Positions 1-64,000 of a stretch of DNA of 64,000 bases are shown here, piece after piece. The notes under the pieces were generated by a model. The model ran no database searches and was not told the DNA's origin. It was given only the letters and a program-made list of their open reading frames with translations. The stretch comes from a virus. Position 1 is the stretch's first letter; each line of letters opens with the position of its first letter. The position numbers were made by a program, and so were the translations under genes. Location of the stretch: the IMG/VR virus record IMGVR_UViG_3300045988_139610, one strand, 5' to 3'.

Positions 1-1160
1 TAGTCATCCAAAGGTTCTTTTAAATATTCACAATCAAAGACGTCATCAGTGAATGCACATTTATGAAAGTCTGTACATTCATTAAAGTCTGGACAGAAAT
101 GGCAACAAATATTAGTTCCACGATGTAACCCACATTCAGTTGGTTCCTCACATTCTTTTATATCTTCTTGTTTATTTTCTTTACAAGTGCAATCTTCACA
201 AGGTACTTCACATTTACATTCATTATCTAATTCATCTAATTTATTCTCCATATATTCACATATATCTGCTTTTTCTGCATATTCACATAATTTATCACAT
301 TTATCAAAGTTCTCACACGTATAACAACATCTATTTTCAAACTCGTCACATTTAACCTCTTCATTACATTTAAAGTCTTCACCTAATACTTCTTTGACAG
401 CTTCTCCTAATGTCATATCTGGTTCTGTATTACCTTCTATTTCTTTTATTTTATCTTGTATTTCTTTTTCTGAAGGTTTATCTTCGTCTGGTATGATATT
501 TACATAGGATTTCATCTCTTCGATAAAAGCGTTCCATTCTGATTCTGTCATTTCTTCTTTTTCCATATCTTCTAATGCTTTTGCTAATCGCTCTTCTTCG
601 CTAGGTTCTTCCTTTATTATTTTATATTCTAAAGCTTTATCAAAATCTATCCAAAAATCACGTCCTTTATATTTATCCAAAATTTCTTGAGTTAGACCAG
701 TATCTCGAGTAACTATATCATCTAATATTTTTTGTATTTTATTCATTCTTTTTGTTTCACTTTCTAAGTCGCTTAATTTATCCATCCTCATCATTGAAAG
801 TTCATGATACATTAAACTACCAAATTTACTCATTGTTCTATAATCACAAGCACAAAACAAATACATACCTGCTGAAAATGCATGACTACTTACTCTTCCT
901 TTAAATATTATACCTTGTTCCTCCTTCATTCTTTCCATTAGGTCATATATCTCTAAATATTTATATAAACTACCGCCGTTACTATTAATTCTAAATTCCA
1001 CTTCATCACAATATAAAGGTAAATAATCAGATTGATATTTTAATCTTTCATTTGTTTCAATTATAGCTTTATTTTTATCATATATATCTAATAGTTCATT
1101 AACTACATAATTTCCTAATTCATCATCAAGTTCCCCAGTAAAGTTTATTATTCTTTCCAT
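1..1160 (-). CDS. ClpP-like serine protease domain fused to a Cys- and acid-rich C-terminal region (partial, runs off left edge)
   Basis: Open frame from ATG at 1160 (AGGAGG upstream) down to position 3. It is absent from the ORF track because no stop lies in the window. INSNGGS, AFSAGMY and MYHE resemble ClpP motifs. The C-terminal half has many Cys in an E/D-rich context. Confidence 0.6.
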   Translation of the reverse strand, partial: MERIINFTGELDDELGNYVVNELLDIYDKNKAIIETNERLKYQSDYLPLYCDEVEFRINSNGGSLYKYLEIYDLMERMKEEQGIIFKGRVSSHAFSAGMYLFCACDYRTMSKFGSLMYHELSMMRMDKLSDLESETKRMNKIQKILDDIVTRDTGLTQEILDKYKGRDFWIDFDKALEYKIIKEEPSEEERLAKALEDMEKEEMTESEWNAFIEEMKSYVNIIPDEDKPSEKEIQDKIKEIEGNTEPDMTLGEAVKEVLGEDFKCNEEVKCDEFENRCCYTCENFDKCDKLCEYAEKADICEYMENKLDELDNECKCEVPCEDCTCKENKQEDIKECEEPTECGLHRGTNICCHFCPDFNECTDFHKCAFTDDVFDCEYLKEPLDD

Positions 1161-1197
1161 AATATCTATCCTCCTAAATTTTATTAATTATTTTTAA

Positions 1198-2034
1198 TTA
1201 CATATTTATTGTTAAATCATTTTCTTCATATAAACCGTATTTAATTGCTAAATCTTTTATTACAATTAATATTGCCTCAATTAATAACTTGTCTTCGTTT
1301 ATTATGTCTAATTTATTTATTTTATCTGCTTTTGTTTTACTTACACCATTTTTAATAGCATTATTTTTTCTATTTTTTAATCTAGTATTTAAATTAACTC
1401 CAAATCTGTTATCTATTTCTTTATATATTTCATCATATACAACCTTATGATTTATACCAGTTTTATATGTTATCTTATTTACCATATTTTTCACATCTGC
1501 TCTCCAATTATCTTTCGATAATGATATTAAGTCTTGTATATTATCTAATGAATTTTGAAGTCCTTTTATATCTTTTTCCATTTGTTTCTGTTTTAATTCT
1601 TGTTCAACCATACTATCAAATAATATTTTGAATGACTGAAGATTAGGTGATAATTCTGTTGTGTCTATTGCTTGCATTTGTGCTAATTCCATTTCGTTGA
1701 AACGTTTAACATATTTTGCTGTAAATATTATACCTTTTTCACCTGTCATTTTGTTTGCTAACATTTCACAACCCATTTTAGTACATTCATAAAACGGTTT
1801 TTTTCTATTCATACTATCTTTGTAACTTGATTTTATAAAGTAATCAGATAGGTGTAATTCTGCACTTATCTCTATAGTCGGTTTTATACCAACTATCCCA
1901 CGTTTTTCATTTCCTTCTATCATCCACATTATTTCCTTATGTTCTTTTCCCATCATCTTAGCTACTTCATAACTAGGAATTGTTTCAACTTTCTTTCCTT
2001 TATTTATATCAATTATATTACTCATATTTCTCAC
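1198..2034 (-). CDS. Rha-family phage regulatory protein
   Basis: 278-aa ORF. SYEVAKMMGKEHKEIMWMI ... FTAKYVKRFNEME fits the Phage_pRha pattern. SD upstream. Confidence 0.6.
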   Translation of the reverse strand: MRNMSNIIDINKGKKVETIPSYEVAKMMGKEHKEIMWMIEGNEKRGIVGIKPTIEISAELHLSDYFIKSSYKDSMNRKKPFYECTKMGCEMLANKMTGEKGIIFTAKYVKRFNEMELAQMQAIDTTELSPNLQSFKILFDSMVEQELKQKQMEKDIKGLQNSLDNIQDLISLSKDNWRADVKNMVNKITYKTGINHKVVYDEIYKEIDNRFGVNLNTRLKNRKNNAIKNGVSKTKADKINKLDIINEDKLLIEAILIVIKDLAIKYGLYEENDLTINM

Positions 2035-2120
2035 TCTCCCTTATTAATTATTTTTAATCCTTTACTATTTTTGTCGAGGTATTTCAATAAATTTACATTT
2101 TAATCACCTTCTTATTATAG

Positions 2121-2151
2121 TATTATCAAAACTGTTATTGAAATTACCTAT
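2121..2151 (-). promoter_or_regulatory. Bipartite element ATAGGTA-N16-TGATAATA (copy A)
   Basis: Reverse complement of 2121-2151. Exact 16-nt spacing as in the 6 other copies. Followed by an SD plus ATGTAA start-stop (2093-2098), then the Rha gene. Confidence 0.55.
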
Positions 2152-2195
2152 AATTTAAAATTTATATTTCATATTATCTCCTCCTTATAGTAATA

Positions 2196-2223
2196 ATTAT
2201 ATCATACCTATATTATTTGTCAA
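2196..2223 (-). promoter_or_regulatory. SigA-type promoter TTGACA-N16-TATAAT
   Basis: Reverse complement reads TTGACAaataatataggtatgaTATAAT. The 16-mer lies 5 nt upstream of the -35 box. Confidence 0.6.
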
Positions 2224-2236
2224 TACATTTTATTAA

Positions 2237-2776
2237 TTATTTTTGCATTAAATCTAAAATAGTACATATATCAATATCGTTATTATTTTTTCGTAATTTA
2301 TCACAATCTGGCTTATAGCAACAATTGTTACAACTGTCTATTACAAAATCTTGATACAATATGTTCAATATTCTATCTGCTTTATTAGCACACTGTGCTT
2401 TCATTCTTTTCATCATATTTTCTTCATTAATGCTAATACTAATTTCATTCCAGCTAATTACATGACTTATTTGACAATAATTATTAAAATCTGTTCCCTT
2501 CCAATAAGGCTGTACTGAATGTTCTGTACCATCTATAAGTTCTAATTCAATTTTCACTATATCATCAGACATAGACAATCTATTAAAAGGACTCAAGTCA
2601 TTTGTAAATGAATGATATTCAATATTGTCCATCTTCTCAATAACACATTCAAAATTATAATATTCATTATCTACTTTTGATATATTCAATTTTGTAAAAT
2701 TTTCAATCGGTATTTCAACATACTCACAATTTTCACAAACGAATGTTACCGATTTTATTTCTTTTATATTATTCAT
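2237..2776 (-). CDS. Hypothetical Cys-rich protein
   Basis: 179-aa ORF with SD GGAGGAG and its own promoter. The stop codon lies inside the 16-mer. Confidence 0.5.
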   Translation of the reverse strand: MNNIKEIKSVTFVCENCEYVEIPIENFTKLNISKVDNEYYNFECVIEKMDNIEYHSFTNDLSPFNRLSMSDDIVKIELELIDGTEHSVQPYWKGTDFNNYCQISHVISWNEISISINEENMMKRMKAQCANKADRILNILYQDFVIDSCNNCCYKPDCDKLRKNNNDIDICTILDLMQK

Positions 2777-2788
2777 AAAAACCCCTCC

Positions 2789-4048
2789 TTAATTATAACT
2801 AACTTCTTTACCTGATTCTCTAATACATTTAAAAACTGGAAACCTTAAAGATAATCCTCCTTTATCGTTATAGGTTTCTTCAAAGTATTGTATTTCAGCT
2901 ATACGATTTAAATATTCTTCTTGATTATTCCAAATTTGTTCTCTTTGTTTATCATCAAATCCACTACCTACACCAAGCTGATAACCTTTATAATCACATA
3001 TGAGATTACCTAATGTACCTTTATATTTACCGTCACCCTCTTCAAAACCTATGATTTTTAAATCACAAGAGTTCATTACTTTTAATTTTAATAATGTTTT
3101 ACTTCTTTTAAATTCATATGATTTGTCAAGATTAATCATACATCCTTCAGCACCATTTTGTCTACATTTATTTAAAATTTCTAAAACTTTATCGTTGTCA
3201 TTACCATGATATAAAATTGGAGTTACTTTTAAAAATTCAGTTTCTTTAATGTTCTCTAATACACTTCTTCTGATTGAATAAATATCAGTCTTTTTCTTAT
3301 TTTCAAATTCGTCTAATGTAATAATATCAAACACCATATACTTAACACCTGTTTTAACTTCACTTTTAGTAGATATTATTTTCATAGTGTCTTTATATAC
3401 ACTCTCATAATCACTATTTATTGCTAATAATTCACCGTCTAAACAAACATTATTTAAACCTGTTTGTTTTATTGATTTTAATACTTCAATCAATCCTGTT
3501 ATTTCCTTGTTTTGTCTACTCTTCATAGTTATTTTTCCATTTTTAATAATTGTAAAGCATCTTTGACCATCAAATTTCTCTGTTACAAATTTATCACCTT
3601 TAGGTAATTTATTTAAATCAGCTTTACTGCCAAGCATTATTTCAAATGTAAAAATCAATCCAGGTATAACTTTATTAACCGTCTTAGCATCAGCACCTAT
3701 TTTTAAACTCTTAGTAAGTAATCCTCTCACAAAATCCTGTAAATCTTCATCTAATGAATTTATATATCCTTGCACAACACCTATATTTACATCTGTTCCC
3801 GAGTTATGTAGACTTAAATAAATAAACATATCTCTTATATCATCGCAAGTATTTTCATATACTTTTACTTTTTTATTTATTTTCTTTTTACTTAATCCAG
3901 TTGTTATATTACTATCTAATAAAAATTTCAGACATTCTAAGAATAATTCATTATCCTTATTTTGTTTAATTATTGTTTCTTTACTTTTTTTACCACTTGT
4001 ATTTGAAATTTTATCAAATATTTCTTTTACCCTTTTTAATTCATTCAT
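2789..4048 (-). CDS. ATP-dependent DNA ligase
   Basis: Motif I KFDGQR (TEKFDGQRCF), EGCMI (motif IV-like) and LLKLK (motif V-like). 419 aa. SD AAGGAGG. Confidence 0.85.
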   Translation of the reverse strand: MNELKRVKEIFDKISNTSGKKSKETIIKQNKDNELFLECLKFLLDSNITTGLSKKKINKKVKVYENTCDDIRDMFIYLSLHNSGTDVNIGVVQGYINSLDEDLQDFVRGLLTKSLKIGADAKTVNKVIPGLIFTFEIMLGSKADLNKLPKGDKFVTEKFDGQRCFTIIKNGKITMKSRQNKEITGLIEVLKSIKQTGLNNVCLDGELLAINSDYESVYKDTMKIISTKSEVKTGVKYMVFDIITLDEFENKKKTDIYSIRRSVLENIKETEFLKVTPILYHGNDNDKVLEILNKCRQNGAEGCMINLDKSYEFKRSKTLLKLKVMNSCDLKIIGFEEGDGKYKGTLGNLICDYKGYQLGVGSGFDDKQREQIWNNQEEYLNRIAEIQYFEETYNDKGGLSLRFPVFKCIRESGKEVSYN

Positions 4049-4062
4049 ATATTAATTCCTCC

Positions 4063-4527
4063 TTAATTATATAAAAAAGAATACTTTACTTTATTGTCAC
4101 TATATATTCCTATTTTTACAAACTCTCTATAAAAATCCTCATCTTTTATATTTTTTATATCCTCTTTCTTATCTAAATCAATAACCCATGAATTATCTCT
4201 GTTTCCTCTTTCACATTTCCAATTATTATCTTTCTCTATATTAATTCCAGTTAGTACAATTTTCTTTTCTTCGTTATTAAGTGAAACATTATAAGTAATA
4301 TATATTCTATCTCCGTATTTTTTAAATTTTATTTTTATAATTTTTTCATTTTCTATATTATGATATGCATTTTTTATTAATCTATCAAGGTTATTTGTCA
4401 AAACTCTTATACTAGCATATGGGTGTTTAACTGTATAAGCTAAGTCTAAAATTAAATCTTCATAAAAATTTCCTTTATAGAATTCTCTATTGATTTTCAT
4501 ATCAAGATATTTATTAATTTTATTCAT
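4063..4527 (-). CDS. Hypothetical protein
   Basis: 154-aa ORF. SD AAGGAGG overlaps the stop of the upstream micro-ORF. Confidence 0.5.
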   Translation of the reverse strand: MNKINKYLDMKINREFYKGNFYEDLILDLAYTVKHPYASIRVLTNNLDRLIKNAYHNIENEKIIKIKFKKYGDRIYITYNVSLNNEEKKIVLTGINIEKDNNWKCERGNRDNSWVIDLDKKEDIKNIKDEDFYREFVKIGIYSDNKVKYSFLYN

Positions 4528-4539
4528 ATTTATACCTCC

Positions 4540-4614
4540 TTATTTATCACTTAATCTTACATCCAATATAGTTAATATAATAATCACTGCTAACAATATT
4601 AATAACCCATTCAT
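4540..4614 (-). CDS. 24-aa hydrophobic peptide
   Basis: MNGLLILLAVIIILTILDVRLSDK. SD GGGGTGA lies 4 nt upstream. Below the ORF-track length cutoff. Confidence 0.4.
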   Translation of the reverse strand: MNGLLILLAVIIILTILDVRLSDK

Positions 4615-4691
4615 ATTATCACCCCTTATTAATCATTCATCTATTCTATCTAAAAGTTTTTTCCATTTTTATATTCTTCCCTTTATTAATA

Positions 4692-4719
4692 ATTATATTA
4701 TAAATATGTTATTTGTCAA
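4692..4719 (-). promoter_or_regulatory. SigA-type promoter TTGACA-N16-TATAAT
   Basis: The -35 box lies inside the last codons of CDS 4709-4954. The 16-mer lies 4 nt upstream. Confidence 0.55.
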
Positions 4720-4954
4720 TACTTTTATTAATTATTTTTATTTTATCTACTAAACAACTCAATTCATCCCAATTATGTAAATAAAACACATAATCATTTA
4801 CATATACTTCAATTATTCCTTTTGAGAAAAAACTTCTCTCTCTAAAAATTATTCTTACTCTTAGTTGTTCATTTGCGAATATAGATATAAAATAGTTATC
4901 TTCAACTAATTTTAAATTTAGTTCTTTTTTCAGATATTCTATTTCTTTAATCAT
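4709..4954 (-). CDS. Hypothetical protein
   Basis: 81-aa ORF. The C-terminal KIKIINKSIDK is encoded by the 16-mer plus the next -35 box. Confidence 0.5.
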   Translation of the reverse strand: MIKEIEYLKKELNLKLVEDNYFISIFANEQLRVRIIFRERSFFSKGIIEVYVNDYVFYLHNWDELSCLVDKIKIINKSIDK

Positions 4955-4957
4955 AAT

Positions 4958-5428
4958 TTAACACCACACCCTATGTTTCTCATGTATTTCTTCTAGCCCA
5001 TCATAATCACTTATCTCCCATTCAACATCTTCTGGTATTTCTACTATTTTTAATGAGGCACAACGACCACTAGCTTTTTTACTTCCCATTTCTTCAAACA
5101 ATTTTATTAAGTCTTTGTCATCTCTATCATATAATTCATCACTTAGAAATGTACAATTCATTAACTCCTCGGGATTTTTACCTTGATATTCATATGTAAC
5201 ATAAATCATGTTCCAACTAGGGTTTTGATTCTCTACAATTAAATCTCCATTTTCTTTAAATTTAAAATCTTGTATAAATTTAAAGGTATCATTGCAATCT
5301 TCGTCATACCCTCCACTATAGAAATATAATTTGTCGCATTCTCTATTTTTTATTTTACATAATTTTATTTTAAATTTATCTGATAGAGTATATCCTCCGA
5401 AACATCTATTTATTAATATTTTTCTCAT
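4958..5428 (-). CDS. Conserved phage hypothetical protein
   Basis: 156-aa ORF. The RCFGGY ... LKIVEIPEDVEWEISDYDG..EKHRVW pattern is recalled from other Firmicute phages, but no family name is assigned. Confidence 0.5.
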   Translation of the reverse strand: MRKILINRCFGGYTLSDKFKIKLCKIKNRECDKLYFYSGGYDEDCNDTFKFIQDFKFKENGDLIVENQNPSWNMIYVTYEYQGKNPEELMNCTFLSDELYDRDDKDLIKLFEEMGSKKASGRCASLKIVEIPEDVEWEISDYDGLEEIHEKHRVWC

Positions 5429-5528
5429 AATTATTCCTCCTTATAAATTAATTTTTTTATTTTTATAATAATTTACTTTTATTTTATTATTAGCATTTAT
5501 ATCAATAATTAAAACAAAATCACTTAGC

Positions 5529-5981
5529 TTAATCATAATTTAACACTGAATCCTCCTTTGGTAATTCGCAATAATTCCATTTTTCAATGTCATTTTTCCC
5601 ATTTTTAGACCATGATGTTCTACCAGTAAAATATGTATAAAAATTTCCATTTTCATATTTAAAAAAATGTCTCTTATACCATATTAATTGATTATCACTT
5701 ACCCAAACTTTTGTATCTACGAGTACTTTGTCCCAATCTGTTTCAATTCTTTCATATATGATTTTGCCATCAGCATCAATAACTTTCATTATATCTAATC
5801 CATAGTTAACAGCTTTATATCTCATATTTGATAAATATAAATCTTTCATTCCTTCTAAGCTATAATCAAATTTTAACTGTCTCGCACTTTCTTTATGATA
5901 TACTCCATTATCAATTATATATTTTTTCTCATTATTTTTAAGTACTAAACACATACCATTTTTTAAATCATTTATATTCAT
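5529..5981 (-). CDS. Hypothetical protein
   Basis: Start moved to ATG 5981 (MNINDL), which has AGGAGGAA upstream. Confidence 0.5.
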   Translation of the reverse strand: MNINDLKNGMCLVLKNNEKKYIIDNGVYHKESARQLKFDYSLEGMKDLYLSNMRYKAVNYGLDIMKVIDADGKIIYERIETDWDKVLVDTKVWVSDNQLIWYKRHFFKYENGNFYTYFTGRTSWSKNGKNDIEKWNYCELPKEDSVLNYD

Positions 5982-6046
5982 ATTATATTCCTCCTTTATT
6001 AATTTATACTTATATATTAACATAAACTAATTAAAAATAACCCTTA

Positions 6047-6541
6047 TTAATTATTTTTATCATCTAACAAATTAACTTCTTCAATATCATAATACTCGCA
6101 ATCAGCACAACATGGAGATTCGCAACTTAATAAGCTATTCAATTCAGAAAGTTCAGATGGGTCTAAACTTTCTTTTCCATGAAGTTTACATTTATGAATT
6201 GTAAATTCAACTGAAGGTGTATTACTTTGTTGTAAAACACATATTCTTAAAAGAGTATAAACATCTATTATACCTTCATTACCTTCTGTAGTCATAGCTT
6301 GTATAATCTTATTTTTGTAATAATACGATATTGATATATTATAATTTCCATCTATTTTAGCTAATAATGTGAAATGTTTAGCATCTCCTATATTCGTATC
6401 TATATATTCGTATAAATCTTTAGATGTTAATTTTATTGTCACCTCCAATACATTAAGTCCTTTTAATTTTTCAACCTTTTCCTCTACCTCGCTTATTATT
6501 AATTCTTCCAATTTATTTGCGAATAACTCATTTTTGTTCAT
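6047..6541 (-). CDS. Hypothetical protein
   Basis: 164-aa ORF with SD GGGGGTAG. Ends ..KNN* within the 16-mer. Confidence 0.5.
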   Translation of the reverse strand: MNKNELFANKLEELIISEVEEKVEKLKGLNVLEVTIKLTSKDLYEYIDTNIGDAKHFTLLAKIDGNYNISISYYYKNKIIQAMTTEGNEGIIDVYTLLRICVLQQSNTPSVEFTIHKCKLHGKESLDPSELSELNSLLSCESPCCADCEYYDIEEVNLLDDKNN

Positions 6542-6565
6542 ATTATCTACCCCCTTATATTAATA

Positions 6566-6595
6566 ATTATACTATTTTTTTATTTATATTGTCAA
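6566..6595 (-). promoter_or_regulatory. SigA-type promoter TTGACA-N18-TATAAT
   Basis: Reverse complement reads TTGACAatataaataaaaaaatagTATAAT, with the 16-mer 5 nt upstream. Confidence 0.5.
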
Positions 6596-6690
6596 TACTT
6601 TTTATTAATTATTTTTATTAACTTTTCTTAATTTTTAACAATTAATTAGTGTGCTGTATGCACCTCCTCTATAGAAATGTATTTAATCCT

Positions 6691-6975
6691 TTAATTTTCT
6701 TCTATATCTATGTCAGTTATTGTTTTAAATATGTCTTTATTGAAGTTAGGTAATGAAGTAAATGCATTTTTTTCTTTATCATTTATATAATTCCACATAT
6801 TTCTCCATGCCTCTTTATAATTTAATTCTTTTAAATAACCTCTAGCAATTTTATAATTGGGATGTTTTTCTTTTTCTTCATCTGTCATTTCATATTCATT
6901 AACCCATAGAGTTAATTTAAAATAGTTATTTATTATTTCAAATACACAACTTTTTTCCATGTGTCTAATGTCCAA
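6691..6975 (-). CDS. Downstream-frame part of the DUF7666-like/NTG-repeat protein
   Basis: Overlaps ORF 6933-7520 by 43 nt in the -1 frame. The junction is an A6 run (T-run 6951-6956 on the + strand). Confidence 0.45.
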   Translation of the reverse strand: MDIRHMEKSCVFEIINNYFKLTLWVNEYEMTDEEKEKHPNYKIARGYLKELNYKEAWRNMWNYINDKEKNAFTSLPNFNKDIFKTITDIDIEEN

Positions 6976-7520
6976 TCACTTTCTTTATTAAATAGTTTAA
7001 TCGTTTCATGTTTATCATTATCGTCAGTGCAAAAGCATCCTAATTTTTTATTGCCTAAATTACAGTCTCCAATGTTATAATTACCTTTATTATAATTACC
7101 ACTATTCCAATTTCCAGTATTCCAATCTCCAGTATTCCAATCTCCAGGATTATAATCTCCAGTATTATAATTTCCAGTATTATAACTACCTGTGTTTTTA
7201 ATACCTGTGTTACCTTCACCAGTATTAACCATATCTAATACTTCATGCCAGCTTAATTCTTTTATTATTTTTATTTCATTTGTTACACATTTATTATTTG
7301 AACAATCACTTTTTTCTATAATTTCACCAGTAGCTTCTATTATAGCTACTTTGTTTTCTGGGTCAAAAGTGTAATAATTAAAACAATCAACTAGCTTTTT
7401 ACAAAAATGAAATCCTGCTTCACATATATCTATTTTCCCTTCATGTCTATATGTTTCTCCTACCTTATATTGAAAACCTCTGCAAGTCCAATCTGAATTA
7501 AATACTTTATATCCTTTCAT
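6933..7520 (-). CDS. DUF7666-like N-domain plus pentapeptide-like (NTGxY/W) repeat protein, upstream frame
   Basis: KVFNSDWTCRGFQYKVGETY..CEAGFHFC, followed by about 10 NTG(D/N)(W/Y) 5-aa repeats. Confidence 0.55.
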   Translation of the reverse strand: MKGYKVFNSDWTCRGFQYKVGETYRHEGKIDICEAGFHFCKKLVDCFNYYTFDPENKVAIIEATGEIIEKSDCSNNKCVTNEIKIIKELSWHEVLDMVNTGEGNTGIKNTGSYNTGNYNTGDYNPGDWNTGDWNTGNWNSGNYNKGNYNIGDCNLGNKKLGCFCTDDNDKHETIKLFNKESDWTLDTWKKVVYLK

Positions 7521-7538
7521 ATCTTTCTCTCCTTTTCA

Positions 7539-7607
7539 TTAATAATTTTCTTGCTCTATCCATTCTTTTTCTTCTTTATCCCATACCCTAAACTTTAAGT
7601 TTTTCAT
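7539..7607 (-). pseudogene. 22-aa YopX-like N-terminal remnant
   Basis: MKNLKFRVWDKEEKEWIEQENY* resembles the YopX N-terminus (KFRAWD), but the frame stops after 22 codons. Preceded by bipartite element B and a strong SD. Confidence 0.3.
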
Positions 7608-7631
7608 ATTACCACCCTCCTTATATTACTA

Positions 7632-7662
7632 TATTAACATTAGCGTCATAAAAATTACCTAT
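7632..7662 (-). promoter_or_regulatory. Bipartite element ATAGGTA-N16-TGTTAATA (copy B)
   Basis: Reverse complement reads CATAGGTAATTTTTATGACGCTAATGTTAATATAGTAATATAAGGAGG. Near-identical to copy E at 43284. Confidence 0.55.
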
Positions 7663-7703
7663 GATTATTATTTTATATTATTTTCATCCTCCTTTAAAAA
7701 ATT

Positions 7704-7723
7704 AGAGGGAAATTAATCCCTCT
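7704..7723 (-). terminator. Intrinsic terminator after parR-like gene
   Basis: AGAGGGA-aattaa-TCCCTCT hairpin directly after the stop, followed by a T-run on the minus strand. Confidence 0.6.
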
Positions 7724-7972
7724 TTATAAATTTAGGTCATCTAATGAAAAGTCAAATTCATCTTGTTTCCTTTCTTCTACCTTTACAGTTTCACGTGAAA
7801 CGTCTGTTATTACTGTCGCTCCATTAGCTAAATAGCTTTGTTCAATCTGCATGTGTAATCTTAACAAATCTTTTATATATCCCGTTTTGCTAGTTTTCCC
7901 ATTTAAAAATTCTATAATATCTTTATCTTTTTCATTGAAGGTCAATCTAACCTCTTTAATAGTCTTCTTCAT
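7724..7972 (-). CDS. parR: ParR-like ribbon-helix-helix partition adaptor
   Basis: 82-aa ORF immediately downstream of the ParM-like gene. N-terminal beta-strand/helix pattern (KEVRLTFNEKDKDIIEFL). Confidence 0.45.
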   Translation of the reverse strand: MKKTIKEVRLTFNEKDKDIIEFLNGKTSKTGYIKDLLRLHMQIEQSYLANGATVITDVSRETVKVEERKQDEFDFSLDDLNL

Positions 7973-7980
7973 AATATCAC

Positions 7981-8895
7981 CTACTTATATATTTTATTAG
8001 CTATATTTAATAAACCTTGTGCTTGTAAAGTTATATCTTCAGATGATATTGTTTGTTGATATATCTTTTTCATTGTAGGTGATATAATTTTAGCTCCACC
8101 ACCAATAATGAGAATATTTGAATTCTTGATGTTATTTGCTTGCCCTTTTATTTCATTTACTAAATTAACTATAAATTTCTTAACTAACTCTTCTTTGTAT
8201 TTGAAATCACCTACTAATAAAGATTCTTCATTATCAAATATTCTTTTTGTTTGTTCTAATGATAATGATAAATCATATGTTAAGTTAAGATATTCTCTAC
8301 AAGAATTGTATAAATCAAACAATCCTAATCTTATACTAAATCCATCTTTTAATTGCATTTTATTATCGTAGATTGTAATATCGCATGTATTCCCACCTAT
8401 ATCCACAACCATCGTGTCTACATTTTTATTTAATTTATTCATTATACCTTGTATAGATTTGATTGAATAAGACTCTGGAAGTATTGTAACATTCTCAATT
8501 ACTATGCTTCTTTTAATCCCATTTATAATTATAGTCTTTTTATTATTCTTTTTAATATAATCTTCCATTTTATCTTTCTTTTTATATTGATTAACAGGAC
8601 AACAAGTTACCAAATTGATATTGTTTTCCGTATCTTTTGTAGCATTTGCTATACAATAATAAAGTAATATTAAATAATTGTCTTTTTTATATTTTAAAAG
8701 TTCATTTTCATACTTTCCTTCACCAATTAAATAACCCTCATCATCTATAGTGAATTTTTGATTTTGTGAAAAGTCATCTAAACCATTTTCGCATTGTTTA
8801 ATTCTCGATTCACAAATACAACTCCCATTATTAGATATAGCTATTGATGTTAAATTACCGATGTCTACTCCTATATTGATAATATTTTTACTCAT
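7981..8895 (-). CDS. parM: ParM/StbA-like actin-fold plasmid segregation ATPase
   Basis: IGVDIGNLTS, VVDIGGNTCD and IIGGGA actin-fold phosphate/adenosine motifs. Start moved to ATG 8895 (SD GGAGAGTGA). Confidence 0.7.
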   Translation of the reverse strand: MSKNIINIGVDIGNLTSIAISNNGSCICESRIKQCENGLDDFSQNQKFTIDDEGYLIGEGKYENELLKYKKDNYLILLYYCIANATKDTENNINLVTCCPVNQYKKKDKMEDYIKKNNKKTIIINGIKRSIVIENVTILPESYSIKSIQGIMNKLNKNVDTMVVDIGGNTCDITIYDNKMQLKDGFSIRLGLFDLYNSCREYLNLTYDLSLSLEQTKRIFDNEESLLVGDFKYKEELVKKFIVNLVNEIKGQANNIKNSNILIIGGGAKIISPTMKKIYQQTISSEDITLQAQGLLNIANKIYK

Positions 8896-9180
8896 AATAT
8901 CACTCTCCAAAATATTGATTATTATACACCTCTACCCTATAGGTTATATAATAAAAAATACGACATAAATTAATAATGATTTTCAATTAATACATTACAA
9001 TAATTTTATATCGTATTTACCTCCTTTACTTTAATATATGCTCTAATTACAAAAATGTTGACTATATATTCATATATTTTGTAAAAATATTTATCACAAT
9101 CTCTTTCCCTGTTCTCTCTAGGATGTCCAAAATCCTTGTTAAATGCCATTCTAAGGGTTCTGCATTAGTTAAAGGAGTAA

Positions 9181-9855
9181 TTAATCCTCAAACATATTGA
9201 TTTGAATACTTGGTTTGTAATCATTACAAATATCAATTAATAATTTCACGTTATTTCTGGAATAATTTAAATCTTCCCATTTGGATACTCCGACCTCATA
9301 GAAAAACATTTCTTTTATAATATTATAATCTTTATTAACTTTACTAATACCTAAATGTTCTTTAATTATTTTACCGTAATCAAATACATCTTTTGCTCTT
9401 ATACCAACTAAATGTTTTATTTCTTCTATTTGTTTATCTTGTTCCTCAATCTTATATTTCATATCTTCAACTAATTGATTCATATCGTTTAATAATTCTG
9501 GAAACTCATTAAAATCTTGTATTTCATATTTACCTGTTTTTCTTATTTGTGGTAATACTTCATCCATAACCCACTCTTCAAATTTTTGTGCTGAAGGTAA
9601 TTTACTACCTATTATTAATCTGTATAAATCACCTTCATTGATTAAAGTTGTTTGAGTTTTAACCACCTTGCCATTTTGGCAATGTGATATCATTTCTTTT
9701 CTTTTATGTTTACACTTTTTAGATATAGTAGCACTTGGGTCTGAATATCCTAAAATCGACGCTATATCTTTACCTACAAACCAAGGTTCATTACTTATAT
9801 TTATCACTCTTATTTTCCCAAATTCATCATTGTTAAATAACATTAATTCGTTCAT
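9181..9855 (-). CDS. BRO-N domain antirepressor-like protein
   Basis: FGKIRVI..EPWFVGKDIASILGYSD ... KFEEWVMDEVLPQIRKTGKY fits the Bro-N pattern. Confidence 0.65.
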   Translation of the reverse strand: MNELMLFNNDEFGKIRVINISNEPWFVGKDIASILGYSDPSATISKKCKHKRKEMISHCQNGKVVKTQTTLINEGDLYRLIIGSKLPSAQKFEEWVMDEVLPQIRKTGKYEIQDFNEFPELLNDMNQLVEDMKYKIEEQDKQIEEIKHLVGIRAKDVFDYGKIIKEHLGISKVNKDYNIIKEMFFYEVGVSKWEDLNYSRNNVKLLIDICNDYKPSIQINMFED

Positions 9856-9937
9856 AATATCTCCTCCTATTTTATTAATTATTTTTACTTAAACTTTCTA
9901 AATCTCCATAAAATTCCATCATATCATCCTCTCAAAC

Positions 9938-10015
9938 CTAGTAATATCAATTGTTCGTATAAAAGTGTACCCGCTTTGCATGAAAGTGTACCTGCTTTAC
10001 ATAAAAGTGTACCCT
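9938..10015. promoter_or_regulatory. Iteron-like block: CTAGTAATATCAA plus three 21-bp direct repeats AAAGTGTACC(C/T)GCTTT(G/A)CAT
   Basis: Repeats start at 9962, 9983 and 10004 (the last truncated), giving a 21-nt period. 9938-9950 is the reverse complement of the TTGATATTACTAG iteron seen at 34.7-35.2 kb. Confidence 0.6.
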
Positions 10016-10055
10016 AATAAATAGATAAATATATAAATAGATAAAAAAATAAATA

Positions 10056-10922
10056 TTAATCTCTTTTTTCTCTTTCTTCTTTTTCTCTTCTTCTTTCTAT
10101 ATATTCTTCATACGATATAAGTCGAATGTAAGTTACAGAAGTATAAACTATCTTCCCATTTTTATTTTGTATTTTTTCTGTTTTCGTATATTTTTCAATT
10201 AAATCAATATCCCTTAATAAATCAAGAGTTTTATTAAGTTCTTTTTTATTTTTCCCACTATCTGAATTCAATCCAATATTATTGTTTATGCTTTCTTTTA
10301 TTATTCTTGTAAAAGTTTTAGTGTTGCATCTATATTTCAACAACATATAAACTTTTATAGTTGACGATTTTAAATCATTAAGTAATGTTTTTAATATTTC
10401 TTCTTCTATAGTAACATATTTACGTCCGTCTTTATTCTTATAATTAATTATATATGTAGTTTTTCCATTTATAATTTTCGCAACAACTAAGCTACTTTCT
10501 AATTTGGCTAATTTCTTTATATTCCTTTTAACAGTGTCAAATTTATTTTTACTATACTCTTCAATTTTAGATTGGTTAAGTATTAAATCATCTTCTGTGA
10601 TATATCTATGGTCTTCACCTTTAGTATATTTACTAAATAAGGTCATCAAACCATATGTGTTATAATCGCATTTCTTATCCTTCATGTTCTTTTCATCTGT
10701 ACTTATTGGGAATCTAATAATATTGTCTTTAGACATACCGATAGCAACTGTGTCTTTATCTATTATTAAATCTTTTATATCATCGTCTACACCAATCATT
10801 TCACCTATTAAATCATAATCTAATTCTCTTTGAGATTCAGTATCATCTATATCTGGAATCTCATTAAACTGATTTCCTATTAAATCATAATTTAATTGTT
10901 TTTGATAATCTAATTCTTCCAA
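10056..10922 (-). CDS. Hypothetical protein, possible replication organiser / wHTH protein
   Basis: TTG start at 10922 behind AAGGAGGTGA. Sits next to the iteron-like block. The functional call is weak. Confidence 0.35.
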   Translation of the reverse strand: MEELDYQKQLNYDLIGNQFNEIPDIDDTESQRELDYDLIGEMIGVDDDIKDLIIDKDTVAIGMSKDNIIRFPISTDEKNMKDKKCDYNTYGLMTLFSKYTKGEDHRYITEDDLILNQSKIEEYSKNKFDTVKRNIKKLAKLESSLVVAKIINGKTTYIINYKNKDGRKYVTIEEEILKTLLNDLKSSTIKVYMLLKYRCNTKTFTRIIKESINNNIGLNSDSGKNKKELNKTLDLLRDIDLIEKYTKTEKIQNKNGKIVYTSVTYIRLISYEEYIERRREKEEREKRD

Positions 10923-10935
10923 GTTATCACCTCCT

Positions 10936-11343
10936 TTACCACCATAACGCATATTTTATTAAATCATATATTTTCCATATAGATTCTATTTTATCTATCA
11001 CTTCTTGTTCTTTTCTCTTTTTATCAAAAGGTTCTAATGTTAGTTCTAATCTTAATCCCTCAAGAATTTTATTTATACATTCTTCTTGTGTTAATTCTTC
11101 CTCATTATATTTAAATGTGTGGAAACTTAAATTTACTATTCCTTTAGTTATTTCTTTATATTTGCATAAACGTTCATATAATAATAAATTCATAGTAAAA
11201 TTTAAATCCCATGTTTCTCTTTCATCAAAACCATCTTCATATATTTCCTCTGTCCAATATTTTTCTCTTGAATCACCTTTATTCCATCCCCACGGAGTTT
11301 CTTTTAATTCTATTCCTATTTCTTTAAGATATCTTCTGCCCAT
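10936..11343 (-). CDS. Hypothetical protein
   Basis: 135-aa ORF. Its stop overlaps the SD of the next gene. Confidence 0.5.
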   Translation of the reverse strand: MGRRYLKEIGIELKETPWGWNKGDSREKYWTEEIYEDGFDERETWDLNFTMNLLLYERLCKYKEITKGIVNLSFHTFKYNEEELTQEECINKILEGLRLELTLEPFDKKRKEQEVIDKIESIWKIYDLIKYALWW

Positions 11344-11450
11344 TTTTTATACCTCCTAATAAAAATTTCATTTTATTTGACTTTATCTCTTTTAAAAATT
11401 ATAAAATTTTACCTCTTTGTTTAATAGTATTAAGTTATTGCTTTTTTGTC

Positions 11451-11630
11451 TCAAGATAGTCTCTTTCCCTTATAGTTTATAGCTACATTTAAATAATCTA
11501 ATGTTGTTTCTAAACATACATATTCTTCATAGTCTGGATTTATATCATTTTTCACTTTTTCAATAATATCATATGCTTTTCTTAATTCTTCTCTTTTATC
11601 TTCTTTTAACAAAATATAATTTTCATTCAT
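11451..11630 (-). CDS. Hypothetical 59-aa protein
   Basis: MNENYILLKEDKREEL... SD GGGGTGG upstream. Below the ORF-track cutoff. Confidence 0.45.
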   Translation of the reverse strand: MNENYILLKEDKREELRKAYDIIEKVKNDINPDYEEYVCLETTLDYLNVAINYKGKRLS

Positions 11631-11657
11631 GTCTTACCACCCCTTTATTAATTATTT

Positions 11658-11843
11658 TCACATATCTGACTTTTCCATAAGTTGTTTAAAATCCTCAAAT
11701 TCATCGAGTATTTTATTTATATCTTTATTTAATTCACAATCATTACAGGAATGATTGCATATACTTTGACTATCACATATTGTTGCTATGACTAATTCTT
11801 TTATTTCTTCTAATTTATCTAACATTTCTTCTATATACATCAT
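11658..11843 (-). CDS. Hypothetical protein
   Basis: 61-aa acidic, Cys-containing ORF with SD AAGGAGAA. Confidence 0.45.
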   Translation of the reverse strand: MMYIEEMLDKLEEIKELVIATICDSQSICNHSCNDCELNKDINKILDEFEDFKQLMEKSDM

Positions 11844-11881
11844 ATTATTATTCTCCTTTTATTAATTATTTTTATCTATCG

Positions 11882-12052
11882 CTTAATTGAGTAACAGATA
11901 CATTTTCGATAACTCTTTCGTCTTTAGTTTCTAGTATATATTTAAAGTTAACCAAGTCGTATGTTACCCCTGTAACTCTACATTTTATTTTCTTAGTTCC
12001 TTTCTTTGGTCGGTAATAAATCCAATCATTAATATTAAACATAATATTTACC
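11882..12052 (-). CDS. Hypothetical 56-aa protein
   Basis: MFNINDWIYYRPKKGTKK... SD AAGGGGG. Below the ORF-track cutoff. Confidence 0.45.
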
Positions 12053-12127
12053 CCCTTATACTTATAATTATAATACTTTTATTTATATTGTCAATGCTTT
12101 ATTAATTATTTTTACTTCAATGTCTTA

Positions 12128-12859
12128 TTAATAATTTATTGCATTTTCTTTATTCACAAAGAAATGTATTCCAGTACTGCATTCATTCCATCTATTATTA
12201 TCAAAATTATCCACACTTACTATTTCTCCAACTTTGTATATGAAATTGCTGTCATAACTACTTCTTATTTCTTTTACTTTATCTCCCGTTTCAATGTTTT
12301 CTATATCTAATACTTTAGCTTTATCACATCTACATTTTGCAGTAGTCGCACTACTTCTTTTAGAATCTTCTAATATCAATAACTTAACTATACATCCATT
12401 AGCTTTCTTATATCCTATAAAACTACCAGTTTCTGGACAAGCTAAATTATAACCAATAGTATGAATATTTGTTTTTATATCTTTTAAATTAGCACTACTT
12501 AAATCAGCACATCTCAAATTAGTATCTTTTAAATTAGAATAGCTTAAATTAGAATAGCTTAAATCTGCATTACTTAAATTAGTATATCTTAAATCAGCAT
12601 ATCTTAAATCTGCACATCTTAAATTGACACATCTTAAATCAGTATATCTTAAATTAGTATATCTTAAATCTGCATATTTTAAATTAACACATCTTAAATT
12701 AGTATTACTTAAATTAGCATTTTTTAAATTAGCGTTTTTTAAATTAGCACCACTTAAATCAACATTACTTAAATTAGCACGTTTTCCTCCTTCTCTTTTT
12801 AACCACAATTCATGTTCCTTTAATATTTTATTTAATTCTTCTTGATTTATATTTTTCAT
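12128..12859 (-). CDS. Pentapeptide-repeat protein with DUF7666-like C-terminal domain
   Basis: About 20 consecutive A(D/N)LxY/N-type pentapeptides (ANLKNANLSNTNLRCVNLKYADLRY...). The C-terminal ..CSTGIHFF resembles the AGFHFC motif of ORF 6933-7520. Confidence 0.75.
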   Translation of the reverse strand: MKNINQEELNKILKEHELWLKREGGKRANLSNVDLSGANLKNANLKNANLSNTNLRCVNLKYADLRYTNLRYTDLRCVNLRCADLRYADLRYTNLSNADLSYSNLSYSNLKDTNLRCADLSSANLKDIKTNIHTIGYNLACPETGSFIGYKKANGCIVKLLILEDSKRSSATTAKCRCDKAKVLDIENIETGDKVKEIRSSYDSNFIYKVGEIVSVDNFDNNRWNECSTGIHFFVNKENAINY

Positions 12860-12875
12860 ATTTATTTCTCCTTTA

Positions 12876-13451
12876 TTAATTATTTTTAATTTCTTTTATT
12901 ATATCTTTAATTAAATTGATTTTTCTATTAATTGTCACACTACTTACATTTAATTTTTTAGATATATTTTTTTGCTTGTATCCATCCATTAACATATCCA
13001 TAATTATATGTAATTCTTCTGCATTAATCTTATTAAATTTATTAATATTTCTTTTTTTTATTATACTATCAAATTCATTCATTAATTCTATATATTCGAT
13101 ATTTTGATATTCTAAATCTATTTTTCCTATAGTATCTAATAGAGTAGTCTGTTCTTTATCATCGTCAGATATATTAACATCCATAGATATAAGCATATCT
13201 TTGTCTCTATAATAAGTGTTTCTTAAATAGACATTGTATGAATTGTATATAATTGCACAAATAAATTTTTTAATATCCCCTTTAGACTCATCAAATTTAT
13301 TTCTAGATTCCCAAAGTTGTAGTAACGAATATTGAATCATATCTTCTTTAATTTTGAAAAATCCATTATAATTTTTATTATATATCTTACCAGCTAATTC
13401 TAAAGATAAATTTACATATTCTGTATCACTTATCATTGTTTTACTCATCAC
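12876..13451 (-). CDS. Small sigma-70-family (ECF/TcdR-size) sigma factor-like protein
   Basis: Region-2-like EDMIQYSLLQLWESRNKFD..FICAIIYNSYNVYLR and region-4 HTH ISKKLNVSSVTINRKINLIKDIIKE. Paralogue of 13529-14119. Confidence 0.6.
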   Translation of the reverse strand: MMSKTMISDTEYVNLSLELAGKIYNKNYNGFFKIKEDMIQYSLLQLWESRNKFDESKGDIKKFICAIIYNSYNVYLRNTYYRDKDMLISMDVNISDDDKEQTTLLDTIGKIDLEYQNIEYIELMNEFDSIIKKRNINKFNKINAEELHIIMDMLMDGYKQKNISKKLNVSSVTINRKINLIKDIIKEIKNN

Positions 13452-13528
13452 TTTACCCCCTATAGTTTATTAATTATTTTTATCTATACATAGATTGTAT
13501 GATATTGTAATGATATTTGCCACCTCCT

Positions 13529-14119
13529 TTATTCATTATTTTTTATTTCTGTAATTATATCTTTTATTCTATTGACTTTCTTATTAACATTCGTACTGCT
13601 TACTCCTAACATTTTGCTGATTTCGCATTTATTATAGCCTTCATATAGTTTATTAATTATAAAATGTAACTCATCCAAATCTATTTTTCTACTTGTATGT
13701 TTATTTCTCTCTTCAACTATATTATTAAATTTATTTATAAACTCTTGTTTTTCAATATTTTTATAGTTGATATCTTCTTTAAGAAAATGACTAATTAATT
13801 TATTATATTCCTTTCTACAATCCAGTAATGTATCATTCATTGTATATATTCCTTCAGCAGAAATAACTTTACCTTTATTTTTATATACAAAGTCTCTCAC
13901 ATATTTTGTCATGCTCTTCCATGCAATAGCATTAAGATAAGTATTTAATGAAACATTTTTGCTTTCATCATATCTTTTTATGGCACTACACATTTGCATA
14001 TAAGCATATGATTGCATATCGTCTTTAAATAGAGAGAATGTTTTAAATCGTTTATTCCATATTCCCTTTGTTATTTTTATCATCAATCTTCCTTGTTCTT
14101 CTGAAATTTTTTCTTTCAT
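13529..14119 (-). CDS. Small sigma-70-family sigma factor-like protein (paralogue)
   Basis: DDMQSYAYMQMCSAIKRYD..YLNAIAWKSMTKYVRD and C-terminal HTH ISKMLGVSSTNVNKKVNRIKDIITE. Confidence 0.6.
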   Translation of the reverse strand: MKEKISEEQGRLMIKITKGIWNKRFKTFSLFKDDMQSYAYMQMCSAIKRYDESKNVSLNTYLNAIAWKSMTKYVRDFVYKNKGKVISAEGIYTMNDTLLDCRKEYNKLISHFLKEDINYKNIEKQEFINKFNNIVEERNKHTSRKIDLDELHFIINKLYEGYNKCEISKMLGVSSTNVNKKVNRIKDIITEIKNNE

Positions 14120-14209
14120 GTTTTCTTCCCCTTGTTTATCTTATACTATATATCATATGAACTTACTTGCCAAAAGTCAATACCTTTGACAAGATTTTAT
14201 TAATTATTT

Positions 14210-14821
14210 TTAATTATCTTCTTCCCTACACCATTTTCTAAATACAATATGATATTCATCTTCCCACAAATCTAAAACAAATCCTTTATTTACATCAGTT
14301 ACATCGACAAGACTTTCGTTACAACAATACATCCAATCTTTTATATCTTTTTTATCAACTAAATTTACGTCAAAATAATATTCCTTATTTTTATTAAATA
14401 TAAGCTCTTTTGAATGATTATTTATAGGTTTATCTTCTAAATTATCTAATAATGAAAATCCTGCATCTGTCCAATGGTCATTTTTATCTATACCAAAAAA
14501 TATTTTTCCTTCAAATTCTTTAGGTTTACTGCCTTTTAGACTTGATTTTGTTTGTATTGTTCCTATAACATCATTTATAATGTCATTCCCATATACATTT
14601 TCTGTTTCTGTGGATTTAACATCTACTTCTATTTTATTGCAACTATAAGGAAATACAACGTATTCCTCACCTTCTACTTTAACAATGCCTATATATTCAG
14701 TTTCTGGCTCTACAATTAATCCATCACATACACTTGTCCAAGTAAATTTCTCACCATTATAAAGATAATACTTATTTTCACTAAAGACATATAATGCTTT
14801 TAAATCAAATTTATCTAACAT
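14210..14821 (-). CDS. Hypothetical protein (paralogous ends with 16531-16875)
   Basis: 203-aa ORF. The C-terminal YHIVFRKWCREE resembles AYIVFVNWCKEV. Confidence 0.5.
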   Translation of the reverse strand: MLDKFDLKALYVFSENKYYLYNGEKFTWTSVCDGLIVEPETEYIGIVKVEGEEYVVFPYSCNKIEVDVKSTETENVYGNDIINDVIGTIQTKSSLKGSKPKEFEGKIFFGIDKNDHWTDAGFSLLDNLEDKPINNHSKELIFNKNKEYYFDVNLVDKKDIKDWMYCCNESLVDVTDVNKGFVLDLWEDEYHIVFRKWCREEDN

Positions 14822-14875
14822 ATTTTCTCCTCCTTATATTCGATTTTAAGACTTTCCACGTTGATACTTAACTAA

Positions 14876-15139
14876 TTAATCCTCGTATTTCCAATTGTCG
14901 CTTAAAAACTTTACTGATTCGTCACAACATAATTCAGCCTTAATCATATTCCAGCTTAATAAATTACATTCACTTAAATACATCATATTATTTGTATAAT
15001 TATTTATTTGTTCCTCACTCATTCCTAATGTTTTTATAATATATTTTTTTGAATACCATACTTCACCGTGATTAGATACATCTTCTGTTACATAATCTAT
15101 TAAATTTAATATCTGTTTTAAACTTAATATTTCATTCAT
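14876..15139 (-). CDS. Hypothetical protein
   Basis: 87-aa ORF with SD AAGGAGG. Confidence 0.5.
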   Translation of the reverse strand: MNEILSLKQILNLIDYVTEDVSNHGEVWYSKKYIIKTLGMSEEQINNYTNNMMYLSECNLLSWNMIKAELCCDESVKFLSDNWKYED

Positions 15140-15156
15140 ATTAAAACCTCCTTTTA

Positions 15157-15585
15157 TTAATTATTTTCTTCTACTTCTTTTGTTATACCTAAATAACTTC
15201 CTCCAATGCTTTCCACCCATGTTATAAATTCTTCAATAAATCTTTCTTCGTCCATTTCAGATATAACAATTCCGTTTATTTCCACGCTGTGAGGTTTTCT
15301 TTCTTTGACAAAATCTTTCCAATCAATAATAGGTAAATGACTATAATTTTTCTTATAAAAATTAACGGTTCCATAAACTAAAGTTTTATGTTCTTCTTTA
15401 TATTGATATCGTAAACAAGAGTTATATCCATATTCATTATACATTGTGTATAATAATGAAAATAGATTTTCTTCTTCTGGTAAACAAACTTTACTTTGTT
15501 CATAAAAATCTCTTACATCATTAATTTCTTCAAAATGGATTATTAATTCCCCATCTTTAAATTTTTTCCAATTTGCTTTGTTCAT
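15157..15585 (-). CDS. Hypothetical protein
   Basis: 142-aa ORF with SD GGGAGG. Ends ..ENN* in the 16-mer. Confidence 0.5.
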   Translation of the reverse strand: MNKANWKKFKDGELIIHFEEINDVRDFYEQSKVCLPEEENLFSLLYTMYNEYGYNSCLRYQYKEEHKTLVYGTVNFYKKNYSHLPIIDWKDFVKERKPHSVEINGIVISEMDEERFIEEFITWVESIGGSYLGITKEVEENN

Positions 15586-15609
15586 AATATCTACCTCCCT
15601 ATACTTATA

Positions 15610-15638
15610 ATTATATAACCTTCAATATCATTTGTCAA
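15610..15638 (-). promoter_or_regulatory. SigA-type promoter TTGACA-N17-TATAAT
   Basis: Reverse complement reads TTGACAaatgatattgaaggttaTATAAT. The 16-mer variant lies 5 nt upstream. Confidence 0.6.
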
Positions 15639-15650
15639 TAAGTTTATTAA

Positions 15651-16235
15651 TTATTTTAGCTTTAAATTATGTAATTTTTTAATTTTTTCTTTTTTCTCAC
15701 CATTGCTTTCAGTATAATACTTTTCATTATATCGTTTAATACTTGCCTCATCTTTTATAGGTTTTTCTTTTTGTATATAATTACTTAAAGCATCCAATAT
15801 CGTATTGTAAGCTTTATCAAATCCGTATAATTTACGATTTTCATTTTCTGTAATTCTACGCTTAGTTAATTGATTTTTCATATTATTTAAAAATTCTAAT
15901 TGTTTTGTTTCTTCTAATTCTCCTAAGTCTAATTCTTCAAGTTGATGATATAATTTATTTTTAACATTACCATAATTATGTTCTTCTCTTGTTACTTCTA
16001 CTTGGTATTTACCAAGCTCTATTAAGTCATCTATAAGATTATTATATAACTTTTCAAAAGACTTTTTACCTGTATGTTTTACGAATTGCACTTTATCATC
16101 TTTATAAACTGTTATTTCAGCAGGTATATTTGAATATTCTTGTTTAATTTCATTATATTTTTCCATACACTCTTTATAACTATCTGCTTTCAAAGAGAAA
16201 CTGCCATATTTTAATCCAATTTTTATTTTATACAT
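15651..16235 (-). CDS. Hypothetical protein
   Basis: 194-aa ORF, K/E-rich and probably helical. Confidence 0.5.
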   Translation of the reverse strand: MYKIKIGLKYGSFSLKADSYKECMEKYNEIKQEYSNIPAEITVYKDDKVQFVKHTGKKSFEKLYNNLIDDLIELGKYQVEVTREEHNYGNVKNKLYHQLEELDLGELEETKQLEFLNNMKNQLTKRRITENENRKLYGFDKAYNTILDALSNYIQKEKPIKDEASIKRYNEKYYTESNGEKKEKIKKLHNLKLK

Positions 16236-16272
16236 CTTCTTTCCCCCTTATACATTATTTTATTAATTATTT

Positions 16273-16491
16273 TTATACTTCTAAATCAAATCCCCTTAAA
16301 TGATTATAATAACTTTCTCTTTTATCTGCTCTGTCTAACACATCCACTCTACATTGAAGAAAATCTATAACCTTTTCTAAAAAATCATCATCAAAATCTT
16401 GATTAATTTCTTTACAATATATAGCGTCTTCTTCTACGCTATTTGCTACTATTTCGTACGCTTCTTTAACATTCATAGTACCTAATCTCAT
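16273..16491 (-). CDS. Hypothetical protein
   Basis: 72-aa ORF with SD GGGGAAA. Confidence 0.45.
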   Translation of the reverse strand: MRLGTMNVKEAYEIVANSVEEDAIYCKEINQDFDDDFLEKVIDFLQCRVDVLDRADKRESYYNHLRGFDLEV

Positions 16492-16530
16492 ATTAATTTC
16501 CCCCTTTTATTTTATCTTTTGTATATTATA

Positions 16531-16875
16531 TTATACTTCTTTGCACCAATTCACAAATACTATGTAGGCTTCACCTTTATCATTGAAACAATAACCATTT
16601 TTTTTATTTTCAACTTTAACAGGTTTACCATCTATTTCTATTTGCCATCCACTCAACTCTCCTAGATGTTTTGATATTAATCTCTTATCAAATACATATT
16701 GTTTTCCTACTTCAAACTCTTCTACTTTGTTTCCTAAGCACATACATTGACTAGGTAAAATTATTTTTTCTTCACCGTTTTCTGGTATAATCCCAGTAAA
16801 TTCATCCACAAGTGTTACAAGCTCTCCTTTGTATATATAATTTTTGCTTGAATCAAATAAATCAACTTTCTTCAT
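16531..16875 (-). CDS. Hypothetical protein
   Basis: Start moved to ATG 16875 (SD AAGGAG). Confidence 0.5.
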   Translation of the reverse strand: MKKVDLFDSSKNYIYKGELVTLVDEFTGIIPENGEEKIILPSQCMCLGNKVEEFEVGKQYVFDKRLISKHLGELSGWQIEIDGKPVKVENKKNGYCFNDKGEAYIVFVNWCKEV

Positions 16876-16967
16876 ATTTACCAACTCCTTTTTATTTATT
16901 ATTATGTATTAAGTATATCATAACCAAATTATCTTTGTCAATACTTTTTATTAATTATTTATAAAGT

Positions 16968-17744
16968 TTAATCATCTATTTCTACTTCATATTCATACAT
17001 TGCATCATATAGCTTTTGTGGTATATGCTCTTTGTAATAATCTGCTACTTCTTTAATGTTACGTTCTTTATAATATTTATATACTTCAAATCCTTTTTCC
17101 TGTGTATCATATAATCCCAGGTATTTTAGTTTAGATTTACCAGTGCTAGGGTTAAGTAATCTACAATGCACTATATATTTACCATTTACAGGAGTTGTAC
17201 CTATAACTGATTCACCTCTTATATTATCGTTTTTGATAAATAACTTGTTTATTGTTTGTGGTACATAAATACAAGTCTCTGGTGAATATATTTTGTTATG
17301 TTTAACTAAAATATCTTTATCAAGACACATTTGTTGCCCTTCTATTTGATAAAAATTATCTTTATTCCACATTCCGAAATTTTGAAAATTATGAAATTCT
17401 TCTGAAACGGTACAATTGATATAAGTAGGGTGTTTTTCATGGTATTTTCTATCATAACATCTTTGCATCATATTGTGCCAAACATTATAGATTCTAGTAT
17501 TTTTACCATTTTCTCTTGCTTTATATTCCCCTTCTCCCAGATAACCAACTCCATATACGTTTCTCTCATAAGGGCAACTAATTTTACCATTTTTAAAATG
17601 GTCATATGTTACCCCTTTAGCAATCCAATCATACTCTGGAAAATATACATCAATATTCATACATCCATTATAGTCTACAATTACCATTTTGCTACCAAAA
17701 TTATTTGTTCCCTCTTCTCTTGTTCTATTAATTTTAGTCGCCAT
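16968..17744 (-). CDS. AP2-like DNA-binding protein (homing-endonuclease-associated type), paralogue of 41024-41800
   Basis: The C-terminal GKYIVHCRL..GKSKLKYLGLYDTQEKGFEVYKYY fits the AP2 strand/helix pattern. No nuclease motif was recognised. Confidence 0.45.
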   Translation of the reverse strand: MATKINRTREEGTNNFGSKMVIVDYNGCMNIDVYFPEYDWIAKGVTYDHFKNGKISCPYERNVYGVGYLGEGEYKARENGKNTRIYNVWHNMMQRCYDRKYHEKHPTYINCTVSEEFHNFQNFGMWNKDNFYQIEGQQMCLDKDILVKHNKIYSPETCIYVPQTINKLFIKNDNIRGESVIGTTPVNGKYIVHCRLLNPSTGKSKLKYLGLYDTQEKGFEVYKYYKERNIKEVADYYKEHIPQKLYDAMYEYEVEIDD

Positions 17745-17765
17745 AATATATCATCCCCTTATTAA

Positions 17766-18077
17766 TTATTTATAAATTTTATAATATGTAAGAAGGTCGT
17801 ACATTCCCTTTGTTCCTCTTATAATAAACCACTTTTTAAATTGCTTCTTACTTATATGAGTATATATCTTTACACATTCTGAATCTGGTACATCCTCAAA
17901 TATAACATTATTGAATAAGAAGTTTTTAAATGTTTCATAATCTGATTGATTATAAAGTGTATCTATTATCTTGCAATTTCTTTGTTGTTGAATTTTTATA
18001 TTTCTAATTCTTTCTTTATTTTTTTCAATTATATTCCCACCTGCACAATTAATAGGTTCTATTATCATATTTATCAT
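17766..18077 (-). CDS. Hypothetical protein
   Basis: 103-aa ORF. Confidence 0.45.
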   Translation of the reverse strand: MINMIIEPINCAGGNIIEKNKERIRNIKIQQQRNCKIIDTLYNQSDYETFKNFLFNNVIFEDVPDSECVKIYTHISKKQFKKWFIIRGTKGMYDLLTYYKIYK

Positions 18078-18144
18078 TCATCCCCCTTGTTTTTATTTTA
18101 TATATATATTATATGATGTTTATTATAATTTATCAACTGTTTTA

Positions 18145-18234
18145 TTAATTATTTTTATAATTAATTATGAATAATAAAAAGCCCATTGCCCCACCAACTA
18201 AACTTATAAACATAAATGCTAATACATATTTCAT
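18145..18234 (-). CDS. 29-aa hydrophobic peptide
   Basis: MKYVLAFMFISLVGGAMGFLLFIINYKNN*. SD AGGGGTGA and its own TTGACA-N17-TATTAT promoter. Ends NN* in the 16-mer. Confidence 0.4.
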   Translation of the reverse strand: MKYVLAFMFISLVGGAMGFLLFIINYKNN

Positions 18235-18302
18235 ATTTATCACCCCTTTTATATAATAATAGTACATTTGGATATATTTGTCAATAAGAATGAGCAAAAA
18301 AA

Positions 18303-18323
18303 TAGACTAGATAATTCTAGTCT
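18303..18323 (-). terminator. Intrinsic terminator
   Basis: TAGACTAG-ataat-CTAGTCT hairpin followed by T7 on the minus strand, downstream of 18350-19090. Confidence 0.6.
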
Positions 18324-18349
18324 TTATATTATTATTAATTATTTTTAGA

Positions 18350-19090
18350 TTATGCCAATTTCTTTAAATCCTCTTCTTCAAATTCTATTTCTAATAATTT
18401 ACTTATCTCATACACACCTTTAGGTGAAAATTTTAATTGTGAATAATTATGTTCATTATTACTTCCTACAATAAGTTTATACCATGATTTATCTACATCA
18501 CTATAAGGTAACCAACTCGTTCCCTTTTTATATATTATTTTATTTTCATTTAATATCTTGTTTAATTTTTGTGCTGATGACAATTTAAATAATTTAGCTA
18601 CTTGCGTACTCGAATAACAACCATTTGAATTAAGAAAATCGTCAAACCAACTTGCCTTCTCGTCTCTTTGTTTTGACAGTTCGGCTCTTCGTCTTTCAAT
18701 TTCAATTCTTTCTTCTTTAGTTAAATTTGGGTCTAATGATTTCAATATCAATCTATCTAATTCAGAAACCTGCTCTTCTAGCGTATTTATATATTCAATC
18801 ATTTTGGCTCTAACATAAACCGATTCACTAGCACACATTTGCAATATACCATCTTTATTCATTTCATATGTAGGATATTCTTTACCTCTAGTATTTATAT
18901 AAGTTGACTCCTTAAAATTTAGGAGTGAATCTTTTAACTTTAATTCTTGCAGAATATTAACTTCTTTTCTTATTTTAGTTAAGAAGTTATCTTCTCTCAA
19001 CTCTTTTCTATTACCTTCCATTTTTCTTAATTCATTAATTTTAGCACATAATTCTACGTGATTCATTTTACATTCTTTTAATTCTAACAT
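18350..19090 (-). CDS. Antirepressor-like protein with KilAC (ANT)-like C-terminal domain
   Basis: The C-terminal CYSSTQVAKLFKLSSAQKLNKILNENKIIYKKG.SWLPY fits the ANT/KilAC pattern. Confidence 0.5.
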   Translation of the reverse strand: MLELKECKMNHVELCAKINELRKMEGNRKELREDNFLTKIRKEVNILQELKLKDSLLNFKESTYINTRGKEYPTYEMNKDGILQMCASESVYVRAKMIEYINTLEEQVSELDRLILKSLDPNLTKEERIEIERRRAELSKQRDEKASWFDDFLNSNGCYSSTQVAKLFKLSSAQKLNKILNENKIIYKKGTSWLPYSDVDKSWYKLIVGSNNEHNYSQLKFSPKGVYEISKLLEIEFEEEDLKKLA

Positions 19091-19196
19091 ATTATCATTC
19101 TCCTTTTTATTTATTATTTTTATTGATATTTCATTAACTTTATTAATTATTTTTTATCAACACTCAATTTACATCAACTCCTTTCTTATATTACTA

Positions 19197-19227
19197 TATT
19201 AACAATTAGTATTGAAAAATTACCTAT
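19197..19227 (-). promoter_or_regulatory. Bipartite element ATAGGTA-N16-TGTTAATA (copy C)
   Basis: Reverse complement reads TATAGGTAATTTTTCAATACTAATTGTTAATATAGTAATATAAG. Followed by an SD plus ATGTAA start-stop at 19169-19174. Confidence 0.55.
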
Positions 19228-19239
19228 AAAAACAAAAAA

Positions 19240-19264
19240 AGAAACCAGAGATTTTCTAGTTTCT
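19240..19264 (-). terminator. Intrinsic terminator
   Basis: AGAAAC.AGA..TCT.GTTTCT hairpin overlapping the stop of 19256-20128, followed by T7 on the minus strand. Confidence 0.55.
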
Positions 19265-20128
19265 TGAAGAGTTCATACCATAATATAAACGATGATACTT
19301 TAAGCTTAGTTCGTTAGCGTTCATATTGTATCCATTTATATCAAGATAACTCTTTGTATTTTGTATAGTCCATACAATATTATCTAATACTTGTAATACA
19401 AACATGTCATACATGATGCCTGATTGGTATATTCCTGTAGCTGTTAATGTAACATTTAATCCTCCATGTTGTAATTCTTTTGTTAAAACAGTCAATTTTC
19501 CACTCAAATTGCTACGTTTCATTGGTTCTAAACCATTGTTAGTATATCTATTACATAATGTCTTGAATAAATACTCACTGCTCATGTTCAAGTCATAATA
19601 CATAACATTTCGACTTCTTGTTGTATTAACATATACTTCTTGTTCTATCGTGTCTTTAACTAACTCTTTCATTATATCGTCGCATAGTATTTTATTTCCA
19701 TTTACATTAATATAACTGTAGTCTTCAGCTACGTCAGAAACCTTAATCTCTAATAGGTCTTTAAATCCTTTACCTAATACTTTATTAAATATCATGTATA
19801 TTAATAATTTATCTTGTGCATTTATAAGTGAATTAATTACATCTAATATTTGAGTTTTTGTGAAGTATTTAGATTCGTCAAAATATAAACATTTTTGCAT
19901 TAATTCATCTTCTTTTAAATCGTATTTAATTCCCTTTGTATCTAATACTTCTTTTAAAATTCTAAATCCATCGTAGAAACTACTTCTATTAATTGTCTTT
20001 AGATTTTTTATAGCGAAATCTTTTATCACTTCTTCATTTATATTTTTTTCACCTATTTCATTAATTAAATCGTTCACCTTATTTTCCATTCTATTCATTT
20101 TAATTTGTTTATCACACATCTTAGTCAT
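19256..20128 (-). CDS. Hypothetical protein
   Basis: 290-aa ORF with SD AAGGAAGGAG. No catalytic motif was recognised. Confidence 0.5.
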   Translation of the reverse strand: MTKMCDKQIKMNRMENKVNDLINEIGEKNINEEVIKDFAIKNLKTINRSSFYDGFRILKEVLDTKGIKYDLKEDELMQKCLYFDESKYFTKTQILDVINSLINAQDKLLIYMIFNKVLGKGFKDLLEIKVSDVAEDYSYINVNGNKILCDDIMKELVKDTIEQEVYVNTTRSRNVMYYDLNMSSEYLFKTLCNRYTNNGLEPMKRSNLSGKLTVLTKELQHGGLNVTLTATGIYQSGIMYDMFVLQVLDNIVWTIQNTKSYLDINGYNMNANELSLKYHRLYYGMNSSRN

Positions 20129-20279
20129 TTTAACTCCTTCCTTAGTTGTCTTGCTTAGTATATCATAAAATATATTTTAAGACAACTAACTTTATTAATT
20201 TTCTTTATATATTATACACAGATTGGAGTTTAAATATACCAACTTTTATTAATTATTTTTTAAAATAAGCAAAAAAAAT

Positions 20280-20298
20280 AAGAGGTATAAAACCTCTT
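20280..20298 (-). terminator. Intrinsic terminator
   Basis: AAGAGGT-ataaa-ACCTCTT followed by T8 on the minus strand. Confidence 0.6.
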
Positions 20299-20309
20299 GA
20301 AAGCAATAG

Positions 20310-21110
20310 TTATTTAATTCTGTTTTCAATTCCCTTCTCTCTTATTTGTAATTCTTCTTTATTAATTATTTTCAATATATTAAGGATGTCTTTGTTTTTA
20401 TTTACTTGTTCTGCAAATTCACTAAAGAATATTATATTATTGTTTACTCCAATTCTGGCTACACCTAAATCAGCACATTTGTTAACAAAATTATCATTAG
20501 GTCTAAATCTTCTATTTTTGTTTATTATTGTATAATCTCCTAAATTCAAATATTCATCTAGGTATCTAAATAATGTACTTGGCAACAAATTATCTATATT
20601 TATCTTTTTAACTATCTGAGTGACTCCATAAGCCTTTCTACGTCTTTCATAATGTAATCTATCCTTTAATTTATTAAGTTTATTTTGAAGTGAATCTAAT
20701 TGTTCTTTAGATATATTGTTATCTATATAAAATCCATTTCTTCTTATTTCATCTAAAAGATATATCATTTCTATTTTATATTCTGCACCAAGTCTACTGT
20801 TCATGATTATATAATTTATCATTGTAAAGTTTCCGAATATTTCACCTGCATTATTAACTTTGTCAAAGTTTCGGATTACATTTAATTTTACCTCTGAATT
20901 TGTTACCAATTTCGTGTTTTGTTCTAAGAAATTCGGAGTACATTTAGAATGTACGCTAAAATCCTCAAGTTTCTTTCTTGTGTTTGATAAAGTTTGTCTA
21001 CTTAATGGTAAATCATTCATTGCATACCATGTTTCATCACCTATTTTTATTGCTCTCAAATTATATTTTTCTATTAATTCATCAAATAAATTTTGTACTT
21101 TATTGCTCAT
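20310..21110 (-). CDS. BRO-N/KilAC-like antirepressor family protein (weak)
   Basis: IKIGDETWYAMNDL and ..MNSRLGAEYKIEMIYLLDEIRRNGFY resemble Bro-N motifs. Confidence 0.4.
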   Translation of the reverse strand: MSNKVQNLFDELIEKYNLRAIKIGDETWYAMNDLPLSRQTLSNTRKKLEDFSVHSKCTPNFLEQNTKLVTNSEVKLNVIRNFDKVNNAGEIFGNFTMINYIIMNSRLGAEYKIEMIYLLDEIRRNGFYIDNNISKEQLDSLQNKLNKLKDRLHYERRRKAYGVTQIVKKINIDNLLPSTLFRYLDEYLNLGDYTIINKNRRFRPNDNFVNKCADLGVARIGVNNNIIFFSEFAEQVNKNKDILNILKIINKEELQIREKGIENRIK

Positions 21111-21128
21111 AATATCACCCCTTCTTTA

Positions 21129-21386
21129 TTAATTATTTTTATCTATATAATTGAATACTAGAAAATCATTATCCTTTTTATTATACAGTAATTGTAGATG
21201 ATGCCAGGTAAGTTGAGTGTTATAATATAAATCTTGAAAAGCCAATACTATCAATTCTTCATTATTTGGAATGTTCAGTATTTCAGAAAACTCTTCTAGA
21301 GTATAATTAACAATCAGAGTATCTTCCAATCTTTTTCTACTGTGTTCTATAAAGTCATTGACTTGTTTTTGTTTTAATATATACAT
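21129..21386 (-). CDS. Hypothetical protein
   Basis: 85-aa ORF with SD AGGAGGAG. Ends ..KNN* in the 16-mer. Confidence 0.5.
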   Translation of the reverse strand: MYILKQKQVNDFIEHSRKRLEDTLIVNYTLEEFSEILNIPNNEELIVLAFQDLYYNTQLTWHHLQLLYNKKDNDFLVFNYIDKNN

Positions 21387-21405
21387 AATATCTCCTCCTT
21401 TATTA

Positions 21406-21434
21406 ATTATATTATAATTTACAAATTAAGTCAA
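21406..21434 (-). promoter_or_regulatory. SigA-type promoter TTGACT-N17-TATAAT
   Basis: Reverse complement reads TTGACTtaatttgtaaattataaTATAAT. The 16-mer lies 5 nt upstream. Confidence 0.6.
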
Positions 21435-21504
21435 TAAATTTATTAATTATTTTTATAGTCAATTTTGAATTATGAACTTGTGAATAATGAAAAAATTGTG
21501 ACGA

Positions 21505-21533
21505 ATGAACTAATTGATTTTTGATTAGTTCAT
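21505..21533. repeat. 29-bp palindrome ATGAACTAAT-N9-ATTAGTTCAT
   Basis: Perfect 10-bp arms read directly from the sequence, in the non-coding gap 21387-21696. Confidence 0.6.
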
Positions 21534-21696
21534 GAGGAATAGCTCACTGCAAGTGCAATTATAATTAATTATTTTATACTATTACTTTTTAATACCTCTA
21601 CTATAAGAGATTGTAATTTTTACCTTTAAAATGTGCTATATTTATCGTATTATTTTAACTATGTATTTTTAAATTTATCACTTTTAAAGTACTATG

Positions 21697-22900
21697 TTAT
21701 TGGTTTAACCAAGATTCTAATAATTTTCTCATTCTAATTGAAGGTATATAAATATTAATCTTTTGATTATCTCTAATTCTACTTCTAAACATCCATTGAA
21801 TTAACATTGATAATGCATAGTCATTTTCTTCTATTGTCACTCCCTTACCTTTAAAGAATTTATTAATCATTGGGTTATTATAGATATTAATCAAATAAGC
21901 TAAATTTTCTTTATGTTTATAATCATTTGTTGCTCTTATATTTAAGGATACAAACCCTTTAGTATATCCTTTACCTTTGATTTGACTCTCAAAATCTTTA
22001 AATGTCGTATACATATTATCTGATGATTTTCCTTTACATATATTTCTAAAATAATTTACAGTATTATTTTTAAGTTCCTTCATTATTTCTTTTTTATCTG
22101 CTTTCATATACCATGATTTAGATAACGCTGTTGTTTTATCTCCTATATTATTTAATTTTCCATCATAAATATTTATTAAATCTTTATATTTGTTTCCACC
22201 TTCCTCTTTGTAATTTTTTAATCTATATTGTCTATCTCCTATATCTATAACTGACTTATATTCATATTCTACTTGATTCATATCATAGTAATAAGCTTGA
22301 ATTTGACTTTTAAATTTATAAGTTAATATATAAATATGTTTAAATGCTTTAAATATGTTGACGGGAAATGTCCATAGAATCATCGTATTTTCAAATAAAT
22401 ATACATCTCCATTTTCGCAACTATTTTTTAAACTGGTAAATTTACCAACATAACCAGAATCTATCCAATGTACTTTATCTTCTTCGTCAACTTCTATTGT
22501 TCCATGCTCTAATAACATACTTATGTCAGATTTAGAGATTTTTAAATCTTCTATCACATCAAAGACTTCGTCGAGAAATAAAATATATTCTCCCTTTTCT
22601 ATTTCATCTATAACCTCTTTTGATATTCCTTTAAATAAACTATGCGTAGATACAATGTTATACCCTTCTTTTAATAATTCATAAAAATGATTCTTTTTAC
22701 TTCCTTTCCCTAATCTTTCATTAGGTTTCTTAAATTCTCTATTATCACATTCTTTTTCAATCCTATCTAGCTCTGTAAGAAATGGAGTTATAAAAATAAA
22801 TCTATCAAATATTTCCTCCTTCATATATTGTATTGCGTAACTTGTTTTACCAGCTCCAGGTGGGACAATCAACCACCGTTATTTTACATTGTTCATTCAT
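21697..22900 (-). CDS. P-loop NTPase / SF2-helicase-like protein, N-terminus frameshifted (paralogue of 41833-43032)
   Basis: GAGKT Walker A and ILFLDEV Walker B. ATG at 22900 encodes MNEQCKITVVD (compare MENQCKITVVD in the paralogue) but is out of frame by 1 nt at about 22864-22870. The tracked ORF uses TTG at 22872. Confidence 0.55.
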
Positions 22901-23043
22901 AATATCATCTCCTTTATATTATAATTTAATAAAGAGGATAAGTAACGTTGTTTTTAATTGTGACACAACAAAACCTTATCCACTTTATTAATTGTTATTA
23001 TTGTATTAACATAACTTTAAGTAAAATTACTTATGAATTAAAA

Positions 23044-23949
23044 TTAATCCCAAACATTATTTACCATTTTCTTTTTAGTATCTGTATTAGGATGGTAATA
23101 AAAAGAGTAGGTTGTTTGTGGATTACTATGTCCAGCTAGCTTTGCTGTTTCTGTAACATTAAATCCATTCTCCATATATGCCGTTAAACTTGTATGGCGT
23201 GCCGTATGAGGCGTAAAATTTGTAATTCCTACACTTTTAGTTATGTTTGATATTATTTTTTCAAGTCCACTTGAAGACAAACGTTGTTTATAACTTGATA
23301 TAAATAGTGAATTATCTTTTGCATTTATTTTTAATCTTTCATCAAGATATTTATTATATAAATCTAAAGCTTTATCGCTTAATACACATTGCTTTTTACT
23401 GCCACCTTTTTGAGTAATAGTATATTCTCCTGTTTCTCTATCTATTGTATCAACGTTTAAACTTCTTATTTCAAAATTTCTAAGTGCATTTTGGAATAAA
23501 ATTTCTACAATTAAAATATTTCTTAAATTGTTAAAATTCTTTTTCAAATTATATTCTGATTTTACATAATTTCTAATCTTTGTTATGTTTTTTGTATCTT
23601 CTGCGTGACCTTTAGATTCAATTCTTAATTGTTTAAGTTCCTTACTAGCATTAAAATCAATAATCCTAAATGCACATAGATAACCATAAAATGATTTACA
23701 ACTAGCTATCCTTCTGTTAAGACTTTGATTAGATAATCCTTCATTTCTTTTTTTGTTTAACCAATTTTGTAATTGGATTATAGTAGAATTTTGTATATCA
23801 TCTATTCTTTTAAATCCACAATACTCAATCATTTCCTTTACTACTGGAATATATGATTTAATACTTTTAGGTGATAAGTTTTTTATATCCTTCAAGTATG
23901 CTATATAATTATTTATTAATCTTTCCATATTATTAACTTTTTCCATCAT
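23044..23949 (-). CDS. Tyrosine site-specific recombinase (XerC/D-integrase family)
   Basis: ALRNFEIRSL (Arg), HTARHT (H-x-x-R) and LAGHSNPQTTYSFYYH (His..Tyr). N-terminal SAM-like core-binding region. Confidence 0.8.
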   Translation of the reverse strand: MMEKVNNMERLINNYIAYLKDIKNLSPKSIKSYIPVVKEMIEYCGFKRIDDIQNSTIIQLQNWLNKKRNEGLSNQSLNRRIASCKSFYGYLCAFRIIDFNASKELKQLRIESKGHAEDTKNITKIRNYVKSEYNLKKNFNNLRNILIVEILFQNALRNFEIRSLNVDTIDRETGEYTITQKGGSKKQCVLSDKALDLYNKYLDERLKINAKDNSLFISSYKQRLSSSGLEKIISNITKSVGITNFTPHTARHTSLTAYMENGFNVTETAKLAGHSNPQTTYSFYYHPNTDTKKKMVNNVWD

Positions 23950-24055
23950 CTTTTCCTCCCTTTAATATCTTATATATGTATAAGTATATATCATATGGTA
24001 TATTTTGTCAATAGATTTATTAATAATTTTTACAATCTTTTTGAACTATAAAAGA

Positions 24056-24081
24056 ATAGACTAGAATAAAATCTAGCCTAT
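24056..24081 (-). terminator. Probable terminator
   Basis: TAGACTAG..CTAGcCTA hairpin (1 mismatch) downstream of 24115. Confidence 0.4.
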
Positions 24082-24114
24082 CAATTAATATTATTTGTCA
24101 TCATTTTAGTTCTT

Positions 24115-24597
24115 TTATTGATTCATGTTATCTGCTATGTTAAATACAATTTCACCATCTTTTATTATCAAATAACAAGTTCCCTCCCTATCCTTTGCGT
24201 CACAAATTTGAATTGTAAAGCTAACATTAGTGTAACCTTTGTCGTTTAAGTATTCTTTTAAGGTACTAGATGTTTCTTTTAATGTATCTAACAGATTATC
24301 CCATTTACCAGTATATATAGCATTAGATACCTCATCATATTGGAAATAGTTAGTTAATACTAAACCATCTTTTTCCATTTTATAAACGTAATCTTTTCCA
24401 TAGAATATTTCATCCACCTTATTTTCGGTTAAATAATATGCTATTTCTACCAGTTGTTGTTTTTGTTTATCTTTTGCTTCCTCATCCATTTGTTGAGTTG
24501 TATTTTCTGGCACAGAATCAAGTTCAACATCTTTGCATCCTATCATAGATATTGATAACATCCCTGTTAATATTAGTACTGATAATTTTTTATTCAT
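24115..24597 (-). CDS. Lipoprotein
   Basis: MNKKLSVLILTGMLSISMIGC: signal peptide plus lipobox Cys. Start moved to ATG 24597. Confidence 0.65.
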   Translation of the reverse strand: MNKKLSVLILTGMLSISMIGCKDVELDSVPENTTQQMDEEAKDKQKQQLVEIAYYLTENKVDEIFYGKDYVYKMEKDGLVLTNYFQYDEVSNAIYTGKWDNLLDTLKETSSTLKEYLNDKGYTNVSFTIQICDAKDREGTCYLIIKDGEIVFNIADNMNQ

Positions 24598-24667
24598 AAT
24601 TACCAACCTCCTTATGTTTTATATCATTAATTATATCATATTTCACTATCATTTGTCAACAGTTTTA

Positions 24668-25279
24668 TTAATTATTTTCACCATCATTTACCATTATATT
24701 GTTTAATTTAATATATCCTTTTTCTTTATTATCATATATTCTTAATTTACCATAATCATCTTGATGTCTTCCATATAATAACAATTGAATTATTTTCTCT
24801 TTTGATAATCTATCTCTAGTGCCAACTAATTTTCCACATTCATTACAATATATATGATAACGGTGATAATCTTTTTCTAATTCTAGATTAGGTGTAAAAA
24901 ATTCATCATCATTCACTTTGTATTTACAGCAAAGTTCTTTCCATTCTTTATAATGACTTGTATTTCTACCATGTTTCTTGTCAGACAATAAATGGATTAA
25001 TTCATGTTGGATAATATGTTTAACCGTATCATTATCATATGAGTTAATACGTTTACTAAATTTAAATTTCACTGGTGATATAAACTCACCACTTCTCTTA
25101 TATTTGCCACTAAAATAGCCCATGCTTGATTTAAGTCTACCGTCTATTGATATTGGAATAATATCAATTACATCACCAATTGTTTCTCTATCATCTTTAT
25201 CCATTTTTAATACAAAATCCTTCATGTAATTTCTTATTTCGTCTGATGTCCAGGTCTTATTAACACTTTTCCCCATCAT
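24668..25279 (-). CDS. SprT-like Zn-metalloprotease domain protein
   Basis: HELIHLL (HExxH) plus the downstream CNECGK Zn-ribbon-like motif. Paralogue of 26373-26942. Confidence 0.65.
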   Translation of the reverse strand: MMGKSVNKTWTSDEIRNYMKDFVLKMDKDDRETIGDVIDIIPISIDGRLKSSMGYFSGKYKRSGEFISPVKFKFSKRINSYDNDTVKHIIQHELIHLLSDKKHGRNTSHYKEWKELCCKYKVNDDEFFTPNLELEKDYHRYHIYCNECGKLVGTRDRLSKEKIIQLLLYGRHQDDYGKLRIYDNKEKGYIKLNNIMVNDGENN

Positions 25280-25297
25280 TCAATCCCCCAATATTAT

Positions 25298-25414
25298 TTA
25301 TTAATTATTTTTACTATCATTGCCAAGAGCTTTTAAAAAATTTATTAATTATTTTTATTAATTATTTTGATAATCTTTTTAGCAGGTTTTAAAGGATTAC
25401 CTGCAAACCTTTTA
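25298..25414 (-). repeat. Intergenic module copy 1 (16-mer / ATGATAGTA / GCTCTTG.CA / 16-mer x2 / hairpin with loop AUCCUUUAAA)
   Basis: Shares (T)TG(T/C)CAAGA(G/A).TTTTAAAAAATTTATTAATTATTTTTA with 25916-25972, 28263-28346 and 29611-29677. Hairpin GCAGGT..ACCTGC at 25392-25414. Confidence 0.6.
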
Positions 25415-25416
25415 TA

Positions 25417-25854
25417 TTATGGTAGTAATGTATACATACCACTTTTTAGCATCTTTATTAAACCAGTTAATGTTGTTGTGCTAGTGTATGGAAATACATG
25501 TACTGGATAATGTGCATAACCACCACTGTAGCTCATACCTGTATAAGTAATAATACCAGTTGATGTTGTTGATACTATCAACAAAGATGTAGGAATTTTA
25601 GCACTATGCACACATACGTATTTGTGGTGAGTACCACGCAATGCTATTTTATAACCTACAAGGTAAGGCAACATTGTTGCTGGAGTACTAGACGCTTTTA
25701 GAGTGCAAATTACTTTGCTTATGTGTGGTTTTACAGTTGCTGGAGTAATGTATGTTATTACTGGTGATGTTGATACTGGTTTACTTGATAAACTTTTTGC
25801 TAATGCTAAAGTAGTCATTGTTACTGTGCTTGGTAATGTTATATATTTGCTCAT
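25417..25854 (-). CDS. Thr/Ser/Tyr-rich basic protein lacking Asp, Glu, Asn and Gln
   Basis: 145-aa ORF with SD AAAGGGG and a TTGACA-N17-TATGAT promoter (25893-25921). Its composition is unique in this window. Confidence 0.5.
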   Translation of the reverse strand: MSKYITLPSTVTMTTLALAKSLSSKPVSTSPVITYITPATVKPHISKVICTLKASSTPATMLPYLVGYKIALRGTHHKYVCVHSAKIPTSLLIVSTTSTGIITYTGMSYSGGYAHYPVHVFPYTSTTTLTGLIKMLKSGMYTLLP

Positions 25855-25892
25855 ATTATAAAACCCCTTTCAATTATCTTAATCTTAATATT

Positions 25893-25921
25893 ATCATATA
25901 TGATTTTAACTAAGATGTCAA
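25893..25921 (-). promoter_or_regulatory. SigA-type promoter TTGACA-N17-TATGAT
   Basis: Reverse complement reads GCTCTTGACAtcttagttaaaatcataTATGAT. Confidence 0.55.
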
Positions 25922-25992
25922 GAGCTTTTTAAAAAATTTATTAATTATTTTTACTATCATTTCAAGAGCTGGAAGGTTATTTAAAACCCTCC

Positions 25993-26292
25993 TTAATTAC
26001 CATTCTTTTTCATATATTCAAAATCTCTAATTCTATATTTTATTTCATATTCCATACCACACAATGCATCTGAAATCTTATCTGTTAAATCTTCAATTGT
26101 ATTTTCTTTGTCAATTTCGACTATATCCTCTAATAAATAATCTATCATAATTAATTTTTTTTCTATTTTATTACGTTCATCATGAGTCAAATATCTAGCA
26201 GTAGCATATATGCATTTTTCTTCTTGTTCGTATTCACAATTACCTCCCCACATCTTATTATAATCACAATTTACACATACATTTTTATCCAT
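25993..26292 (-). CDS. Hypothetical Cys-containing protein
   Basis: Start moved to ATG 26292 (MDKNVCVNC). Confidence 0.45.
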   Translation of the reverse strand: MDKNVCVNCDYNKMWGGNCEYEQEEKCIYATARYLTHDERNKIEKKLIMIDYLLEDIVEIDKENTIEDLTDKISDALCGMEYEIKYRIRDFEYMKKNGN

Positions 26293-26372
26293 AATAATTA
26301 TCATCTCCTTATATAAACAATATCATATTTAGCCATCATTGACAAGAGTTTTATTAATTATTTTTCAACTAA

Positions 26373-26942
26373 TTATAAAGAAAACTTAAATTCAATATCT
26401 TTGCCTAATTTGTTATCATATATTCTTATATTTCCATCATCAGTTCCATGTTTACTCATGTATATTAATTTCATCACTTGATTTTGTGATAATCTTGAAT
26501 ATCCTCCTAGATATTTACCACATAGCTTACAATATACATGATATCTATAAGCATCCTTTTCAATATCAATATCATTTTCAAAATACTGATTATCTGGAAT
26601 ACCATATTTATTACAATAAATTTTCCATATTTTATTATGTTCCATATCTTTTTTATATTTTAAATTAACAAGTAAATGCATTAATTCATGCCCTATAACA
26701 TGTTTAATTTCATCATCATTATAATAGAATAATCTTTTACTGAATTTGAATTGCACAGCATTAATTACCTCTTTTGTTTCAATATCTATACTCATCGATA
26801 CATAAGCCATATTTTTAGTCAATCTACCATCTATTTTTATAGGTAATGTTTCTACATCTTTTAACACTATATCCCTATCTCTAGCAGTCATCTTATTAGC
26901 AACTTCTAACATATAATCTCTTATTTTATTTTCATCCCACAT
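26373..26942 (-). CDS. SprT-like Zn-metalloprotease domain protein (paralogue)
   Basis: HELMHLL plus CKLCGK. Confidence 0.65.
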   Translation of the reverse strand: MWDENKIRDYMLEVANKMTARDRDIVLKDVETLPIKIDGRLTKNMAYVSMSIDIETKEVINAVQFKFSKRLFYYNDDEIKHVIGHELMHLLVNLKYKKDMEHNKIWKIYCNKYGIPDNQYFENDIDIEKDAYRYHVYCKLCGKYLGGYSRLSQNQVMKLIYMSKHGTDDGNIRIYDNKLGKDIEFKFSL

Positions 26943-27033
26943 AGTAACACCTCCAATTAATATATTTTATTATCATTCCAAGAGCTTAAGAGGATTAATT
27001 AACCCTCTTATTAATTATTTCTTACTTAAAATA

Positions 27034-27558
27034 TTATATGATGTCCTTTAAATTTTCCATGACTGCATATATTTTGTATTCTATTACTTCTAAATCGTAT
27101 TGTTCACACAGAGATTCCCAGACTTCCAATTGACATTCTTGATATGTTTCATAATCGAATTCTGAATATTTTTGCCAATCATCATAATAGTCTTCTGCAT
27201 ATTCTTGTATTTCTTCTTCTGTTTCACAATCATATTCATCTATAACTTCATCATGTAACCATTCAATGTATTCGTCATAATTCCAGACTTCTACTAATTC
27301 TCCTAAATCCTCATCTGTCACATCTGGATATTCATCTATTGTTATTATAACTATGCTATCTCCATTATATACATCCATTCGTGTTTCATTGCCAACATAA
27401 GTTGTATAATCTACTGTGCCATCTTTAGATAAGATTATATCATGTTTTACATAACCGTCAGTCCAAAGGTTTTTATGAAGTTCACAATACAATTCTTTAA
27501 TTTCTTCTTGTATCTTTTCTTCTCTTAATAAATTTAAGAATCTTTCAGATTTTTTCAT
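27034..27558 (-). CDS. Highly acidic protein (paralogue of 27703-28191)
   Basis: Start moved to ATG 27558 (MKKSERF). The C-terminal half is dominated by D/E/Y/W. Confidence 0.5.
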   Translation of the reverse strand: MKKSERFLNLLREEKIQEEIKELYCELHKNLWTDGYVKHDIILSKDGTVDYTTYVGNETRMDVYNGDSIVIITIDEYPDVTDEDLGELVEVWNYDEYIEWLHDEVIDEYDCETEEEIQEYAEDYYDDWQKYSEFDYETYQECQLEVWESLCEQYDLEVIEYKIYAVMENLKDII

Positions 27559-27702
27559 ATTTACCACCCCTTTATTTTTATTATACTTAAAGTATAACAT
27601 ATTTAATTTTAAATTACAATAACTTTTTAATAATTTTATTAATTATTTTTATTATCTTTTCTATATGATAGTATAGATATATCTATACTATCATATAATG
27701 GT

Positions 27703-28191
27703 TTATATCATCATTTCTAGTTGATTTATCTTTCTTGATATAACATTATATATGAAATCTGCGTCTTCCATATCACAAATATAATTCCAAGCACATTGTT
27801 CTTCGTCTTCATAACCTAATTCATTGAAATCCTTATATTCACTCCATGTCGCATTATCCCAAATATACTGTTGTTTATCTATATTGCTTTCAAATATTTC
27901 TTCACATTCTTCCATTAGATAGTCCACGAATTCTTGATAATCATCTTGTAATTCAATGTTACCAAATTCTGTCTCTGGTACTTCTACATATTCATTGAGT
28001 TCTATTATTAGTAATTGATTATCTTTTACTTCATTTGTAGCTGTTATTACTCCATTTAAATCTAGTACTATTTTAGTTTTTATTTTTCCATCATACCATG
28101 CTTGTTTATGAAGAGTGCAATAGCAGTCTATTATTTTGCCTTCTATTGTTTCGTCATTTAATAATTTTAAGAATCTTTTAATATTATTCAT
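27703..28191 (-). CDS. Highly acidic protein (paralogue)
   Basis: KRFLKLLNDETIEGKIIDCYCTLHKQAWYDGK aligns with ERFLNLLREEKIQEEIKELYCELHKNLWTDGY. Confidence 0.5.
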   Translation of the reverse strand: MNNIKRFLKLLNDETIEGKIIDCYCTLHKQAWYDGKIKTKIVLDLNGVITATNEVKDNQLLIIELNEYVEVPETEFGNIELQDDYQEFVDYLMEECEEIFESNIDKQQYIWDNATWSEYKDFNELGYEDEEQCAWNYICDMEDADFIYNVISRKINQLEMMI

Positions 28192-28262
28192 ATCATTTAT
28201 CCCCTTTCAATTATCTTGCTTATATTATAGCACTCAACTTATATAAAAGTCAAGCGCTATCT

Positions 28263-28346
28263 TATTAATTATTTTTACTATCATTGTCAAGAATTTTTAA
28301 AAAATTTATTAATTATTTTTATGCTGGTTTTTAAAGGATAAACCAA
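28263..28346 (-). repeat. Intergenic module copy 2
   Basis: ttattaattatttttactatcattgtcaagaatttttaaaaaatttattaattatttttatgCTGGTTTttaaaggatAAACCAa. Confidence 0.6.
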
Positions 28347-28359
28347 TAAACCTATAATA

Positions 28360-29214
28360 TTATCCTATTAATTTATATTGATTTTGTAAATTTTCAAATA
28401 CTATTAAAATATCTGAATCTCTTTTAGCATACCAACATTTTTTATTTCTATTCCATCTAAATCCAAATTGTTTCAACATATTTCTAAAATCTTCTGATGG
28501 TTTACCTTCAAAATATAATTCTATTCCATTTTTTTCAAGGTTTTCTATTATATCAAATTTATTATTATTTTTATTATTTTTTTCTTGTCTTTTAGATTTT
28601 TTAACTTTTTCAACCACTTTGACTGTTTCATCATAATTACCAAGGTTTAAAGATGGATAAAAATTAACGTCAAAATAATCTATTTGATAGTCACAATCAG
28701 AATATCTATATTGATTTATTATTTCCCAAACTCTTATAACTAATTCTTTGCCATATATTGATAATTCTGGATATTCGATATATGGTGATATATCATAATT
28801 GATTATATTTTTATCATCATTTGCATAAACACTTTTAGGAGTTTCTTTTACAATTACAGTTAAACTACAACCTCCAGAAAATTCATGTTTTGTAACACTA
28901 AATTTACAATCTGGAAATTCTTCTTTTAATTGTTTTCTAACTAATTTTGCTATTGTTTTAATATCTAAATCTCTATTATATTTGTCACCCTTCCAACCAT
29001 TTGCAGTATAAAATTCATTTCTTGTGCTTTCTGCTGTTTCCTCTGTTTTTATATTATCTCTATTTTTCCAAATAGGAAATAACATATCATATTCATTATT
29101 GACAGCTTTCATTGTTTCAGCGTCTCCACCTCTATCTGGATGATGTTTAAAAGCTAATTTTTTAAATTGTTTTTTTAAGTCTTCTAAAGAGTTTACATTT
29201 TTAAAATATTTCAT
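28360..29214 (-). CDS. J-domain (DnaJ-like) protein with C-terminal GFRWN..K.WY motif
   Basis: KKLAFKHHPDRGGD contains the HPD tripeptide. The C-terminal FGFRWNRNKKCWYA resembles DUF5710-type tails (recollection). Confidence 0.65.
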   Translation of the reverse strand: MKYFKNVNSLEDLKKQFKKLAFKHHPDRGGDAETMKAVNNEYDMLFPIWKNRDNIKTEETAESTRNEFYTANGWKGDKYNRDLDIKTIAKLVRKQLKEEFPDCKFSVTKHEFSGGCSLTVIVKETPKSVYANDDKNIINYDISPYIEYPELSIYGKELVIRVWEIINQYRYSDCDYQIDYFDVNFYPSLNLGNYDETVKVVEKVKKSKRQEKNNKNNNKFDIIENLEKNGIELYFEGKPSEDFRNMLKQFGFRWNRNKKCWYAKRDSDILIVFENLQNQYKLIG

Positions 29215-29277
29215 ATCATTTGTCCCCTTTCAATTATCTTATTAATTATTTTTAAGAGCTGGAAGGGATTAATTCCC

Positions 29278-29553
29278 TTACCATTTTTCATAATATTCAT
29301 CATCTCCATATCTATCTAAATAAGTGTTTTTAGCAGTCATTTTAAAATCATATTCATTGTCTACATCACTTATTTCTATTATATATTTTTTTCTGTTTAA
29401 AGATACTTGTACGTCGGTAGCTCCAAAACATAAGTTGTCTAATACTTTTTTAATGTTGTTATAATTTAATTTATCCAATTGTTTATCCCAACAACCTATT
29501 ATAAAACCTTCTTTATTTAATTTTTCTTCAATTCTTTGTTTATTTGTTTTCAT
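29278..29553 (-). CDS. Hypothetical protein
   Basis: 91-aa ORF with SD AAGGGGTTGA. Confidence 0.5.
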   Translation of the reverse strand: MKTNKQRIEEKLNKEGFIIGCWDKQLDKLNYNNIKKVLDNLCFGATDVQVSLNRKKYIIEISDVDNEYDFKMTAKNTYLDRYGDDEYYEKW

Positions 29554-29610
29554 AATATCAACCCCTTTTATTTATTATTATGCTTTAATTGTATCACACT
29601 TTATTTTAAT

Positions 29611-29677
29611 TTGTCAAGAGCTTTTTTAAAAAAAATTATTAATTATTTTTACGACTGGTTTTTAAAGGATAAACCAG
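29611..29677 (-). repeat. Intergenic module copy 3
   Basis: ttgtcaagagcttttttaaaaaaaattattaattatttttacgACTGGTTTttaaaggatAAACCAGT. Preceded in gene sense by a 7-codon micro-ORF, MRKSYII*. Confidence 0.55.
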
Positions 29678-29757
29678 TAAACCTTTTTATATTTATATAA
29701 TATATGATTTTCTCATAACTTAATCACTCCTTAAATTTATTAATTATTTTTATATTT

Positions 29758-29799
29758 CCCTAATTAATAGGGCTTGAGCTAGAGGACTTTAAGTCCTCT
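29758..29799 (-). promoter_or_regulatory. Cassette junction h: palindrome CCCTAATTAATAGGG / TTGAGC / hairpin AGAGGACTT-t-AAGTCCTCT
   Basis: Read directly from the sequence. The hairpin abuts the stop of 29799-30023. Confidence 0.5.
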
Positions 29800-30023
29800 T
29801 ATTTCCAATAACCTATAAAATACATATTATTATTTTCTAAAAAGTCTATAAAGTCTAAGATAAATTTATCTTTGTCTTTTACTTGCACTCCTCCTACTAT
29901 ATACAACTCCTTACCTTCATAGTCATCATATAATAATATACCCTCATAATCTAGTAAATAGTCTACAACTAAATTATCATCTAATGTATCTAAAACATAA
30001 CCATTAAAATTTAGCCATTCCAT
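29799..30023 (-). CDS. Hypothetical acidic protein
   Basis: Start moved to ATG 30023 (MEWLNF). Confidence 0.5.
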   Translation of the reverse strand: MEWLNFNGYVLDTLDDNLVVDYLLDYEGILLYDDYEGKELYIVGGVQVKDKDKFILDFIDFLENNNMYFIGYWK

Positions 30024-30105
30024 AATTACCACTCCTTTATTTACTTATACTTAATATTATATACTATCATTTAAGATAAGTCAATAATTTTATTAATATT
30101 ATTCA

Positions 30106-30148
30106 CTATCATTTTGATAGTATTGAGCAAAGGAGAAAATTATTCCCC
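30106..30148 (-). promoter_or_regulatory. Cassette junction a: CTATC-ATTTT-GATAG / TTGAGC / hairpin
   Basis: A second imperfect ACTATC..GATAAG lies at 30063-80, inside a TTGACT-N17-TATAAT promoter. Confidence 0.5.
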
Positions 30149-30652
30149 TAATTTACTTCTTATTTCTCTACAGTCTTGACAAATACCGTCGTTGTTGTTT
30201 AATTGTTTTCCACAAAAACCACAATAACTGGTATTTGTATATTCAACTGTATAATTATTATTAGTATCATTTTCATTGCTATTGTTAGTATTATTAGTAT
30301 TGCCATTGTTAGTATTAGTATTACTATTACTATAATTTTTATTATCATTACTATAATTTTTATTACTATTATTATAATTTTTATTACTATTATTGTATGT
30401 AGATTTTATTGTAGTTGTTTTTACAACATAATTGTTTTTACTATCATTATTGTTGTCTTCTTGTTGTCGTTCTTCTGGGTCTACTTCTTTTTCTTCTTTT
30501 ACTGTTGTTTTTTCCATATAAACATATTGTTTTTTACTATCATTTACAGTATTATCTTTTATGCTATCAAGTGTAAAAGCATGTACAAGCAATCCCGTAA
30601 TTAACATACAATTAACCATTGCAACGCCTATAAACCCTATATATTTTTTCAT
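30140..30652 (-). CDS. Membrane-anchored Asn/Ser-rich repeat protein with C-terminal zinc ribbon
   Basis: N-terminal TM helix (FIGVAMVNCMLITGLLV), NSNKNY(N/S) tandem repeats and CGFCGK..CQDC. Confidence 0.55.
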   Translation of the reverse strand: MKKYIGFIGVAMVNCMLITGLLVHAFTLDSIKDNTVNDSKKQYVYMEKTTVKEEKEVDPEERQQEDNNNDSKNNYVVKTTTIKSTYNNSNKNYNNSNKNYSNDNKNYSNSNTNTNNGNTNNTNNSNENDTNNNYTVEYTNTSYCGFCGKQLNNNDGICQDCREIRSKLGE

Positions 30653-30682
30653 AATCTTATCACTCCTAATTAATATAATTTA

Positions 30683-30728
30683 CTATCATTCTGATAGCTA
30701 TGAGCTAAAGGGTTTAAAATAAACCCTT
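30683..30728 (-). promoter_or_regulatory. Cassette junction b: CTATC-ATTCT-GATAG / TGAGCT / hairpin AAGGGTTT-aaaa-TAAACCCTT
   Basis: Read directly from the sequence. Confidence 0.5.
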
Positions 30729-30944
30729 GTTGTATTCTTCTAGTGTATGAGGGAAGTCGTATGCATACGGTCTATCTAATATATCATTTAATATTTCTTG
30801 TTTTATGCTATCGGTATCTACCCCTAATAAATCTCCTTCACTGTCATATACTAATTGATACTCTTGTTCTCCAGAAGTCCATTCATAAGTTTCTGTACTA
30901 TCATTTAATTTAACTATTCTTCCATCAAATTTTTGTATTTTCAT
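30714..30944 (-). CDS. Hypothetical acidic protein
   Basis: 76-aa ORF with SD AGGAGTGA. Confidence 0.5.
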   Translation of the reverse strand: MKIQKFDGRIVKLNDSTETYEWTSGEQEYQLVYDSEGDLLGVDTDSIKQEILNDILDRPYAYDFPHTLEEYNKGLF

Positions 30945-30974
30945 AACTTAATCACTCCTATTTAATATTATTTA

Positions 30975-31017
30975 CTATCATTCTGATAGTTTTGAGCAAA
31001 GGAGAAAATTATTCTCC
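30975..31017 (-). promoter_or_regulatory. Cassette junction c: CTATC-ATTCT-GATAG / TTGAGC / hairpin GGAGAA-aatta-TTCTCC
   Basis: Read directly from the sequence. Confidence 0.5.
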
Positions 31018-31356
31018 TAATATAATTTTTTTACTGTTTTCTATATATTTTTTATCATCATTAGTGGCTTGATATTTTATTTCTTCTAAATAAACTTCCA
31101 TAACTTCAACATTAACTCTTTTACCATCATTGTATTTTTGAATTATATCGTTAATATTTTCATAAGTACTTGATTTTACACTACTTAATTCATTCTTCAT
31201 ATAATAAACTTCATTTTCTATATTTATCCTATCGTTGTAAAGTCCTAATTTGTCCAATAGATTTTTATAAAATCTAATATCCTTATCCATTAGTTGTTCT
31301 ATTTGATATTGATATCCATATTCTTCTAATAATATATTTTTTTCTTTTTTAGTCAT
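31009..31356 (-). CDS. Hypothetical protein
   Basis: 115-aa ORF with SD AAGGAGTGGA. Confidence 0.5.
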   Translation of the reverse strand: MTKKEKNILLEEYGYQYQIEQLMDKDIRFYKNLLDKLGLYNDRINIENEVYYMKNELSSVKSSTYENINDIIQKYNDGKRVNVEVMEVYLEEIKYQATNDDKKYIENSKKIILGE

Positions 31357-31396
31357 TTAAATCCACTCCTTTAATTCATTATATTTAATATTATAT

Positions 31397-31442
31397 ACTA
31401 TCATTTAAGATAGTCTTGAGCTTAGAGGGATTATTTCCCTCT
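31397..31442 (-). promoter_or_regulatory. Cassette junction d: ACTATC-ATTTAA-GATAGT / TTGAGC / hairpin AGAGGGA-ttatt-TCCCTCT
   Basis: Read directly from the sequence. Confidence 0.5.
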
Positions 31443-31445
31443 TAT

Positions 31446-31769
31446 TTATGCATCAATACCATTTTCAATTGTATTTTGTAATTCTAAAATATATTCTAAT
31501 ATTGTATTTCTGTTCACTCTTTTACTATCTTTTATATAATCCTTTAATTCTTCTATTACTCTTTGTGCATTATATAATTGACTTTTTGCATCATCAAATC
31601 TTAATTCATAATGTTCTTTTTCATATTTATAATATTGCATATCTTTTTTAACTTCATTTACTTCTTCATTATGAAGCCCTTCCATAGCTTCGTATACATC
31701 ATCAGTAACATTACCTTGTAAAGATTCCATATTATTAATTATATTCCCGTTGTTTAAATAATACATCAT
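31446..31769 (-). CDS. Hypothetical protein
   Basis: 107-aa ORF with SD AGGAGTGA. Confidence 0.5.
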   Translation of the reverse strand: MMYYLNNGNIINNMESLQGNVTDDVYEAMEGLHNEEVNEVKKDMQYYKYEKEHYELRFDDAKSQLYNAQRVIEELKDYIKDSKRVNRNTILEYILELQNTIENGIDA

Positions 31770-31875
31770 AACTTAATCACTCCTATTTATTAATTATTTT
31801 TATGATTATATAATATCATGTTTTATTATTATTGTCAATAGTTTTATTAATTATTTTCGCCATCATTGCTTAATA

Positions 31876-32040
31876 CTATAAGTAGTATATTGTATTAAGC
31901 AAATCAATAATATCAACTACATTAACGTTGAATGCATAACCTATACAGTCAACTACATACATCAATGCTATGGATATTTGATTTTTAAATATAACAATTC
32001 CTAATACTAACACTAATACAAATAACATTTTATTTTTCAT
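31876..32040 (-). CDS. 54-aa small membrane protein
   Basis: MKNKMLFVLVLVLGIVIFKN... SD AAGGAGA. Below the ORF-track cutoff. Confidence 0.45.
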   Translation of the reverse strand: MKNKMLFVLVLVLGIVIFKNQISIALMYVVDCIGYAFNVNVVDIIDLLNTIYYL

Positions 32041-32072
32041 AATCTTATATCTCCTTTTTATTAATATAATTT

Positions 32073-32113
32073 GCTATCATTCGATAGCTTGAGCTAGAGG
32101 AATAAATTCCTCT
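32073..32113 (-). promoter_or_regulatory. Cassette junction e: GCTATC-ATTC-GATAGC / TTGAGC / hairpin AGAGGAAT-aa-ATTCCTCT
   Basis: Read directly from the sequence. Confidence 0.5.
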
Positions 32114-32258
32114 ATTTAATAATTATTTTTCCTTTGCCTTCATATATTTTGTTATATAACATTTTAGTTCTTATTGCAAGACCTTTTGACTTTACTTTTG
32201 CTAAAAATTCTTCGCCTTCTTCTGTTACTAAATATAAGCTATAATATACTTTCTTCAT
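32112..32258 (-). CDS. 48-aa hypothetical protein
   Basis: MKKVYYSLYLVTEEGEEFLAKVKSKG... SD AAGGAGTGA. The TAG stop lies inside the hairpin stem. Confidence 0.45.
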   Translation of the reverse strand: MKKVYYSLYLVTEEGEEFLAKVKSKGLAIRTKMLYNKIYEGKGKIIIK

Positions 32259-32293
32259 AACTCATCACTCCTTAAATTTATTAATATTATATG

Positions 32294-32335
32294 CTATCTT
32301 TTTGATAGTCTTGAGCTAGAGGACTTTAATCCTCT
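32294..32335 (-). promoter_or_regulatory. Cassette junction f: CTATC-TTTTT-GATAG / TTGAGC / hairpin AGAGGA-ctttaa-TCCTCT
   Basis: Read directly from the sequence. Confidence 0.5.
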
Positions 32336-32603
32336 ATTTATAATTTTCTATTAATTCTTTTTTATATTCTTCGGTGATATAGTAATTTAAATGTTCACCT
32401 AATTCAATGTTACAATTATAATACATATATTTACTACATTCATTTTGAAACTTGTCGTATGAATTAGCTACTATCTTATAGGGACTTATCCATATATTAT
32501 TTGTTCTTACTTTACAAGGTAATACATATATTTCAAAGTCTTTACTGTTTTTAACTTCTCTTCTTATTATTGCCTTCGCTTGATTAAATTTAATTTTTAA
32601 CAT
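32334..32603 (-). CDS. Hypothetical protein
   Basis: Start moved to ATG 32603 (MLKIKF). Confidence 0.5.
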   Translation of the reverse strand: MLKIKFNQAKAIIRREVKNSKDFEIYVLPCKVRTNNIWISPYKIVANSYDKFQNECSKYMYYNCNIELGEHLNYYITEEYKKELIENYK

Positions 32604-32637
32604 ATTTATCACTCCTAAGTTTTATTAATTATTTTTA

Positions 32638-32689
32638 CTATCATTGGATAGCATTGAGCTGGAAGGACTAGAATATAACTTCTAAGTCC
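32638..32689 (-). promoter_or_regulatory. Cassette junction g: CTATC-ATTG-GATAG / TTGAGC / bulged hairpin GGACTAGAA..TTCTAAGTCC
   Basis: Read directly from the sequence. Confidence 0.45.
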
Positions 32690-33111
32690 TTGTTATATCT
32701 TTTCATATTCAAAGTTGCGTGAGTGTCGTCAACGCTATTGTAGTAAACTGTTATTATTTTCCCTGTTTTTGGTTCAACGACAACCTTCATGACACAATTA
32801 ACTGTTTTTCCGTCAATATCTACTGGAAATGTTTCCCAACTTTCTAATAATATTCTTCCATTCCTTCTAGTGTAATTATACTCTATGATATCGTATGCTC
32901 CATCTTTTAACATTGAGCAAATAACCTTCATATTGTAGCTAACACTTGATTTTTTTCTTAAATGATAGCTTGCATATATTTTTGTATGTAGCATGTTGTT
33001 TATTGCTATAATGCATTTTTGATAGTCATCACCCTTGAATTGGCTCATATATTTTTTTTCTTGTCCTTCTGTTTTTCTTACTATACCTTTTTTTATTTCA
33101 CCTTTTAACAT
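32668..33111 (-). CDS. Hypothetical protein
   Basis: 147-aa basic ORF with SD GGGGAGGA. The C-terminal VVVEPKTGKIITVYYN weakly resembles DUF4258-type toxins. Confidence 0.45.
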   Translation of the reverse strand: MLKGEIKKGIVRKTEGQEKKYMSQFKGDDYQKCIIAINNMLHTKIYASYHLRKKSSVSYNMKVICSMLKDGAYDIIEYNYTRRNGRILLESWETFPVDIDGKTVNCVMKVVVEPKTGKIITVYYNSVDDTHATLNMKRYNKDLEVIF

Positions 33112-33152
33112 TTTTATATCCTCCCCTGTTTATTAATTATATTTGTTAATTA

Positions 33153-33587
33153 TTAAATAAATCTTTTTATATAATTTATAACTCCTTTACTTGTTTTTCT
33201 TGTTATTCTGTTTTTATATTTATTTTCATCATTATTATATTTATCAGCCATGTTTTTATTGTATGTATCCAATAAATATCCCTCACCGTCTATAAGTACG
33301 TTCACTATATAATTATTTCCTTCTATGTATACATATGTATACTCGTCATAATTATCTACATCTATTTCAGCATTTACTTTTTCATTTATTAAATTTATTA
33401 ATTCTTTAGTTTTTATTTCTATTTCTGTTAATTCTTCTGTTATTAAGTCTTCTTCTGAAACTATTGCTCCACATCTTGTTATACCTTTATACATGAAAAA
33501 TACTTCAGTTTTTCCTTCTTCATATGGTTTTGATTCTATTACTTTTACTATTTTGTTATCTATTTTGGCTTTTGTTATTTTTAACAT
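33153..33587 (-). CDS. Hypothetical protein
   Basis: Start moved to ATG 33587. Its own TTGACA-N17-TATTAT promoter lies at about 33630-33658. Confidence 0.5.
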   Translation of the reverse strand: MLKITKAKIDNKIVKVIESKPYEEGKTEVFFMYKGITRCGAIVSEEDLITEELTEIEIKTKELINLINEKVNAEIDVDNYDEYTYVYIEGNNYIVNVLIDGEGYLLDTYNKNMADKYNNDENKYKNRITRKTSKGVINYIKRFI

Positions 33588-33831
33588 AATCACCACTCCT
33601 TTAATTTATTAATTATTTTTATTATGTTATAATAATAGCATATATTTTTTATTTTGTCAAATATTTTTATTAATTTTTTTTAAATACTCAATAGAGGATA
33701 CCAGGTATTTAATTTTATGAAGTGACTTTATTTCTTATGATTTTACAAGGTTGCTAATTGATTTGATTATGCTTTAATTATAATATAGGTAAGTGCTATT
33801 TGTCAAGTACTTTTTATTAATTATTTTTTTT

Positions 33832-33920
33832 GTTACTTAATGAACGATTGGGCGTTCTCCCTTGTCTAATATATTTTTTTGTTGCTTGATGGTTGATGGG
33901 CAACCTCCCTTGTCTAATAC
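33832..33920. repeat. Two tandem 49-nt units, each a 5-bp hairpin followed by CTCCCTTGTCTAATA
   Basis: Unit A is GAACG-attggg-CGTTC and unit B is GGTTG-atggg-CAACC. The stems differ but stay complementary. A minus-strand TTGACA-N17-TAACAT promoter at 33931-33959 reads into them. Confidence 0.55.
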
Positions 33921-34157
33921 TTATATTTTAATGTTATCACTTGTTGTTTATTTTGTCAACAACTTTTTTAAATTTATTTTTTCTAAAAAAATATATAGAT
34001 AGAAAAATGATAAATAAAAACGCTACAAGTTATTAATATCAACGGTTTAAGCTATATTTTAGATAGTTACAATAAAAATAAAAGTTTATATATAAATAAA
34101 TTTTTATAGCTAAATACTTTAATATTTTAAGTAAAAGATAGATTCCACGTGCAATTA

Positions 34158-34420
34158 TTAAAGTATTCGGCAAGTTTTACTTTAAAAAGTGATAGTAGAA
34201 AAAAGGGTCACTTTATTTATTTAAGTTTACGCCCTCTAAATAATTAATTCTTTACATAAAAAATAATTTATATATTAAAATATATTTGTATCATATTAGA
34301 TAATTCTTACATAAAAAATAATTTATATGGTGAAAGCAAGTGTCGAATACTTTATATAAGTAAAGTGCATTGTGTCGAATACTTTACTTATTGATAGTAG
34401 AAAATAGGGTCACAAATTTT
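34158..34420. repeat. Composite direct/inverted repeats (CGAATACTTTA; TGATAGTAGAAAA(A/T)AGGGTCAC; TAATTCTTTACATAAAAAATAATTTATAT)
   Basis: Each sub-repeat is seen twice or three times between 34158 and 34420. Confidence 0.55.
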
Positions 34421-34695
34421 ATTAAAGTGGATAGTACAATTTACTTATTTTAGTAAAGTCATAAAAAAGTATTTTATCGTACAAAATTATTTTTATGGAA
34501 TACTCCATTTTAAAATTGATTTTAAAGTTTAATAATTAAAGTTGGCATTAAATTAACAAGTTTAACTTAATTAAATAAAGCAGAATGATAATATCCCCTT
34601 TAAAATGATAAGGTAAATCAAGGATTAGCTTTATTTAATTAGGGAAAATATAAAGATTGTTTTATATTGTAAAGTTATTATAAAATACTGTAATC

Positions 34696-35245
34696 GTTGA
34701 TATTACTAGCTTTAGAGTAATTCGACAAATATATGCATGGTTTATATAATAAAGAGAACAAAAGAGAATAGCTTAATTAGTTAATATAAATTAACATTAT
34801 GCTTTATTATCTTAATTATCATAGGTATATTTATCAACTATCTAGCATTATCAAGCATTACAGGACTTGGGAAAATATATGGGAAAACAATAGAAGTGTT
34901 GATATAACTAGGATTGAATACCATACATAGGTATACACAAATAGAAGAAATAGAAGAATGTAGCAGTTTCAACGGTTTCACGCTTTACAATATACCCACT
35001 ATAGGTATAGGATACAGTTATTGCAACGGTTGTATGGTATTGGGTAATAAAGGTAAACTGTGAAACAATTATAGGTAAACACTTTAGGAAAATAAAGGAA
35101 AATAGATAAATTACTTTAGATTATTAGGAAGAATTGAATAGATGGTAAAAAATGTAAAATGAAGGAATTTAGAAAAATTTTCCTTGTGGATAACTTAGAT
35201 TAAGAAAAAAAGTGTATAAGTGTATGAAAGCGTTGATATTACTAG
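34696..35245 (+). repeat. Iterons GTTGATAT(T/A)ACTAG
   Basis: Copies at 34696-34709, 34898-34911 and 35232-35245. Partial copies lie at 34033-34043 (reverse complement) and 35513. An inverted copy lies at 9938-9950. Confidence 0.6.
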
Positions 35246-35404
35246 ATTATATAGACTTATAGGTTGTTAGCTTGAGATGTAGTCGGAAATGTAATTGTAA
35301 GTATTGGTAATACTTGCTTTCGTATATATATTTATATACTATTAATAGGCTTGTGGATAACTAGCAAAATATTTGTGGATAACTAGGGAATATAGTGTTG
35401 ATAA
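35185..35404 (-). promoter_or_regulatory. DnaA-box cluster (TTATCCACA on the minus strand)
   Basis: TGTGGATAA at 35185-35193, 35352-35360 and 35374-35382. One-mismatch TGTTGATAA at 35396-35404. All are in the same orientation. Confidence 0.65.
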
Positions 35405-35973
35405 CCACGTCACCTGGACAAGTTGTCAACTTTAAAAAATTAAGAATGTACGATTAATTAATACTTAATCGCACTTTTTGGAGAAGGAATTTTTTTTCAA
35501 GAGGCAAGAAATGTTGATATTCCAACATCTAGGGGGTGGTATCATATTCGGAGGGGCTTGACAAAAATTTTATTCTGTGTAGTAGTTTACCAACTATGTG
35601 TCGTAAAAAATACCGAATTAGATTTTTAGCAATTCCTACAAGCTCCTATATTTGCAACATAGCCATATTTGCAAATCAAGAATACTAGGAAATTAATACG
35701 TTTTTGTTATACTTCATTTTGCCTAATTTAAAAGTATTAAAATTAAATGTTTCTATGTTGTGCTTATTCTCGGGAAATGGTATCATAAATATGTTATTTT
35801 ACGTTTATAAATTAGTACTTGATTTAATGGGAATTTAATAGTATATTTAATATATTGGAAATAAATGGGAAAATATGGGTTTAATCAGATATAATACACC
35901 GCCATTACGCATTAATTTACCTATATAAACCCATTAGTTTTACCGTATCAAACCATTGAAATACCAAATAAAA

Positions 35974-36010
35974 GAGTGTGTAGTACAAGCAATAGTTGTA
36001 TCACACACTC
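35974..36010. terminator. Terminator hairpin downstream of 36020-36613
   Basis: GAGTGTGT..(loop)..CACACACTC, with a T-run on the minus-strand side. Confidence 0.6.
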
Positions 36011-36019
36011 AATTTTACA

Positions 36020-36613
36020 TTATAATATACACTTGTCTAAACACTCTAAGTTACAGTTTACACACATAGTTTTAAGAATTTTATTTCTAATCTTACCCTG
36101 TAAGTCGCTTATAATAAGTAGAGAAGGAAGAGTCTGCATACCTTGTTCTATAACATATTCTTTAATGGGATTAATATCTGTGTATTTATCTATACAATCT
36201 GATAATCTACCATGCAATTGAACTTCTATTAATAAGCCTTTCTTAATTATAGTATTGTCTTTTTTATATCTAATTATAATATAACCATCTGCTATAACAT
36301 TACCTAATTGAACATTTCTATCTACGTATATTATTTCCACGCCTAGTAATAATAAATTATATACCAATTCAGTTATATACATATCATGCCTAAGTAATCT
36401 TTCATTAGGTTTATTTTCAATATAATAAATATATTCTCTATTATATATTCCACTTCTAAAGCGTTTTAATTGCTTATATTCTACTAATTTATTAGCTCTT
36501 CTATCCCAAGTGGTATTAGTTAATCCTGCAAAGAATAAATTTCTTATATGTTCTGTTCTACACATAGTAACTAGATTAATAAAGTTTAATACTTGGATAT
36601 CTCTTTCAGTCAT
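36020..36613 (-). CDS. Replication-relaxation (Replic_Relax) family protein
   Basis: The N-terminal TERDIQVLNFINLVTMCRTEHIRNLFF..RRANKLVEYKQLKRF fits the wHTH pattern of that family (recollection). Divergent from the FtsK-like gene. Confidence 0.5.
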   Translation of the reverse strand: MTERDIQVLNFINLVTMCRTEHIRNLFFAGLTNTTWDRRANKLVEYKQLKRFRSGIYNREYIYYIENKPNERLLRHDMYITELVYNLLLLGVEIIYVDRNVQLGNVIADGYIIIRYKKDNTIIKKGLLIEVQLHGRLSDCIDKYTDINPIKEYVIEQGMQTLPSLLIISDLQGKIRNKILKTMCVNCNLECLDKCIL

Positions 36614-36731
36614 ATTATCACCTCAATATAATATATGTATATATTTAAATAATGTTACTAAAATATTTTTTTAATATTTAGGAAACATTTACTACACACT
36701 TGCATATAGTTAAGTAAAAGGAGATGATAAT

Positions 36732-37850
36732 ATGAGTAATGTGATAGAACCTTTAACAAATACTATTTGGGATACAATAACATTATTATGTAAATCAGCT
36801 TTAGATGTATTTAATATTAAACATATTGATTTTACTGATTTCTTTAATAATATCAATATGAAGAATGCTTCTGGAGATATACCTAAGTTAAGAAATAAAT
36901 GGGAAGACGAAAACTATAAAATATATGAGTTTATAATACCTACAGGAATGACTATAGATGATTTTAATAATAATAAGAATAAGTTTTGTCATTTATTAAA
37001 TAAAGAAAAAGAAGATGTTAGTTTTAAAAAGAATGGATATTATATTCAATTAAGAATTAAAAAAGAAGAGATAGTATGTGCTGACTTTGATTTAGAAAAA
37101 CATAAAGCTAAAGGATACAAAATCCCTATAGGAATCAATTTAGAAGATTGTAGCATTAGATATATTGACTTTAGCGAACCTTCTAATGCACATATGTATT
37201 TAGCAGGAGCTACTAGATGTGGGAAATCTAATTGTTTGAGAGTTATTATATCTCAATTAGTAATGAAAAGAAAATGTGATGTTGTGTTAGATTTAATCAA
37301 TGAAAAGAGAGTAGATTTATTTGAATTTAGAAACTGTAAAAATGTAATTCATTATACGGAAAATAGAGATGAAGCTGAAGATATATTATTTGATGCTATA
37401 CAAGATATAGATAAAAGATATGAACTGTTTACTTATAGAAATTGCACTGATATATGGCAATATAGGAAGTTTAAAAAAATGCCTATTAGATTTATAGTGA
37501 TAGAAGAGTTATCTTCTTATATGAAGAATAAGGATTTTCATAATATGTTAGCTTTAATAGCTAGTAGAGGTGCAGGAGCAGGGGTGTTTCTAATACTAAC
37601 TACCCAATTACCTTCTAAAGATATATTACCTAATATAACTAAACAGAATATAAATATCGTTATAGGTGGTAAATGTAAAGATGAAATTAGGTCTAATATG
37701 ATAATTAACTATGGATATTTGCATTTATTAAGAGGAGCAGGGAATATGAGAGTATTTGACTATGAAGAATATGGTACAGAAATACAAACTTTCTATATTG
37801 ATAGAGAGACTGTACTTAAAATATGTGAAAAATATAGTAAAAAGAAATAA
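36732..37850 (+). CDS. FtsK/SpoIIIE-family DNA translocase-like ATPase (no TM segments)
   Basis: Walker A GATRCGKS, Walker B RFIVIEEL and LILTTQLPS (TQRP-like). Confidence 0.7.
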   Translation: MSNVIEPLTNTIWDTITLLCKSALDVFNIKHIDFTDFFNNINMKNASGDIPKLRNKWEDENYKIYEFIIPTGMTIDDFNNNKNKFCHLLNKEKEDVSFKKNGYYIQLRIKKEEIVCADFDLEKHKAKGYKIPIGINLEDCSIRYIDFSEPSNAHMYLAGATRCGKSNCLRVIISQLVMKRKCDVVLDLINEKRVDLFEFRNCKNVIHYTENRDEAEDILFDAIQDIDKRYELFTYRNCTDIWQYRKFKKMPIRFIVIEELSSYMKNKDFHNMLALIASRGAGAGVFLILTTQLPSKDILPNITKQNINIVIGGKCKDEIRSNMIINYGYLHLLRGAGNMRVFDYEEYGTEIQTFYIDRETVLKICEKYSKKK

Positions 37851-37862
37851 GGAGGGGTAATT

Positions 37863-38045
37863 ATGAAATATGAATTATACGGATATATATATGATATAGA
37901 TAATTGTTGTGAAACATTTTATAGAAAGAGAGCAAAACTTAAAAATAAAGAGGAACTCAAGGAAGAAATTGAAGAGTTAAAAGAACTATGTAATAAAAAA
38001 CCACATTATGGATGTGAATATAATATAGTCAAAAAATTATTTTAG
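37863..38045 (+). CDS. Hypothetical protein
   Basis: 60-aa ORF with SD GGAGGGG. Confidence 0.45.
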   Translation: MKYELYGYIYDIDNCCETFYRKRAKLKNKEELKEEIEELKELCNKKPHYGCEYNIVKKLF

Positions 38046-38057
38046 GAGGTTGATGGT

Positions 38058-38252
38058 ATGAGAGAAATTTGGGAAGTAGAATGGGAAATGAAATCAAGAG
38101 ATGGAAGAGAAATAGTTGGTGGAATAATCAGAGAAAACTCATTGAAAGAGTTAGAATCATTGATGGAAATTTATAAAGATAGGTCAATACGTGAGAAAAT
38201 TTTAATGAAAGCTCCTAAATTTGGTGAAATTATTAAGAAAAAATACGAATAA
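38058..38252 (+). CDS. Hypothetical protein
   Basis: 64-aa ORF with SD AGGAGGT. Confidence 0.45.
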   Translation: MREIWEVEWEMKSRDGREIVGGIIRENSLKELESLMEIYKDRSIREKILMKAPKFGEIIKKKYE

Positions 38253-38334
38253 AATGCTAAATTTTTAGCAAAAAAATGAGTAAAAATGCATAAAAAACAT
38301 TAAAAAATTAAGAAAAATTGCTTATTTTTATAAA

Positions 38335-38442
38335 AAACAAAAGAAAAAGCCCTAAAAAGGGCTGATTATTACATTTTGGAAATAAAATATAATAATTTAA
38401 TTAAAGTTATATGCGATATTTGCAATTCTTATGAGAATGTAC
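38335..38442 (-). ncRNA. Candidate small RNA (promoter plus terminator, no ORF)
   Basis: TTGACA (38472-38477, reverse complement) - N17 - TATCAT (38449-38454). About 105 nt downstream lies hairpin AGCCC-tttttA-GGGCT (38348-38363) plus a T-run. Only ATGTAA occurs inside. Confidence 0.3.
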
Positions 38443-38485
38443 TATATCATGATAACATGGAAAATATATTTTGTCAATAGATTAA

Positions 38486-39442
38486 TTAAAAAATACTTGT
38501 CTTTATAAATAAGTCAGTATAATACTTAATTTTATTATTTAACACAGCTTTAAAGTAAGGATATATATTATAATCTATTTTATCTACATTAAATTTAGAT
38601 AATGTTATATTGACTGATTCAATAAAAGACTGTTTCATATCTTCATACGTGAAATCTATTAACTCAAAATCTTTTTGAAGAGACGACATACAATTATTTG
38701 ATATTAAACTCTTATTAGGAATGTATGACAATGGTGAAATTTGTTCAGTTTGTTTCTTTTTAAAATATACTCTTTTATCTAAATCTTTCACATGAAATGT
38801 TATAGATTTTACACTTCGTCCCTTTTTATTTTCAGTATATGATAATTCAAACATTCCAGTATTATTTAATTCCTTTTTAGCTCGTTGAAGAACATTTCTT
38901 TTAAAATCAGCATACAAATTATATTTGTTGTTTAACATTAATAAATCTTTTAATTCGTCTAGTTCATATGTTATATTTTCTTTTGTATTACTCCATAATC
39001 TAAGAAGGTCATATAATCTTTGGCTATATATTGATTTTAAAGTTAAAAATATTTTCATATTAATAGGTGTATAAGCTTTGTAATTCATAAGAAGATGATA
39101 AACTTTATCAATGACAACTATTTTAAATAAATCTTCTTTTTTATTATATTCATACCCAGCTATAATACTATATTTACAGCTCCACTCACCATCTTCTCTA
39201 AAATATATTTTTTCATCTAGCATATTATCTAATACTTTTTTAATACCTGGAACTGTTTTCTGTGTTTTATTTGAAATAAGATTTTGAAATTCTTGTTTGC
39301 TTATATAGCAATATGCATTGCCAGACTTAGCCTTCTGAAGTTTATACAATATGAAAATAAATATATTATTATGCATGAGAGATATGTTATATCTAGCACT
39401 AACTATCGTATTATTTTTCATAAGTATTTGATTTTTACTCAT
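38486..39442 (-). CDS. Rep_3-family plasmid replication initiator
   Basis: The N-terminal NTIVSARYNISLMHNNIFIFILYKL fits the Rep_3 signature (N.L..ARY.LS..E..l). Iterons lie upstream. Confidence 0.65.
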   Translation of the reverse strand: MSKNQILMKNNTIVSARYNISLMHNNIFIFILYKLQKAKSGNAYCYISKQEFQNLISNKTQKTVPGIKKVLDNMLDEKIYFREDGEWSCKYSIIAGYEYNKKEDLFKIVVIDKVYHLLMNYKAYTPINMKIFLTLKSIYSQRLYDLLRLWSNTKENITYELDELKDLLMLNNKYNLYADFKRNVLQRAKKELNNTGMFELSYTENKKGRSVKSITFHVKDLDKRVYFKKKQTEQISPLSYIPNKSLISNNCMSSLQKDFELIDFTYEDMKQSFIESVNITLSKFNVDKIDYNIYPYFKAVLNNKIKYYTDLFIKTSIF

Positions 39443-39502
39443 ATTAAACCTCCTTAATTTCTCATAGTTATATTATAACCCTTAATATCTCGTATTAATA
39501 GC

Positions 39503-39647
39503 CCCTTATTTTAACATATTTAAAGTTATTATGAGTAATTAAGGAAATAAAATGCCCTTAAAAACACATATTTATAAACGAAATGATACTTAATTTAACA
39601 TATATATCCCTTAAAAACACATATTAAGACCTTTAAAACTCATATAT
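39503..39647. repeat. Iterons CCCTTAAAAACACATAT upstream of rep
   Basis: Exact copies at 39555-39571 and 39608-39624. Degenerate copies at 39503-39519 and 39630-39647. Confidence 0.6.
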
Positions 39648-39743
39648 AATATGATGGACACAAGAAATATCAATAGAAGTAGCTTTCTTAAATACTATTA
39701 AATACTAAATTAAATACTATATATATTAAAAATAATATAATTC

Positions 39744-39774
39744 ATAGGTAATTTTTCATTATTAGTTGTTAATT
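39744..39774 (+). promoter_or_regulatory. Bipartite element ATAGGTA-N16-TGTTAATT (copy D1)
   Basis: Followed by a 9-codon micro-ORF, MVSKKLNKK*. Confidence 0.5.
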
Positions 39775-39867
39775 ATATAAATATAATACATATATTTGGA
39801 GTGTTTTTGTAATGGTGTCAAAGAAACTTAATAAAAAATAAGATGGACAAACATTTTTTTGTAATTC

Positions 39868-39898
39868 ATAGGTAATTTTTTATACAGTTATGTTAATA
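39868..39898 (+). promoter_or_regulatory. Bipartite element ATAGGTA-N16-TGTTAATA (copy D2)
   Basis: Lies 36 nt upstream of ATG 39934. Confidence 0.55.
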
Positions 39899-39933
39899 CA
39901 TAAATAAGAAATAAATAAAAAGGAGTTGATATT

Positions 39934-40164
39934 ATGTGGAGATATGCTGGTAAAAATAGTGCGACATTATCAGGAGCTGTGATAACTGCATTTGTATTAT
40001 TTAAAGCTTTAAAATATTCAGTTATAGTTGGTGAAGCATTTGGAGAGGTGGCTTTCATAATAACATTAACAGGAATTATGTTTCTCCCTATGATTACATT
40101 ACTACTAATGGTAGTAATTCACGATACTATAATTAAAAAGAGAAAAGATAAAAATCATAAGTAA
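39934..40164 (+). CDS. Small membrane protein (2 predicted TM helices)
   Basis: 76 aa. Hydrophobic stretches GAVITAFVLFKAL and VAFIITLTGIMFLPMITLLLMVVI. Confidence 0.55.
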   Translation: MWRYAGKNSATLSGAVITAFVLFKALKYSVIVGEAFGEVAFIITLTGIMFLPMITLLLMVVIHDTIIKKRKDKNHK

Positions 40165-40216
40165 TTTTTAAATAACTAATGTTAATATAATAATATAAGA
40201 AAGGAGGTGGTAGACC

Positions 40217-40435
40217 ATGAATGTCTTACAAAAGATGAAAAAGATATTACTTAAGACATTCTTAAGTTTCGCTGATATTATATGCATATTGAGTGTAATA
40301 TATGTTTTGTTATATATGATATACATTATAGGTGTATCTCTTGCAACTGAAAACTTAACAGATGTTGCCATTGATTGTATTCTGCTTTTTGGAGCGTTAA
40401 TGATTTTTTATATTTTTAGTGATATGATATCATAA
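40217..40435 (+). CDS. Small membrane protein
   Basis: 72 aa with SD AAGGAGGTGG. Two hydrophobic segments. Confidence 0.55.
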   Translation: MNVLQKMKKILLKTFLSFADIICILSVIYVLLYMIYIIGVSLATENLTDVAIDCILLFGALMIFYIFSDMIS

Positions 40436-40451
40436 AAGGAGGATTAATAAT

Positions 40452-40733
40452 ATGAAGAGAAAATTTTTAGATGTTATTGAAAGTATAGTTTTAGGTGCTG
40501 TAGTATTATTAATAAGTTTTGCTGTAGGTATTACGATACCATATATAGTGTATATCTTAATATCAAGTATTCATATATCTTGGAATATAAATTTAGAACC
40601 TATATTTAGATATGTAATTTTATTTTTAATTAGTTTAGTAACTATTTATGGGGCTTATGAAATAGGTAGTGATTTATTATGGGGTTATAAAAGAAAAAGA
40701 AATAATAAAGATTTTGGAAAAGATAATGAATAG
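40452..40733 (+). CDS. Small membrane protein
   Basis: 93 aa with SD AAGGAGGA. Two or three hydrophobic segments. Confidence 0.55.
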   Translation: MKRKFLDVIESIVLGAVVLLISFAVGITIPYIVYILISSIHISWNINLEPIFRYVILFLISLVTIYGAYEIGSDLLWGYKRKRNNKDFGKDNE

Positions 40734-40793
40734 AAAATGGATTGTATAAAAAATATAAGTATTATCAAAAATAATTAATAAGGAGAGGATAAT

Positions 40794-41006
40794 ATGAAAA
40801 AATGGAACTTAGAAAGTGCCAAAAAAGATTATTGTAAAACACATCATAAAAAATATAAAAAAGAAAAAATAGATTGCATGTATTGTGAATTTGCAGAATG
40901 GACTTATGATTGTGACATATATTGTCCTATAAAAGAAAAGGTGATTATTTTCTTTACAAATATACACGCAAAAAGATGTAAGTATTATCAACGTAGAAAT
41001 AATTAA
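40794..41006 (+). CDS. Hypothetical Cys-rich protein
   Basis: 70 aa. Ends ..RNN* in the 16-mer. Confidence 0.5.
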   Translation: MKKWNLESAKKDYCKTHHKKYKKEKIDCMYCEFAEWTYDCDIYCPIKEKVIIFFTNIHAKRCKYYQRRNN

Positions 41007-41023
41007 TAAAAGGAGGTGATAAT

Positions 41024-41800
41024 ATGAAGAAAATAGATAGAACAGGTGAAATAAGTTATAACACTTTTGGTAGTAAGATAATTATAGTTAAATATAGAAA
41101 TGCAAAAGATATAGATGTATATTTTCCAGAATACGATTGGACTGCCAAAAATGTCCAATATAATAATTTTCAAATAGGTAAAATTGGATGTCCCTATGAA
41201 AGAAGAGTTTGTGATGTTGGTTATATTGGTGAGGGAGAATATGAGAGTAGAGAAAATGGCAAAAAGACAAAAGTTCATAACACTTGGAGTCATATGATAA
41301 AAAGATGTTATGATAAAAAATATAAAGAAAAACATCCTACATATGTTGATTGCAAAGTTTGTGAGGAATGGTTAAATTTTCAAAACTTTGCTAAATGGTA
41401 TTATGATAACTATTATGAGATAGAAGGACAACAAATGCAACTTGATAAGGATATTTTGGTTAAAGGAAATAAAGTTTATTCACCAGATACTTGCATATTT
41501 GTACCACAAGCAATAAATAAATTATTTGTTAAAAGTAATAGCAGTAGGGGTGAATCGGTTATAGGGACACATCATGATAAAAATGATAGATATCAAGTAA
41601 ATTGTCATATGATTAATCCTAAAACAGGAAAATCAAAAGGTAAATATTTAGGGATTTACGATACAGAACTAGAGGCATTTAAAGTATATAAATATTATAA
41701 AGAAGAGAATATTAAGGAAGTGGCAGATTATTACAAAAATTTAATTCCACAGAAACTATATCAAGTATTATATAATTATGAAGTAGAAATTGATGATTAA
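41024..41800 (+). CDS. AP2-like DNA-binding protein (paralogue of 16968-17744)
   Basis: Same length (258 aa) and collinear similarity, e.g. DVYFPEYDW, GEGEY..RENGK, DKDILVK.NK.YSP.TC. Confidence 0.45.
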   Translation: MKKIDRTGEISYNTFGSKIIIVKYRNAKDIDVYFPEYDWTAKNVQYNNFQIGKIGCPYERRVCDVGYIGEGEYESRENGKKTKVHNTWSHMIKRCYDKKYKEKHPTYVDCKVCEEWLNFQNFAKWYYDNYYEIEGQQMQLDKDILVKGNKVYSPDTCIFVPQAINKLFVKSNSSRGESVIGTHHDKNDRYQVNCHMINPKTGKSKGKYLGIYDTELEAFKVYKYYKEENIKEVADYYKNLIPQKLYQVLYNYEVEIDD

Positions 41801-41832
41801 ATAAAAATAATTAATAAAAAGGAGGAGATAAT

Positions 41833-43032
41833 ATGGAGAACCAATGTAAAATAACTGTAGTAGATGCACCATGTGGGTACGGCAAGACTTCGTTTGCAAT
41901 ACAATACATGAATAATGAGCTATTTGAAAGATTTATGTATATAACACCGTTTTTATCTGAAATAAATAGAGTAATTAAAACTTGTGACCAAAGAGAGTTT
42001 AGAAAGCCAAATGAGAAACTAGGGAAAGGAAGTAAGACAAATCACTTCTATGAACTTGTAAAAGAAGGTTATAACGTAATTTCAACACATTCTTTATTTA
42101 GAGGGTTAAGTCAAGAAGTAATAAATGATATTCGAGAAGGTGAGTATATACTCATATTAGATGAAGTATGTGATGTTGTCGAACAAATTTCAATATCCAA
42201 GAGAGATATTGAAATATTAATAAATGAAAAAATAATTGAAATAGACGAAGAAAATAAAGCCCATTGGATAGATGATACATATGAAGGTAAATTTAGTAGT
42301 ATGAAAAATCCAATTAAAAATGGCGATGTATATTTCTTTAATAATTCACTAATGTTATGGACATTTCCAATTAATATATTTACAGCTTTTAAAGAGGTTT
42401 ACATATTAACATATATGTTTAAAGGTCAAGTACAAAGATATTATTACGATTTAAATAACGTAGAATATGAATATAAATCAATAGATAAAATTGATAGCAA
42501 ATATAATTTATGTGAATATCAAGAAATCAACGGTAGTAAATATAAAGACTTAATACATATATATGAAGGTAAATTAAATTCTATAGGAGATAAGACTACT
42601 GCACTGTCTAAAAGTTGGTATGATAAATCTAGCAAGAAGGAATTGATGAAAAAATTAAAGAATAATACAGCAAACTATTTTACACATATAGTTAAAGGAA
42701 AGGGTAAATTTAATATGTGGACTTGTTTTGAGGATTATAAACAACAATGTAAAGGTAAAGGTTATACAAATGGATTTGTACCTTGTAATAGCAGAGCAAC
42801 TAATGAATATAAAGATAAAACTAATTGTGCTTATTTAATAAATAGATATTATAAACCCACAATTAATAATTTCTTTGTTGATAAAGGAGTTAAAATAGAC
42901 GAAGATATTTGGAGTTTATCTGAATTAATTCAATGGTTATTTAGAAGTGCAATAAGAGAAGAAAAAGAAATTAATTTATATATACCATCTAAGAGAATGA
43001 GAAATTTATTAATTATTTGGTTAGATAAGTAA
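41833..43032 (+). CDS. P-loop NTPase / SF2-helicase-like protein (intact paralogue)
   Basis: CGYGKT Walker A, ILILDEV Walker B and STHSLF. Confidence 0.55.
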   Translation: MENQCKITVVDAPCGYGKTSFAIQYMNNELFERFMYITPFLSEINRVIKTCDQREFRKPNEKLGKGSKTNHFYELVKEGYNVISTHSLFRGLSQEVINDIREGEYILILDEVCDVVEQISISKRDIEILINEKIIEIDEENKAHWIDDTYEGKFSSMKNPIKNGDVYFFNNSLMLWTFPINIFTAFKEVYILTYMFKGQVQRYYYDLNNVEYEYKSIDKIDSKYNLCEYQEINGSKYKDLIHIYEGKLNSIGDKTTALSKSWYDKSSKKELMKKLKNNTANYFTHIVKGKGKFNMWTCFEDYKQQCKGKGYTNGFVPCNSRATNEYKDKTNCAYLINRYYKPTINNFFVDKGVKIDEDIWSLSELIQWLFRSAIREEKEINLYIPSKRMRNLLIIWLDK

Positions 43033-43283
43033 TTTTGTTACCTCTAAGGTTGCAAAATCAAAAATCGCACTTTAAAATAACATAGTTTTATCGCAATATT
43101 TTAAAGACAAAAAATTCATTTTCTTAAAAGAATAAAAGAAGAGTAAAAATAATTAATAAAGAGATAATTCCCCTTATTGAGATAAGGGGAAGGAGGAATA
43201 ATAATTTGGTTTTTAATTATTATGACGACTAGGGGATGAAGAATTATATTTATTCAAAGTGATAATAAAAATAATTTTAACTC

Positions 43284-43314
43284 ATAGGTAATTTATATGA
43301 CGCTAATGTTAATA
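43284..43314 (+). promoter_or_regulatory. Bipartite element ATAGGTA-N16-TGTTAATA (copy E)
   Basis: CATAGGTAATTTATATGACGCTAATGTTAATATAGTAATATAAGGAGGTGG. Confidence 0.55.
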
Positions 43315-43439
43315 TAGTAATATAAGGAGGTGGTGAAAATATCTAACGAAAGCTTTTGTAAGAGTTTTTAATTGAAAATAGGATTAGTTATTCAAGAAAG
43401 AGATAGAATTGCTTAAAATTGAATTTAGGAGGTATAGAC

Positions 43440-43682
43440 ATGAAAGTATATATTGTCACAGAAATATATTTTAGTGAAGAAGGAGTTCATAGGGAAGTTA
43501 AATGTATTTGTAAAGATAAGAATACAGCTAGAGATAAAATGAAAGAATATGCAAAGAAACAACTAGAGGAACAATTTGAATATGAAGATTGGGCAATAAC
43601 AACGATAGAAGACGATAAATGTATTTTAGAGGGTTTATATGAAACACTTGTATTTAAAGTTAAAGAATGGGAGGTGATATAG
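43440..43682 (+). CDS. Hypothetical protein
   Basis: Start moved to ATG 43440 (SD AGGAGGT). Confidence 0.5.
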   Translation: MKVYIVTEIYFSEEGVHREVKCICKDKNTARDKMKEYAKKQLEEQFEYEDWAITTIEDDKCILEGLYETLVFKVKEWEVI

Positions 43683-43683
43683 A

Positions 43684-43842
43684 ATGAGTAGAGTTGTTAA
43701 TACGGACAGGGTTATAAAAATAGAAGAAAAAATTAAACAAGCAATTGAAGAAGGTAAAAATAAAGAACATATAGAAAGATTGTTCTGGAGTTTAGAACGT
43801 ATAGAGTATAAAATAGATAGAATAGATGATTATTCAAAGTAG
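43684..43842 (+). CDS. Hypothetical 52-aa protein
   Basis: MSRVVNTDRVIKIEEKIKQ... SD GGGAGGTGA. Below the ORF-track cutoff. Confidence 0.45.
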   Translation: MSRVVNTDRVIKIEEKIKQAIEEGKNKEHIERLFWSLERIEYKIDRIDDYSK

Positions 43843-43871
43843 AAAATAATTAATAAAAAGGAGGAAATGTT

Positions 43872-44648
43872 ATGAATATAAATTATAAATTATATCAAGG
43901 GGATTGTTTAGAAGTAATGGATGGATTAATTGAAGAAGGTATAAAATTTGATGCTATAATTGCAGACCCGCCTTATGGAACAACTGCATGTAAATGGGAT
44001 TCAGTTATACCATTTGATGCAATGTGGGAGAGATTGAATAAATTAATAAAAGATAATGGAGCAATAGTATTATTTGGTAGTCAACCTTTTACAAGTGAGT
44101 TAGTCCATAGTAACATTAATAACTATAAACACTATTGGATTTGGGATAAAGAAATATGTGGTGCTTTTGCATTGGCAAAGAAAAGACCAATGATTGTGAC
44201 AGAAGAAATATTAGTATTTTCAAAAAATAATAATAGAATTAATTATTATCCTATAATGGAAGATGCAATTTCTAAAAATATTAGACCTGTAAATTTAGGA
44301 AGTTCAGTTAGTGAAGCAACCCCTGTTTCAAGTGGAATTGCTAAAAGTGATAAAAACTATAATCCAAAAAAAAGATACCCTAAAAACATAATTAAATATT
44401 CAAAGTATAATAAAGAGTGTAACCAATTAAATAGAGTACACCCAACACAAAAACCTGTGGAGATATTAGAATATTTAATAAAAACATATACTAATGAAGG
44501 AGATTTAGTATTAGATTTTACAATGGGTAGTGGTTCAACTGGAGTTGCATGCTTAAATACAAATAGAAAATTTATTGGCATTGAATTGGATGAGAAATAC
44601 TTTAATATAGCTAAGGATAGAATAGAAGAATTAGATAAAAATAATTAA
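43872..44648 (+). CDS. DNA N6-adenine/N4-cytosine methyltransferase (beta class), no partner endonuclease seen
   Basis: DPPY (IIADPPYGT) precedes FTMGSGSTGVA (FxGxG). This fits the PF01555-type motif order. Confidence 0.8.
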   Translation: MNINYKLYQGDCLEVMDGLIEEGIKFDAIIADPPYGTTACKWDSVIPFDAMWERLNKLIKDNGAIVLFGSQPFTSELVHSNINNYKHYWIWDKEICGAFALAKKRPMIVTEEILVFSKNNNRINYYPIMEDAISKNIRPVNLGSSVSEATPVSSGIAKSDKNYNPKKRYPKNIIKYSKYNKECNQLNRVHPTQKPVEILEYLIKTYTNEGDLVLDFTMGSGSTGVACLNTNRKFIGIELDEKYFNIAKDRIEELDKNN

Positions 44649-44667
44649 TAAAATAGGGGTGGATAAA

Positions 44668-45849
44668 ATGTCAAGAGTATATTTCAATAGATTTTTTAGT
44701 AAAATAGATAAAAAGGGTATATATGATTATGCAAAATTAGATACAAATATAAATGATTTAGAAGAGAGAATACAATATGTATATGATTTATTAAATGTAG
44801 TGAAAGATGAAAATGGAACAGAATTTAGTAACGATGAATTTTGGAATGAAATATTCGTTCAACGTATTAATAAAACAAGTTATATTGATTTAATGCCTAA
44901 TTCAGAAACAGAATTATATTCTGAATCAAATATAGCAAAGACTTTAGAGGCTATAGCAAATTATATAATGTGGTGTGACCCTAATAAAAAAAAGAAAGAA
45001 CATATTAAAATATATGACAATGAAAAGAAGTTTCAAGATGCTATATCTAAAGATAGAAAATATTTTGATACATATGGAGAATCGGTAGATGATGGTGTTA
45101 TTATATTAAGGAGAAAAGAAAATTACAAGAAAGCTAAAGATGAAAAAGTTACAGCTGAAGATTTAAAAAATTATCCAGAGTTAAGAGAATATAAAAAAGA
45201 AATAGATAGATTGAGTTCTTACATAAGAGAAGATAGATTGGATGAGTTTATGGAGTACATGCAAAACAAAGGACACACTAAGATTAAAACGGAAAGACAG
45301 GCTAAATCATTTTTAGTAAATCACATAGGAGAACTTAAAAAAGACATGTTACAAGCAAAAATAGAATTAGCAAGACCTATTGTTTGGAAAGCTCCATTAA
45401 AAGATGCAGGAGAGGCTGATTGGGATGAACTTGATGAATTGGATTCTACTCATATGAAAGCTTTATTACAATTATATAGAGAATTAGAAGTATATGATTT
45501 TCAAAGCGATTTAGGATGTATATTTAAAGATTTAGAAGATGTACTCAGTGAGGTTAAACTGACTGAAAAACAAGAAGAATTATTAAATTTATGGATGAAA
45601 GGTATGACGGTTAGTAAAATAGCTAAAGAGTTAAATAAAAGCGTAGGTACAGTAAGTAAATATTTAGACAGAATAGTTAATAAAATAGTTGAGGTATATG
45701 AAGAAAAATTGGAAAATTGGTATTATTTAAATATAAGAAAAGGAGAATATAAACGTTGTAATAAATGTGGTGAAATTAAATTAATTAATAAATTTTATAA
45801 AGAATCAAATGGTGGATATAAAACTAAGTGTAAAAAATGTATGAATTAA
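44668..45849 (+). CDS. Sigma-region-4-like HTH protein with C-terminal zinc ribbon (possible late transcription factor)
   Basis: LTEKQEELLNLWMKGMTVSKIAKELNKSVGTVSKYLDRIVNKI resembles sigma-70 region 4 / LuxR HTH. C-terminal CNKCGE...CKKC. Confidence 0.5.
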   Translation: MSRVYFNRFFSKIDKKGIYDYAKLDTNINDLEERIQYVYDLLNVVKDENGTEFSNDEFWNEIFVQRINKTSYIDLMPNSETELYSESNIAKTLEAIANYIMWCDPNKKKKEHIKIYDNEKKFQDAISKDRKYFDTYGESVDDGVIILRRKENYKKAKDEKVTAEDLKNYPELREYKKEIDRLSSYIREDRLDEFMEYMQNKGHTKIKTERQAKSFLVNHIGELKKDMLQAKIELARPIVWKAPLKDAGEADWDELDELDSTHMKALLQLYRELEVYDFQSDLGCIFKDLEDVLSEVKLTEKQEELLNLWMKGMTVSKIAKELNKSVGTVSKYLDRIVNKIVEVYEEKLENWYYLNIRKGEYKRCNKCGEIKLINKFYKESNGGYKTKCKKCMN

Positions 45850-45995
45850 TATATAAAAAATACACTATTTTTATTATCGAAAAAATATGCTACTTTTTTC
45901 GTAGTATAAATAGCGTATTTTGTGTAAGGCTAAAAAAGCCTACAATATTTGTTATTTTTATTAATATTTTATAATTTATTAAGGGGGTATGTTTT

Positions 45996-46298
45996 ATGGA
46001 AATAAACGTAGTAAAAGAATTACAAGGAGCTTTAGAAGAAAGAGGCTTAAAAGTATCTCAAGCAGAGGCTAGAGAAATATTAAAAGGATTAGAAGATACT
46101 GTTTCTTCAATATATCAACAAATGGAAGTAGGAGACACAGTTAGTATGGGAATGTTCCTAGTTGATAAGAAGATACAAAAAGGTAGAGAGGGTGTATTAA
46201 AAACTAAAGAAGGACAAGCTACACCTTATAAAACAGATGATAAAGTTACTGTAAAAGTTAGACTTAAAAAATCTGTAAAAGAAAGAATAGAAGAATAA
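45996..46298 (+). CDS. HU/IHF-like DNA-binding protein
   Basis: 100 aa. The pattern ..LSQAEAREILKGLEDTV...GDTVSMGMF... fits an HU-fold dimerisation helix plus beta arms. Confidence 0.55.
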   Translation: MEINVVKELQGALEERGLKVSQAEAREILKGLEDTVSSIYQQMEVGDTVSMGMFLVDKKIQKGREGVLKTKEGQATPYKTDDKVTVKVRLKKSVKERIEE

Positions 46299-46318
46299 TT
46301 AATAAAGGGAGGATAAAT

Positions 46319-46621
46319 ATGAAAATTTTAAGAATGGATAGAGGAAATGGTAAAACTTTCCACTTGATAAAATTATCTGCTATCCTTGATTCTCCCATAA
46401 TATGCGCTACAGAACAAAGTAAAAAATACATATTAGATAAAGCAAGAGAAATGTGGTTAGAAATACCAGAACCGATAGTGGTGAATAGAAATAATTTTGA
46501 AATAGTTATGAGAGGAAGAAACACAGATTTATTAATAGATGATTTAGAATTAGTATTGAAAGGTTTGTTTGGAAGCGATGTGGTTGTTGCTACAACAAGT
46601 GAATCTGTTTTAGAATTTTAA
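46319..46621 (+). CDS. Hypothetical protein with P-loop-like GNGKT
   Basis: 100 aa. Contains DRGNGKT and DLLIDD. Confidence 0.4.
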   Translation: MKILRMDRGNGKTFHLIKLSAILDSPIICATEQSKKYILDKAREMWLEIPEPIVVNRNNFEIVMRGRNTDLLIDDLELVLKGLFGSDVVVATTSESVLEF

Positions 46622-46638
46622 ATGGGAGGAAAAGAGTA

Positions 46639-46920
46639 ATGTTTAATAAATATTATATTTTCAATGAAGATACAGACAATAAATTAAAAGAGTTGGGATT
46701 TGAATTAAATAAGGATACATTAACGTATGAAATGGTATGTTATGATTGTAATAGAATAATAGCATATACGGTAAATGATAAGAGTGCAGGGGTTCAAAGA
46801 ATATACCCTACAGGTGTACGTAGTAAAATATTTAAAACAGATATATATCGTTTTTATAATTTTGAAGAGATAAAATCGTCGTTAAAATATATGCTTGAAC
46901 AATTGGTTTGTAACAATTAA
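46639..46920 (+). CDS. Hypothetical protein
   Basis: 93 aa. Ends ..CNN*. Confidence 0.5.
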   Translation: MFNKYYIFNEDTDNKLKELGFELNKDTLTYEMVCYDCNRIIAYTVNDKSAGVQRIYPTGVRSKIFKTDIYRFYNFEEIKSSLKYMLEQLVCNN

Positions 46921-46938
46921 TAAATGGGGAGTGGTTCG

Positions 46939-47130
46939 ATGATATTTAAAGAAGGAAAAACATTAGAAATAAAAGTATCAAGAGTTAAAGAAACTGATAA
47001 TGGTATTATTATTGAAGAGCTAGATAAAGATGGCTATGGTTTAGAAACATTTTCATTAGAAGATTTATTTAGTAATTTTATTGGAGAGGATAAAGTTAAA
47101 ATTAAGATAGAAAATGTAAATGAAAGATAA
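46939..47130 (+). CDS. Hypothetical protein
   Basis: Start moved to ATG 46939 behind GGGGAGTGG. Confidence 0.45.
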   Translation: MIFKEGKTLEIKVSRVKETDNGIIIEELDKDGYGLETFSLEDLFSNFIGEDKVKIKIENVNER

Positions 47131-47138
47131 TTAAATAA

Positions 47139-47169
47139 GGGAGGTACAAAACCTCCCAATTATTTTTTT
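47139..47169 (+). terminator. Intrinsic terminator
   Basis: GGGAGGT-acaaa-ACCTCCC followed by a T-run. Confidence 0.7.
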
Positions 47170-47187
47170 GTTTATTTGGAGGGAATT

Positions 47188-48315
47188 ATGAATAAAAAAG
47201 GATTAATACAGGATTGTTTAAATAAACTTAATAAATTAAATGATATGTCATGGGAAGATATAAATAGAAAATATGAAACAGATTATTCAGATGACCATTT
47301 AAGAAAATTAGCATATGGATTTAAATTATATTCTGAAACTATAAATGAAAATGATATAGACAGCAAAACATTAGCTGAAATAAAAAAGGAAAAAATAAAG
47401 TTAACCGATTTAAGAACAGAAGTGAATAGACAATTAAGAGGGTTATCTAGGATGGAAAATGTAATGAATTTAATAAGTGAAGAAATCAATAATTTAAATT
47501 CAAGAAATCCATTATTGAATCGCTATGTTCCAAAAGAAGATTCTAGTGGGAAAGACGGAATTTTGATATTAAGTGATTTACATATTTCTATGACTGTAGA
47601 AAATTCAATAAATAAATATAATAAAGATATAGCTATAAAAAGGTTAGATAAAATAATTGATAAAACAATAGAACATTGTATTGATAATAATATAGATAAA
47701 TTACATTTAGTATTGAACGGAGATTTAATATCTGGTGAATTACATAATAGTATTAAATTATCTAATCAAGAATCTTTGGTAAAACAAATAGTAAGTGTTA
47801 GTGAAATAATATCACAGGTAATAGAAAAACTATCAAATTATTTTTATTTAACTGTAACTCAAAATAATGGTAATCATGAAGCAGTAGAAATGATTAAAGA
47901 CGATAGAAGTAATGGCAATAATTATTCCATGTTATTAAATGAAATGATTAAAATGAGAGTATCAAATTTATCAAATGTTGTATTTTTAAATTCAATAAAT
48001 AACGGTGAATTATCTATAATGAATGTAAAAGAAAATACAGTTGTTTCATGTCATGGTGACCAAGTTAATTTAAATAAAGTAAGTGAAGAACTATCTATGG
48101 TTATAGGTGGTGAAAACATAGATTTAATTTTATTAGGACATTATCATCAACCTAAAATGTTTTCACAATATAATACAGATATATATGTGAACGGAAGTTT
48201 GATTTCAACAGATGATTATGCTATGAAGAAAAAATTATATAACAAACCTTCTCAAACATTATTAATACTTGATGAAGATGGAGTAGTTGCAAGTTATGTA
48301 ATGAAAGTTGAATAA
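47188..48315 (+). CDS. Calcineurin-like metallophosphoesterase
   Basis: LSDLH, NGDLISG, GNHE, CHGD and GHYH motifs in canonical order. Confidence 0.75.
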   Translation: MNKKGLIQDCLNKLNKLNDMSWEDINRKYETDYSDDHLRKLAYGFKLYSETINENDIDSKTLAEIKKEKIKLTDLRTEVNRQLRGLSRMENVMNLISEEINNLNSRNPLLNRYVPKEDSSGKDGILILSDLHISMTVENSINKYNKDIAIKRLDKIIDKTIEHCIDNNIDKLHLVLNGDLISGELHNSIKLSNQESLVKQIVSVSEIISQVIEKLSNYFYLTVTQNNGNHEAVEMIKDDRSNGNNYSMLLNEMIKMRVSNLSNVVFLNSINNGELSIMNVKENTVVSCHGDQVNLNKVSEELSMVIGGENIDLILLGHYHQPKMFSQYNTDIYVNGSLISTDDYAMKKKLYNKPSQTLLILDEDGVVASYVMKVE

Positions 48316-48324
48316 TTAATTAAA

Positions 48325-48352
48325 CCACTCGAATAAGAGTGGTATTTTTATT
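48325..48352 (+). terminator. Intrinsic terminator
   Basis: CCACTC-gaataa-GAGTGG followed by tatttttatttt. Confidence 0.65.
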
Positions 48353-48441
48353 TTAAGGATTGAAATGATATTGATAATTATATCAGTATTTTTTGAGTCT
48401 TTAAAATAAGGCTCAAAATTCATAATAAATTCTCCCCTTTA

Positions 48442-48485
48442 GGTTACGGCTAAAAACTCCTTCCATTAGTCGTAACCATTTTTTT
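48442..48485 (+). terminator. Second hairpin plus T7 just upstream of terS
   Basis: GGTTACG..(22-nt loop)..CGTAACC followed by attttttt. Confidence 0.5.
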
Positions 48486-48510
48486 CATTTTTTAAAGGAG
48501 AGTGATAAAA

Positions 48511-49356
48511 ATGGCAGACACAAAACAATGTTCAGCTACAGGTAAATTTAAACCTACCGTTAGAGATTTCTACTCTACACAATCAATGCTTTATGAACAT
48601 GATAAGAAATTGCCTATGAGTAAAGAAGTGGTTGACAAGTATTTTAAAAAGTTATTAAAAAATTACAATAACGACCATAGGTTGGCTTTCATACATTTAT
48701 GTATGGTTTTAGATATGTATTATGACGAAGAAACGTATTTAAAGTGTGTTGAGAAATATGGTAATAATTTTTTAGGTAATTATACTAGAATAATTAATAG
48801 AGATAAAGCATTTAAAGGATTGACATCATTAGACAATATGCTTACTTATGATGGTGTAACCAATATTATTACTGGAGAAACAGTTACTTCAAGTGAAATT
48901 GTTGACTTTTGGGGTAAGGGATTTCAAGATGACGAATATGAGCTACTTCAAAGAAAATATGAACAATACACAGATAATTACCCATCTAAAACTACCCAAG
49001 AAGTTAATCTTATCAAAACCATATGTATGTTAGAAGTGCTTAGGGAAAGAGCCGTAGTTAAGAATGACCCAAAGGCATTTGAAAATTTAACTAATCAAAT
49101 TTCCAAACGTATGGAAGAACTTAATATATTACCTTCTAAAATGAGTAAATATGGCGAAGACGATAATTTAAGTTATGGGAATTTAATAGCAATAATAGAG
49201 AAAAATGAACCTATCCCAGATGTTCATTCAGAATATAATGATGTTGATAGAATTAAATGGTGGCTAAATCGTTATTTCTTAAATCCTATCAAGAAATTAA
49301 TGAATAATGATTCAACTCCTTATACAGAGGAGGACGAGCGTGGATATGGAGAATAA
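48511..49356 (+). CDS. Putative terminase small subunit
   Basis: Called by position only. It lies immediately upstream of TerL and overlaps it (ATGGAGAATAA). Start is ATG 48511. Confidence 0.4.
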   Translation: MADTKQCSATGKFKPTVRDFYSTQSMLYEHDKKLPMSKEVVDKYFKKLLKNYNNDHRLAFIHLCMVLDMYYDEETYLKCVEKYGNNFLGNYTRIINRDKAFKGLTSLDNMLTYDGVTNIITGETVTSSEIVDFWGKGFQDDEYELLQRKYEQYTDNYPSKTTQEVNLIKTICMLEVLRERAVVKNDPKAFENLTNQISKRMEELNILPSKMSKYGEDDNLSYGNLIAIIEKNEPIPDVHSEYNDVDRIKWWLNRYFLNPIKKLMNNDSTPYTEEDERGYGE

Positions 49357-49819
49357 ATTAAAATGTAAACAAAGAAAAAACTTAAAAAAGGATTCATATG
49401 AAAATTTATTAGATGGTGTAAAAATATGGACTGAATATTTTAGAAAGAATCCACATAGATTTTGTATGGATTTTTTAGGAATTAATCTATATTGGTTTCA
49501 ACAAGTATTGCTTTATATGATGAATATATGCACTAATTTCTGCTTCACAGCATCAAGAGGTCTTGGAAAGACATTCTTAACGGCTATATTTGTATGTTGT
49601 AGAGCAATATTATATCCAGGTTCTAAAATAATAGTTGCATCTGGTAATAAAGACCAAGCAGGATTAATTATAACCGAGAAAATTGAAGATTTACAAAGGA
49701 ATTATCCCGCATTGGCAAAAGAGATTAAAAAAATTCAAAACAATAAAGATAATGTTAAATGTATATTTAAAAATGGTTCTGTAATAACTGCAATAGCATC
49801 TAATGATGGAGCTAGAGGT
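49346..49819 (+). CDS. terL: Terminase large subunit, exon 1 (ATPase Walker A)
   Basis: ASRGLGKT Walker A. The frame stops at TAA directly after ..NDGARG. Continuation is at 51074. Confidence 0.75.
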
Positions 49820-51073
49820 TAAAAATTTATTTTAAAGTCAAATTTTTACAAGGAATTTAAAGGAGTGTAAGCCTTTGTTCCTTCTCTTAAATAAATAAGA
49901 GAGAAGGTGTTTATAATGTCAAGATGGACTGATGAAGAAGAAAAGAAATTAGAAGAAATACATGACAAATATACAGTTAAGGAAATTGCAAAAATACTAA
50001 ATAAAAGTGAAGCGTCTATTGATTGTAAGAAAAGAAGAATGGGATTGACTGTAAATATAAATTCTAAAGATAGGGGAGACCAATACTTTTTTGACAGTAT
50101 AGATACTGAAGAAAAAGCATATTGGCTAGGGTTTATATATGCCGACGGTTACATAATCTCTTCTGATAGAAATTATGAATTAGGTATCGAATTAAATTAT
50201 AAAGATGTAGAACATTTGGAAAAGTTTAATAAAATATTCAATAACTATTATAAAATATCTGAGAAAATAGGAGCTTATAACTCAATAGAAAGATTTAATG
50301 GAAAAGAAGAGACAAATAGAAAGTCTGAAACTTGCTTAATAAGAGTATATAGCAAAACTATTTATGAAGGCTTAGCTAAAAATGGCATAGTCCAAAATAA
50401 GACATATTCAACTATTTTTCCTAAAATAGAAGATAAAGTTTTATTTCTTCATTTTTTGAGAGGGTATATTGATGGTGACGGGTCTTATTGCATTAAAAAA
50501 GTTAAAGGACATAAATATCCTAGAATATCAATACAGGCAAAGAATAAATTAGCACTTCAATACATAGTTGATAAATTAAATGAAGATTTTGGCATAAAAG
50601 CTTACATACACAAAGATAGAGAATGTTTTAAATTTGAAATAAGTAGAAAACATGATTGTTTAAAATTAATGGATTTAATGTATGATAATGCCACTGTATA
50701 TTTAGATAGAAAATTTGACAAAGTTAATGAAATAAAAAGTATAGCCTAGTATTATGCAAATTCTCAAGTGCATAATACCGTAAACGGGATGTATCGGTCT
50801 AGCTGAAAGTACGTAAAAATTATAACCTTACTAAGTTAAGGAGGAATAAGCTGAGAAGAAAGGCTAAGTCCTAAAGGATAGTGCTGATACCGAGGGTAAT
50901 AATATCTAATATTACCTGTAACGAATAGGAGATGAGCGTTAAGATGAAAGTAATAATTCTCCCACGAGCTTCCGTCACTCATTGAGAATTAATTATGAGA
51001 GTGAAAATTTATTCTGAGCTTGCAGGAAACTGTAAGAACTATAAGATAAAAAGCTTATAGGATAACAAAACTG
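49820..51073 (+). mobile_element. Group-I-like intron in terL carrying a LAGLIDADG homing endonuclease
   Basis: Exon 1 ends in U (ggT). The element ends in G at 51073. Splicing gives ..NDGARG|QRCNILVADEYRLIK in frame (Walker B-like LVADE). The flanks 49820-49906 and 50750-51073 are non-coding and richer in G+C. Confidence 0.7.
49916..50749 (+). CDS. Double-motif LAGLIDADG homing endonuclease
   Basis: LGFIYADGYI and LRGYIDGDGSY. N-terminal Myb/HTH-like WTDEEEKKL..IAKILNKS. Confidence 0.8.
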   Translation: MSRWTDEEEKKLEEIHDKYTVKEIAKILNKSEASIDCKKRRMGLTVNINSKDRGDQYFFDSIDTEEKAYWLGFIYADGYIISSDRNYELGIELNYKDVEHLEKFNKIFNNYYKISEKIGAYNSIERFNGKEETNRKSETCLIRVYSKTIYEGLAKNGIVQNKTYSTIFPKIEDKVLFLHFLRGYIDGDGSYCIKKVKGHKYPRISIQAKNKLALQYIVDKLNEDFGIKAYIHKDRECFKFEISRKHDCLKLMDLMYDNATVYLDRKFDKVNEIKSIA

Positions 51074-52348
51074 CAAAGATGCAATATATTAGTTGCAGAC
51101 GAGTATCGTCTTATAAAATTAGATGTAATTAATTCGGTTTTAAAGCAATTCTTAACTAATCCAAGAAAACCACCATTCTTAGAAAAAGAAGAATATAAAG
51201 ATTATCCTCTTGAAAGCAACATGGAACTATATTTAAGTTCGAGTTGGCTGAAATCACATTGGAGTTATGAGAAATTCACCGGAATATTAACTAGAATGCT
51301 TGAAGGTGGTAAGGCATTTGCTTGTGCTATTCCTTATTTAGCTTCTTTAGACCACAAACTTGTACTGAAAGATAAAATTGAAGAAGACAAAGAGGATATG
51401 GGTGAATTCGTATTTAATATGGAATATGGTTGTATATGGCATGGACAAAGTGGAGATTGCTTCTTTAATACATCTGATATGTTAAATGCTAGAGTTTTAA
51501 AGAATTGTTATTATCCATTAACGGATGACGATTATAGAAATCCAGATAAAAAGAAAAAGGAATTAAAACAAATGCCTAAAAAGAAAGATGAAATAAGGAT
51601 AATTTCAGTCGACGTAGCTACAGCAAAAGCTAACAAATCAAATAAAAATGATAACTCTATTTTTACTTTATGGAGATTACTTCCTAGTGGAAATAATATT
51701 ATTAGAGAAGTTGTTTATATGGAATCACATAATGGTATGAAGTTTGAAAAACAAGCCACTAGAATTAAGAGATTATATACAGAGTTTAAAGCAGACAAAA
51801 TTATCATAGACGGTGGTGGTTTAGGTATAGCTGTAATACAAGAAATGGAAAAATCATCTTATGACGAAAATATTGATGAACATTACGAACCTTTTGGCAT
51901 TTATGATATGAGTACGCAATCAAAAGATTTTCAACCTTTAAAAAATGGTATAAATTGTATATATGTAATTAAAGGGAATCAAAAAATAAATAATGATTGT
52001 GCAGTATATCTTAAAAATGCTTTTAGTAGTAAAAAAATAAGATTATTAATAGAAGAAAATGAAAAAAGAGGAGATTTTAGTAAAGACTTAAAATATCATC
52101 AAGACGCAGAATATCATGCTAATAAAATAGCACCATTTATTCAAACATCTAATTTTATATTTGAATCAATAAACTTAGATTATGAAACTATGGGGAATGG
52201 TGATATAGTTCTTAAAGAAAAAGGAAGAAATCGTAAGGATAGATATTCTTCTATTACTTATGGTAATTATTTAGCAGAATTGATAGAAAGAGATATAAGA
52301 AAGAAAAATAGGAATAAGAAAAAGAGACATATTTTCTTGGCTAATTAA
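51074..52348 (+). CDS. terL: Terminase large subunit, exon 2 (Walker B plus nuclease domain)
   Basis: Open frame from 51050. LVADEY, then IISVDVA..IIIDGGGLG typical of a TerL nuclease. Confidence 0.7.
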   Translation, partial: QRCNILVADEYRLIKLDVINSVLKQFLTNPRKPPFLEKEEYKDYPLESNMELYLSSSWLKSHWSYEKFTGILTRMLEGGKAFACAIPYLASLDHKLVLKDKIEEDKEDMGEFVFNMEYGCIWHGQSGDCFFNTSDMLNARVLKNCYYPLTDDDYRNPDKKKKELKQMPKKKDEIRIISVDVATAKANKSNKNDNSIFTLWRLLPSGNNIIREVVYMESHNGMKFEKQATRIKRLYTEFKADKIIIDGGGLGIAVIQEMEKSSYDENIDEHYEPFGIYDMSTQSKDFQPLKNGINCIYVIKGNQKINNDCAVYLKNAFSSKKIRLLIEENEKRGDFSKDLKYHQDAEYHANKIAPFIQTSNFIFESINLDYETMGNGDIVLKEKGRNRKDRYSSITYGNYLAELIERDIRKKNRNKKKRHIFLAN

Positions 52349-52365
52349 AAAGGTGGTGAAAATGT

Positions 52366-53832
52366 TTGAACGAAGGGAAAGATAATAGAAAGAATAATTT
52401 AGAATTTGCACAGAAATCTTCTATGATTGATATAAATAGTATAGATAAGGTAGCTAGTAGTAGAAAGAGAAGTAAAGTTGATACGGATACAATAGCTAGT
52501 GCCTTAGAAAATCCTTATTCTAATGTTACTACACTACAACAACAATCTGAATTAATGAGGGTTATTAATGGTAATTTAAAAGAAATAATAAATTATAAAT
52601 CGAATTTATTAACTTACGACCATTATTTAGTCCCATTAGATGCGAGTAAATTTATAACTAAAGGACAAGATAACTTTTTTAAATCTTACAGAAAAGCCTG
52701 TTTAGAGTTAGAAAAATATAATTTAAAAACTCTTTGTCCCTGGATTTTAGAAAGCGAATTTAGAAAAGGAGAAATATATTTATATAAACAAGAAACAAGT
52801 GATAATATTACATTTGTTTCTTTACCAGAAGATTTATGCAAAGTTACTTATACCGAATCTTTTATGTTAGGTTATAGTATAAAACTTAGTGGTATTAATA
52901 CTAAACAATTAGGATATTACCCAATAGATATTCAAAATTTATACGCTGATTATAAAGCAGGTAAATTGAAAAATGATGAAAATTTCATAGACAACTATTA
53001 CATGTTACCACTTGAAAATGCAATAGCTTTTCTTCCAGAAGTAATAGATAGTAAAGGTATTCCATATTATTCTGGATTACTTTTAGATTTAAGTAGAATA
53101 AAAGATTTATCAGACGCTAGTATGGAAAATATTGAAGCTAATAACTTCAAATTAATTCACCAATTATTACCTTCAGATGAAGATGGAGAATTAAGTATAG
53201 AACCAGAAACAGCAATATTTTATCATAAATCATTAGTCAAGAATGTTAGAGATGGTATAGGAGTTGTAAGTTCACCTTACCCAATAGATTCTGTTTCATT
53301 ACAAACTAATAAAATTTCTGATTATGGAGAAATAAATAATTTAACTAATAATGTATACGATACAGCTGGTATAGATAGCAATTTATTTAATGGAGATAAC
53401 AAGTCTGGTACACAAATGACAATTTATAGTGGTATCGTTGATAGTTTAATGCCATTAAATCTATTAGATAGAATTAAAATATGGTTGAATTATGCTTTTA
53501 GTAAAAATTCAGCATTAAAGAATTTCAAATTATGTTTTTGTGATACCACTAAATATAATAAAGAGGAAAAAATACAATCTAGTTGTAATAGATTGGCTAC
53601 TTGGACTTCTAAATTTGAGTATTTAGCAATATGTGGATATTCTCCATTAGAAGCATTAAATATACTTCAAATAGAAAGTATATTAGACTTTGGTAACTTA
53701 ATGTCTCCATTATTAAATGCACATACGATGAGTGGAACTGATGTTGGAGATGTGGGTGGCAGACCTACAGCTGGGGAAGAGTCTGGAAATCCAAATAAAG
53801 CACCAGAGGCAGATAACGCAGGTGATTATTAA
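52366..53832 (+). CDS. Portal protein
   Basis: 488 aa, directly after TerL. TTG start behind GGTGGTGA. Called on position and size. Confidence 0.6.
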   Translation: MNEGKDNRKNNLEFAQKSSMIDINSIDKVASSRKRSKVDTDTIASALENPYSNVTTLQQQSELMRVINGNLKEIINYKSNLLTYDHYLVPLDASKFITKGQDNFFKSYRKACLELEKYNLKTLCPWILESEFRKGEIYLYKQETSDNITFVSLPEDLCKVTYTESFMLGYSIKLSGINTKQLGYYPIDIQNLYADYKAGKLKNDENFIDNYYMLPLENAIAFLPEVIDSKGIPYYSGLLLDLSRIKDLSDASMENIEANNFKLIHQLLPSDEDGELSIEPETAIFYHKSLVKNVRDGIGVVSSPYPIDSVSLQTNKISDYGEINNLTNNVYDTAGIDSNLFNGDNKSGTQMTIYSGIVDSLMPLNLLDRIKIWLNYAFSKNSALKNFKLCFCDTTKYNKEEKIQSSCNRLATWTSKFEYLAICGYSPLEALNILQIESILDFGNLMSPLLNAHTMSGTDVGDVGGRPTAGEESGNPNKAPEADNAGDY

Positions 53833-53853
53833 AAAAAATAAGGAGGTGATATA

Positions 53854-54705
53854 ATGGATTATAATATTTTATCAACAAATCCTTATGAAAATTATATATG
53901 TAAAGGAATACAACTTTCTAATATACAAGTTTTACATGAACAAGGATATAACGGAAAAAGACAAAGAGTTTGTATTATTGATACAGGTTCACATTCTCAT
54001 TCATTTATAGTTAATAATATTGTATCAGGCAAAAATTTTACAAATGAAGGAACTTCAGAAGATTATACTGATAAAAATAATCATGGTAGTTTCTGTATAG
54101 GTGAGGTAATACAAATAGCACCAGAGTGTGAAGTAGTAGTTGCTAAAGTACTAAACTCTAAAGGTGAAGGTGATATGAAAAGTATTATAAATGCTTTTAA
54201 ATATGCCTTAGAACAAAATGTTCATGTAATATCTATGAGTTTAGGAAGTACCAAAAGTGATGAAGAATTACATGAATTAGTAAAAGAAGCTAATACACGT
54301 GGTATTCTTGTTGTTACTTCAGCAGGTAATGACGGTGATGGAAATGCAAATACAGATGAATATGGATATCCTGCTAGTTATCAAGAATGTGTAAACGTTG
54401 GTGCAGTAAATCAAGATTTATCTATTGCAAAATATAGTAATTCAAATGAATGGGTAGATATAGTAGCTTGTGGAACAAATATTGTTTCATGTTATTTTAA
54501 TAATAAATGGTGTTTATCAAGTGGAACTTCAATGAGCGCACCTATAGTCGCAGGGACAGCATTATTATTAAGAGAAAAATTTATAAATAAATATGGTAGA
54601 ACTCCTTCAGAAGAAGAATTATATGCAAGACTTATTAAGCATACTAAAGACTTGGGTATAAGTTCAAAACTTCAAGGTGAGGGATTTTTATATATAAATG
54701 AGTAG
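53854..54705 (+). CDS. Subtilisin-like (S8) serine protease, no signal peptide
   Basis: Asp IIDTGS, His NHGSFC and Ser SGTSMSAP in D-H-S order. Confidence 0.8.
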   Translation: MDYNILSTNPYENYICKGIQLSNIQVLHEQGYNGKRQRVCIIDTGSHSHSFIVNNIVSGKNFTNEGTSEDYTDKNNHGSFCIGEVIQIAPECEVVVAKVLNSKGEGDMKSIINAFKYALEQNVHVISMSLGSTKSDEELHELVKEANTRGILVVTSAGNDGDGNANTDEYGYPASYQECVNVGAVNQDLSIAKYSNSNEWVDIVACGTNIVSCYFNNKWCLSSGTSMSAPIVAGTALLLREKFINKYGRTPSEEELYARLIKHTKDLGISSKLQGEGFLYINE

Positions 54706-54715
54706 GTGATATATT

Positions 54716-54901
54716 ATGAATAAATTCATATATGCATTTAATAAAGAAGATAAACATGAACTTTTAAATCGAGGATTAGTGTTTTTATCTGAAGGTATTA
54801 TAGATAATAAAACTGTTTATATTTTTCTTAATAGTACTAAAGTTAAATTCAGTAATGAAGATAAAAGAAAATTCATGTTTTCTAATAAATTATTTTTCTA
54901 A
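54716..54901 (+). CDS. Hypothetical protein
   Basis: 61-aa ORF. Confidence 0.4.
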   Translation: MNKFIYAFNKEDKHELLNRGLVFLSEGIIDNKTVYIFLNSTKVKFSNEDKRKFMFSNKLFF

Positions 54902-54921
54902 GAAGAAAGGGGGTGTGAATT

Positions 54922-55914
54922 ATGTATTACAATGAGAATCATAATCAAAAAGTCTTAAAACGTAAGGATAATTATAAATATATAGGAAGTTATCGTGCTA
55001 ATGAGATAACTATAGATGGTAAATGTAATAAAAGAAAAGTATTTATCCGAGTTAAATGTCCTTACTGTGGTAAAGAATATGATATAAGGTTAGATGGTTT
55101 CCAAAACGGTAATAAATGTACTAATTGTTGTAATGAATATGAAAATAGTTTTGCTTATTATATACAACAAGAATTACAAGAGCCTTTAAATAAATATTGG
55201 GATTGGGAAGAGAATAATAAGTTAGGTATTAACCCATATTTAATTTATAAAACATCTCGAAAACAAATTTGGATAAAGTGTGATAAAATTGATTATCACG
55301 ACAATTACAAAACAACTCCTGCCGGTTTTACTATAGGAAACAGATGCCCATATTGTTCACATAATTCTGGTAAAGTACACCCCAAAGATAGTTTTGGAGC
55401 TTTATACCCAGACAAGACAAAATGTTGGTCTCCTAACAATAAAAAGTCACCTTATGAAACAACAGCTAAAAGTGGCAAAAAATATAAATTTATATGTGAA
55501 AAATGTGGAAAAGAATTTAAAATTAGTCCACATGAATTAAATAGAAGAGGTTTAGGTGTATTGTGTAACGATTGCAATTCTTATAAAGGAGAATTTTATA
55601 TTAAAAAATGGTTAAATAAAAATAATATTTACTACATTTATAATAGATGTTATTTCGATGACTTAACAGGTGTGAATGGAGGAAAATTAAAACCAGATTT
55701 TATATTACCAGACTATAAGATTTGGATAGAGTATGATGGAGAGCAACATTTTGAATGGCAAGAAACTTGGATGAGTAAAGAAAAATTTGAAACATTACAA
55801 AAACATGACAGAATTAAAGATGAATATGCTAAAAAGCATAATTGGAAGATTATAAGAATCCCATATTGGGATTTTAATAATATAAATATCATTTTAGAAG
55901 GAGGTGTAAGTTAG
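54922..55914 (+). CDS. Free-standing homing-endonuclease-like protein: zinc-ribbon repeats plus Vsr/DUF559-like PD-(D/E)XK nuclease
   Basis: The C-terminal KPDFILPDYKIWIEYDGEQH..HDRIKDEYAKKHNWKIIRIPYW is paralogous to 58906-59619. Several CxxC pairs are present. Confidence 0.6.
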   Translation: MYYNENHNQKVLKRKDNYKYIGSYRANEITIDGKCNKRKVFIRVKCPYCGKEYDIRLDGFQNGNKCTNCCNEYENSFAYYIQQELQEPLNKYWDWEENNKLGINPYLIYKTSRKQIWIKCDKIDYHDNYKTTPAGFTIGNRCPYCSHNSGKVHPKDSFGALYPDKTKCWSPNNKKSPYETTAKSGKKYKFICEKCGKEFKISPHELNRRGLGVLCNDCNSYKGEFYIKKWLNKNNIYYIYNRCYFDDLTGVNGGKLKPDFILPDYKIWIEYDGEQHFEWQETWMSKEKFETLQKHDRIKDEYAKKHNWKIIRIPYWDFNNINIILEGGVS

Positions 55915-55916
55915 AA

Positions 55917-57191
55917 TTGGGAGATAAACATTTAAAATTAAAAAGCAATTTAGAAGTTTTTAAATCTTCAAAAGATTCTCGTTTTGTAGGATGCAGAATA
56001 CTTGTATGTCACGACCAAGATAATTTAAATGGTTCTTGGTTTGATTCAGAAACACAAATGAAATGTGCTGAAAAAAGTATTAGAGGTATACCCTTATTAG
56101 CTCATGTTTATAAAAATGAAGATGACAAATGGGTTTTAGGTGGACATGATACTAAAGTGGAGGCTACTGATACTACAGATGGTTACGATTATCAGTTAAT
56201 ATATCTTGAAAAAGCTTATGGATTCGTTCCAGAAGATACTATAATTACACAAGTAGAAAAAGACGGTAAGAAATATTTATCTTGCACAGCATTAATATGG
56301 AGGGAGTATTCCCAACAATTACTTGATATATTAGATTCTAACGATGGTGCATTAGAGGTATCTATGGAAATAGATGTTGACGATTTCAGCTTTAGAGAAG
56401 ATGGATTCTTTGAAATAACTGATTTTACTTTTTTAGGTATAACAATGCTTGGTGTAGGTGTTAAACCTGCTATGGCAGGAGCTAACTTATCTCTGTTCAC
56501 TTGTGGAGATGTTAAAACTGAATTAGAAGAAATGAAGAAAATTTATTCTTTAGAAAAGGGAGGTGAAACAATGGACAAAGAGTTTGAAAATCAAGAAGTT
56601 CAAGAAACTGAAGAATTTGAAAATCAAGAGGAAACTCAACAAGAAGATTTCACTCCAGATGAAGAAGAACAAAAAGAAGAATGTTCTCAAGATAATTCTG
56701 AAGAAAAGAAAGAAGATTGTTCAGAAGAGGAAGAAGATAAAGATAAGGAAAATCATTCTGTTGAAGATAACACAGAAGATGAAAAATATGCACAATTAAA
56801 AACTGCTTTTGACCAATTAAAAGTTGAATATGAAGAATTAAAAACTCAATTAGAAAACATGAGTGATTATGAAGAATTAAAACAATTTAAAGCTGATAGC
56901 GATGCTAAACAATTTAAATTAGAAATTGATTCTATAACTGAAAAATATTCTTTAGATACAGAAGATGCTAAAGCACTTCAAGACACAGTATTAAAACATG
57001 AAATATCTAAAGAAGAATATGAAGGGAAATTAGCTATAATGTGGGCTAAACAAGTTAAAGAAGCTCAATCATTTAGTAAAACTAAAACTGGAAAGGCTAA
57101 TTCAATAGGTATAATAAATCCAAATGAAGAATTTATAGATTCTAATGCACCTTACGGTGGTAGATTAGAAAAATGGAGAACTAAAAAATAA
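55917..57191 (+). CDS. Putative scaffolding protein
   Basis: 424 aa. Extremely acidic E/D/K central and C-terminal helical region. Sits between the portal/protease genes and the capsid gene. Confidence 0.5.
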   Translation: MGDKHLKLKSNLEVFKSSKDSRFVGCRILVCHDQDNLNGSWFDSETQMKCAEKSIRGIPLLAHVYKNEDDKWVLGGHDTKVEATDTTDGYDYQLIYLEKAYGFVPEDTIITQVEKDGKKYLSCTALIWREYSQQLLDILDSNDGALEVSMEIDVDDFSFREDGFFEITDFTFLGITMLGVGVKPAMAGANLSLFTCGDVKTELEEMKKIYSLEKGGETMDKEFENQEVQETEEFENQEETQQEDFTPDEEEQKEECSQDNSEEKKEDCSEEEEDKDKENHSVEDNTEDEKYAQLKTAFDQLKVEYEELKTQLENMSDYEELKQFKADSDAKQFKLEIDSITEKYSLDTEDAKALQDTVLKHEISKEEYEGKLAIMWAKQVKEAQSFSKTKTGKANSIGIINPNEEFIDSNAPYGGRLEKWRTKK

Positions 57192-57211
57192 TAAAACAGG
57201 AGGTAAAATTT

Positions 57212-57718
57212 ATGTATCAAATATTAACTTATGTAGAAGATAATTTTGCTAAATCAGCAATATGCTCTACTGAATTAAAAAATGGTGAAGTAGTATTAGT
57301 AAAAGGACTAGCTGATTCAACTCTAGCTAAAATAGATAATATAGGAGTTGAAGGTGAATGTTATGAAGTGACAGACTTAGAAGATGACGCTAATAAAATA
57401 TTAGCTATGGTAGCATCTGACGGTCATAGATATGAAAAAGAAACATCTTATAATTTTGGTGATTATGCAAACACACCAGCTGGAGAAGCAGTGAGAATTT
57501 ATTTCTTACACAAAGGTATGGTTGTTGATATAGAAAAAATACTTATAGATGGAACTGTTGCTAAAGGAGACCAATTAACTGTTAAAGCTGGTTCACATAA
57601 TCTTAAAAAATACACTGCTCCAACTGGTGATGAAGCAGATGCTAAAAGAATAGTAGGTGAAGTTATAGGTACTTCAAATTTAATGGGTAAAGATATGGTG
57701 CAAATATTATTCTATTAA
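57212..57718 (+). CDS. Putative head decoration / DUF2190-like protein
   Basis: 168 aa, immediately upstream of the capsid gene. Gly/Val-rich beta pattern. Confidence 0.4.
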   Translation: MYQILTYVEDNFAKSAICSTELKNGEVVLVKGLADSTLAKIDNIGVEGECYEVTDLEDDANKILAMVASDGHRYEKETSYNFGDYANTPAGEAVRIYFLHKGMVVDIEKILIDGTVAKGDQLTVKAGSHNLKKYTAPTGDEADAKRIVGEVIGTSNLMGKDMVQILFY

Positions 57719-57752
57719 GAATAAAATAATTAATAAAATGGAGGTTAAAAGA

Positions 57753-58597
57753 ATGATAGATAACGATGTTAGACAAATGGTAATAGACTTACATAACGGT
57801 GTGTGTTCTTATTCAAGAAAAGAAGCTTCAGATGTTATAAGAAATATGATATTTGAAAAAGTAGAACCACTTCCAGAAAAGAAATCTAATTATAGAAGAT
57901 GGTTGAAAAGAAATGGTAATACAGTATTTGAATTATTAGAAGAATTAATAACTGTAACTCATAACGAAATAACTGTTGAATCTTTTGGAGATTTAGTAGA
58001 TGTTGAAACTTTCGATATAGGAGATAAAAAAGAATTCTTAATTCAAAATGACGAATTGTTTAAAGTTGGTTTAATGGCTACTGGTGTTAAAACAGTTCAT
58101 AGACAAAGAATCTATGATAAAAAGGTAGATACTAAAGCTTTCAGATTAGGCGTTAAAATCTATGCTGAAATGTTTGATTTCTTAAAAGGAAATATAGACT
58201 GGACTTTATTTGTAGATAGAGTATCTAAATCTTTTGATAAAAAAGTATGTACTTTAGTTACAAAAACTATATTTGGAGCTTATGATGCTTCTGGAAATCC
58301 AAATTTATGTAAAGCATCTAATGACAATGCTTTATCAACTACTTTAAAAGAAATGATAGCTAAAGTTGCAGATTCTACAGGTCAAGAAGTTCAAATACTA
58401 GGAACTAAAACAGCATTAGCTCATGTAAAATCAGATGCGACTTTTGTATCAGATGCTGAAAAAGACGATAGAAGAAATTATGGATATACTCAAGTATTTG
58501 AAGGTACTCCTTTAGTTCCATTACCAAATTATTATGATAAAACTACTGGTGCTTTTGAAGTTGATGACGATATGTTATTAATAATTCCGGTTAACGT
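57753..58597 (+). CDS. Major capsid protein, exon 1 (3' boundary +/-10 nt)
   Basis: ATG 57753 behind GGAGGT. The frame ends ..LLIIPVNV(E*) at 58602. The C-terminal continuation is found at about 59786. Confidence 0.6.
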
Positions 58598-58850
58598 AGA
58601 ATAAATACTACAACAGCCCGTATATCGAGCAATCGGTATAGGACACAACTTGAATTGCAGGTAATGGGTAAAGCTCTACACCAAAGCGGATAGTGAAAAC
58701 TAAGACGTAACGGTACGAAAGTAGAAAAAACGTAGAGATGGTGCATGGTTAAATCCTAAACACTAGATGATTAAATTCATTACAATCCCTGTTCATGCAG
58801 GTAAGCGTCCCTGTTTTAATATTAATTATTTTGTTTAAAAGGTTAAAATA

Positions 58851-58881
58851 ATAGGTAATTTTATCAATAGTTATGTTAATA
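58851..58881 (+). promoter_or_regulatory. Bipartite element ATAGGTA-N16-TGTTAATA (copy F) inside the capsid intron
   Basis: AATAGGTAATTTTATCAATAGTTATGTTAATACAATAATATGAAGGAGGTGG lies directly upstream of the intron ORF. Confidence 0.55.
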
Positions 58882-58905
58882 CAATAATATGAAGGAGGTG
58901 GTAAT

Positions 58906-59619
58906 ATGCCAAAGAAATTAACTTATGAGGAAGTTAAAGAATATATTGAATCGCAAGGTTATAAATTGATATCTAAAGAATACATAAAAAGCGATGTTAA
59001 ACTTGAAATGATATGTCCTAATGGTCATCAATGTTATATATCATGGGATAATTTTAAATACGGAAGAAGATGTAAAGTTTGTAATGATATAGAAAAATCC
59101 AAAAGAAATCGTAAAGATTATAATGAAGTTAAATCTTATATAGAATCTTTCGGTTATGAATTGATAAGTAAAGAATATTTTAATCAAGATGGTTTACTTA
59201 CTATTAAGTGTCCCGAAAATCACGTTTTTAAAATGACGTATAAAATGTTTAAGCGTGGTAGCAGATGCCCAATATGTAATAAGTCAAAGGGAGAAAAAAG
59301 GATAAGTGATTATTTGGATGAAAAACATATTAAATATGAATATAATAAAGGTTATTTTGATGATTTGATTGGGTATAGTGGAAGATTGTTAAGACCAGAC
59401 TTTATTTTACCAGACTGTAAAATTTGGATAGAATATGATGGAGAGTTTCATTATAATAAAATTTATGAGAATGATAGTTATGATATAATGAAAATACATG
59501 ATAAAATCAAAGATACATATGCAAAGGAACATGATTGGAAATTAATAAGAATCCCATATTGGGAATTTGATAATATAGAAACCATTTTAAACAAAGAATT
59601 AAAAATAATTAATAAATAG
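58906..59619 (+). CDS. Intron-encoded endonuclease: duplicated zinc-ribbon module plus Vsr/DUF559-like PD-(D/E)XK domain
   Basis: Two copies of ..EVK.YIES.GY.LISKEY..CP.H....(F)K.G.RC..CN. C-terminal RPDFILPDCKIWIEYDGEFH..HDKIKDTYAKEHDWKLIRIPYW. Confidence 0.6.
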   Translation: MPKKLTYEEVKEYIESQGYKLISKEYIKSDVKLEMICPNGHQCYISWDNFKYGRRCKVCNDIEKSKRNRKDYNEVKSYIESFGYELISKEYFNQDGLLTIKCPENHVFKMTYKMFKRGSRCPICNKSKGEKRISDYLDEKHIKYEYNKGYFDDLIGYSGRLLRPDFILPDCKIWIEYDGEFHYNKIYENDSYDIMKIHDKIKDTYAKEHDWKLIRIPYWEFDNIETILNKELKIINK

Positions 59620-59785
59620 AACGAGATGAAACTTCAACGACTATTCCGAGAGGAAGTACACTCAAGCGAGTGGAAGTGGGTTGCCCCTATATTTATAGGG
59701 TGAAGAAATAGTCTATTCTTTAGTGAAAGCTAAAGCAGTTCATAAGAGAACGGTATAAAAATAGCGAATTTATACGAATAAAAAG

Positions 59786-59948
59786 TGGAGAATCACTTGT
59801 AAAACTTGGATATGAAGGTGATGTTGAATTGTACGAAGATACAGAAGGAGATAGACAAGACTATCAAATAGAAATGGAAATGAATCGTATGTTACACTTA
59901 GGAGTTGCTATAGCTTCTACATACGCAATGATAAAAATAACTGCATAA
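59786..59948 (+). CDS. Major capsid protein, exon 2
   Basis: The frame is open from 59727 and encodes ..KLGYEGDVELYEDTEGDRQDYQIEMEMNRMLHLGVAIASTYAMIKITA*. No SD or start codon of its own. Confidence 0.55.
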
Positions 59949-59970
59949 TAATTAATATTTAAATAATATA

Positions 59971-59992
59971 GCACTACTTTAATTAGTAGTGC
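59971..59992 (+). terminator. Hairpin after the capsid gene
   Basis: GCACTACT-ttaatt-AGTAGTGC with a weak T tract. May attenuate rather than terminate. Confidence 0.4.
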
Positions 59993-60018
59993 TTAATTCT
60001 ACAAGAAGGGAGAATAAA

Positions 60019-60615
60019 ATGGAAAAAATAAAGAAAACTACTAAAACGAAGACTGTAGATAAAACGGAAGAAATCAAAAAAAAAGTAGAAACAAAAAAAA
60101 CTAAAAGACAGATAAATATGGAATTAAGAAAAAAACAAGATGAAATATATATTGAAATTTGCAATATGTCTTTTATGAGTGTAATATACATGAATAAAAA
60201 TGAAGAAACTTATTTTGATTTATATCCAAATGAATATGCTGAATTACCACTATCGGAATTATATGAAGTTGCAACTAAAAATAAATCATATTTTAAAGAT
60301 TATATGTTGGCAATAACAGATGTTTTATCTGATGAATATACAATAGATAATATAATTGATTATTTAGGTATAACGAGTATATATAATAGTGAAGAAAATC
60401 AATTTGCTATGCAAATAGATTCAATATTAAATCTTTCAGATGATGTTTTTGAAAGAGAAATTGAAGGAAGAAGTAATAAATTTATAAGAACTTTAGCTTG
60501 TAAAGCTATATTATTAACTAAATCTGAAGAATCTGACTATGAGTTATCAAGAAAAAAAGAACGTGTTTTATGCAGAAAATTAGGAAGAGAACAATTAATA
60601 GATATTGATGAATAG
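60019..60615 (+). CDS. Hypothetical head/neck-module protein
   Basis: Start moved to ATG 60019 (SD GGGAGAA). Confidence 0.45.
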   Translation: MEKIKKTTKTKTVDKTEEIKKKVETKKTKRQINMELRKKQDEIYIEICNMSFMSVIYMNKNEETYFDLYPNEYAELPLSELYEVATKNKSYFKDYMLAITDVLSDEYTIDNIIDYLGITSIYNSEENQFAMQIDSILNLSDDVFEREIEGRSNKFIRTLACKAILLTKSEESDYELSRKKERVLCRKLGREQLIDIDE

Positions 60616-60625
60616 AGGTGATTAA

Positions 60626-61036
60626 ATGACACCTGTCACAGAAATTTATGATTTATTTTTAAAACATTTAGGTAAAGATGATTTATTAGAAATAGATGAA
60701 TCCGTCCTTGAAGATTTGTTAGAATCCTACTTATATGTTTCAATATCTAATTTTGAACAATGCAAACAAGATTTAACTATAGAGGACGGCTATTTTAAAT
60801 CAGAATTAACTTGGAAAGAAAAGCAAATATTAGCTAAAGGTATGTTAATTCCTTTTGTAGATACAAAAATACTTAATAGAGATGCGTTAACTATTCATAT
60901 AACAGATAGTGAATATTCTATTAAGTCACCTGCAACCTTATTGAATAACCTTTTGAAAACTAGAGAAATGTATGTTAAAGAATTAAGAAAGTTAAGAATA
61001 GGTTATGCCACAAGAGGAGTTGACATAAATGAGTAA
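60626..61036 (+). CDS. Putative head-tail connector protein
   Basis: Called on position and size only (136 aa). Confidence 0.35.
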   Translation: MTPVTEIYDLFLKHLGKDDLLEIDESVLEDLLESYLYVSISNFEQCKQDLTIEDGYFKSELTWKEKQILAKGMLIPFVDTKILNRDALTIHITDSEYSIKSPATLLNNLLKTREMYVKELRKLRIGYATRGVDINE

Positions 61037-62024
61037 TTACTTTGAAAAATATAGAAAAAGAAATCTAAAAGATTTTAATACAATAGAGGAAAAAGAAAGA
61101 AATGATATGATTAACGACTTTGAGTTTTACTTAACTAAAGAGGCTCGAAGTGCTTATGAAATCCAATATACGAGACCAGATGAATTAATAAATAAAGAAA
61201 CTAATCTTCATGAAAGAATGGTTATAAAAGATATTGCTGATAATGATAAATCAGCATTTGATGAAAAATATTTAGTTTGTAGATTAGGTTGCCCAGTAGA
61301 TGTTGGTAGTTATATATATTGGAATAAATCATATTATATATTAGAATTTGAAGAAGTAATAAGTACAATGACTCATAAAAAGTATACATTAAAACGATGT
61401 AATGAATGGTTCAATATTGGATATAAAGGTGAAATTTATAGAACACCAGTTAATATTACTAACTTAACAATGTATTCTAAAGGTATTCACGATTATAAAT
61501 ATATTTCTAACCTAGATGCAAAAAGAACAGTTTTAGTAGGTTCTAATCCGATAACTTCTAGTTTGAAGGTCGGTGCAAGACTTATGGGTAAAGATAAACA
61601 AGCCTATAAAATAACTCATAAAAATGATTTTGAGTATACTAGAAGAGAAGTCCCTGGTGATGGATTAATCAAATGGTTGTTACTTGAAACTACTCAATTA
61701 GTTGAAGACGATGACGATAATTTAGTTGCTTATAATCCTTTTTATGACTCGTCTGTTAAATCTGGAGAAATAGAAGGAAATGATAAAATACATATAGGTG
61801 AAGATTTAATTTATAAAATTCAATATGACGAAGAAGTAAATTTTGAATTAGATTTTGATTATGGTTTTTGTAAAATTACTAATGTGAATAACAAAGAATG
61901 TACTATATCTGTAGATTTAGATTTTGATATTATTGGAGAAGTTATTACTTTAATAGCAAAAAATAAGAATGGTGAAACTATAGATATTAAAAATATAACA
62001 ATAAGAGGATTGGGGGCATCTTAA
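61029..62024 (+). CDS. Hypothetical neck/tail-module protein
   Basis: 331 aa. Overlapping start suggests translational coupling. Confidence 0.4.
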   Translation: MSNYFEKYRKRNLKDFNTIEEKERNDMINDFEFYLTKEARSAYEIQYTRPDELINKETNLHERMVIKDIADNDKSAFDEKYLVCRLGCPVDVGSYIYWNKSYYILEFEEVISTMTHKKYTLKRCNEWFNIGYKGEIYRTPVNITNLTMYSKGIHDYKYISNLDAKRTVLVGSNPITSSLKVGARLMGKDKQAYKITHKNDFEYTRREVPGDGLIKWLLLETTQLVEDDDDNLVAYNPFYDSSVKSGEIEGNDKIHIGEDLIYKIQYDEEVNFELDFDYGFCKITNVNNKECTISVDLDFDIIGEVITLIAKNKNGETIDIKNITIRGLGAS

Positions 62025-62025
62025 A

Positions 62026-62553
62026 ATGGGCAAGTTAATAACATTTCCAGATAGATATATAAATAAAGTGGGAACTCTTTTAATGCTTGATGATACAATT
62101 AATAAAATGTTGTATTATACAAACACCACTGAAGATGATATTTTATCTCTACCTAAAGTAAAAGAGCCTATAAAAAACCTTAATGATAAAAAAATATTTA
62201 TAGACCGTAGAGTTAATAAACTCTTTGACGCTATATTTGAATCTGATTGTTATATATTTTTAAATATGTATAAAGATGAACCAGCTTCTTTAAATAATGG
62301 TAAAACCTCTTCATTTATAAGTTCTTTTAGATTAGATATAGGTGTAGTTTGTCACAATAGTTGTTCCAATACATTAAATGGTTCAAGAGATGTTATCATT
62401 TACAAAAGAATAAATGAAATTCTTAGAGAAGATGAAAGATTAGAAGCTATTGGAAAACCAATTATAGGAACTACATCACAAAATTATTCAATACCAATTG
62501 ATTATAACACTTATATAACAAGTGTTACAGTGAGATATTTCAATGAAATGTAA
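62026..62553 (+). CDS. Hypothetical neck/tail-module protein
   Basis: 175 aa. Confidence 0.4.
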   Translation: MGKLITFPDRYINKVGTLLMLDDTINKMLYYTNTTEDDILSLPKVKEPIKNLNDKKIFIDRRVNKLFDAIFESDCYIFLNMYKDEPASLNNGKTSSFISSFRLDIGVVCHNSCSNTLNGSRDVIIYKRINEILREDERLEAIGKPIIGTTSQNYSIPIDYNTYITSVTVRYFNEM

Positions 62554-63283
62554 ATTCACTAAAGAATTATTATCTGGTAAAGATATTGATTTAAAAGAAT
62601 TTAATTTGGGCATTATTAAACAACCCAAAGTTCAAACCTTTATAGAGGTGGTAGATAGTATAGAATTTATAAAACCTTTTTATATGGTTCGATATTGGAA
62701 TAATAATGGTGCTTTTGAAGAAGTGGAAATGCCTTTTAATATATATTATACTTTATCTCAAAAGAATAAATCTTTATTAGTAGATTTAATATTATATCTT
62801 ATGATTTTATATGATACGAAAGATATAAAATTAAAAAATTGTGGAGATAAAGGATATAGTATATTTATTAAATCTCAAGATAATATTGAATCTTTTATAG
62901 ACGATAGTAATTTTAATATATTGTCTAAAATTGTTTTAGAAATAATGTATTATGATGAACCTAAAAAAGAAATCAAGCAAAAGATTGAAGGTTCGGCTGA
63001 AGATATAGCATTATTTGAAAAGTATGAAAAAGAATACAAAGAAAAACAAATGAAAAAAAATGCTATATATTTTGAAGAAATAGTAAGACAAGTGATACAT
63101 ACAAGAAAAACTACGTATGAAGAAATAAAAAATTGGACTGCTTGGCAATTACAAGACACTTATAAATCAATGAAAGCAATGGAAGATTGCGAATTGGCTT
63201 GGAAACTTGCTATTGCAGGAGCATATAAAGGTAAAGAAATTCCTCCTTGGTATATGGGTACAAGACTAATGAGGGATGAATAA
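62543..63283 (+). CDS. Hypothetical neck/tail-module protein
   Basis: 246 aa. Confidence 0.4.
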   Translation: MKCKFTKELLSGKDIDLKEFNLGIIKQPKVQTFIEVVDSIEFIKPFYMVRYWNNNGAFEEVEMPFNIYYTLSQKNKSLLVDLILYLMILYDTKDIKLKNCGDKGYSIFIKSQDNIESFIDDSNFNILSKIVLEIMYYDEPKKEIKQKIEGSAEDIALFEKYEKEYKEKQMKKNAIYFEEIVRQVIHTRKTTYEEIKNWTAWQLQDTYKSMKAMEDCELAWKLAIAGAYKGKEIPPWYMGTRLMRDE

Positions 63284-63311
63284 ATAATTAATAAAACGGA
63301 GGTAATGTGAA

Positions 63312-63821
63312 ATGGCACAAGAAACTTTATTCGTAATAGAAGGTGCTATGCAAGGGAAACTTCATCCAAATGGTGAAACTGGAACAGAAAAAGACGTAGC
63401 ATTAGATTATGTAAATGCATTTAATTTAGGTCAATCAGAAGATACTTTAAATGCTAGAGCTGATGGTAAAAATAAAATAACATTAAAAGCAAATAAAGCT
63501 ATGACTTTCACAGCAGAAATGGAAGTTATGAATTTTGATATGTTCTTAGTTACTTTAGGAGCTACAAAAGATGCAGAAGGTAAAGTACATATAGGTGATT
63601 CTCCATCTACTACTTATACTTATACAGGAAAAATGAAATTAAAATTCCCAGATGGTACAAGAAAAATATTAAATGCAACAATAGCTAATTGTACTCCACA
63701 AATAACTGAAGACTTTGGTACAAGTTCATTAGATTTACAAACTTATTCTGTAACTTTTGATATAGGTACTGATACAAATGGAGATTTTATGACATTTGAA
63801 GAAGATAAAACAAGTGTGTAA
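63312..63821 (+). CDS. Putative major tail protein
   Basis: 169 aa with a strong SD, followed by a terminator-like hairpin. Its position after the neck genes supports the call. Confidence 0.45.
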   Translation: MAQETLFVIEGAMQGKLHPNGETGTEKDVALDYVNAFNLGQSEDTLNARADGKNKITLKANKAMTFTAEMEVMNFDMFLVTLGATKDAEGKVHIGDSPSTTYTYTGKMKLKFPDGTRKILNATIANCTPQITEDFGTSSLDLQTYSVTFDIGTDTNGDFMTFEEDKTSV

Positions 63822-63845
63822 AAATAATTAATAAATTTTAACTTA

Positions 63846-63875
63846 TGGGGGCAGAAATGTCCCCATATTTTTTTG
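63846..63875 (+). terminator. Intrinsic terminator / attenuator
   Basis: TGGGG-gcagaaatgt-CCCCA followed by tattttttt. Confidence 0.6.
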
Positions 63876-63979
63876 TATACTTTTATAAGAGTATTTAAAT
63901 TAATGGTTTTGCAAAAGTATATAAATTATATGGGGGCAATAAATACCTCCAATAAAATATACAAAAGGAGGATAATTAA

Positions 63980-64000
63980 ATGAGCGATAAAATAAAAGTA
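63980..64000 (+). CDS. Start of next tail-module gene (partial)
   Basis: AAGGAGGA followed by ATG 63980 (MSDKIKV..). Runs off the window. Confidence 0.4.

Follow-up and report, generated by a model that had tools for sequence, protein, structure and literature searches.

A co-oriented 17-mer at gene boundaries of a gut phage-plasmid, a candidate operator for an SroF/MrpR-like repressor

SroF/MrpR proteins are the integrase-fold master repressors of SPbeta and phi3T, and act at repeated asymmetric AT-rich boxes (PMC10516654; bioRxiv 10.1101/2025.11.27.690993). MrpR binds a repeated 15-bp element, SPBRE, at 10 sites in SPbeta, as seen by ChAP-seq (PMC10516654). SroF-phi3T occupies its 26-bp box, which is asymmetric, AT-rich and contains A-tracts, as a monomer; it reads 24 of the 26 bp through an interface of about 1700 A2 (bioRxiv 10.1101/2025.11.27.690993). 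A second precedent is provided by the stoperators of cluster A mycobacteriophages, many co-oriented asymmetric sites at promoters or in short promoter-less intergenic gaps (PMC9283540). Here, a monomeric repressor works at promoters and, in an orientation-dependent manner, at intergenic sites (PMC9283540).

We analysed a 64,000-nucleotide stretch of DNA (the window) from an uncultured human-gut phage-plasmid that carries a 17-mer at nearly all of its gene boundaries. On sequence and analogy, we lean slightly towards this 17-mer, TAAAAATAATTAATAAA, being the operator of the phage's own 290-aa SroF/MrpR(YopR)-type master repressor.

Number and orientation of the repeat

The 13-nt core of the repeat, AAATAATTAATAA, has 54 exact matches in the window. 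By chance, a mean of 0.26 is found (100 dinucleotide-preserving shuffles; largest count 3). By position-by-position counts, the repeat as a whole is 17 nt long and sharply bounded, with conservation ending at its edges. Allowing up to 3 mismatches gives 95 matches (24.8 expected), almost all of them sense. Of the 54 core copies, 53 are sense with respect to local genes. The left arm has 43, all minus-strand, from 1181 to 33826; a preliminary description gave their orientation correctly and their number as 42. Its 10 exact plus-strand, sense copies on the right arm were all recovered (between 40769 and 63834). Hence, the repeat is real, asymmetric and co-oriented with gene reading direction. 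The reported flip across the origin is right as a description, transcription and replication direction being inseparable in the window. The left-arm copies are listed below (SD, Shine-Dalgarno sequence).

1180..1196 (-), SD-adjacent
2040..2056 (-), SD-adjacent
2229..2245 (-), core, TTGACA from 6 nt on, then TATAAT
4724..4740 (-), promoter-adjacent; in-frame KIINK of ORF 4709-4954
6043..6059 (-), stop (..NN*) for ORF 6047-6541
6601..6617 (-), promoter-adjacent
9871..9887 (-), SD-adjacent
11644..11660 (-), SD-adjacent
11858..11874 (-), SD-adjacent; empty site of a cassette indel in relatives L117, L119 and L124
12098..12114 (-), promoter-adjacent
12872..12888 (-), SD-adjacent; stop for ORF 12876-13451
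13466..13482 (-), SD-adjacent
14196..14212 (-), promoter -35 16 nt downstream, within a separate palindrome
15153..15169 (-), SD-adjacent; stop for ORF 15157-15585
15643..15659 (-), promoter-adjacent
16259..16275 (-), SD-adjacent
16947..16963 (-), promoter-adjacent; 3' boundary of AP2-like cassette 16968-17744
17758..17774 (-), SD-adjacent; 5' boundary of the same cassette
18141..18157 (-), promoter-adjacent; stop for ORF 18145-18297
18331..18347 (-), then hairpin with T-run, then promoter
19139..19155 (-), directly 3' of the repressor-like gene
20245..20261 (-), between a terminator and the SroF/MrpR-like gene promoter
20358..20374 (-), in-frame KIINK close to the end of ORF 20310-21110
21125..21141 (-), SD-adjacent; stop for ORF 21129-21386
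21439..21455 (-), promoter-adjacent
24664..24680 (-), promoter-adjacent; stop for ORF 24668-25279
25297..25313 (-), SD-adjacent; 3' end of a 44-nt mini-cassette without a gene
25341..25357 (-), 5' end of that mini-cassette
25354..25370 (-), in tandem with the previous copy, 13-nt register
25937..25953 (-), promoter -35 16 nt downstream
26350..26366 (-), promoter-adjacent
27007..27023 (-), then hairpin
27635..27651 (-), then weak promoter-like sequence
28261..28277 (-), promoter-adjacent; its TAATAA also lies 17 nt past an upstream TTGACA
28305..28321 (-), 5' end of a second 44-nt mini-cassette
29238..29254 (-), SD-adjacent by eye, promoter-type in the context classification
29635..29651 (-), promoter -35 18 nt downstream
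29736..29752 (-), SD-adjacent
31786..31802 (-), promoter before, SD after (order motif-promoter-motif-SD)
31843..31859 (-), upstream of the promoter preceding the previous copy
32621..32637 (-), SD-adjacent
33605..33621 (-), flanked by promoter and SD
33813..33829 (-), promoter-adjacent; first copy of the left arm

The right-arm copies are as follows.

40766..40782 (+), SD-adjacent; first copy of the right arm
40994..41010 (+), SD-adjacent; stop for ORF 40794-41006; borders AP2-like gene 41024-41800 on its 5' side
41802..41818 (+), SD-adjacent; 3' boundary of the same gene
43144..43160 (+), then hairpin, then SD
43841..43857 (+), SD-adjacent; precedes the DNA methylase gene
44636..44652 (+), SD-adjacent; stop of the methylase ORF, immediately 5' of the phage sigma-factor gene
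57721..57737 (+), SD-adjacent; within the structural module
59600..59616 (+), KIINK reading, end of non-core ORF 58906-59619
63279..63295 (+), SD-adjacent
63819..63835 (+), then terminator-like hairpin with T-run (by eye); SD-type in the context classification

The one remaining exact copy is antisense and probably has no functional role. The preliminary description rightly called it the only one and placed it within a CDS, giving its position as 43016.

43005..43021 (-), sole antisense exact copy; core 43006-43018, inside CDS 41833-43032

Degenerate copies are almost wholly missing from the window, which is unusual for operators and counts against that reading. The near copies are these.

13528..13544 (-), 2 mismatches
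19106..19122 (-), TAAAAATAATAAATAAA, 1 mismatch
20191..20207 (-), TAAAGAAAATTAATAAA, just past the -10 of the repressor-gene promoter; kept in relatives
22984..23000 (-), 2 mismatches
24016..24032 (-), 1 mismatch
32115..32131 (-), 2 mismatches
33129..33145 (-), 2 mismatches
33666..33682 (-), 1 mismatch; upstream of a promoter at 33660
45776..45792 (+), 2 mismatches
46290..46306 (+), GAAGAATAATTAATAAA, end of ORF 45996-46298

Promoters, ribosome-binding sites and stop codons

In 24 of the 54 copies, an SD sequence follows 0-12 nt past the core, in gaps without a promoter. A further 18 adjoin a TTGACA-like -35 plus a -10 (strong sigma-A promoters), the -35 starting mostly 4-8 nt past the core and, in a few cases, 16-18 nt past it. 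The other 12 have different contexts. The preliminary description had these SD and -35 contexts right, apart from one copy whose position is 4725 rather than 4735. A 17-mer lies just upstream of 16 of the 32 promoter-like sites found on the sense strand of the left arm. Such a position would suit an UP-element, but only for the promoter-linked subset, 18 of the 54 copies. Those same copies argue against the 17-mer being a translation enhancer; they lie upstream of the -35 and so outside the transcript of the downstream gene.

The repeat also supplies the stop codon of the upstream ORF in 128 of 288 copies (window and relatives), at motif positions 1, 7 or 11. Nine proteins had been said to end ..NN* in this way, and all do except for ORF 46639-46920, which ends in the degenerate copy AACAATTAATAAA. 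Both reported KIINK readings (4709-4954 and 58906-59619) are correct.

Some regions are free of the motif: the actin-like partition ATPase gene (7981-8910), the complete tyrosine integrase gene (23044-23949) and a 7-kb central gap with Rep3 and an FtsK-like gene. These are genes that a plasmid prophage must express.

Conservation and indels in relatives

Gut-metagenome relatives (131-143 kb contigs) have 276 further sense copies in 225 kb of related loci, and no antisense copy in any. The core is intact at 84 of 107 aligned positions (79%), compared with the 17% expected from a flank identity of 85-89%. The alignments indicate that individual copies are under purifying selection. Outside the phage clade, the motif is present once in 84 IMG/VR loci and twice in 8; in the genome collection, each of 120 loci has exactly one copy. 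This restriction to one or two copies per locus elsewhere bears out the early view that conservation exceeds what AT-richness would give.

Between relatives, 14 of 30 clean indels run from motif to motif; the copy at 29238..29254 (-), for example, bounds a 956-bp cassette indel with respect to L120 and L126. Because indels often start and stop exactly at copies, the repeat is probably also a recombination joint. Identical, co-oriented and present by the dozen at the ends of genes, the 17-mers could serve as micro-homology joints, at which single-gene cassettes would be gained, lost and swapped among related phages. The comparative support for a cassette-shuffling linker is thus real. Set against this as the primary role is the strong purifying conservation of single copies, which suggests a direct function with shuffling as its by-product.

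A candidate repressor and its known counterparts

The candidate direct function is that of an operator, and the putative binder is encoded on the left arm.

19256..20128 (-), SroF/MrpR(YopR)-like integrase-fold gene, 290 aa; candidate motif binder, without catalytic Arg-I
20129..20300 (-), control region of this gene, conserved in L117-L126

In a phmmer search of the PDB, the top four matches of the protein were SroF-phi3T (9rd5) and MrpR/YopR (8a0a, 8bj6, 8bjv). Identity to SroF/MrpR is low (14-18%), and the E-values from the single sequence are borderline (0.004-0.05). With a family profile from which SPbeta sequences had been left out, 9rd5 was matched at E=1.2e-6, and the precomputed Pfam family MrpR_C_cat is found on 43 of 43 full-length database homologues. 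In the PDB, the seven structures that best match the AlphaFold model (pLDDT 90.4) are all SroF/MrpR/YopR (E 3e-9 to 3e-7, TM 0.53-0.59); Cre is next (E 7e-5, TM 0.38). In place of the box-I catalytic Arg the protein has G121, at a position variable across the family, and it has no recognisable HxxR motif. Taken together, profile and predicted fold, the latter that of a tyrosine recombinase, place it closer to SroF/MrpR than to any active recombinase.

The control region has the order terminator, 17-mer, promoter, near-copy, 11-nt inverted repeat, SD. Hence, the promoter, TTGGTA-N-TGTGTATAAT, is bracketed by one 17-mer copy and one near-copy, and the latter (20191..20207) is a possible autoregulatory site. 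No LexA box for a Sar-type antirepressor switch was found within the window, which weighs against the repressor reading.

Homology, analogy and co-occurrence suggest that the 290-aa protein binds the 17-mer. Relatives L117-L126 were retrieved using this protein as the query, so co-occurrence there is partly circular. At 60% identity of the repressor homologue the motif is the same; at 48% it is relaxed, and at 37% its 5' half differs (AATAAATATAAAATTAATAAAA). A high-copy motif was not seen at 35%, and phiCD211 (about 27-30%) lacks the motif. As L258 and phiCD211 have a homologue and no high-copy motif, the protein does not predict the repeat. Motif variation among clades appears to track overall divergence and does not specifically prove co-evolution.

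By analogy with phi3T SroF, each asymmetric AT-rich box would be clamped by a single repressor monomer. Beside a strong sigma-A promoter, where the box stops 3-5 bp short of the -35, a footprint of 24-26 bp would extend over the UP-element zone and into the -35, and so shut the promoter. In a gap without a promoter, between a stop codon and the next SD, the bound monomer may be a polar roadblock to read-through. Such a polar, stoperator-like roadblock would account for the shared orientation of all copies, along the direction of transcription. Jointly, the boxes could keep the accessory/early arm silent in the plasmid prophage and bar entry into the sigma-factor/late arm; plasmid-maintenance modules, without boxes, would remain on.

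Comparison with the known systems gives a mixed picture. The 17-mer begins with nine bases, TAAAAATAA, that also occur in the reverse complement of the phi3T box, a match that could be chance in AT-rich DNA. The conserved motif here is 17 bp, compared with an SroF footprint of 24-26 bp, and this counts against an operator. In SPBc2, SPBRE copies are co-oriented with their target genes, as the 17-mer is here. By our reading, about 10 SPBc2 promoters have the element in their spacer, between -35 and -10, whereas copies of the 17-mer precede the -35 or stand apart from any promoter. The 17-mer is also at least ten times denser than the SPBc2 element, and its use is about tenfold denser than in any studied relative. 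Its placement, at promoters or in promoter-less gaps before an SD, resembles that of stoperators (PMC9283540). The stoperator-like recognition site first proposed is also the reading favoured here, with repressor binding suggested by analogy. Cluster A stoperators are not the closest precedent; given the homology of the protein encoded at 19256-20128(-), the SroF/MrpR boxes are closer.

A strand-following repeat at the gene boundaries of a phage-plasmid

The right arm, with plus-strand genes, encodes a phage sigma factor, an exonuclease, a split terminase, a portal and structural proteins. Its proteins are 30-48% identical to their counterparts in phiCD211, a 131-kb C. difficile phage, and match SPbeta Yon/Yom Pfam families. 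In the centre are genes for a Rep3 initiator and an FtsK-like ATPase (FtsK/SpoIIIE-like, 36732-37850). The left arm, with minus-strand genes, is a long series of small accessory genes together with an actin-like partition ATPase and a complete tyrosine integrase. By this gene content, the element is a phage-plasmid of the SPbeta/phiCD211 supergroup. Identical proteins were found on human-gut metagenome contigs. A nucleotide similarity search against known phages and plasmids returned almost nothing. The following features of the element are recorded for completeness.

33830-36020: gene-poor stretch of 2.2 kb between the left arm and the central genes, with no ORF above 50 aa; it holds several imperfect direct repeats (e.g. 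TGTAATCGTTGATATTACTAGCTT, three copies), long AT-rich inverted repeats and a switch in GC-skew sign, and may be where the Rep3 initiator has its origin or iterons
49307-52348: split large-terminase gene, in which a LAGLIDADG-type endonuclease ORF (49907-50749) lies between an N-terminal part (49307-49822, Terminase_6N) and a C-terminal part (51221-52348); probably an intron or intein-like insertion, with no Rfam intron model matching at the split
54922-55914: 330-aa HNH/homing-endonuclease gene amid conserved portal-proximal structural genes, absent from phiCD211
6933-7520 and 12128-12859, both minus strand: two pentapeptide-repeat proteins in the accessory arm (domains DUF7666 and DUF5758), which may be DNA-mimic or anti-defence proteins

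The preliminary description had reported a co-oriented repeat at almost every gene boundary of both arms. The repeat is real. The 64-kb window has 54 copies of its 13-nt core, AAATAATTAATAA, against a mean of 0.26 and a maximum of 3 in dinucleotide-preserving shuffles, and re-checking the details singly revealed small slips only. Thus, the left-arm array stands, with 43 copies rather than 42; a promoter-linked copy listed at 4735 exists but lies at 4725; and the ORFs said to end in ..NN* do so, save one whose end is a degenerate copy. The 43 minus-strand core copies span 1181-33826, where genes are on the minus strand throughout. The 10 plus-strand copies span 40769-63834 and lie among plus-strand genes. 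There is one exception to this rule.

43006-43018: sole antisense core copy, within a CDS

Alignment of all copies defines the full repeat as a sharp-edged 17-mer, TAAAAATAATTAATAAA, with no conservation beyond its edges. The 17-mer is pure A/T and contains no inverted repeat or stem-loop. When up to three mismatches were allowed, 95 matches were found, against 24.8 expected, and nearly all were sense. Degenerate copies are rare in the window.

Elements at the gene boundaries follow a set order. The stop codon of the upstream ORF is followed by the motif, an optional terminator hairpin, an optional sigma-A promoter, the Shine-Dalgarno sequence (SD) and the start codon. By automatic assignment, with three copies re-read by eye, 24 of the 54 window copies have an SD within 12 nt and no promoter, 18 precede a TTGACA-like -35 element with a matching -10, and the remaining 12 are associated with a hairpin, a farther promoter, in-frame reading or gene-less 44-nt 'mini-cassettes'. 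When the window was pooled with ten related loci, 92 of 288 copies were of the promoter class and 105 abutted an SD without room for a promoter. The distance from the core to the start of the -35 element was 4-8 nt in 90 of the 92 promoter-class copies, with a mode of 5 nt, and the promoter-linked 17-mer covers roughly -41 to -57. The motif carries UAA in two frames and provides the stop codon of the upstream ORF in 128 of 288 copies, from motif positions 1, 7 or 11. It lies 0-6 nt ahead of the SD in about 40% of copies; in about half, a promoter or terminator intervenes before the next gene. Some copies are downstream of a promoter or upstream of a terminator. Half of the sense-strand promoter-like sites of the left arm (16 of 32) have the motif just upstream, including nearly all of those with perfect TTGACA and TATAAT hexamers. 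In the right arm, a promoter is absent from all but one or two copies.

The variable, accessory arm is dense in motif copies (43 in 34 kb, roughly 1 per 0.8 kb). The motif is rare in the conserved structural/late operon, with almost no copies in the 13 kb that separate the sigma gene from the structural genes. The principal gaps in the array, and the copies that lead into the late genes, are as follows.

6615-9871: motif-free; holds the actin-like partition ATPase and its small partner
21453-24664: motif-free; holds the complete tyrosine integrase
7-kb centre: motif-free; holds Rep3 and the FtsK-like gene
44636-44652, plus strand, and five more within 40766-43857: copies directly before the sigma-factor gene and the genes that lead to it

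The long motif-free stretches coincide with genes that a plasmid prophage must keep on. A block at the 40766-44652 copies would prevent late expression.

Might the 17-mer be part of the promoter itself? The promoter-linked copies occupy the UP zone at a near-constant distance from -35, they accompany nearly all perfect-hexamer promoters of the left arm, and their composition presumably resembles the A/T-rich UP consensus. The 17-mer could then be the alpha-CTD-contacting upstream part of a standardised strong early promoter, with promoter-less copies as remnants. We consider this distinctly unlikely. The 24 window copies and 105 copies overall that run straight into an SD, including nearly all those in the right arm, are at odds with it, as are copies downstream of a promoter or upstream of a terminator. 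Furthermore, UP elements tolerate degeneracy, whereas the motif is exact over 13-17 nt, and promoter-less copies are conserved equally (see below). Promoters for the phage sigma factor were also considered and rejected. The SD-adjacent motif ends 0-6 nt before the SD, which leaves no room for a transcription start, and the scarcity of the motif in the late structural operon also opposes this reading.

The motif could instead act in mRNA. It might be a two-frame stop and a ribosome-release/re-initiation spacer ahead of the next SD, or else a site for processing or for a translational repressor. Strict sense orientation, UAA in two frames, the many upstream ORFs that end in the motif and its closeness to the SD would all be accommodated. 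However, a promoter-linked motif is upstream of -35 and so is missing from the transcript of the gene that it precedes; the same fact led us to reject a translation enhancer as a general explanation. Neither a stop nor a spacer needs exact conservation of 17 nt, and phiCD211, with the same gene architecture, works without the motif. No Rfam family or conserved structure was found for the motif. Similarly, a search for a structured RNA, tRNA or guide RNA complementary to it gave neither an Rfam match nor a tRNA, and the non-coding centre has no good antisense copy. A role in RNA is thus very improbable.

The orientation switch falls at the central region carrying the Rep3 initiator and the FtsK-like gene, where GC skew also changes sign. 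A polar KOPS/SRS-like motif for replication or translocation, pointing away from the Rep3 origin and read by the FtsK/SpoIIIE-like ATPase (36732-37850), would flip exactly there. However, transcription and replication directions coincide in this element, so transcription explains the flip equally well. KOPS-type motifs are short, G-rich and scattered regardless of gene boundaries. The 17-mer is tied to stop codons, -35 boxes and SDs, and is nearly missing between the sigma gene and the structural genes. We find a KOPS-like function scarcely credible.

Further sequence arrangements accompany the repeat. Within 25250-33000, a second repeat family stands ahead of the 17-mer; it consists of a short hairpin and then CCAGCTCTT(G/A)A, often ATGATAGTAA.

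25298-25367, 25900-25950, 28262-28321, 29200-29251, 32590-32634: examples of the second repeat family

The gene-less 44-nt units have the form motif-ATTTTTTAAAAGCTCTTGRCAATGATAGTAA-motif. In these units a 17-nt spacing separates TTGACA from the TAATAA belonging to the following motif copy; therefore, the motif may double as a -10 element there. Lastly, the promoter after the copy at 14196-14212 (14150-14200, minus strand) is embedded in a separate palindrome, CTTGTCAAAGGTATTGACTTTTGGCAAG, which is kept in all ten related loci and looks like an operator of another, dimeric regulator.

Conservation of the repeat and a candidate repressor

The ten related loci (L117-L126, 11-21 kb) derive from gut-metagenome contigs and were fetched with a 290-aa protein of the left arm as query (ORF 19256-20128, minus strand). 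They contain 235 copies of the motif, all sense. A sister clade, with a repressor homologue 60% identical to the query, contributes 41 further copies, again all sense. The relatives' total is 276 sense and 0 antisense copies in 225 kb. At positions aligned on both sides with relatives, the core is intact in 84 of 107 cases (79%), against 17% predicted from the 85-89% identity of the flanks. Copies without a promoter are conserved as well as the others. Such retention argues that each copy is either under direct purifying selection or continually homogenised.

The repeat appears confined to this lineage. When IMG/VR was scanned with the 17-mer, the many-hit set comprised contigs of 133-140 kb, and other contigs had one copy, rarely two. 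A scan of a genome collection for the motif with an SD gave at least 120 loci, unrelated and each single-copy. A literature search with the motif string found no relevant paper, and a paper on big C. difficile phages does not mention such a repeat. In phiCD211, which has the same two-arm architecture, there are 0 core copies and no equivalent repeat; no 13-mer occurs more than 5 times. The motif is therefore a lineage-specific addition and is not required by this genome type.

The 290-aa protein is 92-97% identical across the ten IMG/VR relatives, where neighbouring genes are mosaic, and is the only recombinase-fold protein conserved across the clade. A search of the representative-genome collection found no relative. 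In the PDB, the sequences closest to it are SroF of phi3T (9rd5) and MrpR/YopR of SPbeta (8a0a, 8bj6, 8bjv), although identity is only 14-18%. A profile built from 13 family members, without SPbeta sequences, matched 9rd5 in the PDB with E=1.2e-6; an archaeal Xer recombinase scored 0.017. The precomputed Pfam family MrpR_C_cat is assigned to 43 of 43 full-length database homologues. We also compared an AlphaFold model (mean pLDDT 90.4) with the PDB using Foldseek. The top seven structures were all SroF/MrpR/YopR (E 3e-9 to 3e-7, TM 0.53-0.59), and Cre, an integron integrase, Xer and lambda Int ranked behind (E >= 7e-5, TM about 0.38). On alignment with Xer box I (GLRVSEL), the catalytic Arg-I is replaced by G121, at a position that varies across the family. 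The HxxR motif is not recognisable, and the region reads SGIMYDM. Given these matches and the missing catalytic residues, we place the protein in the integrase-fold repressor family (tyrosine-recombinase CB + CAT fold) and not among the active recombinases. Active site-specific recombination by this protein is disfavoured by the loss of Arg-I.

The promoter of the repressor-like gene is flanked by a motif copy upstream and a near-copy just past -10, an arrangement kept in all relatives. The leader (20129-20200, minus strand) also has an 11-nt perfect inverted repeat, TTAGTTGTCTT ... AAGACAACTAA, with 27 nt between the arms, around a second promoter-like sequence. This could be an RNA hairpin or a second operator.

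SroF was crystallised on a 26-bp box, CAGTAATTTTATTTTTATTCTTAATG, as a monomer that clamps around the DNA (bioRxiv 10.1101/2025.11.27.690993). It reads 24 of the 26 bp, including two A-tracts, through an interface of about 1700 A2, and has multiple genomic sites (same preprint). For a protein of this type one would expect an AT-rich site that is long, asymmetric and almost without variation. The first nine bases of the motif, TAAAAATAA, occur in the phi3T box when this is read as its reverse complement. Given that the DNA is AT-rich, this resemblance is suggestive only.

The motif changes as the repressor diverges, in a series built from contigs encoding ever more distant homologues of the 290-aa protein. 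With the 60% identical homologue the motif is unchanged (23 copies in 21 kb). At 48% identity the core AATAATTAATAA is kept, in 13 copies over 13.5 kb, and the 5' part is relaxed. At 37% identity (L257, a 69.6-kb contig from Logan ERR14656847) a different motif, AATAAATATAAAATTAATAAAA, is present in about 12 strong copies in 21 kb; all are sense and occupy the same positions relative to promoters and SDs as the 17-mer. This variant has ATAAAATTA in common with the phi3T box, again no more than suggestive in AT-rich DNA. No high-copy motif was found at 35% identity, nor in phiCD211, where the homologue is about 27-30% identical. The L257 repeat suggests that the gene-boundary architecture is older than the particular 17-mer. 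The series is consistent with a co-evolving repressor/operator pair, although general divergence would give the same pattern.

On balance, we think that the 17-mer is the operator of this SroF/MrpR-like repressor, used beside promoters and, in promoter-less gaps, as a stoperator-like polar roadblock. From these data we infer binding, repression and the polarity of motif action.

Exchange of gene cassettes at the repeat

Relatives of the element differ by mosaic gain and loss of genes, and the changes cluster at the motif. Of the BLAST segment ends in comparisons with relatives, 28% lie in the motif itself and 45% lie no more than 10 nt from it; for random positions the figure is 2-5%. There are about 8 segment ends per gene boundary with a motif and 2.5 per boundary without. 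Clean indels between relatives number 30; 14 of them show the motif at the empty site as well as on each end of the insert, and in these motif-to-motif events homology ends exactly at the motif edge. The gene-less 44-nt mini-cassettes and one tandem pair of copies are also present. Together, segment ends and indels indicate that the repeat is a frequent recombination joint.

Recombination might then be the primary function. The 17-mer would be mainly a shared joint for exchange, deletion and duplication of single-gene cassettes, by relaxed homologous recombination or an unknown site-specific system, and regulation would be secondary. Density in the variable arm, scarcity in the structural operon, absence from phiCD211 and the motif-bounded copies of an AP2-like gene (see below) could be understood in the same way. 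Nevertheless, we consider a primary linker unlikely. Selection for evolvability cannot preserve each copy, yet the core is retained far above expectation and degenerate copies are rare. A linker needs no fixed spacing of 4-8 nt to -35, 17 bp is short for homologous recombination, and the one recombinase-fold protein conserved throughout the clade lacks Arg-I. Furthermore, of the 30 indels, 16 lack the motif at one or more junctions, and in 6 it is missing from every junction. Most gene boundaries bear the motif, so an indel of a whole gene that selection had kept would in any case end there. Since the copies are so strongly conserved, we read the joint as a consequence of a direct function and not as the reason for the motif.

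One of the cassettes encodes a 258-aa AP2-like protein. This motif-bounded gene has 29 copies in 12 sequences: two in the window, one per arm (16968-17744, minus strand; 41024-41800, plus strand), and 27 in L117-L126. Family members are 257-260 aa long, paralogues are 60-71% identical, and there are 2-5 copies per 20 kb. Their matches to phage 'HNH endonuclease' PHROG families are confined to the non-catalytic part. The NCBI name is 'AP2 domain-containing protein', and there are >4000 database relatives, many on contigs of 131-143 kb. We found no Pfam family, PDB sequence match or detectable nuclease domain for the family, and tblastn detected no member in phiCD211. There was no consistent sign of a target-site duplication beyond the motif at AP2-like insertions. 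The family looks like a domesticated or decaying DNA-binding module of a homing endonuclease. A second gene family, PHROG 2467 (Pfam YonV_C on a near-identical contig), also has one member per arm.

21697-22872, minus strand: left-arm PHROG 2467 member
41833-43032, plus strand: right-arm PHROG 2467 member, adjoining the AP2-like paralogue

This suggests that a two-gene block has been duplicated across the arms.

The motif could be a site for another phage DNA-binding protein, and the AP2-domain family is the main candidate. A conserved sequence in many copies would be ideally suited to homing, and cleavage at such sites would account for mosaicism with motif borders; the copy number of the family, its motif borders, its kinship with homing endonucleases and its absence from phiCD211 fit such a role. 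The tie to the motif is, however, co-occurrence alone. With no recognisable nuclease domain, and with paralogues so divergent that they are a poor fit to all reading one invariant 17-mer, this explanation is highly unlikely. Moreover, a homing target needs neither co-orientation with transcription nor a set distance to -35.

Each of the five rivals explains less of the data than the operator reading. A broader proposal, less probable than the operator reading itself, joins operator repeat and gene flux in one system. An accessory gene would travel as a spacer/promoter-SD-ORF-17-mer cassette, with the 17-mer serving as both crossover point and repressor roadblock. Any acquired gene would automatically gain an in-frame stop and a ribosome site and come under the resident repressor, in an integron-like 'plug-and-silence' phage-plasmid. 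In the strongest form of this proposal, the catalytically dead integrase-fold repressor would pair motif copies and so promote exchanges.

Relation to known repressor-operator systems

If the 17-mer is indeed the operator, SPbeta-type integrase-fold repressors are not limited to a handful of Bacillus-phage promoters. One of them would act throughout the genome, at almost every gene end, in an abundant clade of clostridial phage-plasmids from the human gut. This would be a second, independent invention of the mycobacteriophage 'stoperator' strategy on an unrelated protein fold. It would also be a concrete, testable case of a regulatory repeat that shapes phage mosaicism, since gene gain and loss often start and end exactly at the repeat. 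In practice, the 17-mer is a clean marker to find and bin the clade in metagenomes, and an exact repressor/operator pair for low-GC Clostridia could be a genetic tool.

The closest relatives of the system are in SPbeta-type phages. MrpR is the master repressor of SPbeta, and its ten ChAP-seq peaks are all at a predicted 15-bp 'SPbeta repeated element' (SPBRE; PMC10516654). We located ten SPBRE sites in SPBc2. Each falls within a promoter, between -35 and -10, and points the same way as its gene; this holds for the one minus-strand target too. The present system shares with SroF/MrpR a phage-encoded tyrosine-recombinase fold with the catalytic residues missing. Like the SPBRE and the 26-bp box, the motif is asymmetric, AT-rich and A-tract-containing, dispersed between genes and co-oriented with target genes, and a conserved core of 15-17 bp is common to SPBRE and motif. 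The SPbeta background is also evident in the Yon/Yom structural proteins, YopX and, in several relatives, an integrase gene beside the repressor gene. The differences are equally clear. SPbeta has about 10 sites in 134 kb, whereas here there are 54 in 64 kb. The SPBc2 element sits between -35 and -10; the motif is upstream of -35 or in a promoter-less gap before an SD, and often makes the upstream stop codon. Unlike the SPbeta system, this window, 64 kb of a genome of ~135 kb, shows no arbitrium genes (no AimR-like match among the window proteins scanned) and no LexA-controlled antirepressor (no LexA box GAAC-N4-GTTC for a Sar-type antirepressor switch). The host is probably a low-GC gut Clostridia member in place of Bacillus, and some members of the clade carry the label 'Clostridia bacterium'. 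Finally, the element is a plasmid prophage with Rep3 and an actin-like partition system, in contrast to SPbeta and phi3T.

In cluster A mycobacteriophages, a monomeric repressor binds asymmetric stoperators through an interface of about 1636 A2 and silences in an orientation-dependent manner (PMC9283540). Stoperator orientation correlates strikingly with transcription direction, and the sites lie in promoters and short intergenic gaps (PMC9283540). The same asymmetry, transcription-following orientation and placement at promoters and short gaps were seen for the motif. Many sites and a two-arm phage layout are further points in common with cluster A phages (L5 gp71, TipsytheTRex repressor). 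However, the stoperator repressor combines an HTH with a 'stoperator domain', whereas the candidate here has an integrase fold; so we claim an analogy with stoperators and not membership. Stoperators are 13 bp and G/C-rich, and number >20 per ~50 kb in phages of actinobacteria; the motif is 17 bp, pure A/T and, in the left arm, far denser. A roadblock has been demonstrated for stoperators, whereas here we infer it. The stoperator precedent nevertheless shows that such a mechanism can exist, though on an unrelated fold.

Two other repeat classes invite comparison. T4-type phages carry mobile regulatory cassettes, the degenerate 50-70 bp PeSLs (promoter-early stem-loop) reported by Arbiol and co-workers in 2010. 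These are the nearest published parallel for motif-bounded mosaicism. In both cases a hyperplastic region has small accessory ORFs bordered by the repeats, recombination junctions fall at these repeats, and regulation is thereby coupled to shuffling. A PeSL has promoter and stem-loop within the unit; here the unit is an exact 17-mer, has no stem-loop and leaves the promoter outside. Cluster K mycobacteriophages are reported, by Pope and co-workers in 2011, to have start-associated sequences (SAS/ESAS). Like the motif, the SAS is a conserved ~13-bp co-oriented sequence directly upstream of many start codons. The SAS, however, contains the ribosome-binding site and is always by the start codon, whereas the motif leaves the SD out.

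What is already known, then, is the repressor family and its repeated asymmetric box. What is new is that the sites are at least ten times denser than in SPbeta, that they stand at almost every gene end, the stop codon included, that hundreds of copies are strictly co-oriented, and that the repeat is coupled to cassette exchange.

What the first reader, a model, noticed from the sequence alone, without database searches (positions are those of the whole stretch)
2121..58881. Seven copies of a fixed-geometry bipartite element ATAGGTA-N16-TG(T/A)TAAT(A/T): a candidate dedicated promoter/operator class
Seen in sequence: copies lie at 2121-2151(-), 7632-7662(-), 19197-19227(-), 39744-39774(+), 39868-39898(+), 43284-43314(+) and 58851-58881(+). 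All have exactly 16 nt between the two boxes, and all are sense to the downstream gene. Most are followed by (G/A)TAATAT(A/G)AAGGAGG. Copies B and E are nearly identical over ~50 nt, although they sit on opposite arms in front of unrelated genes.

The downstream box matches an extended -10 (TGnTAATAT). The upstream box is unlike TTGACA. Isolated ATAGGTA heptamers are also frequent in the origin region (34.8-35.1 kb). One copy lies inside the capsid-gene intron and drives its endonuclease ORF.

Inference: this is either a promoter class read by one of the three sigma-like proteins encoded in this window, or an extended -10 SigA promoter with a conserved operator at -35.
Basis: partly seen in the sequence, partly recalled or inferred. 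Interest (0 to 1): 0.7.

Follow-up and report, generated by a model that had tools for sequence, protein, structure and literature searches.

The report
Phage sigma-factor promoter class in gut phage
The repeated two-box element is real and is most likely the middle-gene promoter class of an uncultured human-gut phage-plasmid, read by a small sigma factor that the phage itself encodes; this is a familiar kind of phage regulation in a family where it had not been described.

Summary
All seven ATAGGTA-N16-TG(T/A)TAAT(A/T) copies lie at the stated coordinates and strands, where 0 are expected by chance. Relaxed searches add two one-mismatch copies and one variant.

The full element is about 55 nt: tcATAGGTAATTTtt-N10-TGTTAATA-N3-TAATAT-AAGGAGG.

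It is specific to one family of roughly 133-141 kb human-gut phage contigs:
- Each contig carries about 8-16 or more copies.
- 142 of 156 upstream boxes have the downstream box at exactly the same distance.
- The element is absent from phiCD211, a distant relative, and from 185,579 bacterial species genomes apart from chance hits and two mis-binned phage fragments.

It is separate from the phage's many canonical TTGACA-N17-TATAAT early promoters. It drives replication and nucleotide-metabolism genes, antirepressors and homing endonucleases, and never structural genes.

Its -10-like box is a poor sigma-A -10, because the would-be -7 base is T in only 39% of copies.

The best reader candidate is the ECF-like sigma at 12876-13451(-), which is itself expressed from a sigma-A-type promoter. 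Relatives that carry a paralog with a diverged DNA-recognition helix have the upstream box swapped to AAAGGTGAyTT at orthologous genes, while TGTTAATA is kept.

No transcription start site or sigma dependence has been measured. I rate this a new member of a known kind, of moderate interest.

The parts
2121..2151 (-). Class IIa promoter copy (its -10 box is TGATAATA). It is followed by a ribosome-binding site and an ATG-TAA start-stop, then the Rha-family gene 1198-2034. Predicted TSS about 2113.
7632..7662 (-). Class IIa promoter copy, preceded by a hairpin plus T-run. It drives a short YopX-like remnant ORF and the DUF7666/pentapeptide gene 6933-7520. It is near-identical to the 43284 copy. 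Predicted TSS about 7624.
19197..19227 (-). Class IIa promoter copy directly after a terminator-like hairpin plus T-run. A start-stop mini-ORF follows, then the Rha/ANT antirepressor gene 18350-19090. Predicted TSS about 19189.
23004..23034 (-). One-mismatch class IIa copy (ATAAGTAATTT-N12-TGTTAATA) upstream of gene 21697-22872 (phrog_2467).
39744..39774 (+). Class IIa copy with a weaker -10 box (TGTTAATT) and no TAATAT/SD tail. It lies in tandem 124 nt upstream of the next copy.
39868..39898 (+). Class IIa copy upstream of the small membrane-protein ORF 39934-40164. It is the first promoter of the right (+) arm.
40157..40187 (+). One-mismatch class IIa copy (ATAAGTAATTT) upstream of the small ORF 40217-40435.
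43284..43314 (+). Class IIa copy that heads the unit containing small ORFs, the DNA methylase 43872-44648 and the 396-aa sigma-like gene 44659-45849. Predicted TSS about 43322.
58851..58881 (+). Class IIa copy inside the ~1.19 kb insertion that splits a capsid-region structural gene. It drives the HNH homing-endonuclease ORF 58906-59619.
6015..6045 (-). Variant copy AAGGGTTATTT-N12-TGTTAATA-tataagtataa, conserved at the same site in relatives L129, L131 and L132. The likely true start of the downstream ORF is the ATG after the SD at about 5981.
12876..13451 (-). Sigma1, a 191-aa ECF-like sigma factor and the proposed reader of ATAGGTAATTT/TGTTAATA.
13529..14119 (-). Sigma2, a 196-aa paralog of sigma1 (37% identity). 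Its alleles vary among relatives. Its promoter target is unknown.
14152..14180 (-). Sigma-A-type promoter TTGACT-N17-TATGAT in front of the sigma2-sigma1 gene pair. It gives these genes early expression by host RNA polymerase.
44659..45849 (+). 396-aa sigma-like protein (phrog_5767) immediately upstream of the packaging and structural genes. It is a candidate late-gene factor that itself lies downstream of the 43284 promoter.

Best explanation
The element is the middle (delayed-early) promoter class of a roughly 135-kb phage-plasmid from the human gut. It is read by host core RNA polymerase carrying a phage-encoded ECF-like sigma factor, most likely sigma1 (12876-13451, minus strand).

Proposed sequence of events:
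1. Host sigma-A transcribes the left-arm early genes from the many TTGACA-N17-TATAAT promoters. These include TTGACT-N17-TATGAT at 14180-14152(-), in front of the sigma2-sigma1 gene pair.
2. The sigma-4 helix-turn-helix of the new sigma binds ATAGGTAATTT, the -35 equivalent. Its sigma-2 domain binds and melts TGTTAATA, the -10 equivalent.
3. Transcription starts about 7 nt downstream, inside the conserved TAATAT. The leader is therefore very short and begins just before a consensus AAGGAGG ribosome-binding site.
4. This class switches on replication and nucleotide-metabolism genes, antirepressors, free-standing and intron-borne homing endonucleases, and the unit at 43284 that contains the 396-aa sigma-like protein. 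That protein would then activate the late structural genes.

Shown: the existence, geometry, distribution, gene associations and family specificity of the motif; the sigma fold of sigma1; and the association between upstream-box type and sigma paralog content.

Inferred: that the element is a promoter, where the TSS lies, which sigma reads it, and the temporal order.
For: 1. Non-random, fixed geometry. There are 7 exact copies against 0 expected. In about 800 kb of relatives, 142 of 156 unique ATAGGTAATTT have TGnTAAT at exactly +23, and 138 of 238 TGTTAATA have ATARGTA at -23.

2. Footprint. Positions left free in the search pattern are 92-99% conserved, while the 10-nt spacer core is close to random. 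A relative whose sigma1 is only 63% identical keeps both boxes at the orthologous site although the spacer has changed.

3. Promoter placement. All copies are sense to the next gene. Of 191 family instances, 178 have an ORF with a ribosome-binding site within 400 nt. Several copies directly follow hairpin plus T-run terminators.

4. A separate class from sigma-A promoters. The left arm holds many consensus TTGACA-N17-TATAAT promoters. The right arm has essentially no such promoters on the + strand. The class II -10 box has T at the -7 position in only 39% of copies. It is established knowledge of sigma70-family -10 recognition that A-11 and T-7 are the key bases.

5. Specificity to the family. 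The exact scan of 596 Gb of bacterial genomes gave 17 hits. Two are mis-binned fragments of this phage. Of the other 15 single hits, the three I inspected are chance matches without the TAATAT/SD tail. phiCD211 has no copy with 2 or fewer mismatches.

6. Sigma1 is a sigma factor.
   - It passes the TIGR02937 cut-off (43.5 bits against 42.9).
   - It matches the PHROG sigma families.
   - The AF2 model shows two helical domains, and its top PDB fold matches are all sigma factors.
   - Its homologs occur only in this family: 66 clusters, all 63% identical or more, on 133-141 kb contigs.
   - All 11 large motif-bearing IMG/VR contigs encode it.

7. Covariation between sigma and upstream box.
   - The variant upstream box AAAGGTGAnTT, with the same TGTTAATA, occurs among family contigs only in 123101, 135797 and the partial contig 108657 (exhaustive scan).
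   - The paralog sigma3 occurs in IMG/VR only in 123101 and 135797, and in the Logan contig L132, which has the variant box and no ATAGGTAATTT in 20 kb.
   - Ten of the eleven family genomes without the variant box were confirmed to carry sigma1. All eleven have 8-16 IIa copies and no IIb.
   - 14 of 15 IIb-driven ORFs have homologs that are IIa-driven elsewhere in the family.
   - Sigma1 and sigma3 are 47% identical in the sigma-2 domain but only 26% identical in the helix-turn-helix. This fits a shared -10 box and a changed -35 box.

8. Sigma1 versus sigma2. The recognition helix of sigma1 (VSSVTINRKINLIK) is nearly invariant across orthologs that are 63-100% identical. Sigma2 alleles differ without any change in the motif.

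9. Gene content. Downstream genes include Pol III alpha, a DnaB-like helicase, NrdD, AAA_24, Rha/ANT antirepressors, HNH endonucleases and TnpB. No structural gene is among them.
Against: - There are no transcription data, so neither the TSS nor dependence on any factor has been measured.
- The sigma-box covariation may amount to a single lineage event. Another lineage-specific DNA-binding protein could explain it equally well.
- The mapping is not one-to-one. Contig 135797 has sigma3 but no sigma1 in the parts held, yet it keeps 6 IIa copies. Contig 123101 has a frameshifted sigma1 and still has 3 IIa copies.
- The Pfam hits of sigma1 are near or below threshold. The fold-search E-values are only about 5e-3 with low TM-scores, because the two domains are oriented freely in the model.
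- TG-n-TAATAT-like sequences could still give basal sigma-A activity in the roughly 39% of copies with T at -7.
Confidence: 0.68

Rival explanations
1. Host sigma-A reads TGTTAATA as an extended -10 promoter. ATAGGTAATTT is then the binding site of a separate phage (or host) activator or repressor that replaces the -35 contact. This would resemble T4 MotA/AsiA sigma appropriation or a class II activator.
For: - A TG lies two bases upstream of a TAATAY hexamer, which is the extended -10 geometry.
- The 11-13 bp conserved upstream box is long for a -35 element.
- The leader and ribosome-binding-site design downstream of the -10 box is the same as at the phage's sigma-A promoters.
- The sigma-box covariation could reflect another factor specific to that lineage.
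- ATAGGTA heptamers also cluster in the origin region, as sites for a DNA-binding protein might.
Against: - The -7 position is T in only 39% of copies, and all eight bases of TGTTAATA are nearly invariant. This is unlike sigma-A -10 elements.
- The phage's genuine sigma-A promoters have consensus hexamers.
- The change in upstream box coincides with the replacement of a sigma paralog whose helix-turn-helix is its most diverged part.
- The origin heptamers lack the ATTT extension.
Confidence: 0.17
2. The element is read by the 396-aa sigma-like protein (44659-45849) or by sigma2 (13529-14119) rather than by sigma1.
For: - All three proteins have sigma-like region 4.
- The helix-turn-helix of sigma2 is 56% identical to that of sigma1.
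- Contig 135797 keeps IIa copies without a detectable sigma1 but has a sigma2-type gene.
Against: - The 396-aa protein has full-length homologs in phiCD211-like phages, and phiCD211, the one genome scanned, lacks the motif entirely.
- The 396-aa gene lies downstream of a class II promoter and directly upstream of the structural genes, which is the usual position of a late-gene regulator.
- Sigma2 alleles have different recognition helices in genomes that share the same unchanged IIa motif.
- The sigma-2 domain of sigma2 is only 28% identical to that of sigma1.
Confidence: 0.1
3. The element is not a promoter. It is the conserved end of a mobile gene cassette, such as a recombination, homing or insertion site carried with homing endonucleases and moron genes.
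For: - Many copies precede homing endonucleases, TnpB and accessory genes.
- The 7632 and 43284 copies are near-identical, spacer included, in front of unrelated genes.
- The genomes are mosaic.
Against: - The element also precedes core replication genes such as Pol III alpha, DnaB and NrdD.
- The two boxes are conserved while the spacer varies freely, which is the signature of a promoter rather than of a recombination site.
- It always lies at a fixed distance upstream of a ribosome-binding site, in the sense orientation.
Confidence: 0.04

Closest known systems
Bacillus phage SPO1 middle and late promoters read by phage sigma factors gp28 and gp33/gp34
   Same: In both, small phage-encoded sigma factors are made from host sigma-A early promoters. 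They redirect host core polymerase to a bipartite promoter class with its own -35 and -10 boxes at fixed spacing. The middle class drives replication genes, and a further factor controls the late genes (the SPO1 paradigm is my own knowledge; PMC13401047, listed, restates it).
   Different: No sequence relationship to gp28 or gp34 was shown. The boxes differ: from memory, SPO1 middle promoters use AGGAGA and TTTNTTT. Here the sigma has an ECF-like two-domain architecture. The factor comes in paralogs and alleles with an apparently swapped -35 specificity among co-circulating relatives. The host is an unknown gut Firmicute.
ECF (group 4) sigma factors and their promoters
   Same: Sigma1 has the sigma-2 plus sigma-4 architecture without region 3. 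It passes TIGR02937, its best fold matches are ECF sigmas, and the two-box promoter has about 15-16 bp between the box cores.
   Different: The usual ECF hallmarks (AAC in the -35 box, CGT in the -10 box; my own knowledge) are absent. No anti-sigma partner was identified. The sigma is encoded by a phage and serves a lytic programme rather than envelope stress.
Phage T4 middle promoters (MotA box plus sigma-70 -10 element, with AsiA)
   Same: In both, a phage-specific box replaces the -35 hexamer upstream of an AT-rich -10 element, and the class drives middle-gene and homing-endonuclease expression.
   Different: T4 keeps host sigma-70 and a good TAnnnT -10 element. Here -7 is mostly not T, and a phage sigma is available. 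Homologs of MotA and AsiA were not searched for.
Extended -10 (TGnTATAAT) sigma-A promoters of Firmicutes
   Same: There is a TG dinucleotide one base upstream of a TAATAY hexamer, and no TTGACA.
   Different: The T between TG and the hexamer is 96% conserved, and the final A of the box (position 31, four bases further on) is 92% conserved. The hexamer's last base is C in 53% of copies. An obligatory conserved 11-13 bp upstream box is present.
phiCD211 / phiCDIF1296T-like 'big plasmidial' siphophages of Clostridioides difficile
   Same: The genomes are of similar size. The portal proteins are 30-32% identical and the 396-aa sigma-like proteins 33-35% identical. Both have partition and replication-initiator genes, which suggests a phage-plasmid lifestyle.
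   Different: phiCD211 has neither the ATAGGTA element nor the AATAATTAATAA 12-mer. The small sigma found no match in the whole phage collection, phiCD211 included.

Membership tests
Sigma-70 family, ECF-like sigma factor (for ORF 12876-13451) | Sigma-2 domain (region 2) detectable by family profiles | tested here: met
   TIGR02937 scores 43.5 bits against a cut-off of 42.9 and spans profile positions 25-163 of 165. Pfam Sigma70_r2 scores 21.6 bits, below its cut-off of 24. PHROG sigma families score 4e-13 and 6e-10. The feature is met only marginally.
Sigma-70 family, ECF-like sigma factor (for ORF 12876-13451) | C-terminal sigma-4 helix-turn-helix domain and overall two-domain sigma fold | tested here: met
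   PF07638 Sigma70_ECF scores 21.9 bits against a cut-off of 21.1. The AF2 model (pLDDT 74) has helical domains at residues 9-80 and 104-190. Its top Foldseek PDB hits are sigma factors, the best mostly with probability 0.9-1.0 and E about 5e-3.
Sigma-70 family, ECF-like sigma factor (for ORF 12876-13451) | Binds core RNA polymerase and confers promoter-specific initiation | not testable with these tools
   This needs in vitro transcription or a reporter assay.
Alternative-sigma-dependent promoter class | Two conserved boxes at fixed spacing, upstream of and sense to genes | tested here: met
Alternative-sigma-dependent promoter class | Promoter boxes covary with the sigma factor's DNA-recognition domains | tested here: inconclusive
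   The IIb upstream box occurs only in genomes that carry sigma3, and orthologous genes have swapped boxes. However, this may be a single lineage event, and IIa copies persist in sigma3 genomes that lack an intact sigma1.
Alternative-sigma-dependent promoter class | Transcription start 5-10 nt downstream of the -10 box, dependent on the sigma | not testable with these tools
   No transcriptome or 5'-end data are available.
Sigma-A (housekeeping) extended -10 promoter | TG at -15/-14 | tested here: met
   If the hexamer is TAATAY, TG lies in the correct register in every copy, but the search pattern required it.
Sigma-A (housekeeping) extended -10 promoter | -10 hexamer with conserved A at -11 and T at -7 | tested here: not met
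   In the only register that puts A at -11, the -7 base is C in 53%, T in 39% and A in 8% of 133 unique instances. The other registers lack either A-11 or T-7.
Sigma-A (housekeeping) extended -10 promoter | The class also occurs in host chromosomes | tested here: not met
   An exact scan of the genomes of 185,579 species found only scattered single hits plus mis-binned fragments of this phage. An exact-match scan is a weak test for a degenerate host consensus.
T4-type sigma appropriation (MotA/AsiA) | Presence of MotA-like activator and AsiA-like co-activator genes | not tested
   No targeted search was made. Only about half of the genome lies in the window.

The most novel reading that the evidence does not exclude
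Co-circulating members of one gut phage-plasmid family may carry interchangeable sigma alleles (sigma1, sigma3 and several sigma2 types) together with matching sets of rewritten -35 boxes. These would be naturally evolved orthogonal sigma/promoter pairs. The compact promoter-plus-RBS cassette, about 55 nt long, may spread along with homing endonucleases and accessory genes. Switching the sigma/promoter code could insulate a phage's middle programme from related co-resident phage-plasmids, giving a form of transcriptional incompatibility or immunity. It would also offer ready-made orthogonal expression parts for low-GC Firmicutes.
Probability: 0.25. Interest if true: 0.65.

Novelty: new member of a known kind. 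Interest (0 to 1): 0.45.

Why it matters
- It gives a concrete and testable transcription programme for an abundant but uncultured family of roughly 135-kb human-gut phage-plasmids. The proposed order is: host sigma-A early promoters, then a phage ECF-like sigma with ATAGGTAATTT/TGTTAATA middle promoters, then a 396-aa sigma-like late factor.
- The natural box swap, ATAGGTAATTT to AAAGGTGAyTT alongside a changed sigma-4 helix, is a compact system for studying how sigma-4 and -35 specificity co-evolve.
- The swap could also supply orthogonal sigma/promoter pairs for AT-rich Firmicutes.
- The motif can be used as a marker to annotate operon starts and temporal classes in metagenomic relatives.

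Tried and rejected
- Rfam at gathering threshold on the whole window, and at E<=1 on 48.2-60.2 kb, gave no intron, riboswitch or other RNA family. The 'intron' label for the 58.6-59.8 kb insertion is therefore unconfirmed.
- ARAGORN found no tRNA genes.
- A PDB sequence search with both small sigmas returned nothing useful. Only the fold search was informative.
- tblastn of sigma1 against 50,697 GenBank phage records found no match.
- The motif is absent from phiCD211.
- A full-text literature search for ATAGGTAATTT returned only unrelated primers and probes. Searches on phage sigma factors, clostridia and phage-plasmids found no description of this family or motif.
- I tried to retrieve the TcdR-family promoter consensus from PMC4885068. 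The first attempt was rejected for term syntax and the second found nothing. From memory, the group 5 sigma -35 box is TTTACA-like, which does not resemble this box. NCBIfam gave no TcdR/UviA-type hit for any of the three proteins.
- I compared the boxes, from memory, with the host sigma-H, sigma-E/F/G/K and sigma-D consensus sequences. Sigma-H (RnAGGAwWW-N11-12-RnnGAAT) is superficially similar in its -35 box, but its spacing is 2-4 nt shorter and its -10 box differs, so I rejected it.
- I looked for a second class that pairs ATAGGTA with a different -10 box. The 16 non-IIa heptamers are mostly in coding sequence or in the origin region, and none shares a downstream box.
- I considered TAATAT (positions 35-40) as the true -10 box. 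I rejected this because the TSS would then fall inside or after the Shine-Dalgarno sequence.
- A de novo k-mer search for a late-promoter motif on the right arm found nothing convincing.

Full report
**1. The observation**

None of 100 dinucleotide-preserving shuffles gave a single match.

Allowing up to three mismatches to ATAGGTAATTT-N12-TGTTAATA adds three sites:
- 23004-23034(-) and 40157-40187(+), both with ATAAGTA in place of ATAGGTA.
- 6015-6045(-), a more divergent AAGGGTTATTT version.

All sites point toward the next ORF.

Some details of the finding need correction:
- The near-identical pair is 7632(-) and 43284(+), with 1 difference in 47 nt including the spacer. These are the 2nd and 6th copies, not 'B and E'.
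- The TAATAT-AAGGAGG tail is present in 4-5 of the 7 copies.
- Isolated ATAGGTA heptamers are only weakly enriched overall (23 against 15.2 expected). Four do cluster at 34821-35077 and are largely conserved in relatives, but they lack the ATTT extension and any -10 box.

**2. What the window is**

The window has 25% G+C and two divergent transcription arms. These meet at a 2.4-kb non-coding region containing three DnaA boxes (TGTGGATAAC at 35185, 35352 and 35374) and other repeats.

| Region | Genes identified |
|---|---|
| Left arm | Two small sigma-like proteins, a ParM-like partition protein, an ScpB-like protein, a DNA ligase, several Rha/ANT antirepressors |
| Between the arms | FtsK-like protein, replication initiator |
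| Right arm | Methylase, 396-aa sigma-like protein, exonuclease, a split large terminase, portal, protease, structural genes |

The portal protein is 30-32% identical to those of the phiCD211-like 'big plasmidial' siphophages of C. difficile. There is almost no nucleotide similarity to any GenBank phage.

An identical sigma protein lies on a 133.6-kb contig from a human-gut metagenome (ERR321291, PRJEB4336). The element is therefore an uncultured gut phage-plasmid of about 135 kb.

**3. The motif across relatives**

Nearly all came from a dozen contigs of 126-140 kb that are 90-98% identical to parts of the window.

In about 800 kb of these relatives plus the window:
- 142 of 156 unique ATAGGTAATTT have TGnTAAT at exactly the same offset. 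Most of the remainder are one-base variants.
- 138 of 238 unique TGTTAATA have ATARGTA at -23. The others show no resemblance.

A position table from 133 unique instances gives the full element: A(-3) n T C ATAGGTAATTT T T, then about 10 nearly random positions, then TGTTAATA, then Y A n, then TAATAT, then AAGGAGG. Positions that the search pattern did not force are 92-99% conserved.

A relative whose sigma1 ortholog is only 63% identical keeps both boxes at the orthologous site, although half of the spacer has changed. This is the footprint expected of a two-box protein-binding site under selection.

**4. It behaves as a promoter, and as a class of its own**

Every copy lies upstream of a gene and in the sense orientation. 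Of 191 family instances, 178 have an ORF with a ribosome-binding site within 400 nt. Several window copies directly follow hairpin plus T-run terminators, so they start new transcription units.

The same genome contains many textbook sigma-A promoters (TTGACA-N17-TATAAT) on the left arm. The + strand of the right arm has none of comparable quality. There, the ATAGGTA copies at 39744, 39868, 40157 and 43284 are the only recognisable promoters ahead of the methylase, sigma-like and packaging genes.

Both classes place TAAGGAGG about 7-8 nt after the -10 box. TGTTAATA therefore occupies the -10 position, and the predicted TSS falls in the conserved TAATAT (about 38 nt from the first A of ATAGGTA).

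TGTTAATA is a poor sigma-A -10 element. In the only register that places A at -11, the -7 base is C in 53%, T in 39% and A in 8% of copies. All eight bases, including the one between TG and the hexamer, are nearly invariant. The box in the -35 position (…AGGTAAT…) bears no resemblance to TTGACA.

**5. Which genes it drives**

In the window the downstream genes are:
- two Rha/ANT antirepressors;
- a DUF7666-pentapeptide protein;
- small membrane proteins;
- the unit containing the methylase and the 396-aa sigma-like gene;
- an HNH homing endonuclease.

Across the family the 42 downstream protein clusters include Pol III alpha, a DnaB-like helicase, anaerobic ribonucleotide reductase NrdD, an AAA_24 ATPase, antirepressors, HNH and treble-clef endonucleases, TnpB and YopX. 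None is a structural gene. This is a middle, replication-type regulon plus selfish and accessory genes.

The 58851 copy lies in a ~1.19-kb insertion that splits a structural gene. The phiCD211 homolog aligns to 57819-58589 and resumes at 59778-59939.

**6. Who reads it**

*Not a host promoter class.* The element is not a chromosomal promoter class of any sequenced bacterium. An exact scan of 596 Gb from 185,579 species gave 17 hits. Two are 3-kb fragments of this phage binned into a gut MAG. Of the other 15 single hits, the three I inspected are chance matches without the TAATAT/SD tail.

*Sigma1 is a credible sigma factor.*
- ORF 12876-13451(-), here called sigma1, passes the TIGR02937 sigma70-ECF cut-off.
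- It matches the PHROG sigma families.
- It folds as two helical domains whose best PDB matches are all sigma factors, mostly ECF sigmas.
- Its paralog sigma2 (13529-14119, 37% identity) lies just upstream. The gene pair is preceded by a sigma-A-type promoter, TTGACT-N17-TATGAT, at 14180-14152(-), so both would be made early.

*Sigma1 is confined to the family that has the motif.*
- In 5.8 billion proteins there are 66 homolog clusters, all at least 63% identical, on 133-141 kb contigs.
- No homolog is detectable in GenBank phages.
- All 11 large motif-bearing IMG/VR contigs encode it.

*The 396-aa protein is an unlikely reader.* It has 33-35% identical full-length homologs in phiCD211-like phages. 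phiCD211, the one such genome scanned, has no copy of the motif with 2 or fewer mismatches.

**7. A natural specificity swap**

A subclass has the upstream box AAAGGTGA(T/C)TT with the same TGTTAATA. An exhaustive IMG/VR scan found it, within the family, only in contigs 123101 (6 copies), 135797 (3) and the partial contig 108657 (5). All other hits were single matches in unrelated contigs, lying in ordinary sequence without the TAATAT/SD tail.

A third sigma paralog, sigma3 (P0067), is 46% identical to sigma1 and sits at sigma1's position. It occurs in IMG/VR only in 123101 and 135797. It also occurs on a Logan contig (L132) whose 20 kb contain an AAAGGTGAC copy upstream of a Rha gene, the AAGGGTTATTT site, and no ATAGGTAATTT.

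| Genomes | Sigma content | IIa copies (lower bounds) | IIb copies |
|---|---|---|---|
| Eleven family genomes (ten confirmed with sigma1) | no sigma3 | 8-16 each | 0 |
| 123101 | sigma1 frameshifted, sigma3 intact | 3 | 6 |
| 135797 | sigma3, no sigma1 in the parts held | 6 | 3 |
| 108657 (partial contig) | unknown | 0 in 29 kb | 5 |

Of 15 ORFs behind the variant box, 14 have homologs (40-100% identity; one pairing is the same ORF behind tandem IIb and IIa boxes) that sit behind ATAGGTAATTT elsewhere in the family. Alignments of orthologous promoters show the upstream box exchanged while TGTTAATA and the leader are retained.

Sigma1 and sigma3 are 47% identical in the sigma-2 domain but only 26% identical in the helix-turn-helix. 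This is the pattern expected if sigma-2 reads the shared -10 box and sigma-4 reads the changed -35 box.

Across sigma1 orthologs the recognition helix VSSVTINRKINLIK is nearly invariant. Sigma2 alleles have different helices in genomes whose motif is the same.

This makes sigma1 the best candidate reader of the element in this window.

**8. Caveats**

- Nothing here measures transcription.
- The covariation may amount to one lineage event, although the genome backgrounds are mosaic. Another lineage-specific factor cannot be excluded.
- The mapping is not clean. Contig 135797 lacks sigma1 in the regions held but keeps six ATAGGTAATTT copies. In 123101 sigma1 looks frameshifted, yet three copies remain. 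Possible reasons are that sigma3 or sigma2 tolerates both boxes, that these copies are relics, or that the assemblies are incomplete.
- IIa counts are lower bounds from a truncated, motif-anchored sample.
- Basal sigma-A recognition of the TG-n-TAATAT subset remains possible.

**9. Comparison with known systems, and verdict**

In mechanism this matches the phage SPO1 paradigm. A phage sigma made from host-type early promoters redirects core polymerase to a private two-box promoter class for middle genes, and a further sigma-like factor sits ahead of the late genes. The sigma itself has the ECF (group 4) architecture, but the boxes lack the usual ECF hallmarks.

The element fails one defining test for a sigma-A extended -10 promoter, namely T at -7. 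The T4 MotA/AsiA model is the main rival and has not been excluded.

I found no literature describing this motif or this phage family.

I classify the finding as a new member of a known kind. The apparent sigma-4 / -35 co-variation among natural relatives adds to that interest.

Noticed in passing
window, 55 sites (e.g. 12873-12884-, 33606-33617-, 41806-41817+, 63823-63834+): The 12-mer AATAATTAATAA occurs 55 times against 0.76 expected, and 54 of the 55 copies are on the transcribed-sense strand of their arm. It sits in short intergenic gaps. About 21 copies lie 1-20 nt before a ribosome-binding site and start codon, about 14 lie 4-6 nt before a TTGACA -35 box, and 13 overlap the preceding stop codon. 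The distant relative L132 has 21 copies in 20 kb, and phiCD211 has none. From memory, this strand-specific 'gene-start punctuation' recalls mycobacteriophage stoperators or start-associated sequences, or it could be a UP element. Its function is unknown.
   Followed up: partly
window 2090-2100(-) and 19160-19175(-); many relatives' loci: Roughly a quarter to a third of class II promoters are followed by a strong ribosome-binding site and then a minimal start-stop ORF (ATG-TAA or ATG-TAG). The real gene, often an antirepressor, begins 70-140 nt further on. This may be a translational or mRNA-stability control device.
   Followed up: partly
window 30106-30120, 30683-30697, 30975-30989, 32294-32308 and similar sites at 29-33 kb: Palindromes of the form CTATC-N5-GATAG occur 4 times against 0.04 expected. 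The related repeat AATGATAGTAAAA occurs 11 times. Both overlap or abut sigma-A-type early promoters at the inner end of the left arm, and they look like repressor operators.
   Followed up: partly
window 33600-36000: The non-coding region looks like a replication origin. It has three DnaA boxes (CTTGTGGATAACT at 35183, 35350 and 35372), three or four copies of GTTGATATTACTAG (also seen upstream of antirepressor genes), and four ATAGGTA(T/A)A heptamers at 34821-35077 that are largely conserved in relatives. The GC-skew switch falls here.
   Followed up: partly
window 49307-52348: The large terminase gene is split. The N-terminal ATPase part is 49307-49822 and the C-terminal part is 51221-52348. 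An endonuclease ORF (49907-50749, phrog_4645) lies between them and has no class II promoter. Rfam detects no intron.
   Followed up: partly
window 45890-45995; phiCD211 (L126) about 5160-5260: The segment downstream of the 396-aa sigma-like gene is conserved: TTTTTTC(C/G)TAGTAT…T(G/A)TGTAAGG, followed by a hairpin (GTAAGGCT-AAAAA-AGCCTAC). A similar TATGTAAGG plus hairpin follows the homologous gene in phiCD211. It is a candidate late promoter or regulatory site for the structural operon.
   Followed up: partly
loci L156-L169, L129, L132 (orthologs of window 13529-14119): The sigma2 paralog exists in at least two very different allelic types among otherwise 90-98% identical genomes. Their recognition helices are GVSSTNVNKKVNRI and DCSQNTVKKKIHRM, and overall identity ranges from 39 to 96%. 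In contig 123101 sigma1 appears frameshifted next to an intact sigma3. The sigma locus seems to be a recombination hot spot.
   Followed up: partly
window 59636-59681: A 46-nt stretch inside the insertion in the structural gene is 95.7% identical to an unannotated stretch in Staphylococcus phages of about 135-139 kb (qdsa001, DELF3 and others). It may be a shared intron core or a remnant of a homing site.
   Followed up: no
window 2205-2237(-): A consensus sigma-A promoter (TTGACA-aataatATAGGTAtga-TATAAT, which has an ATAGGTA inside its spacer) drives a 5-codon ORF (MKYKF) and lies immediately upstream of the class II copy at 2121-2151. These tandem promoters of two classes precede the Rha gene.
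   Followed up: no
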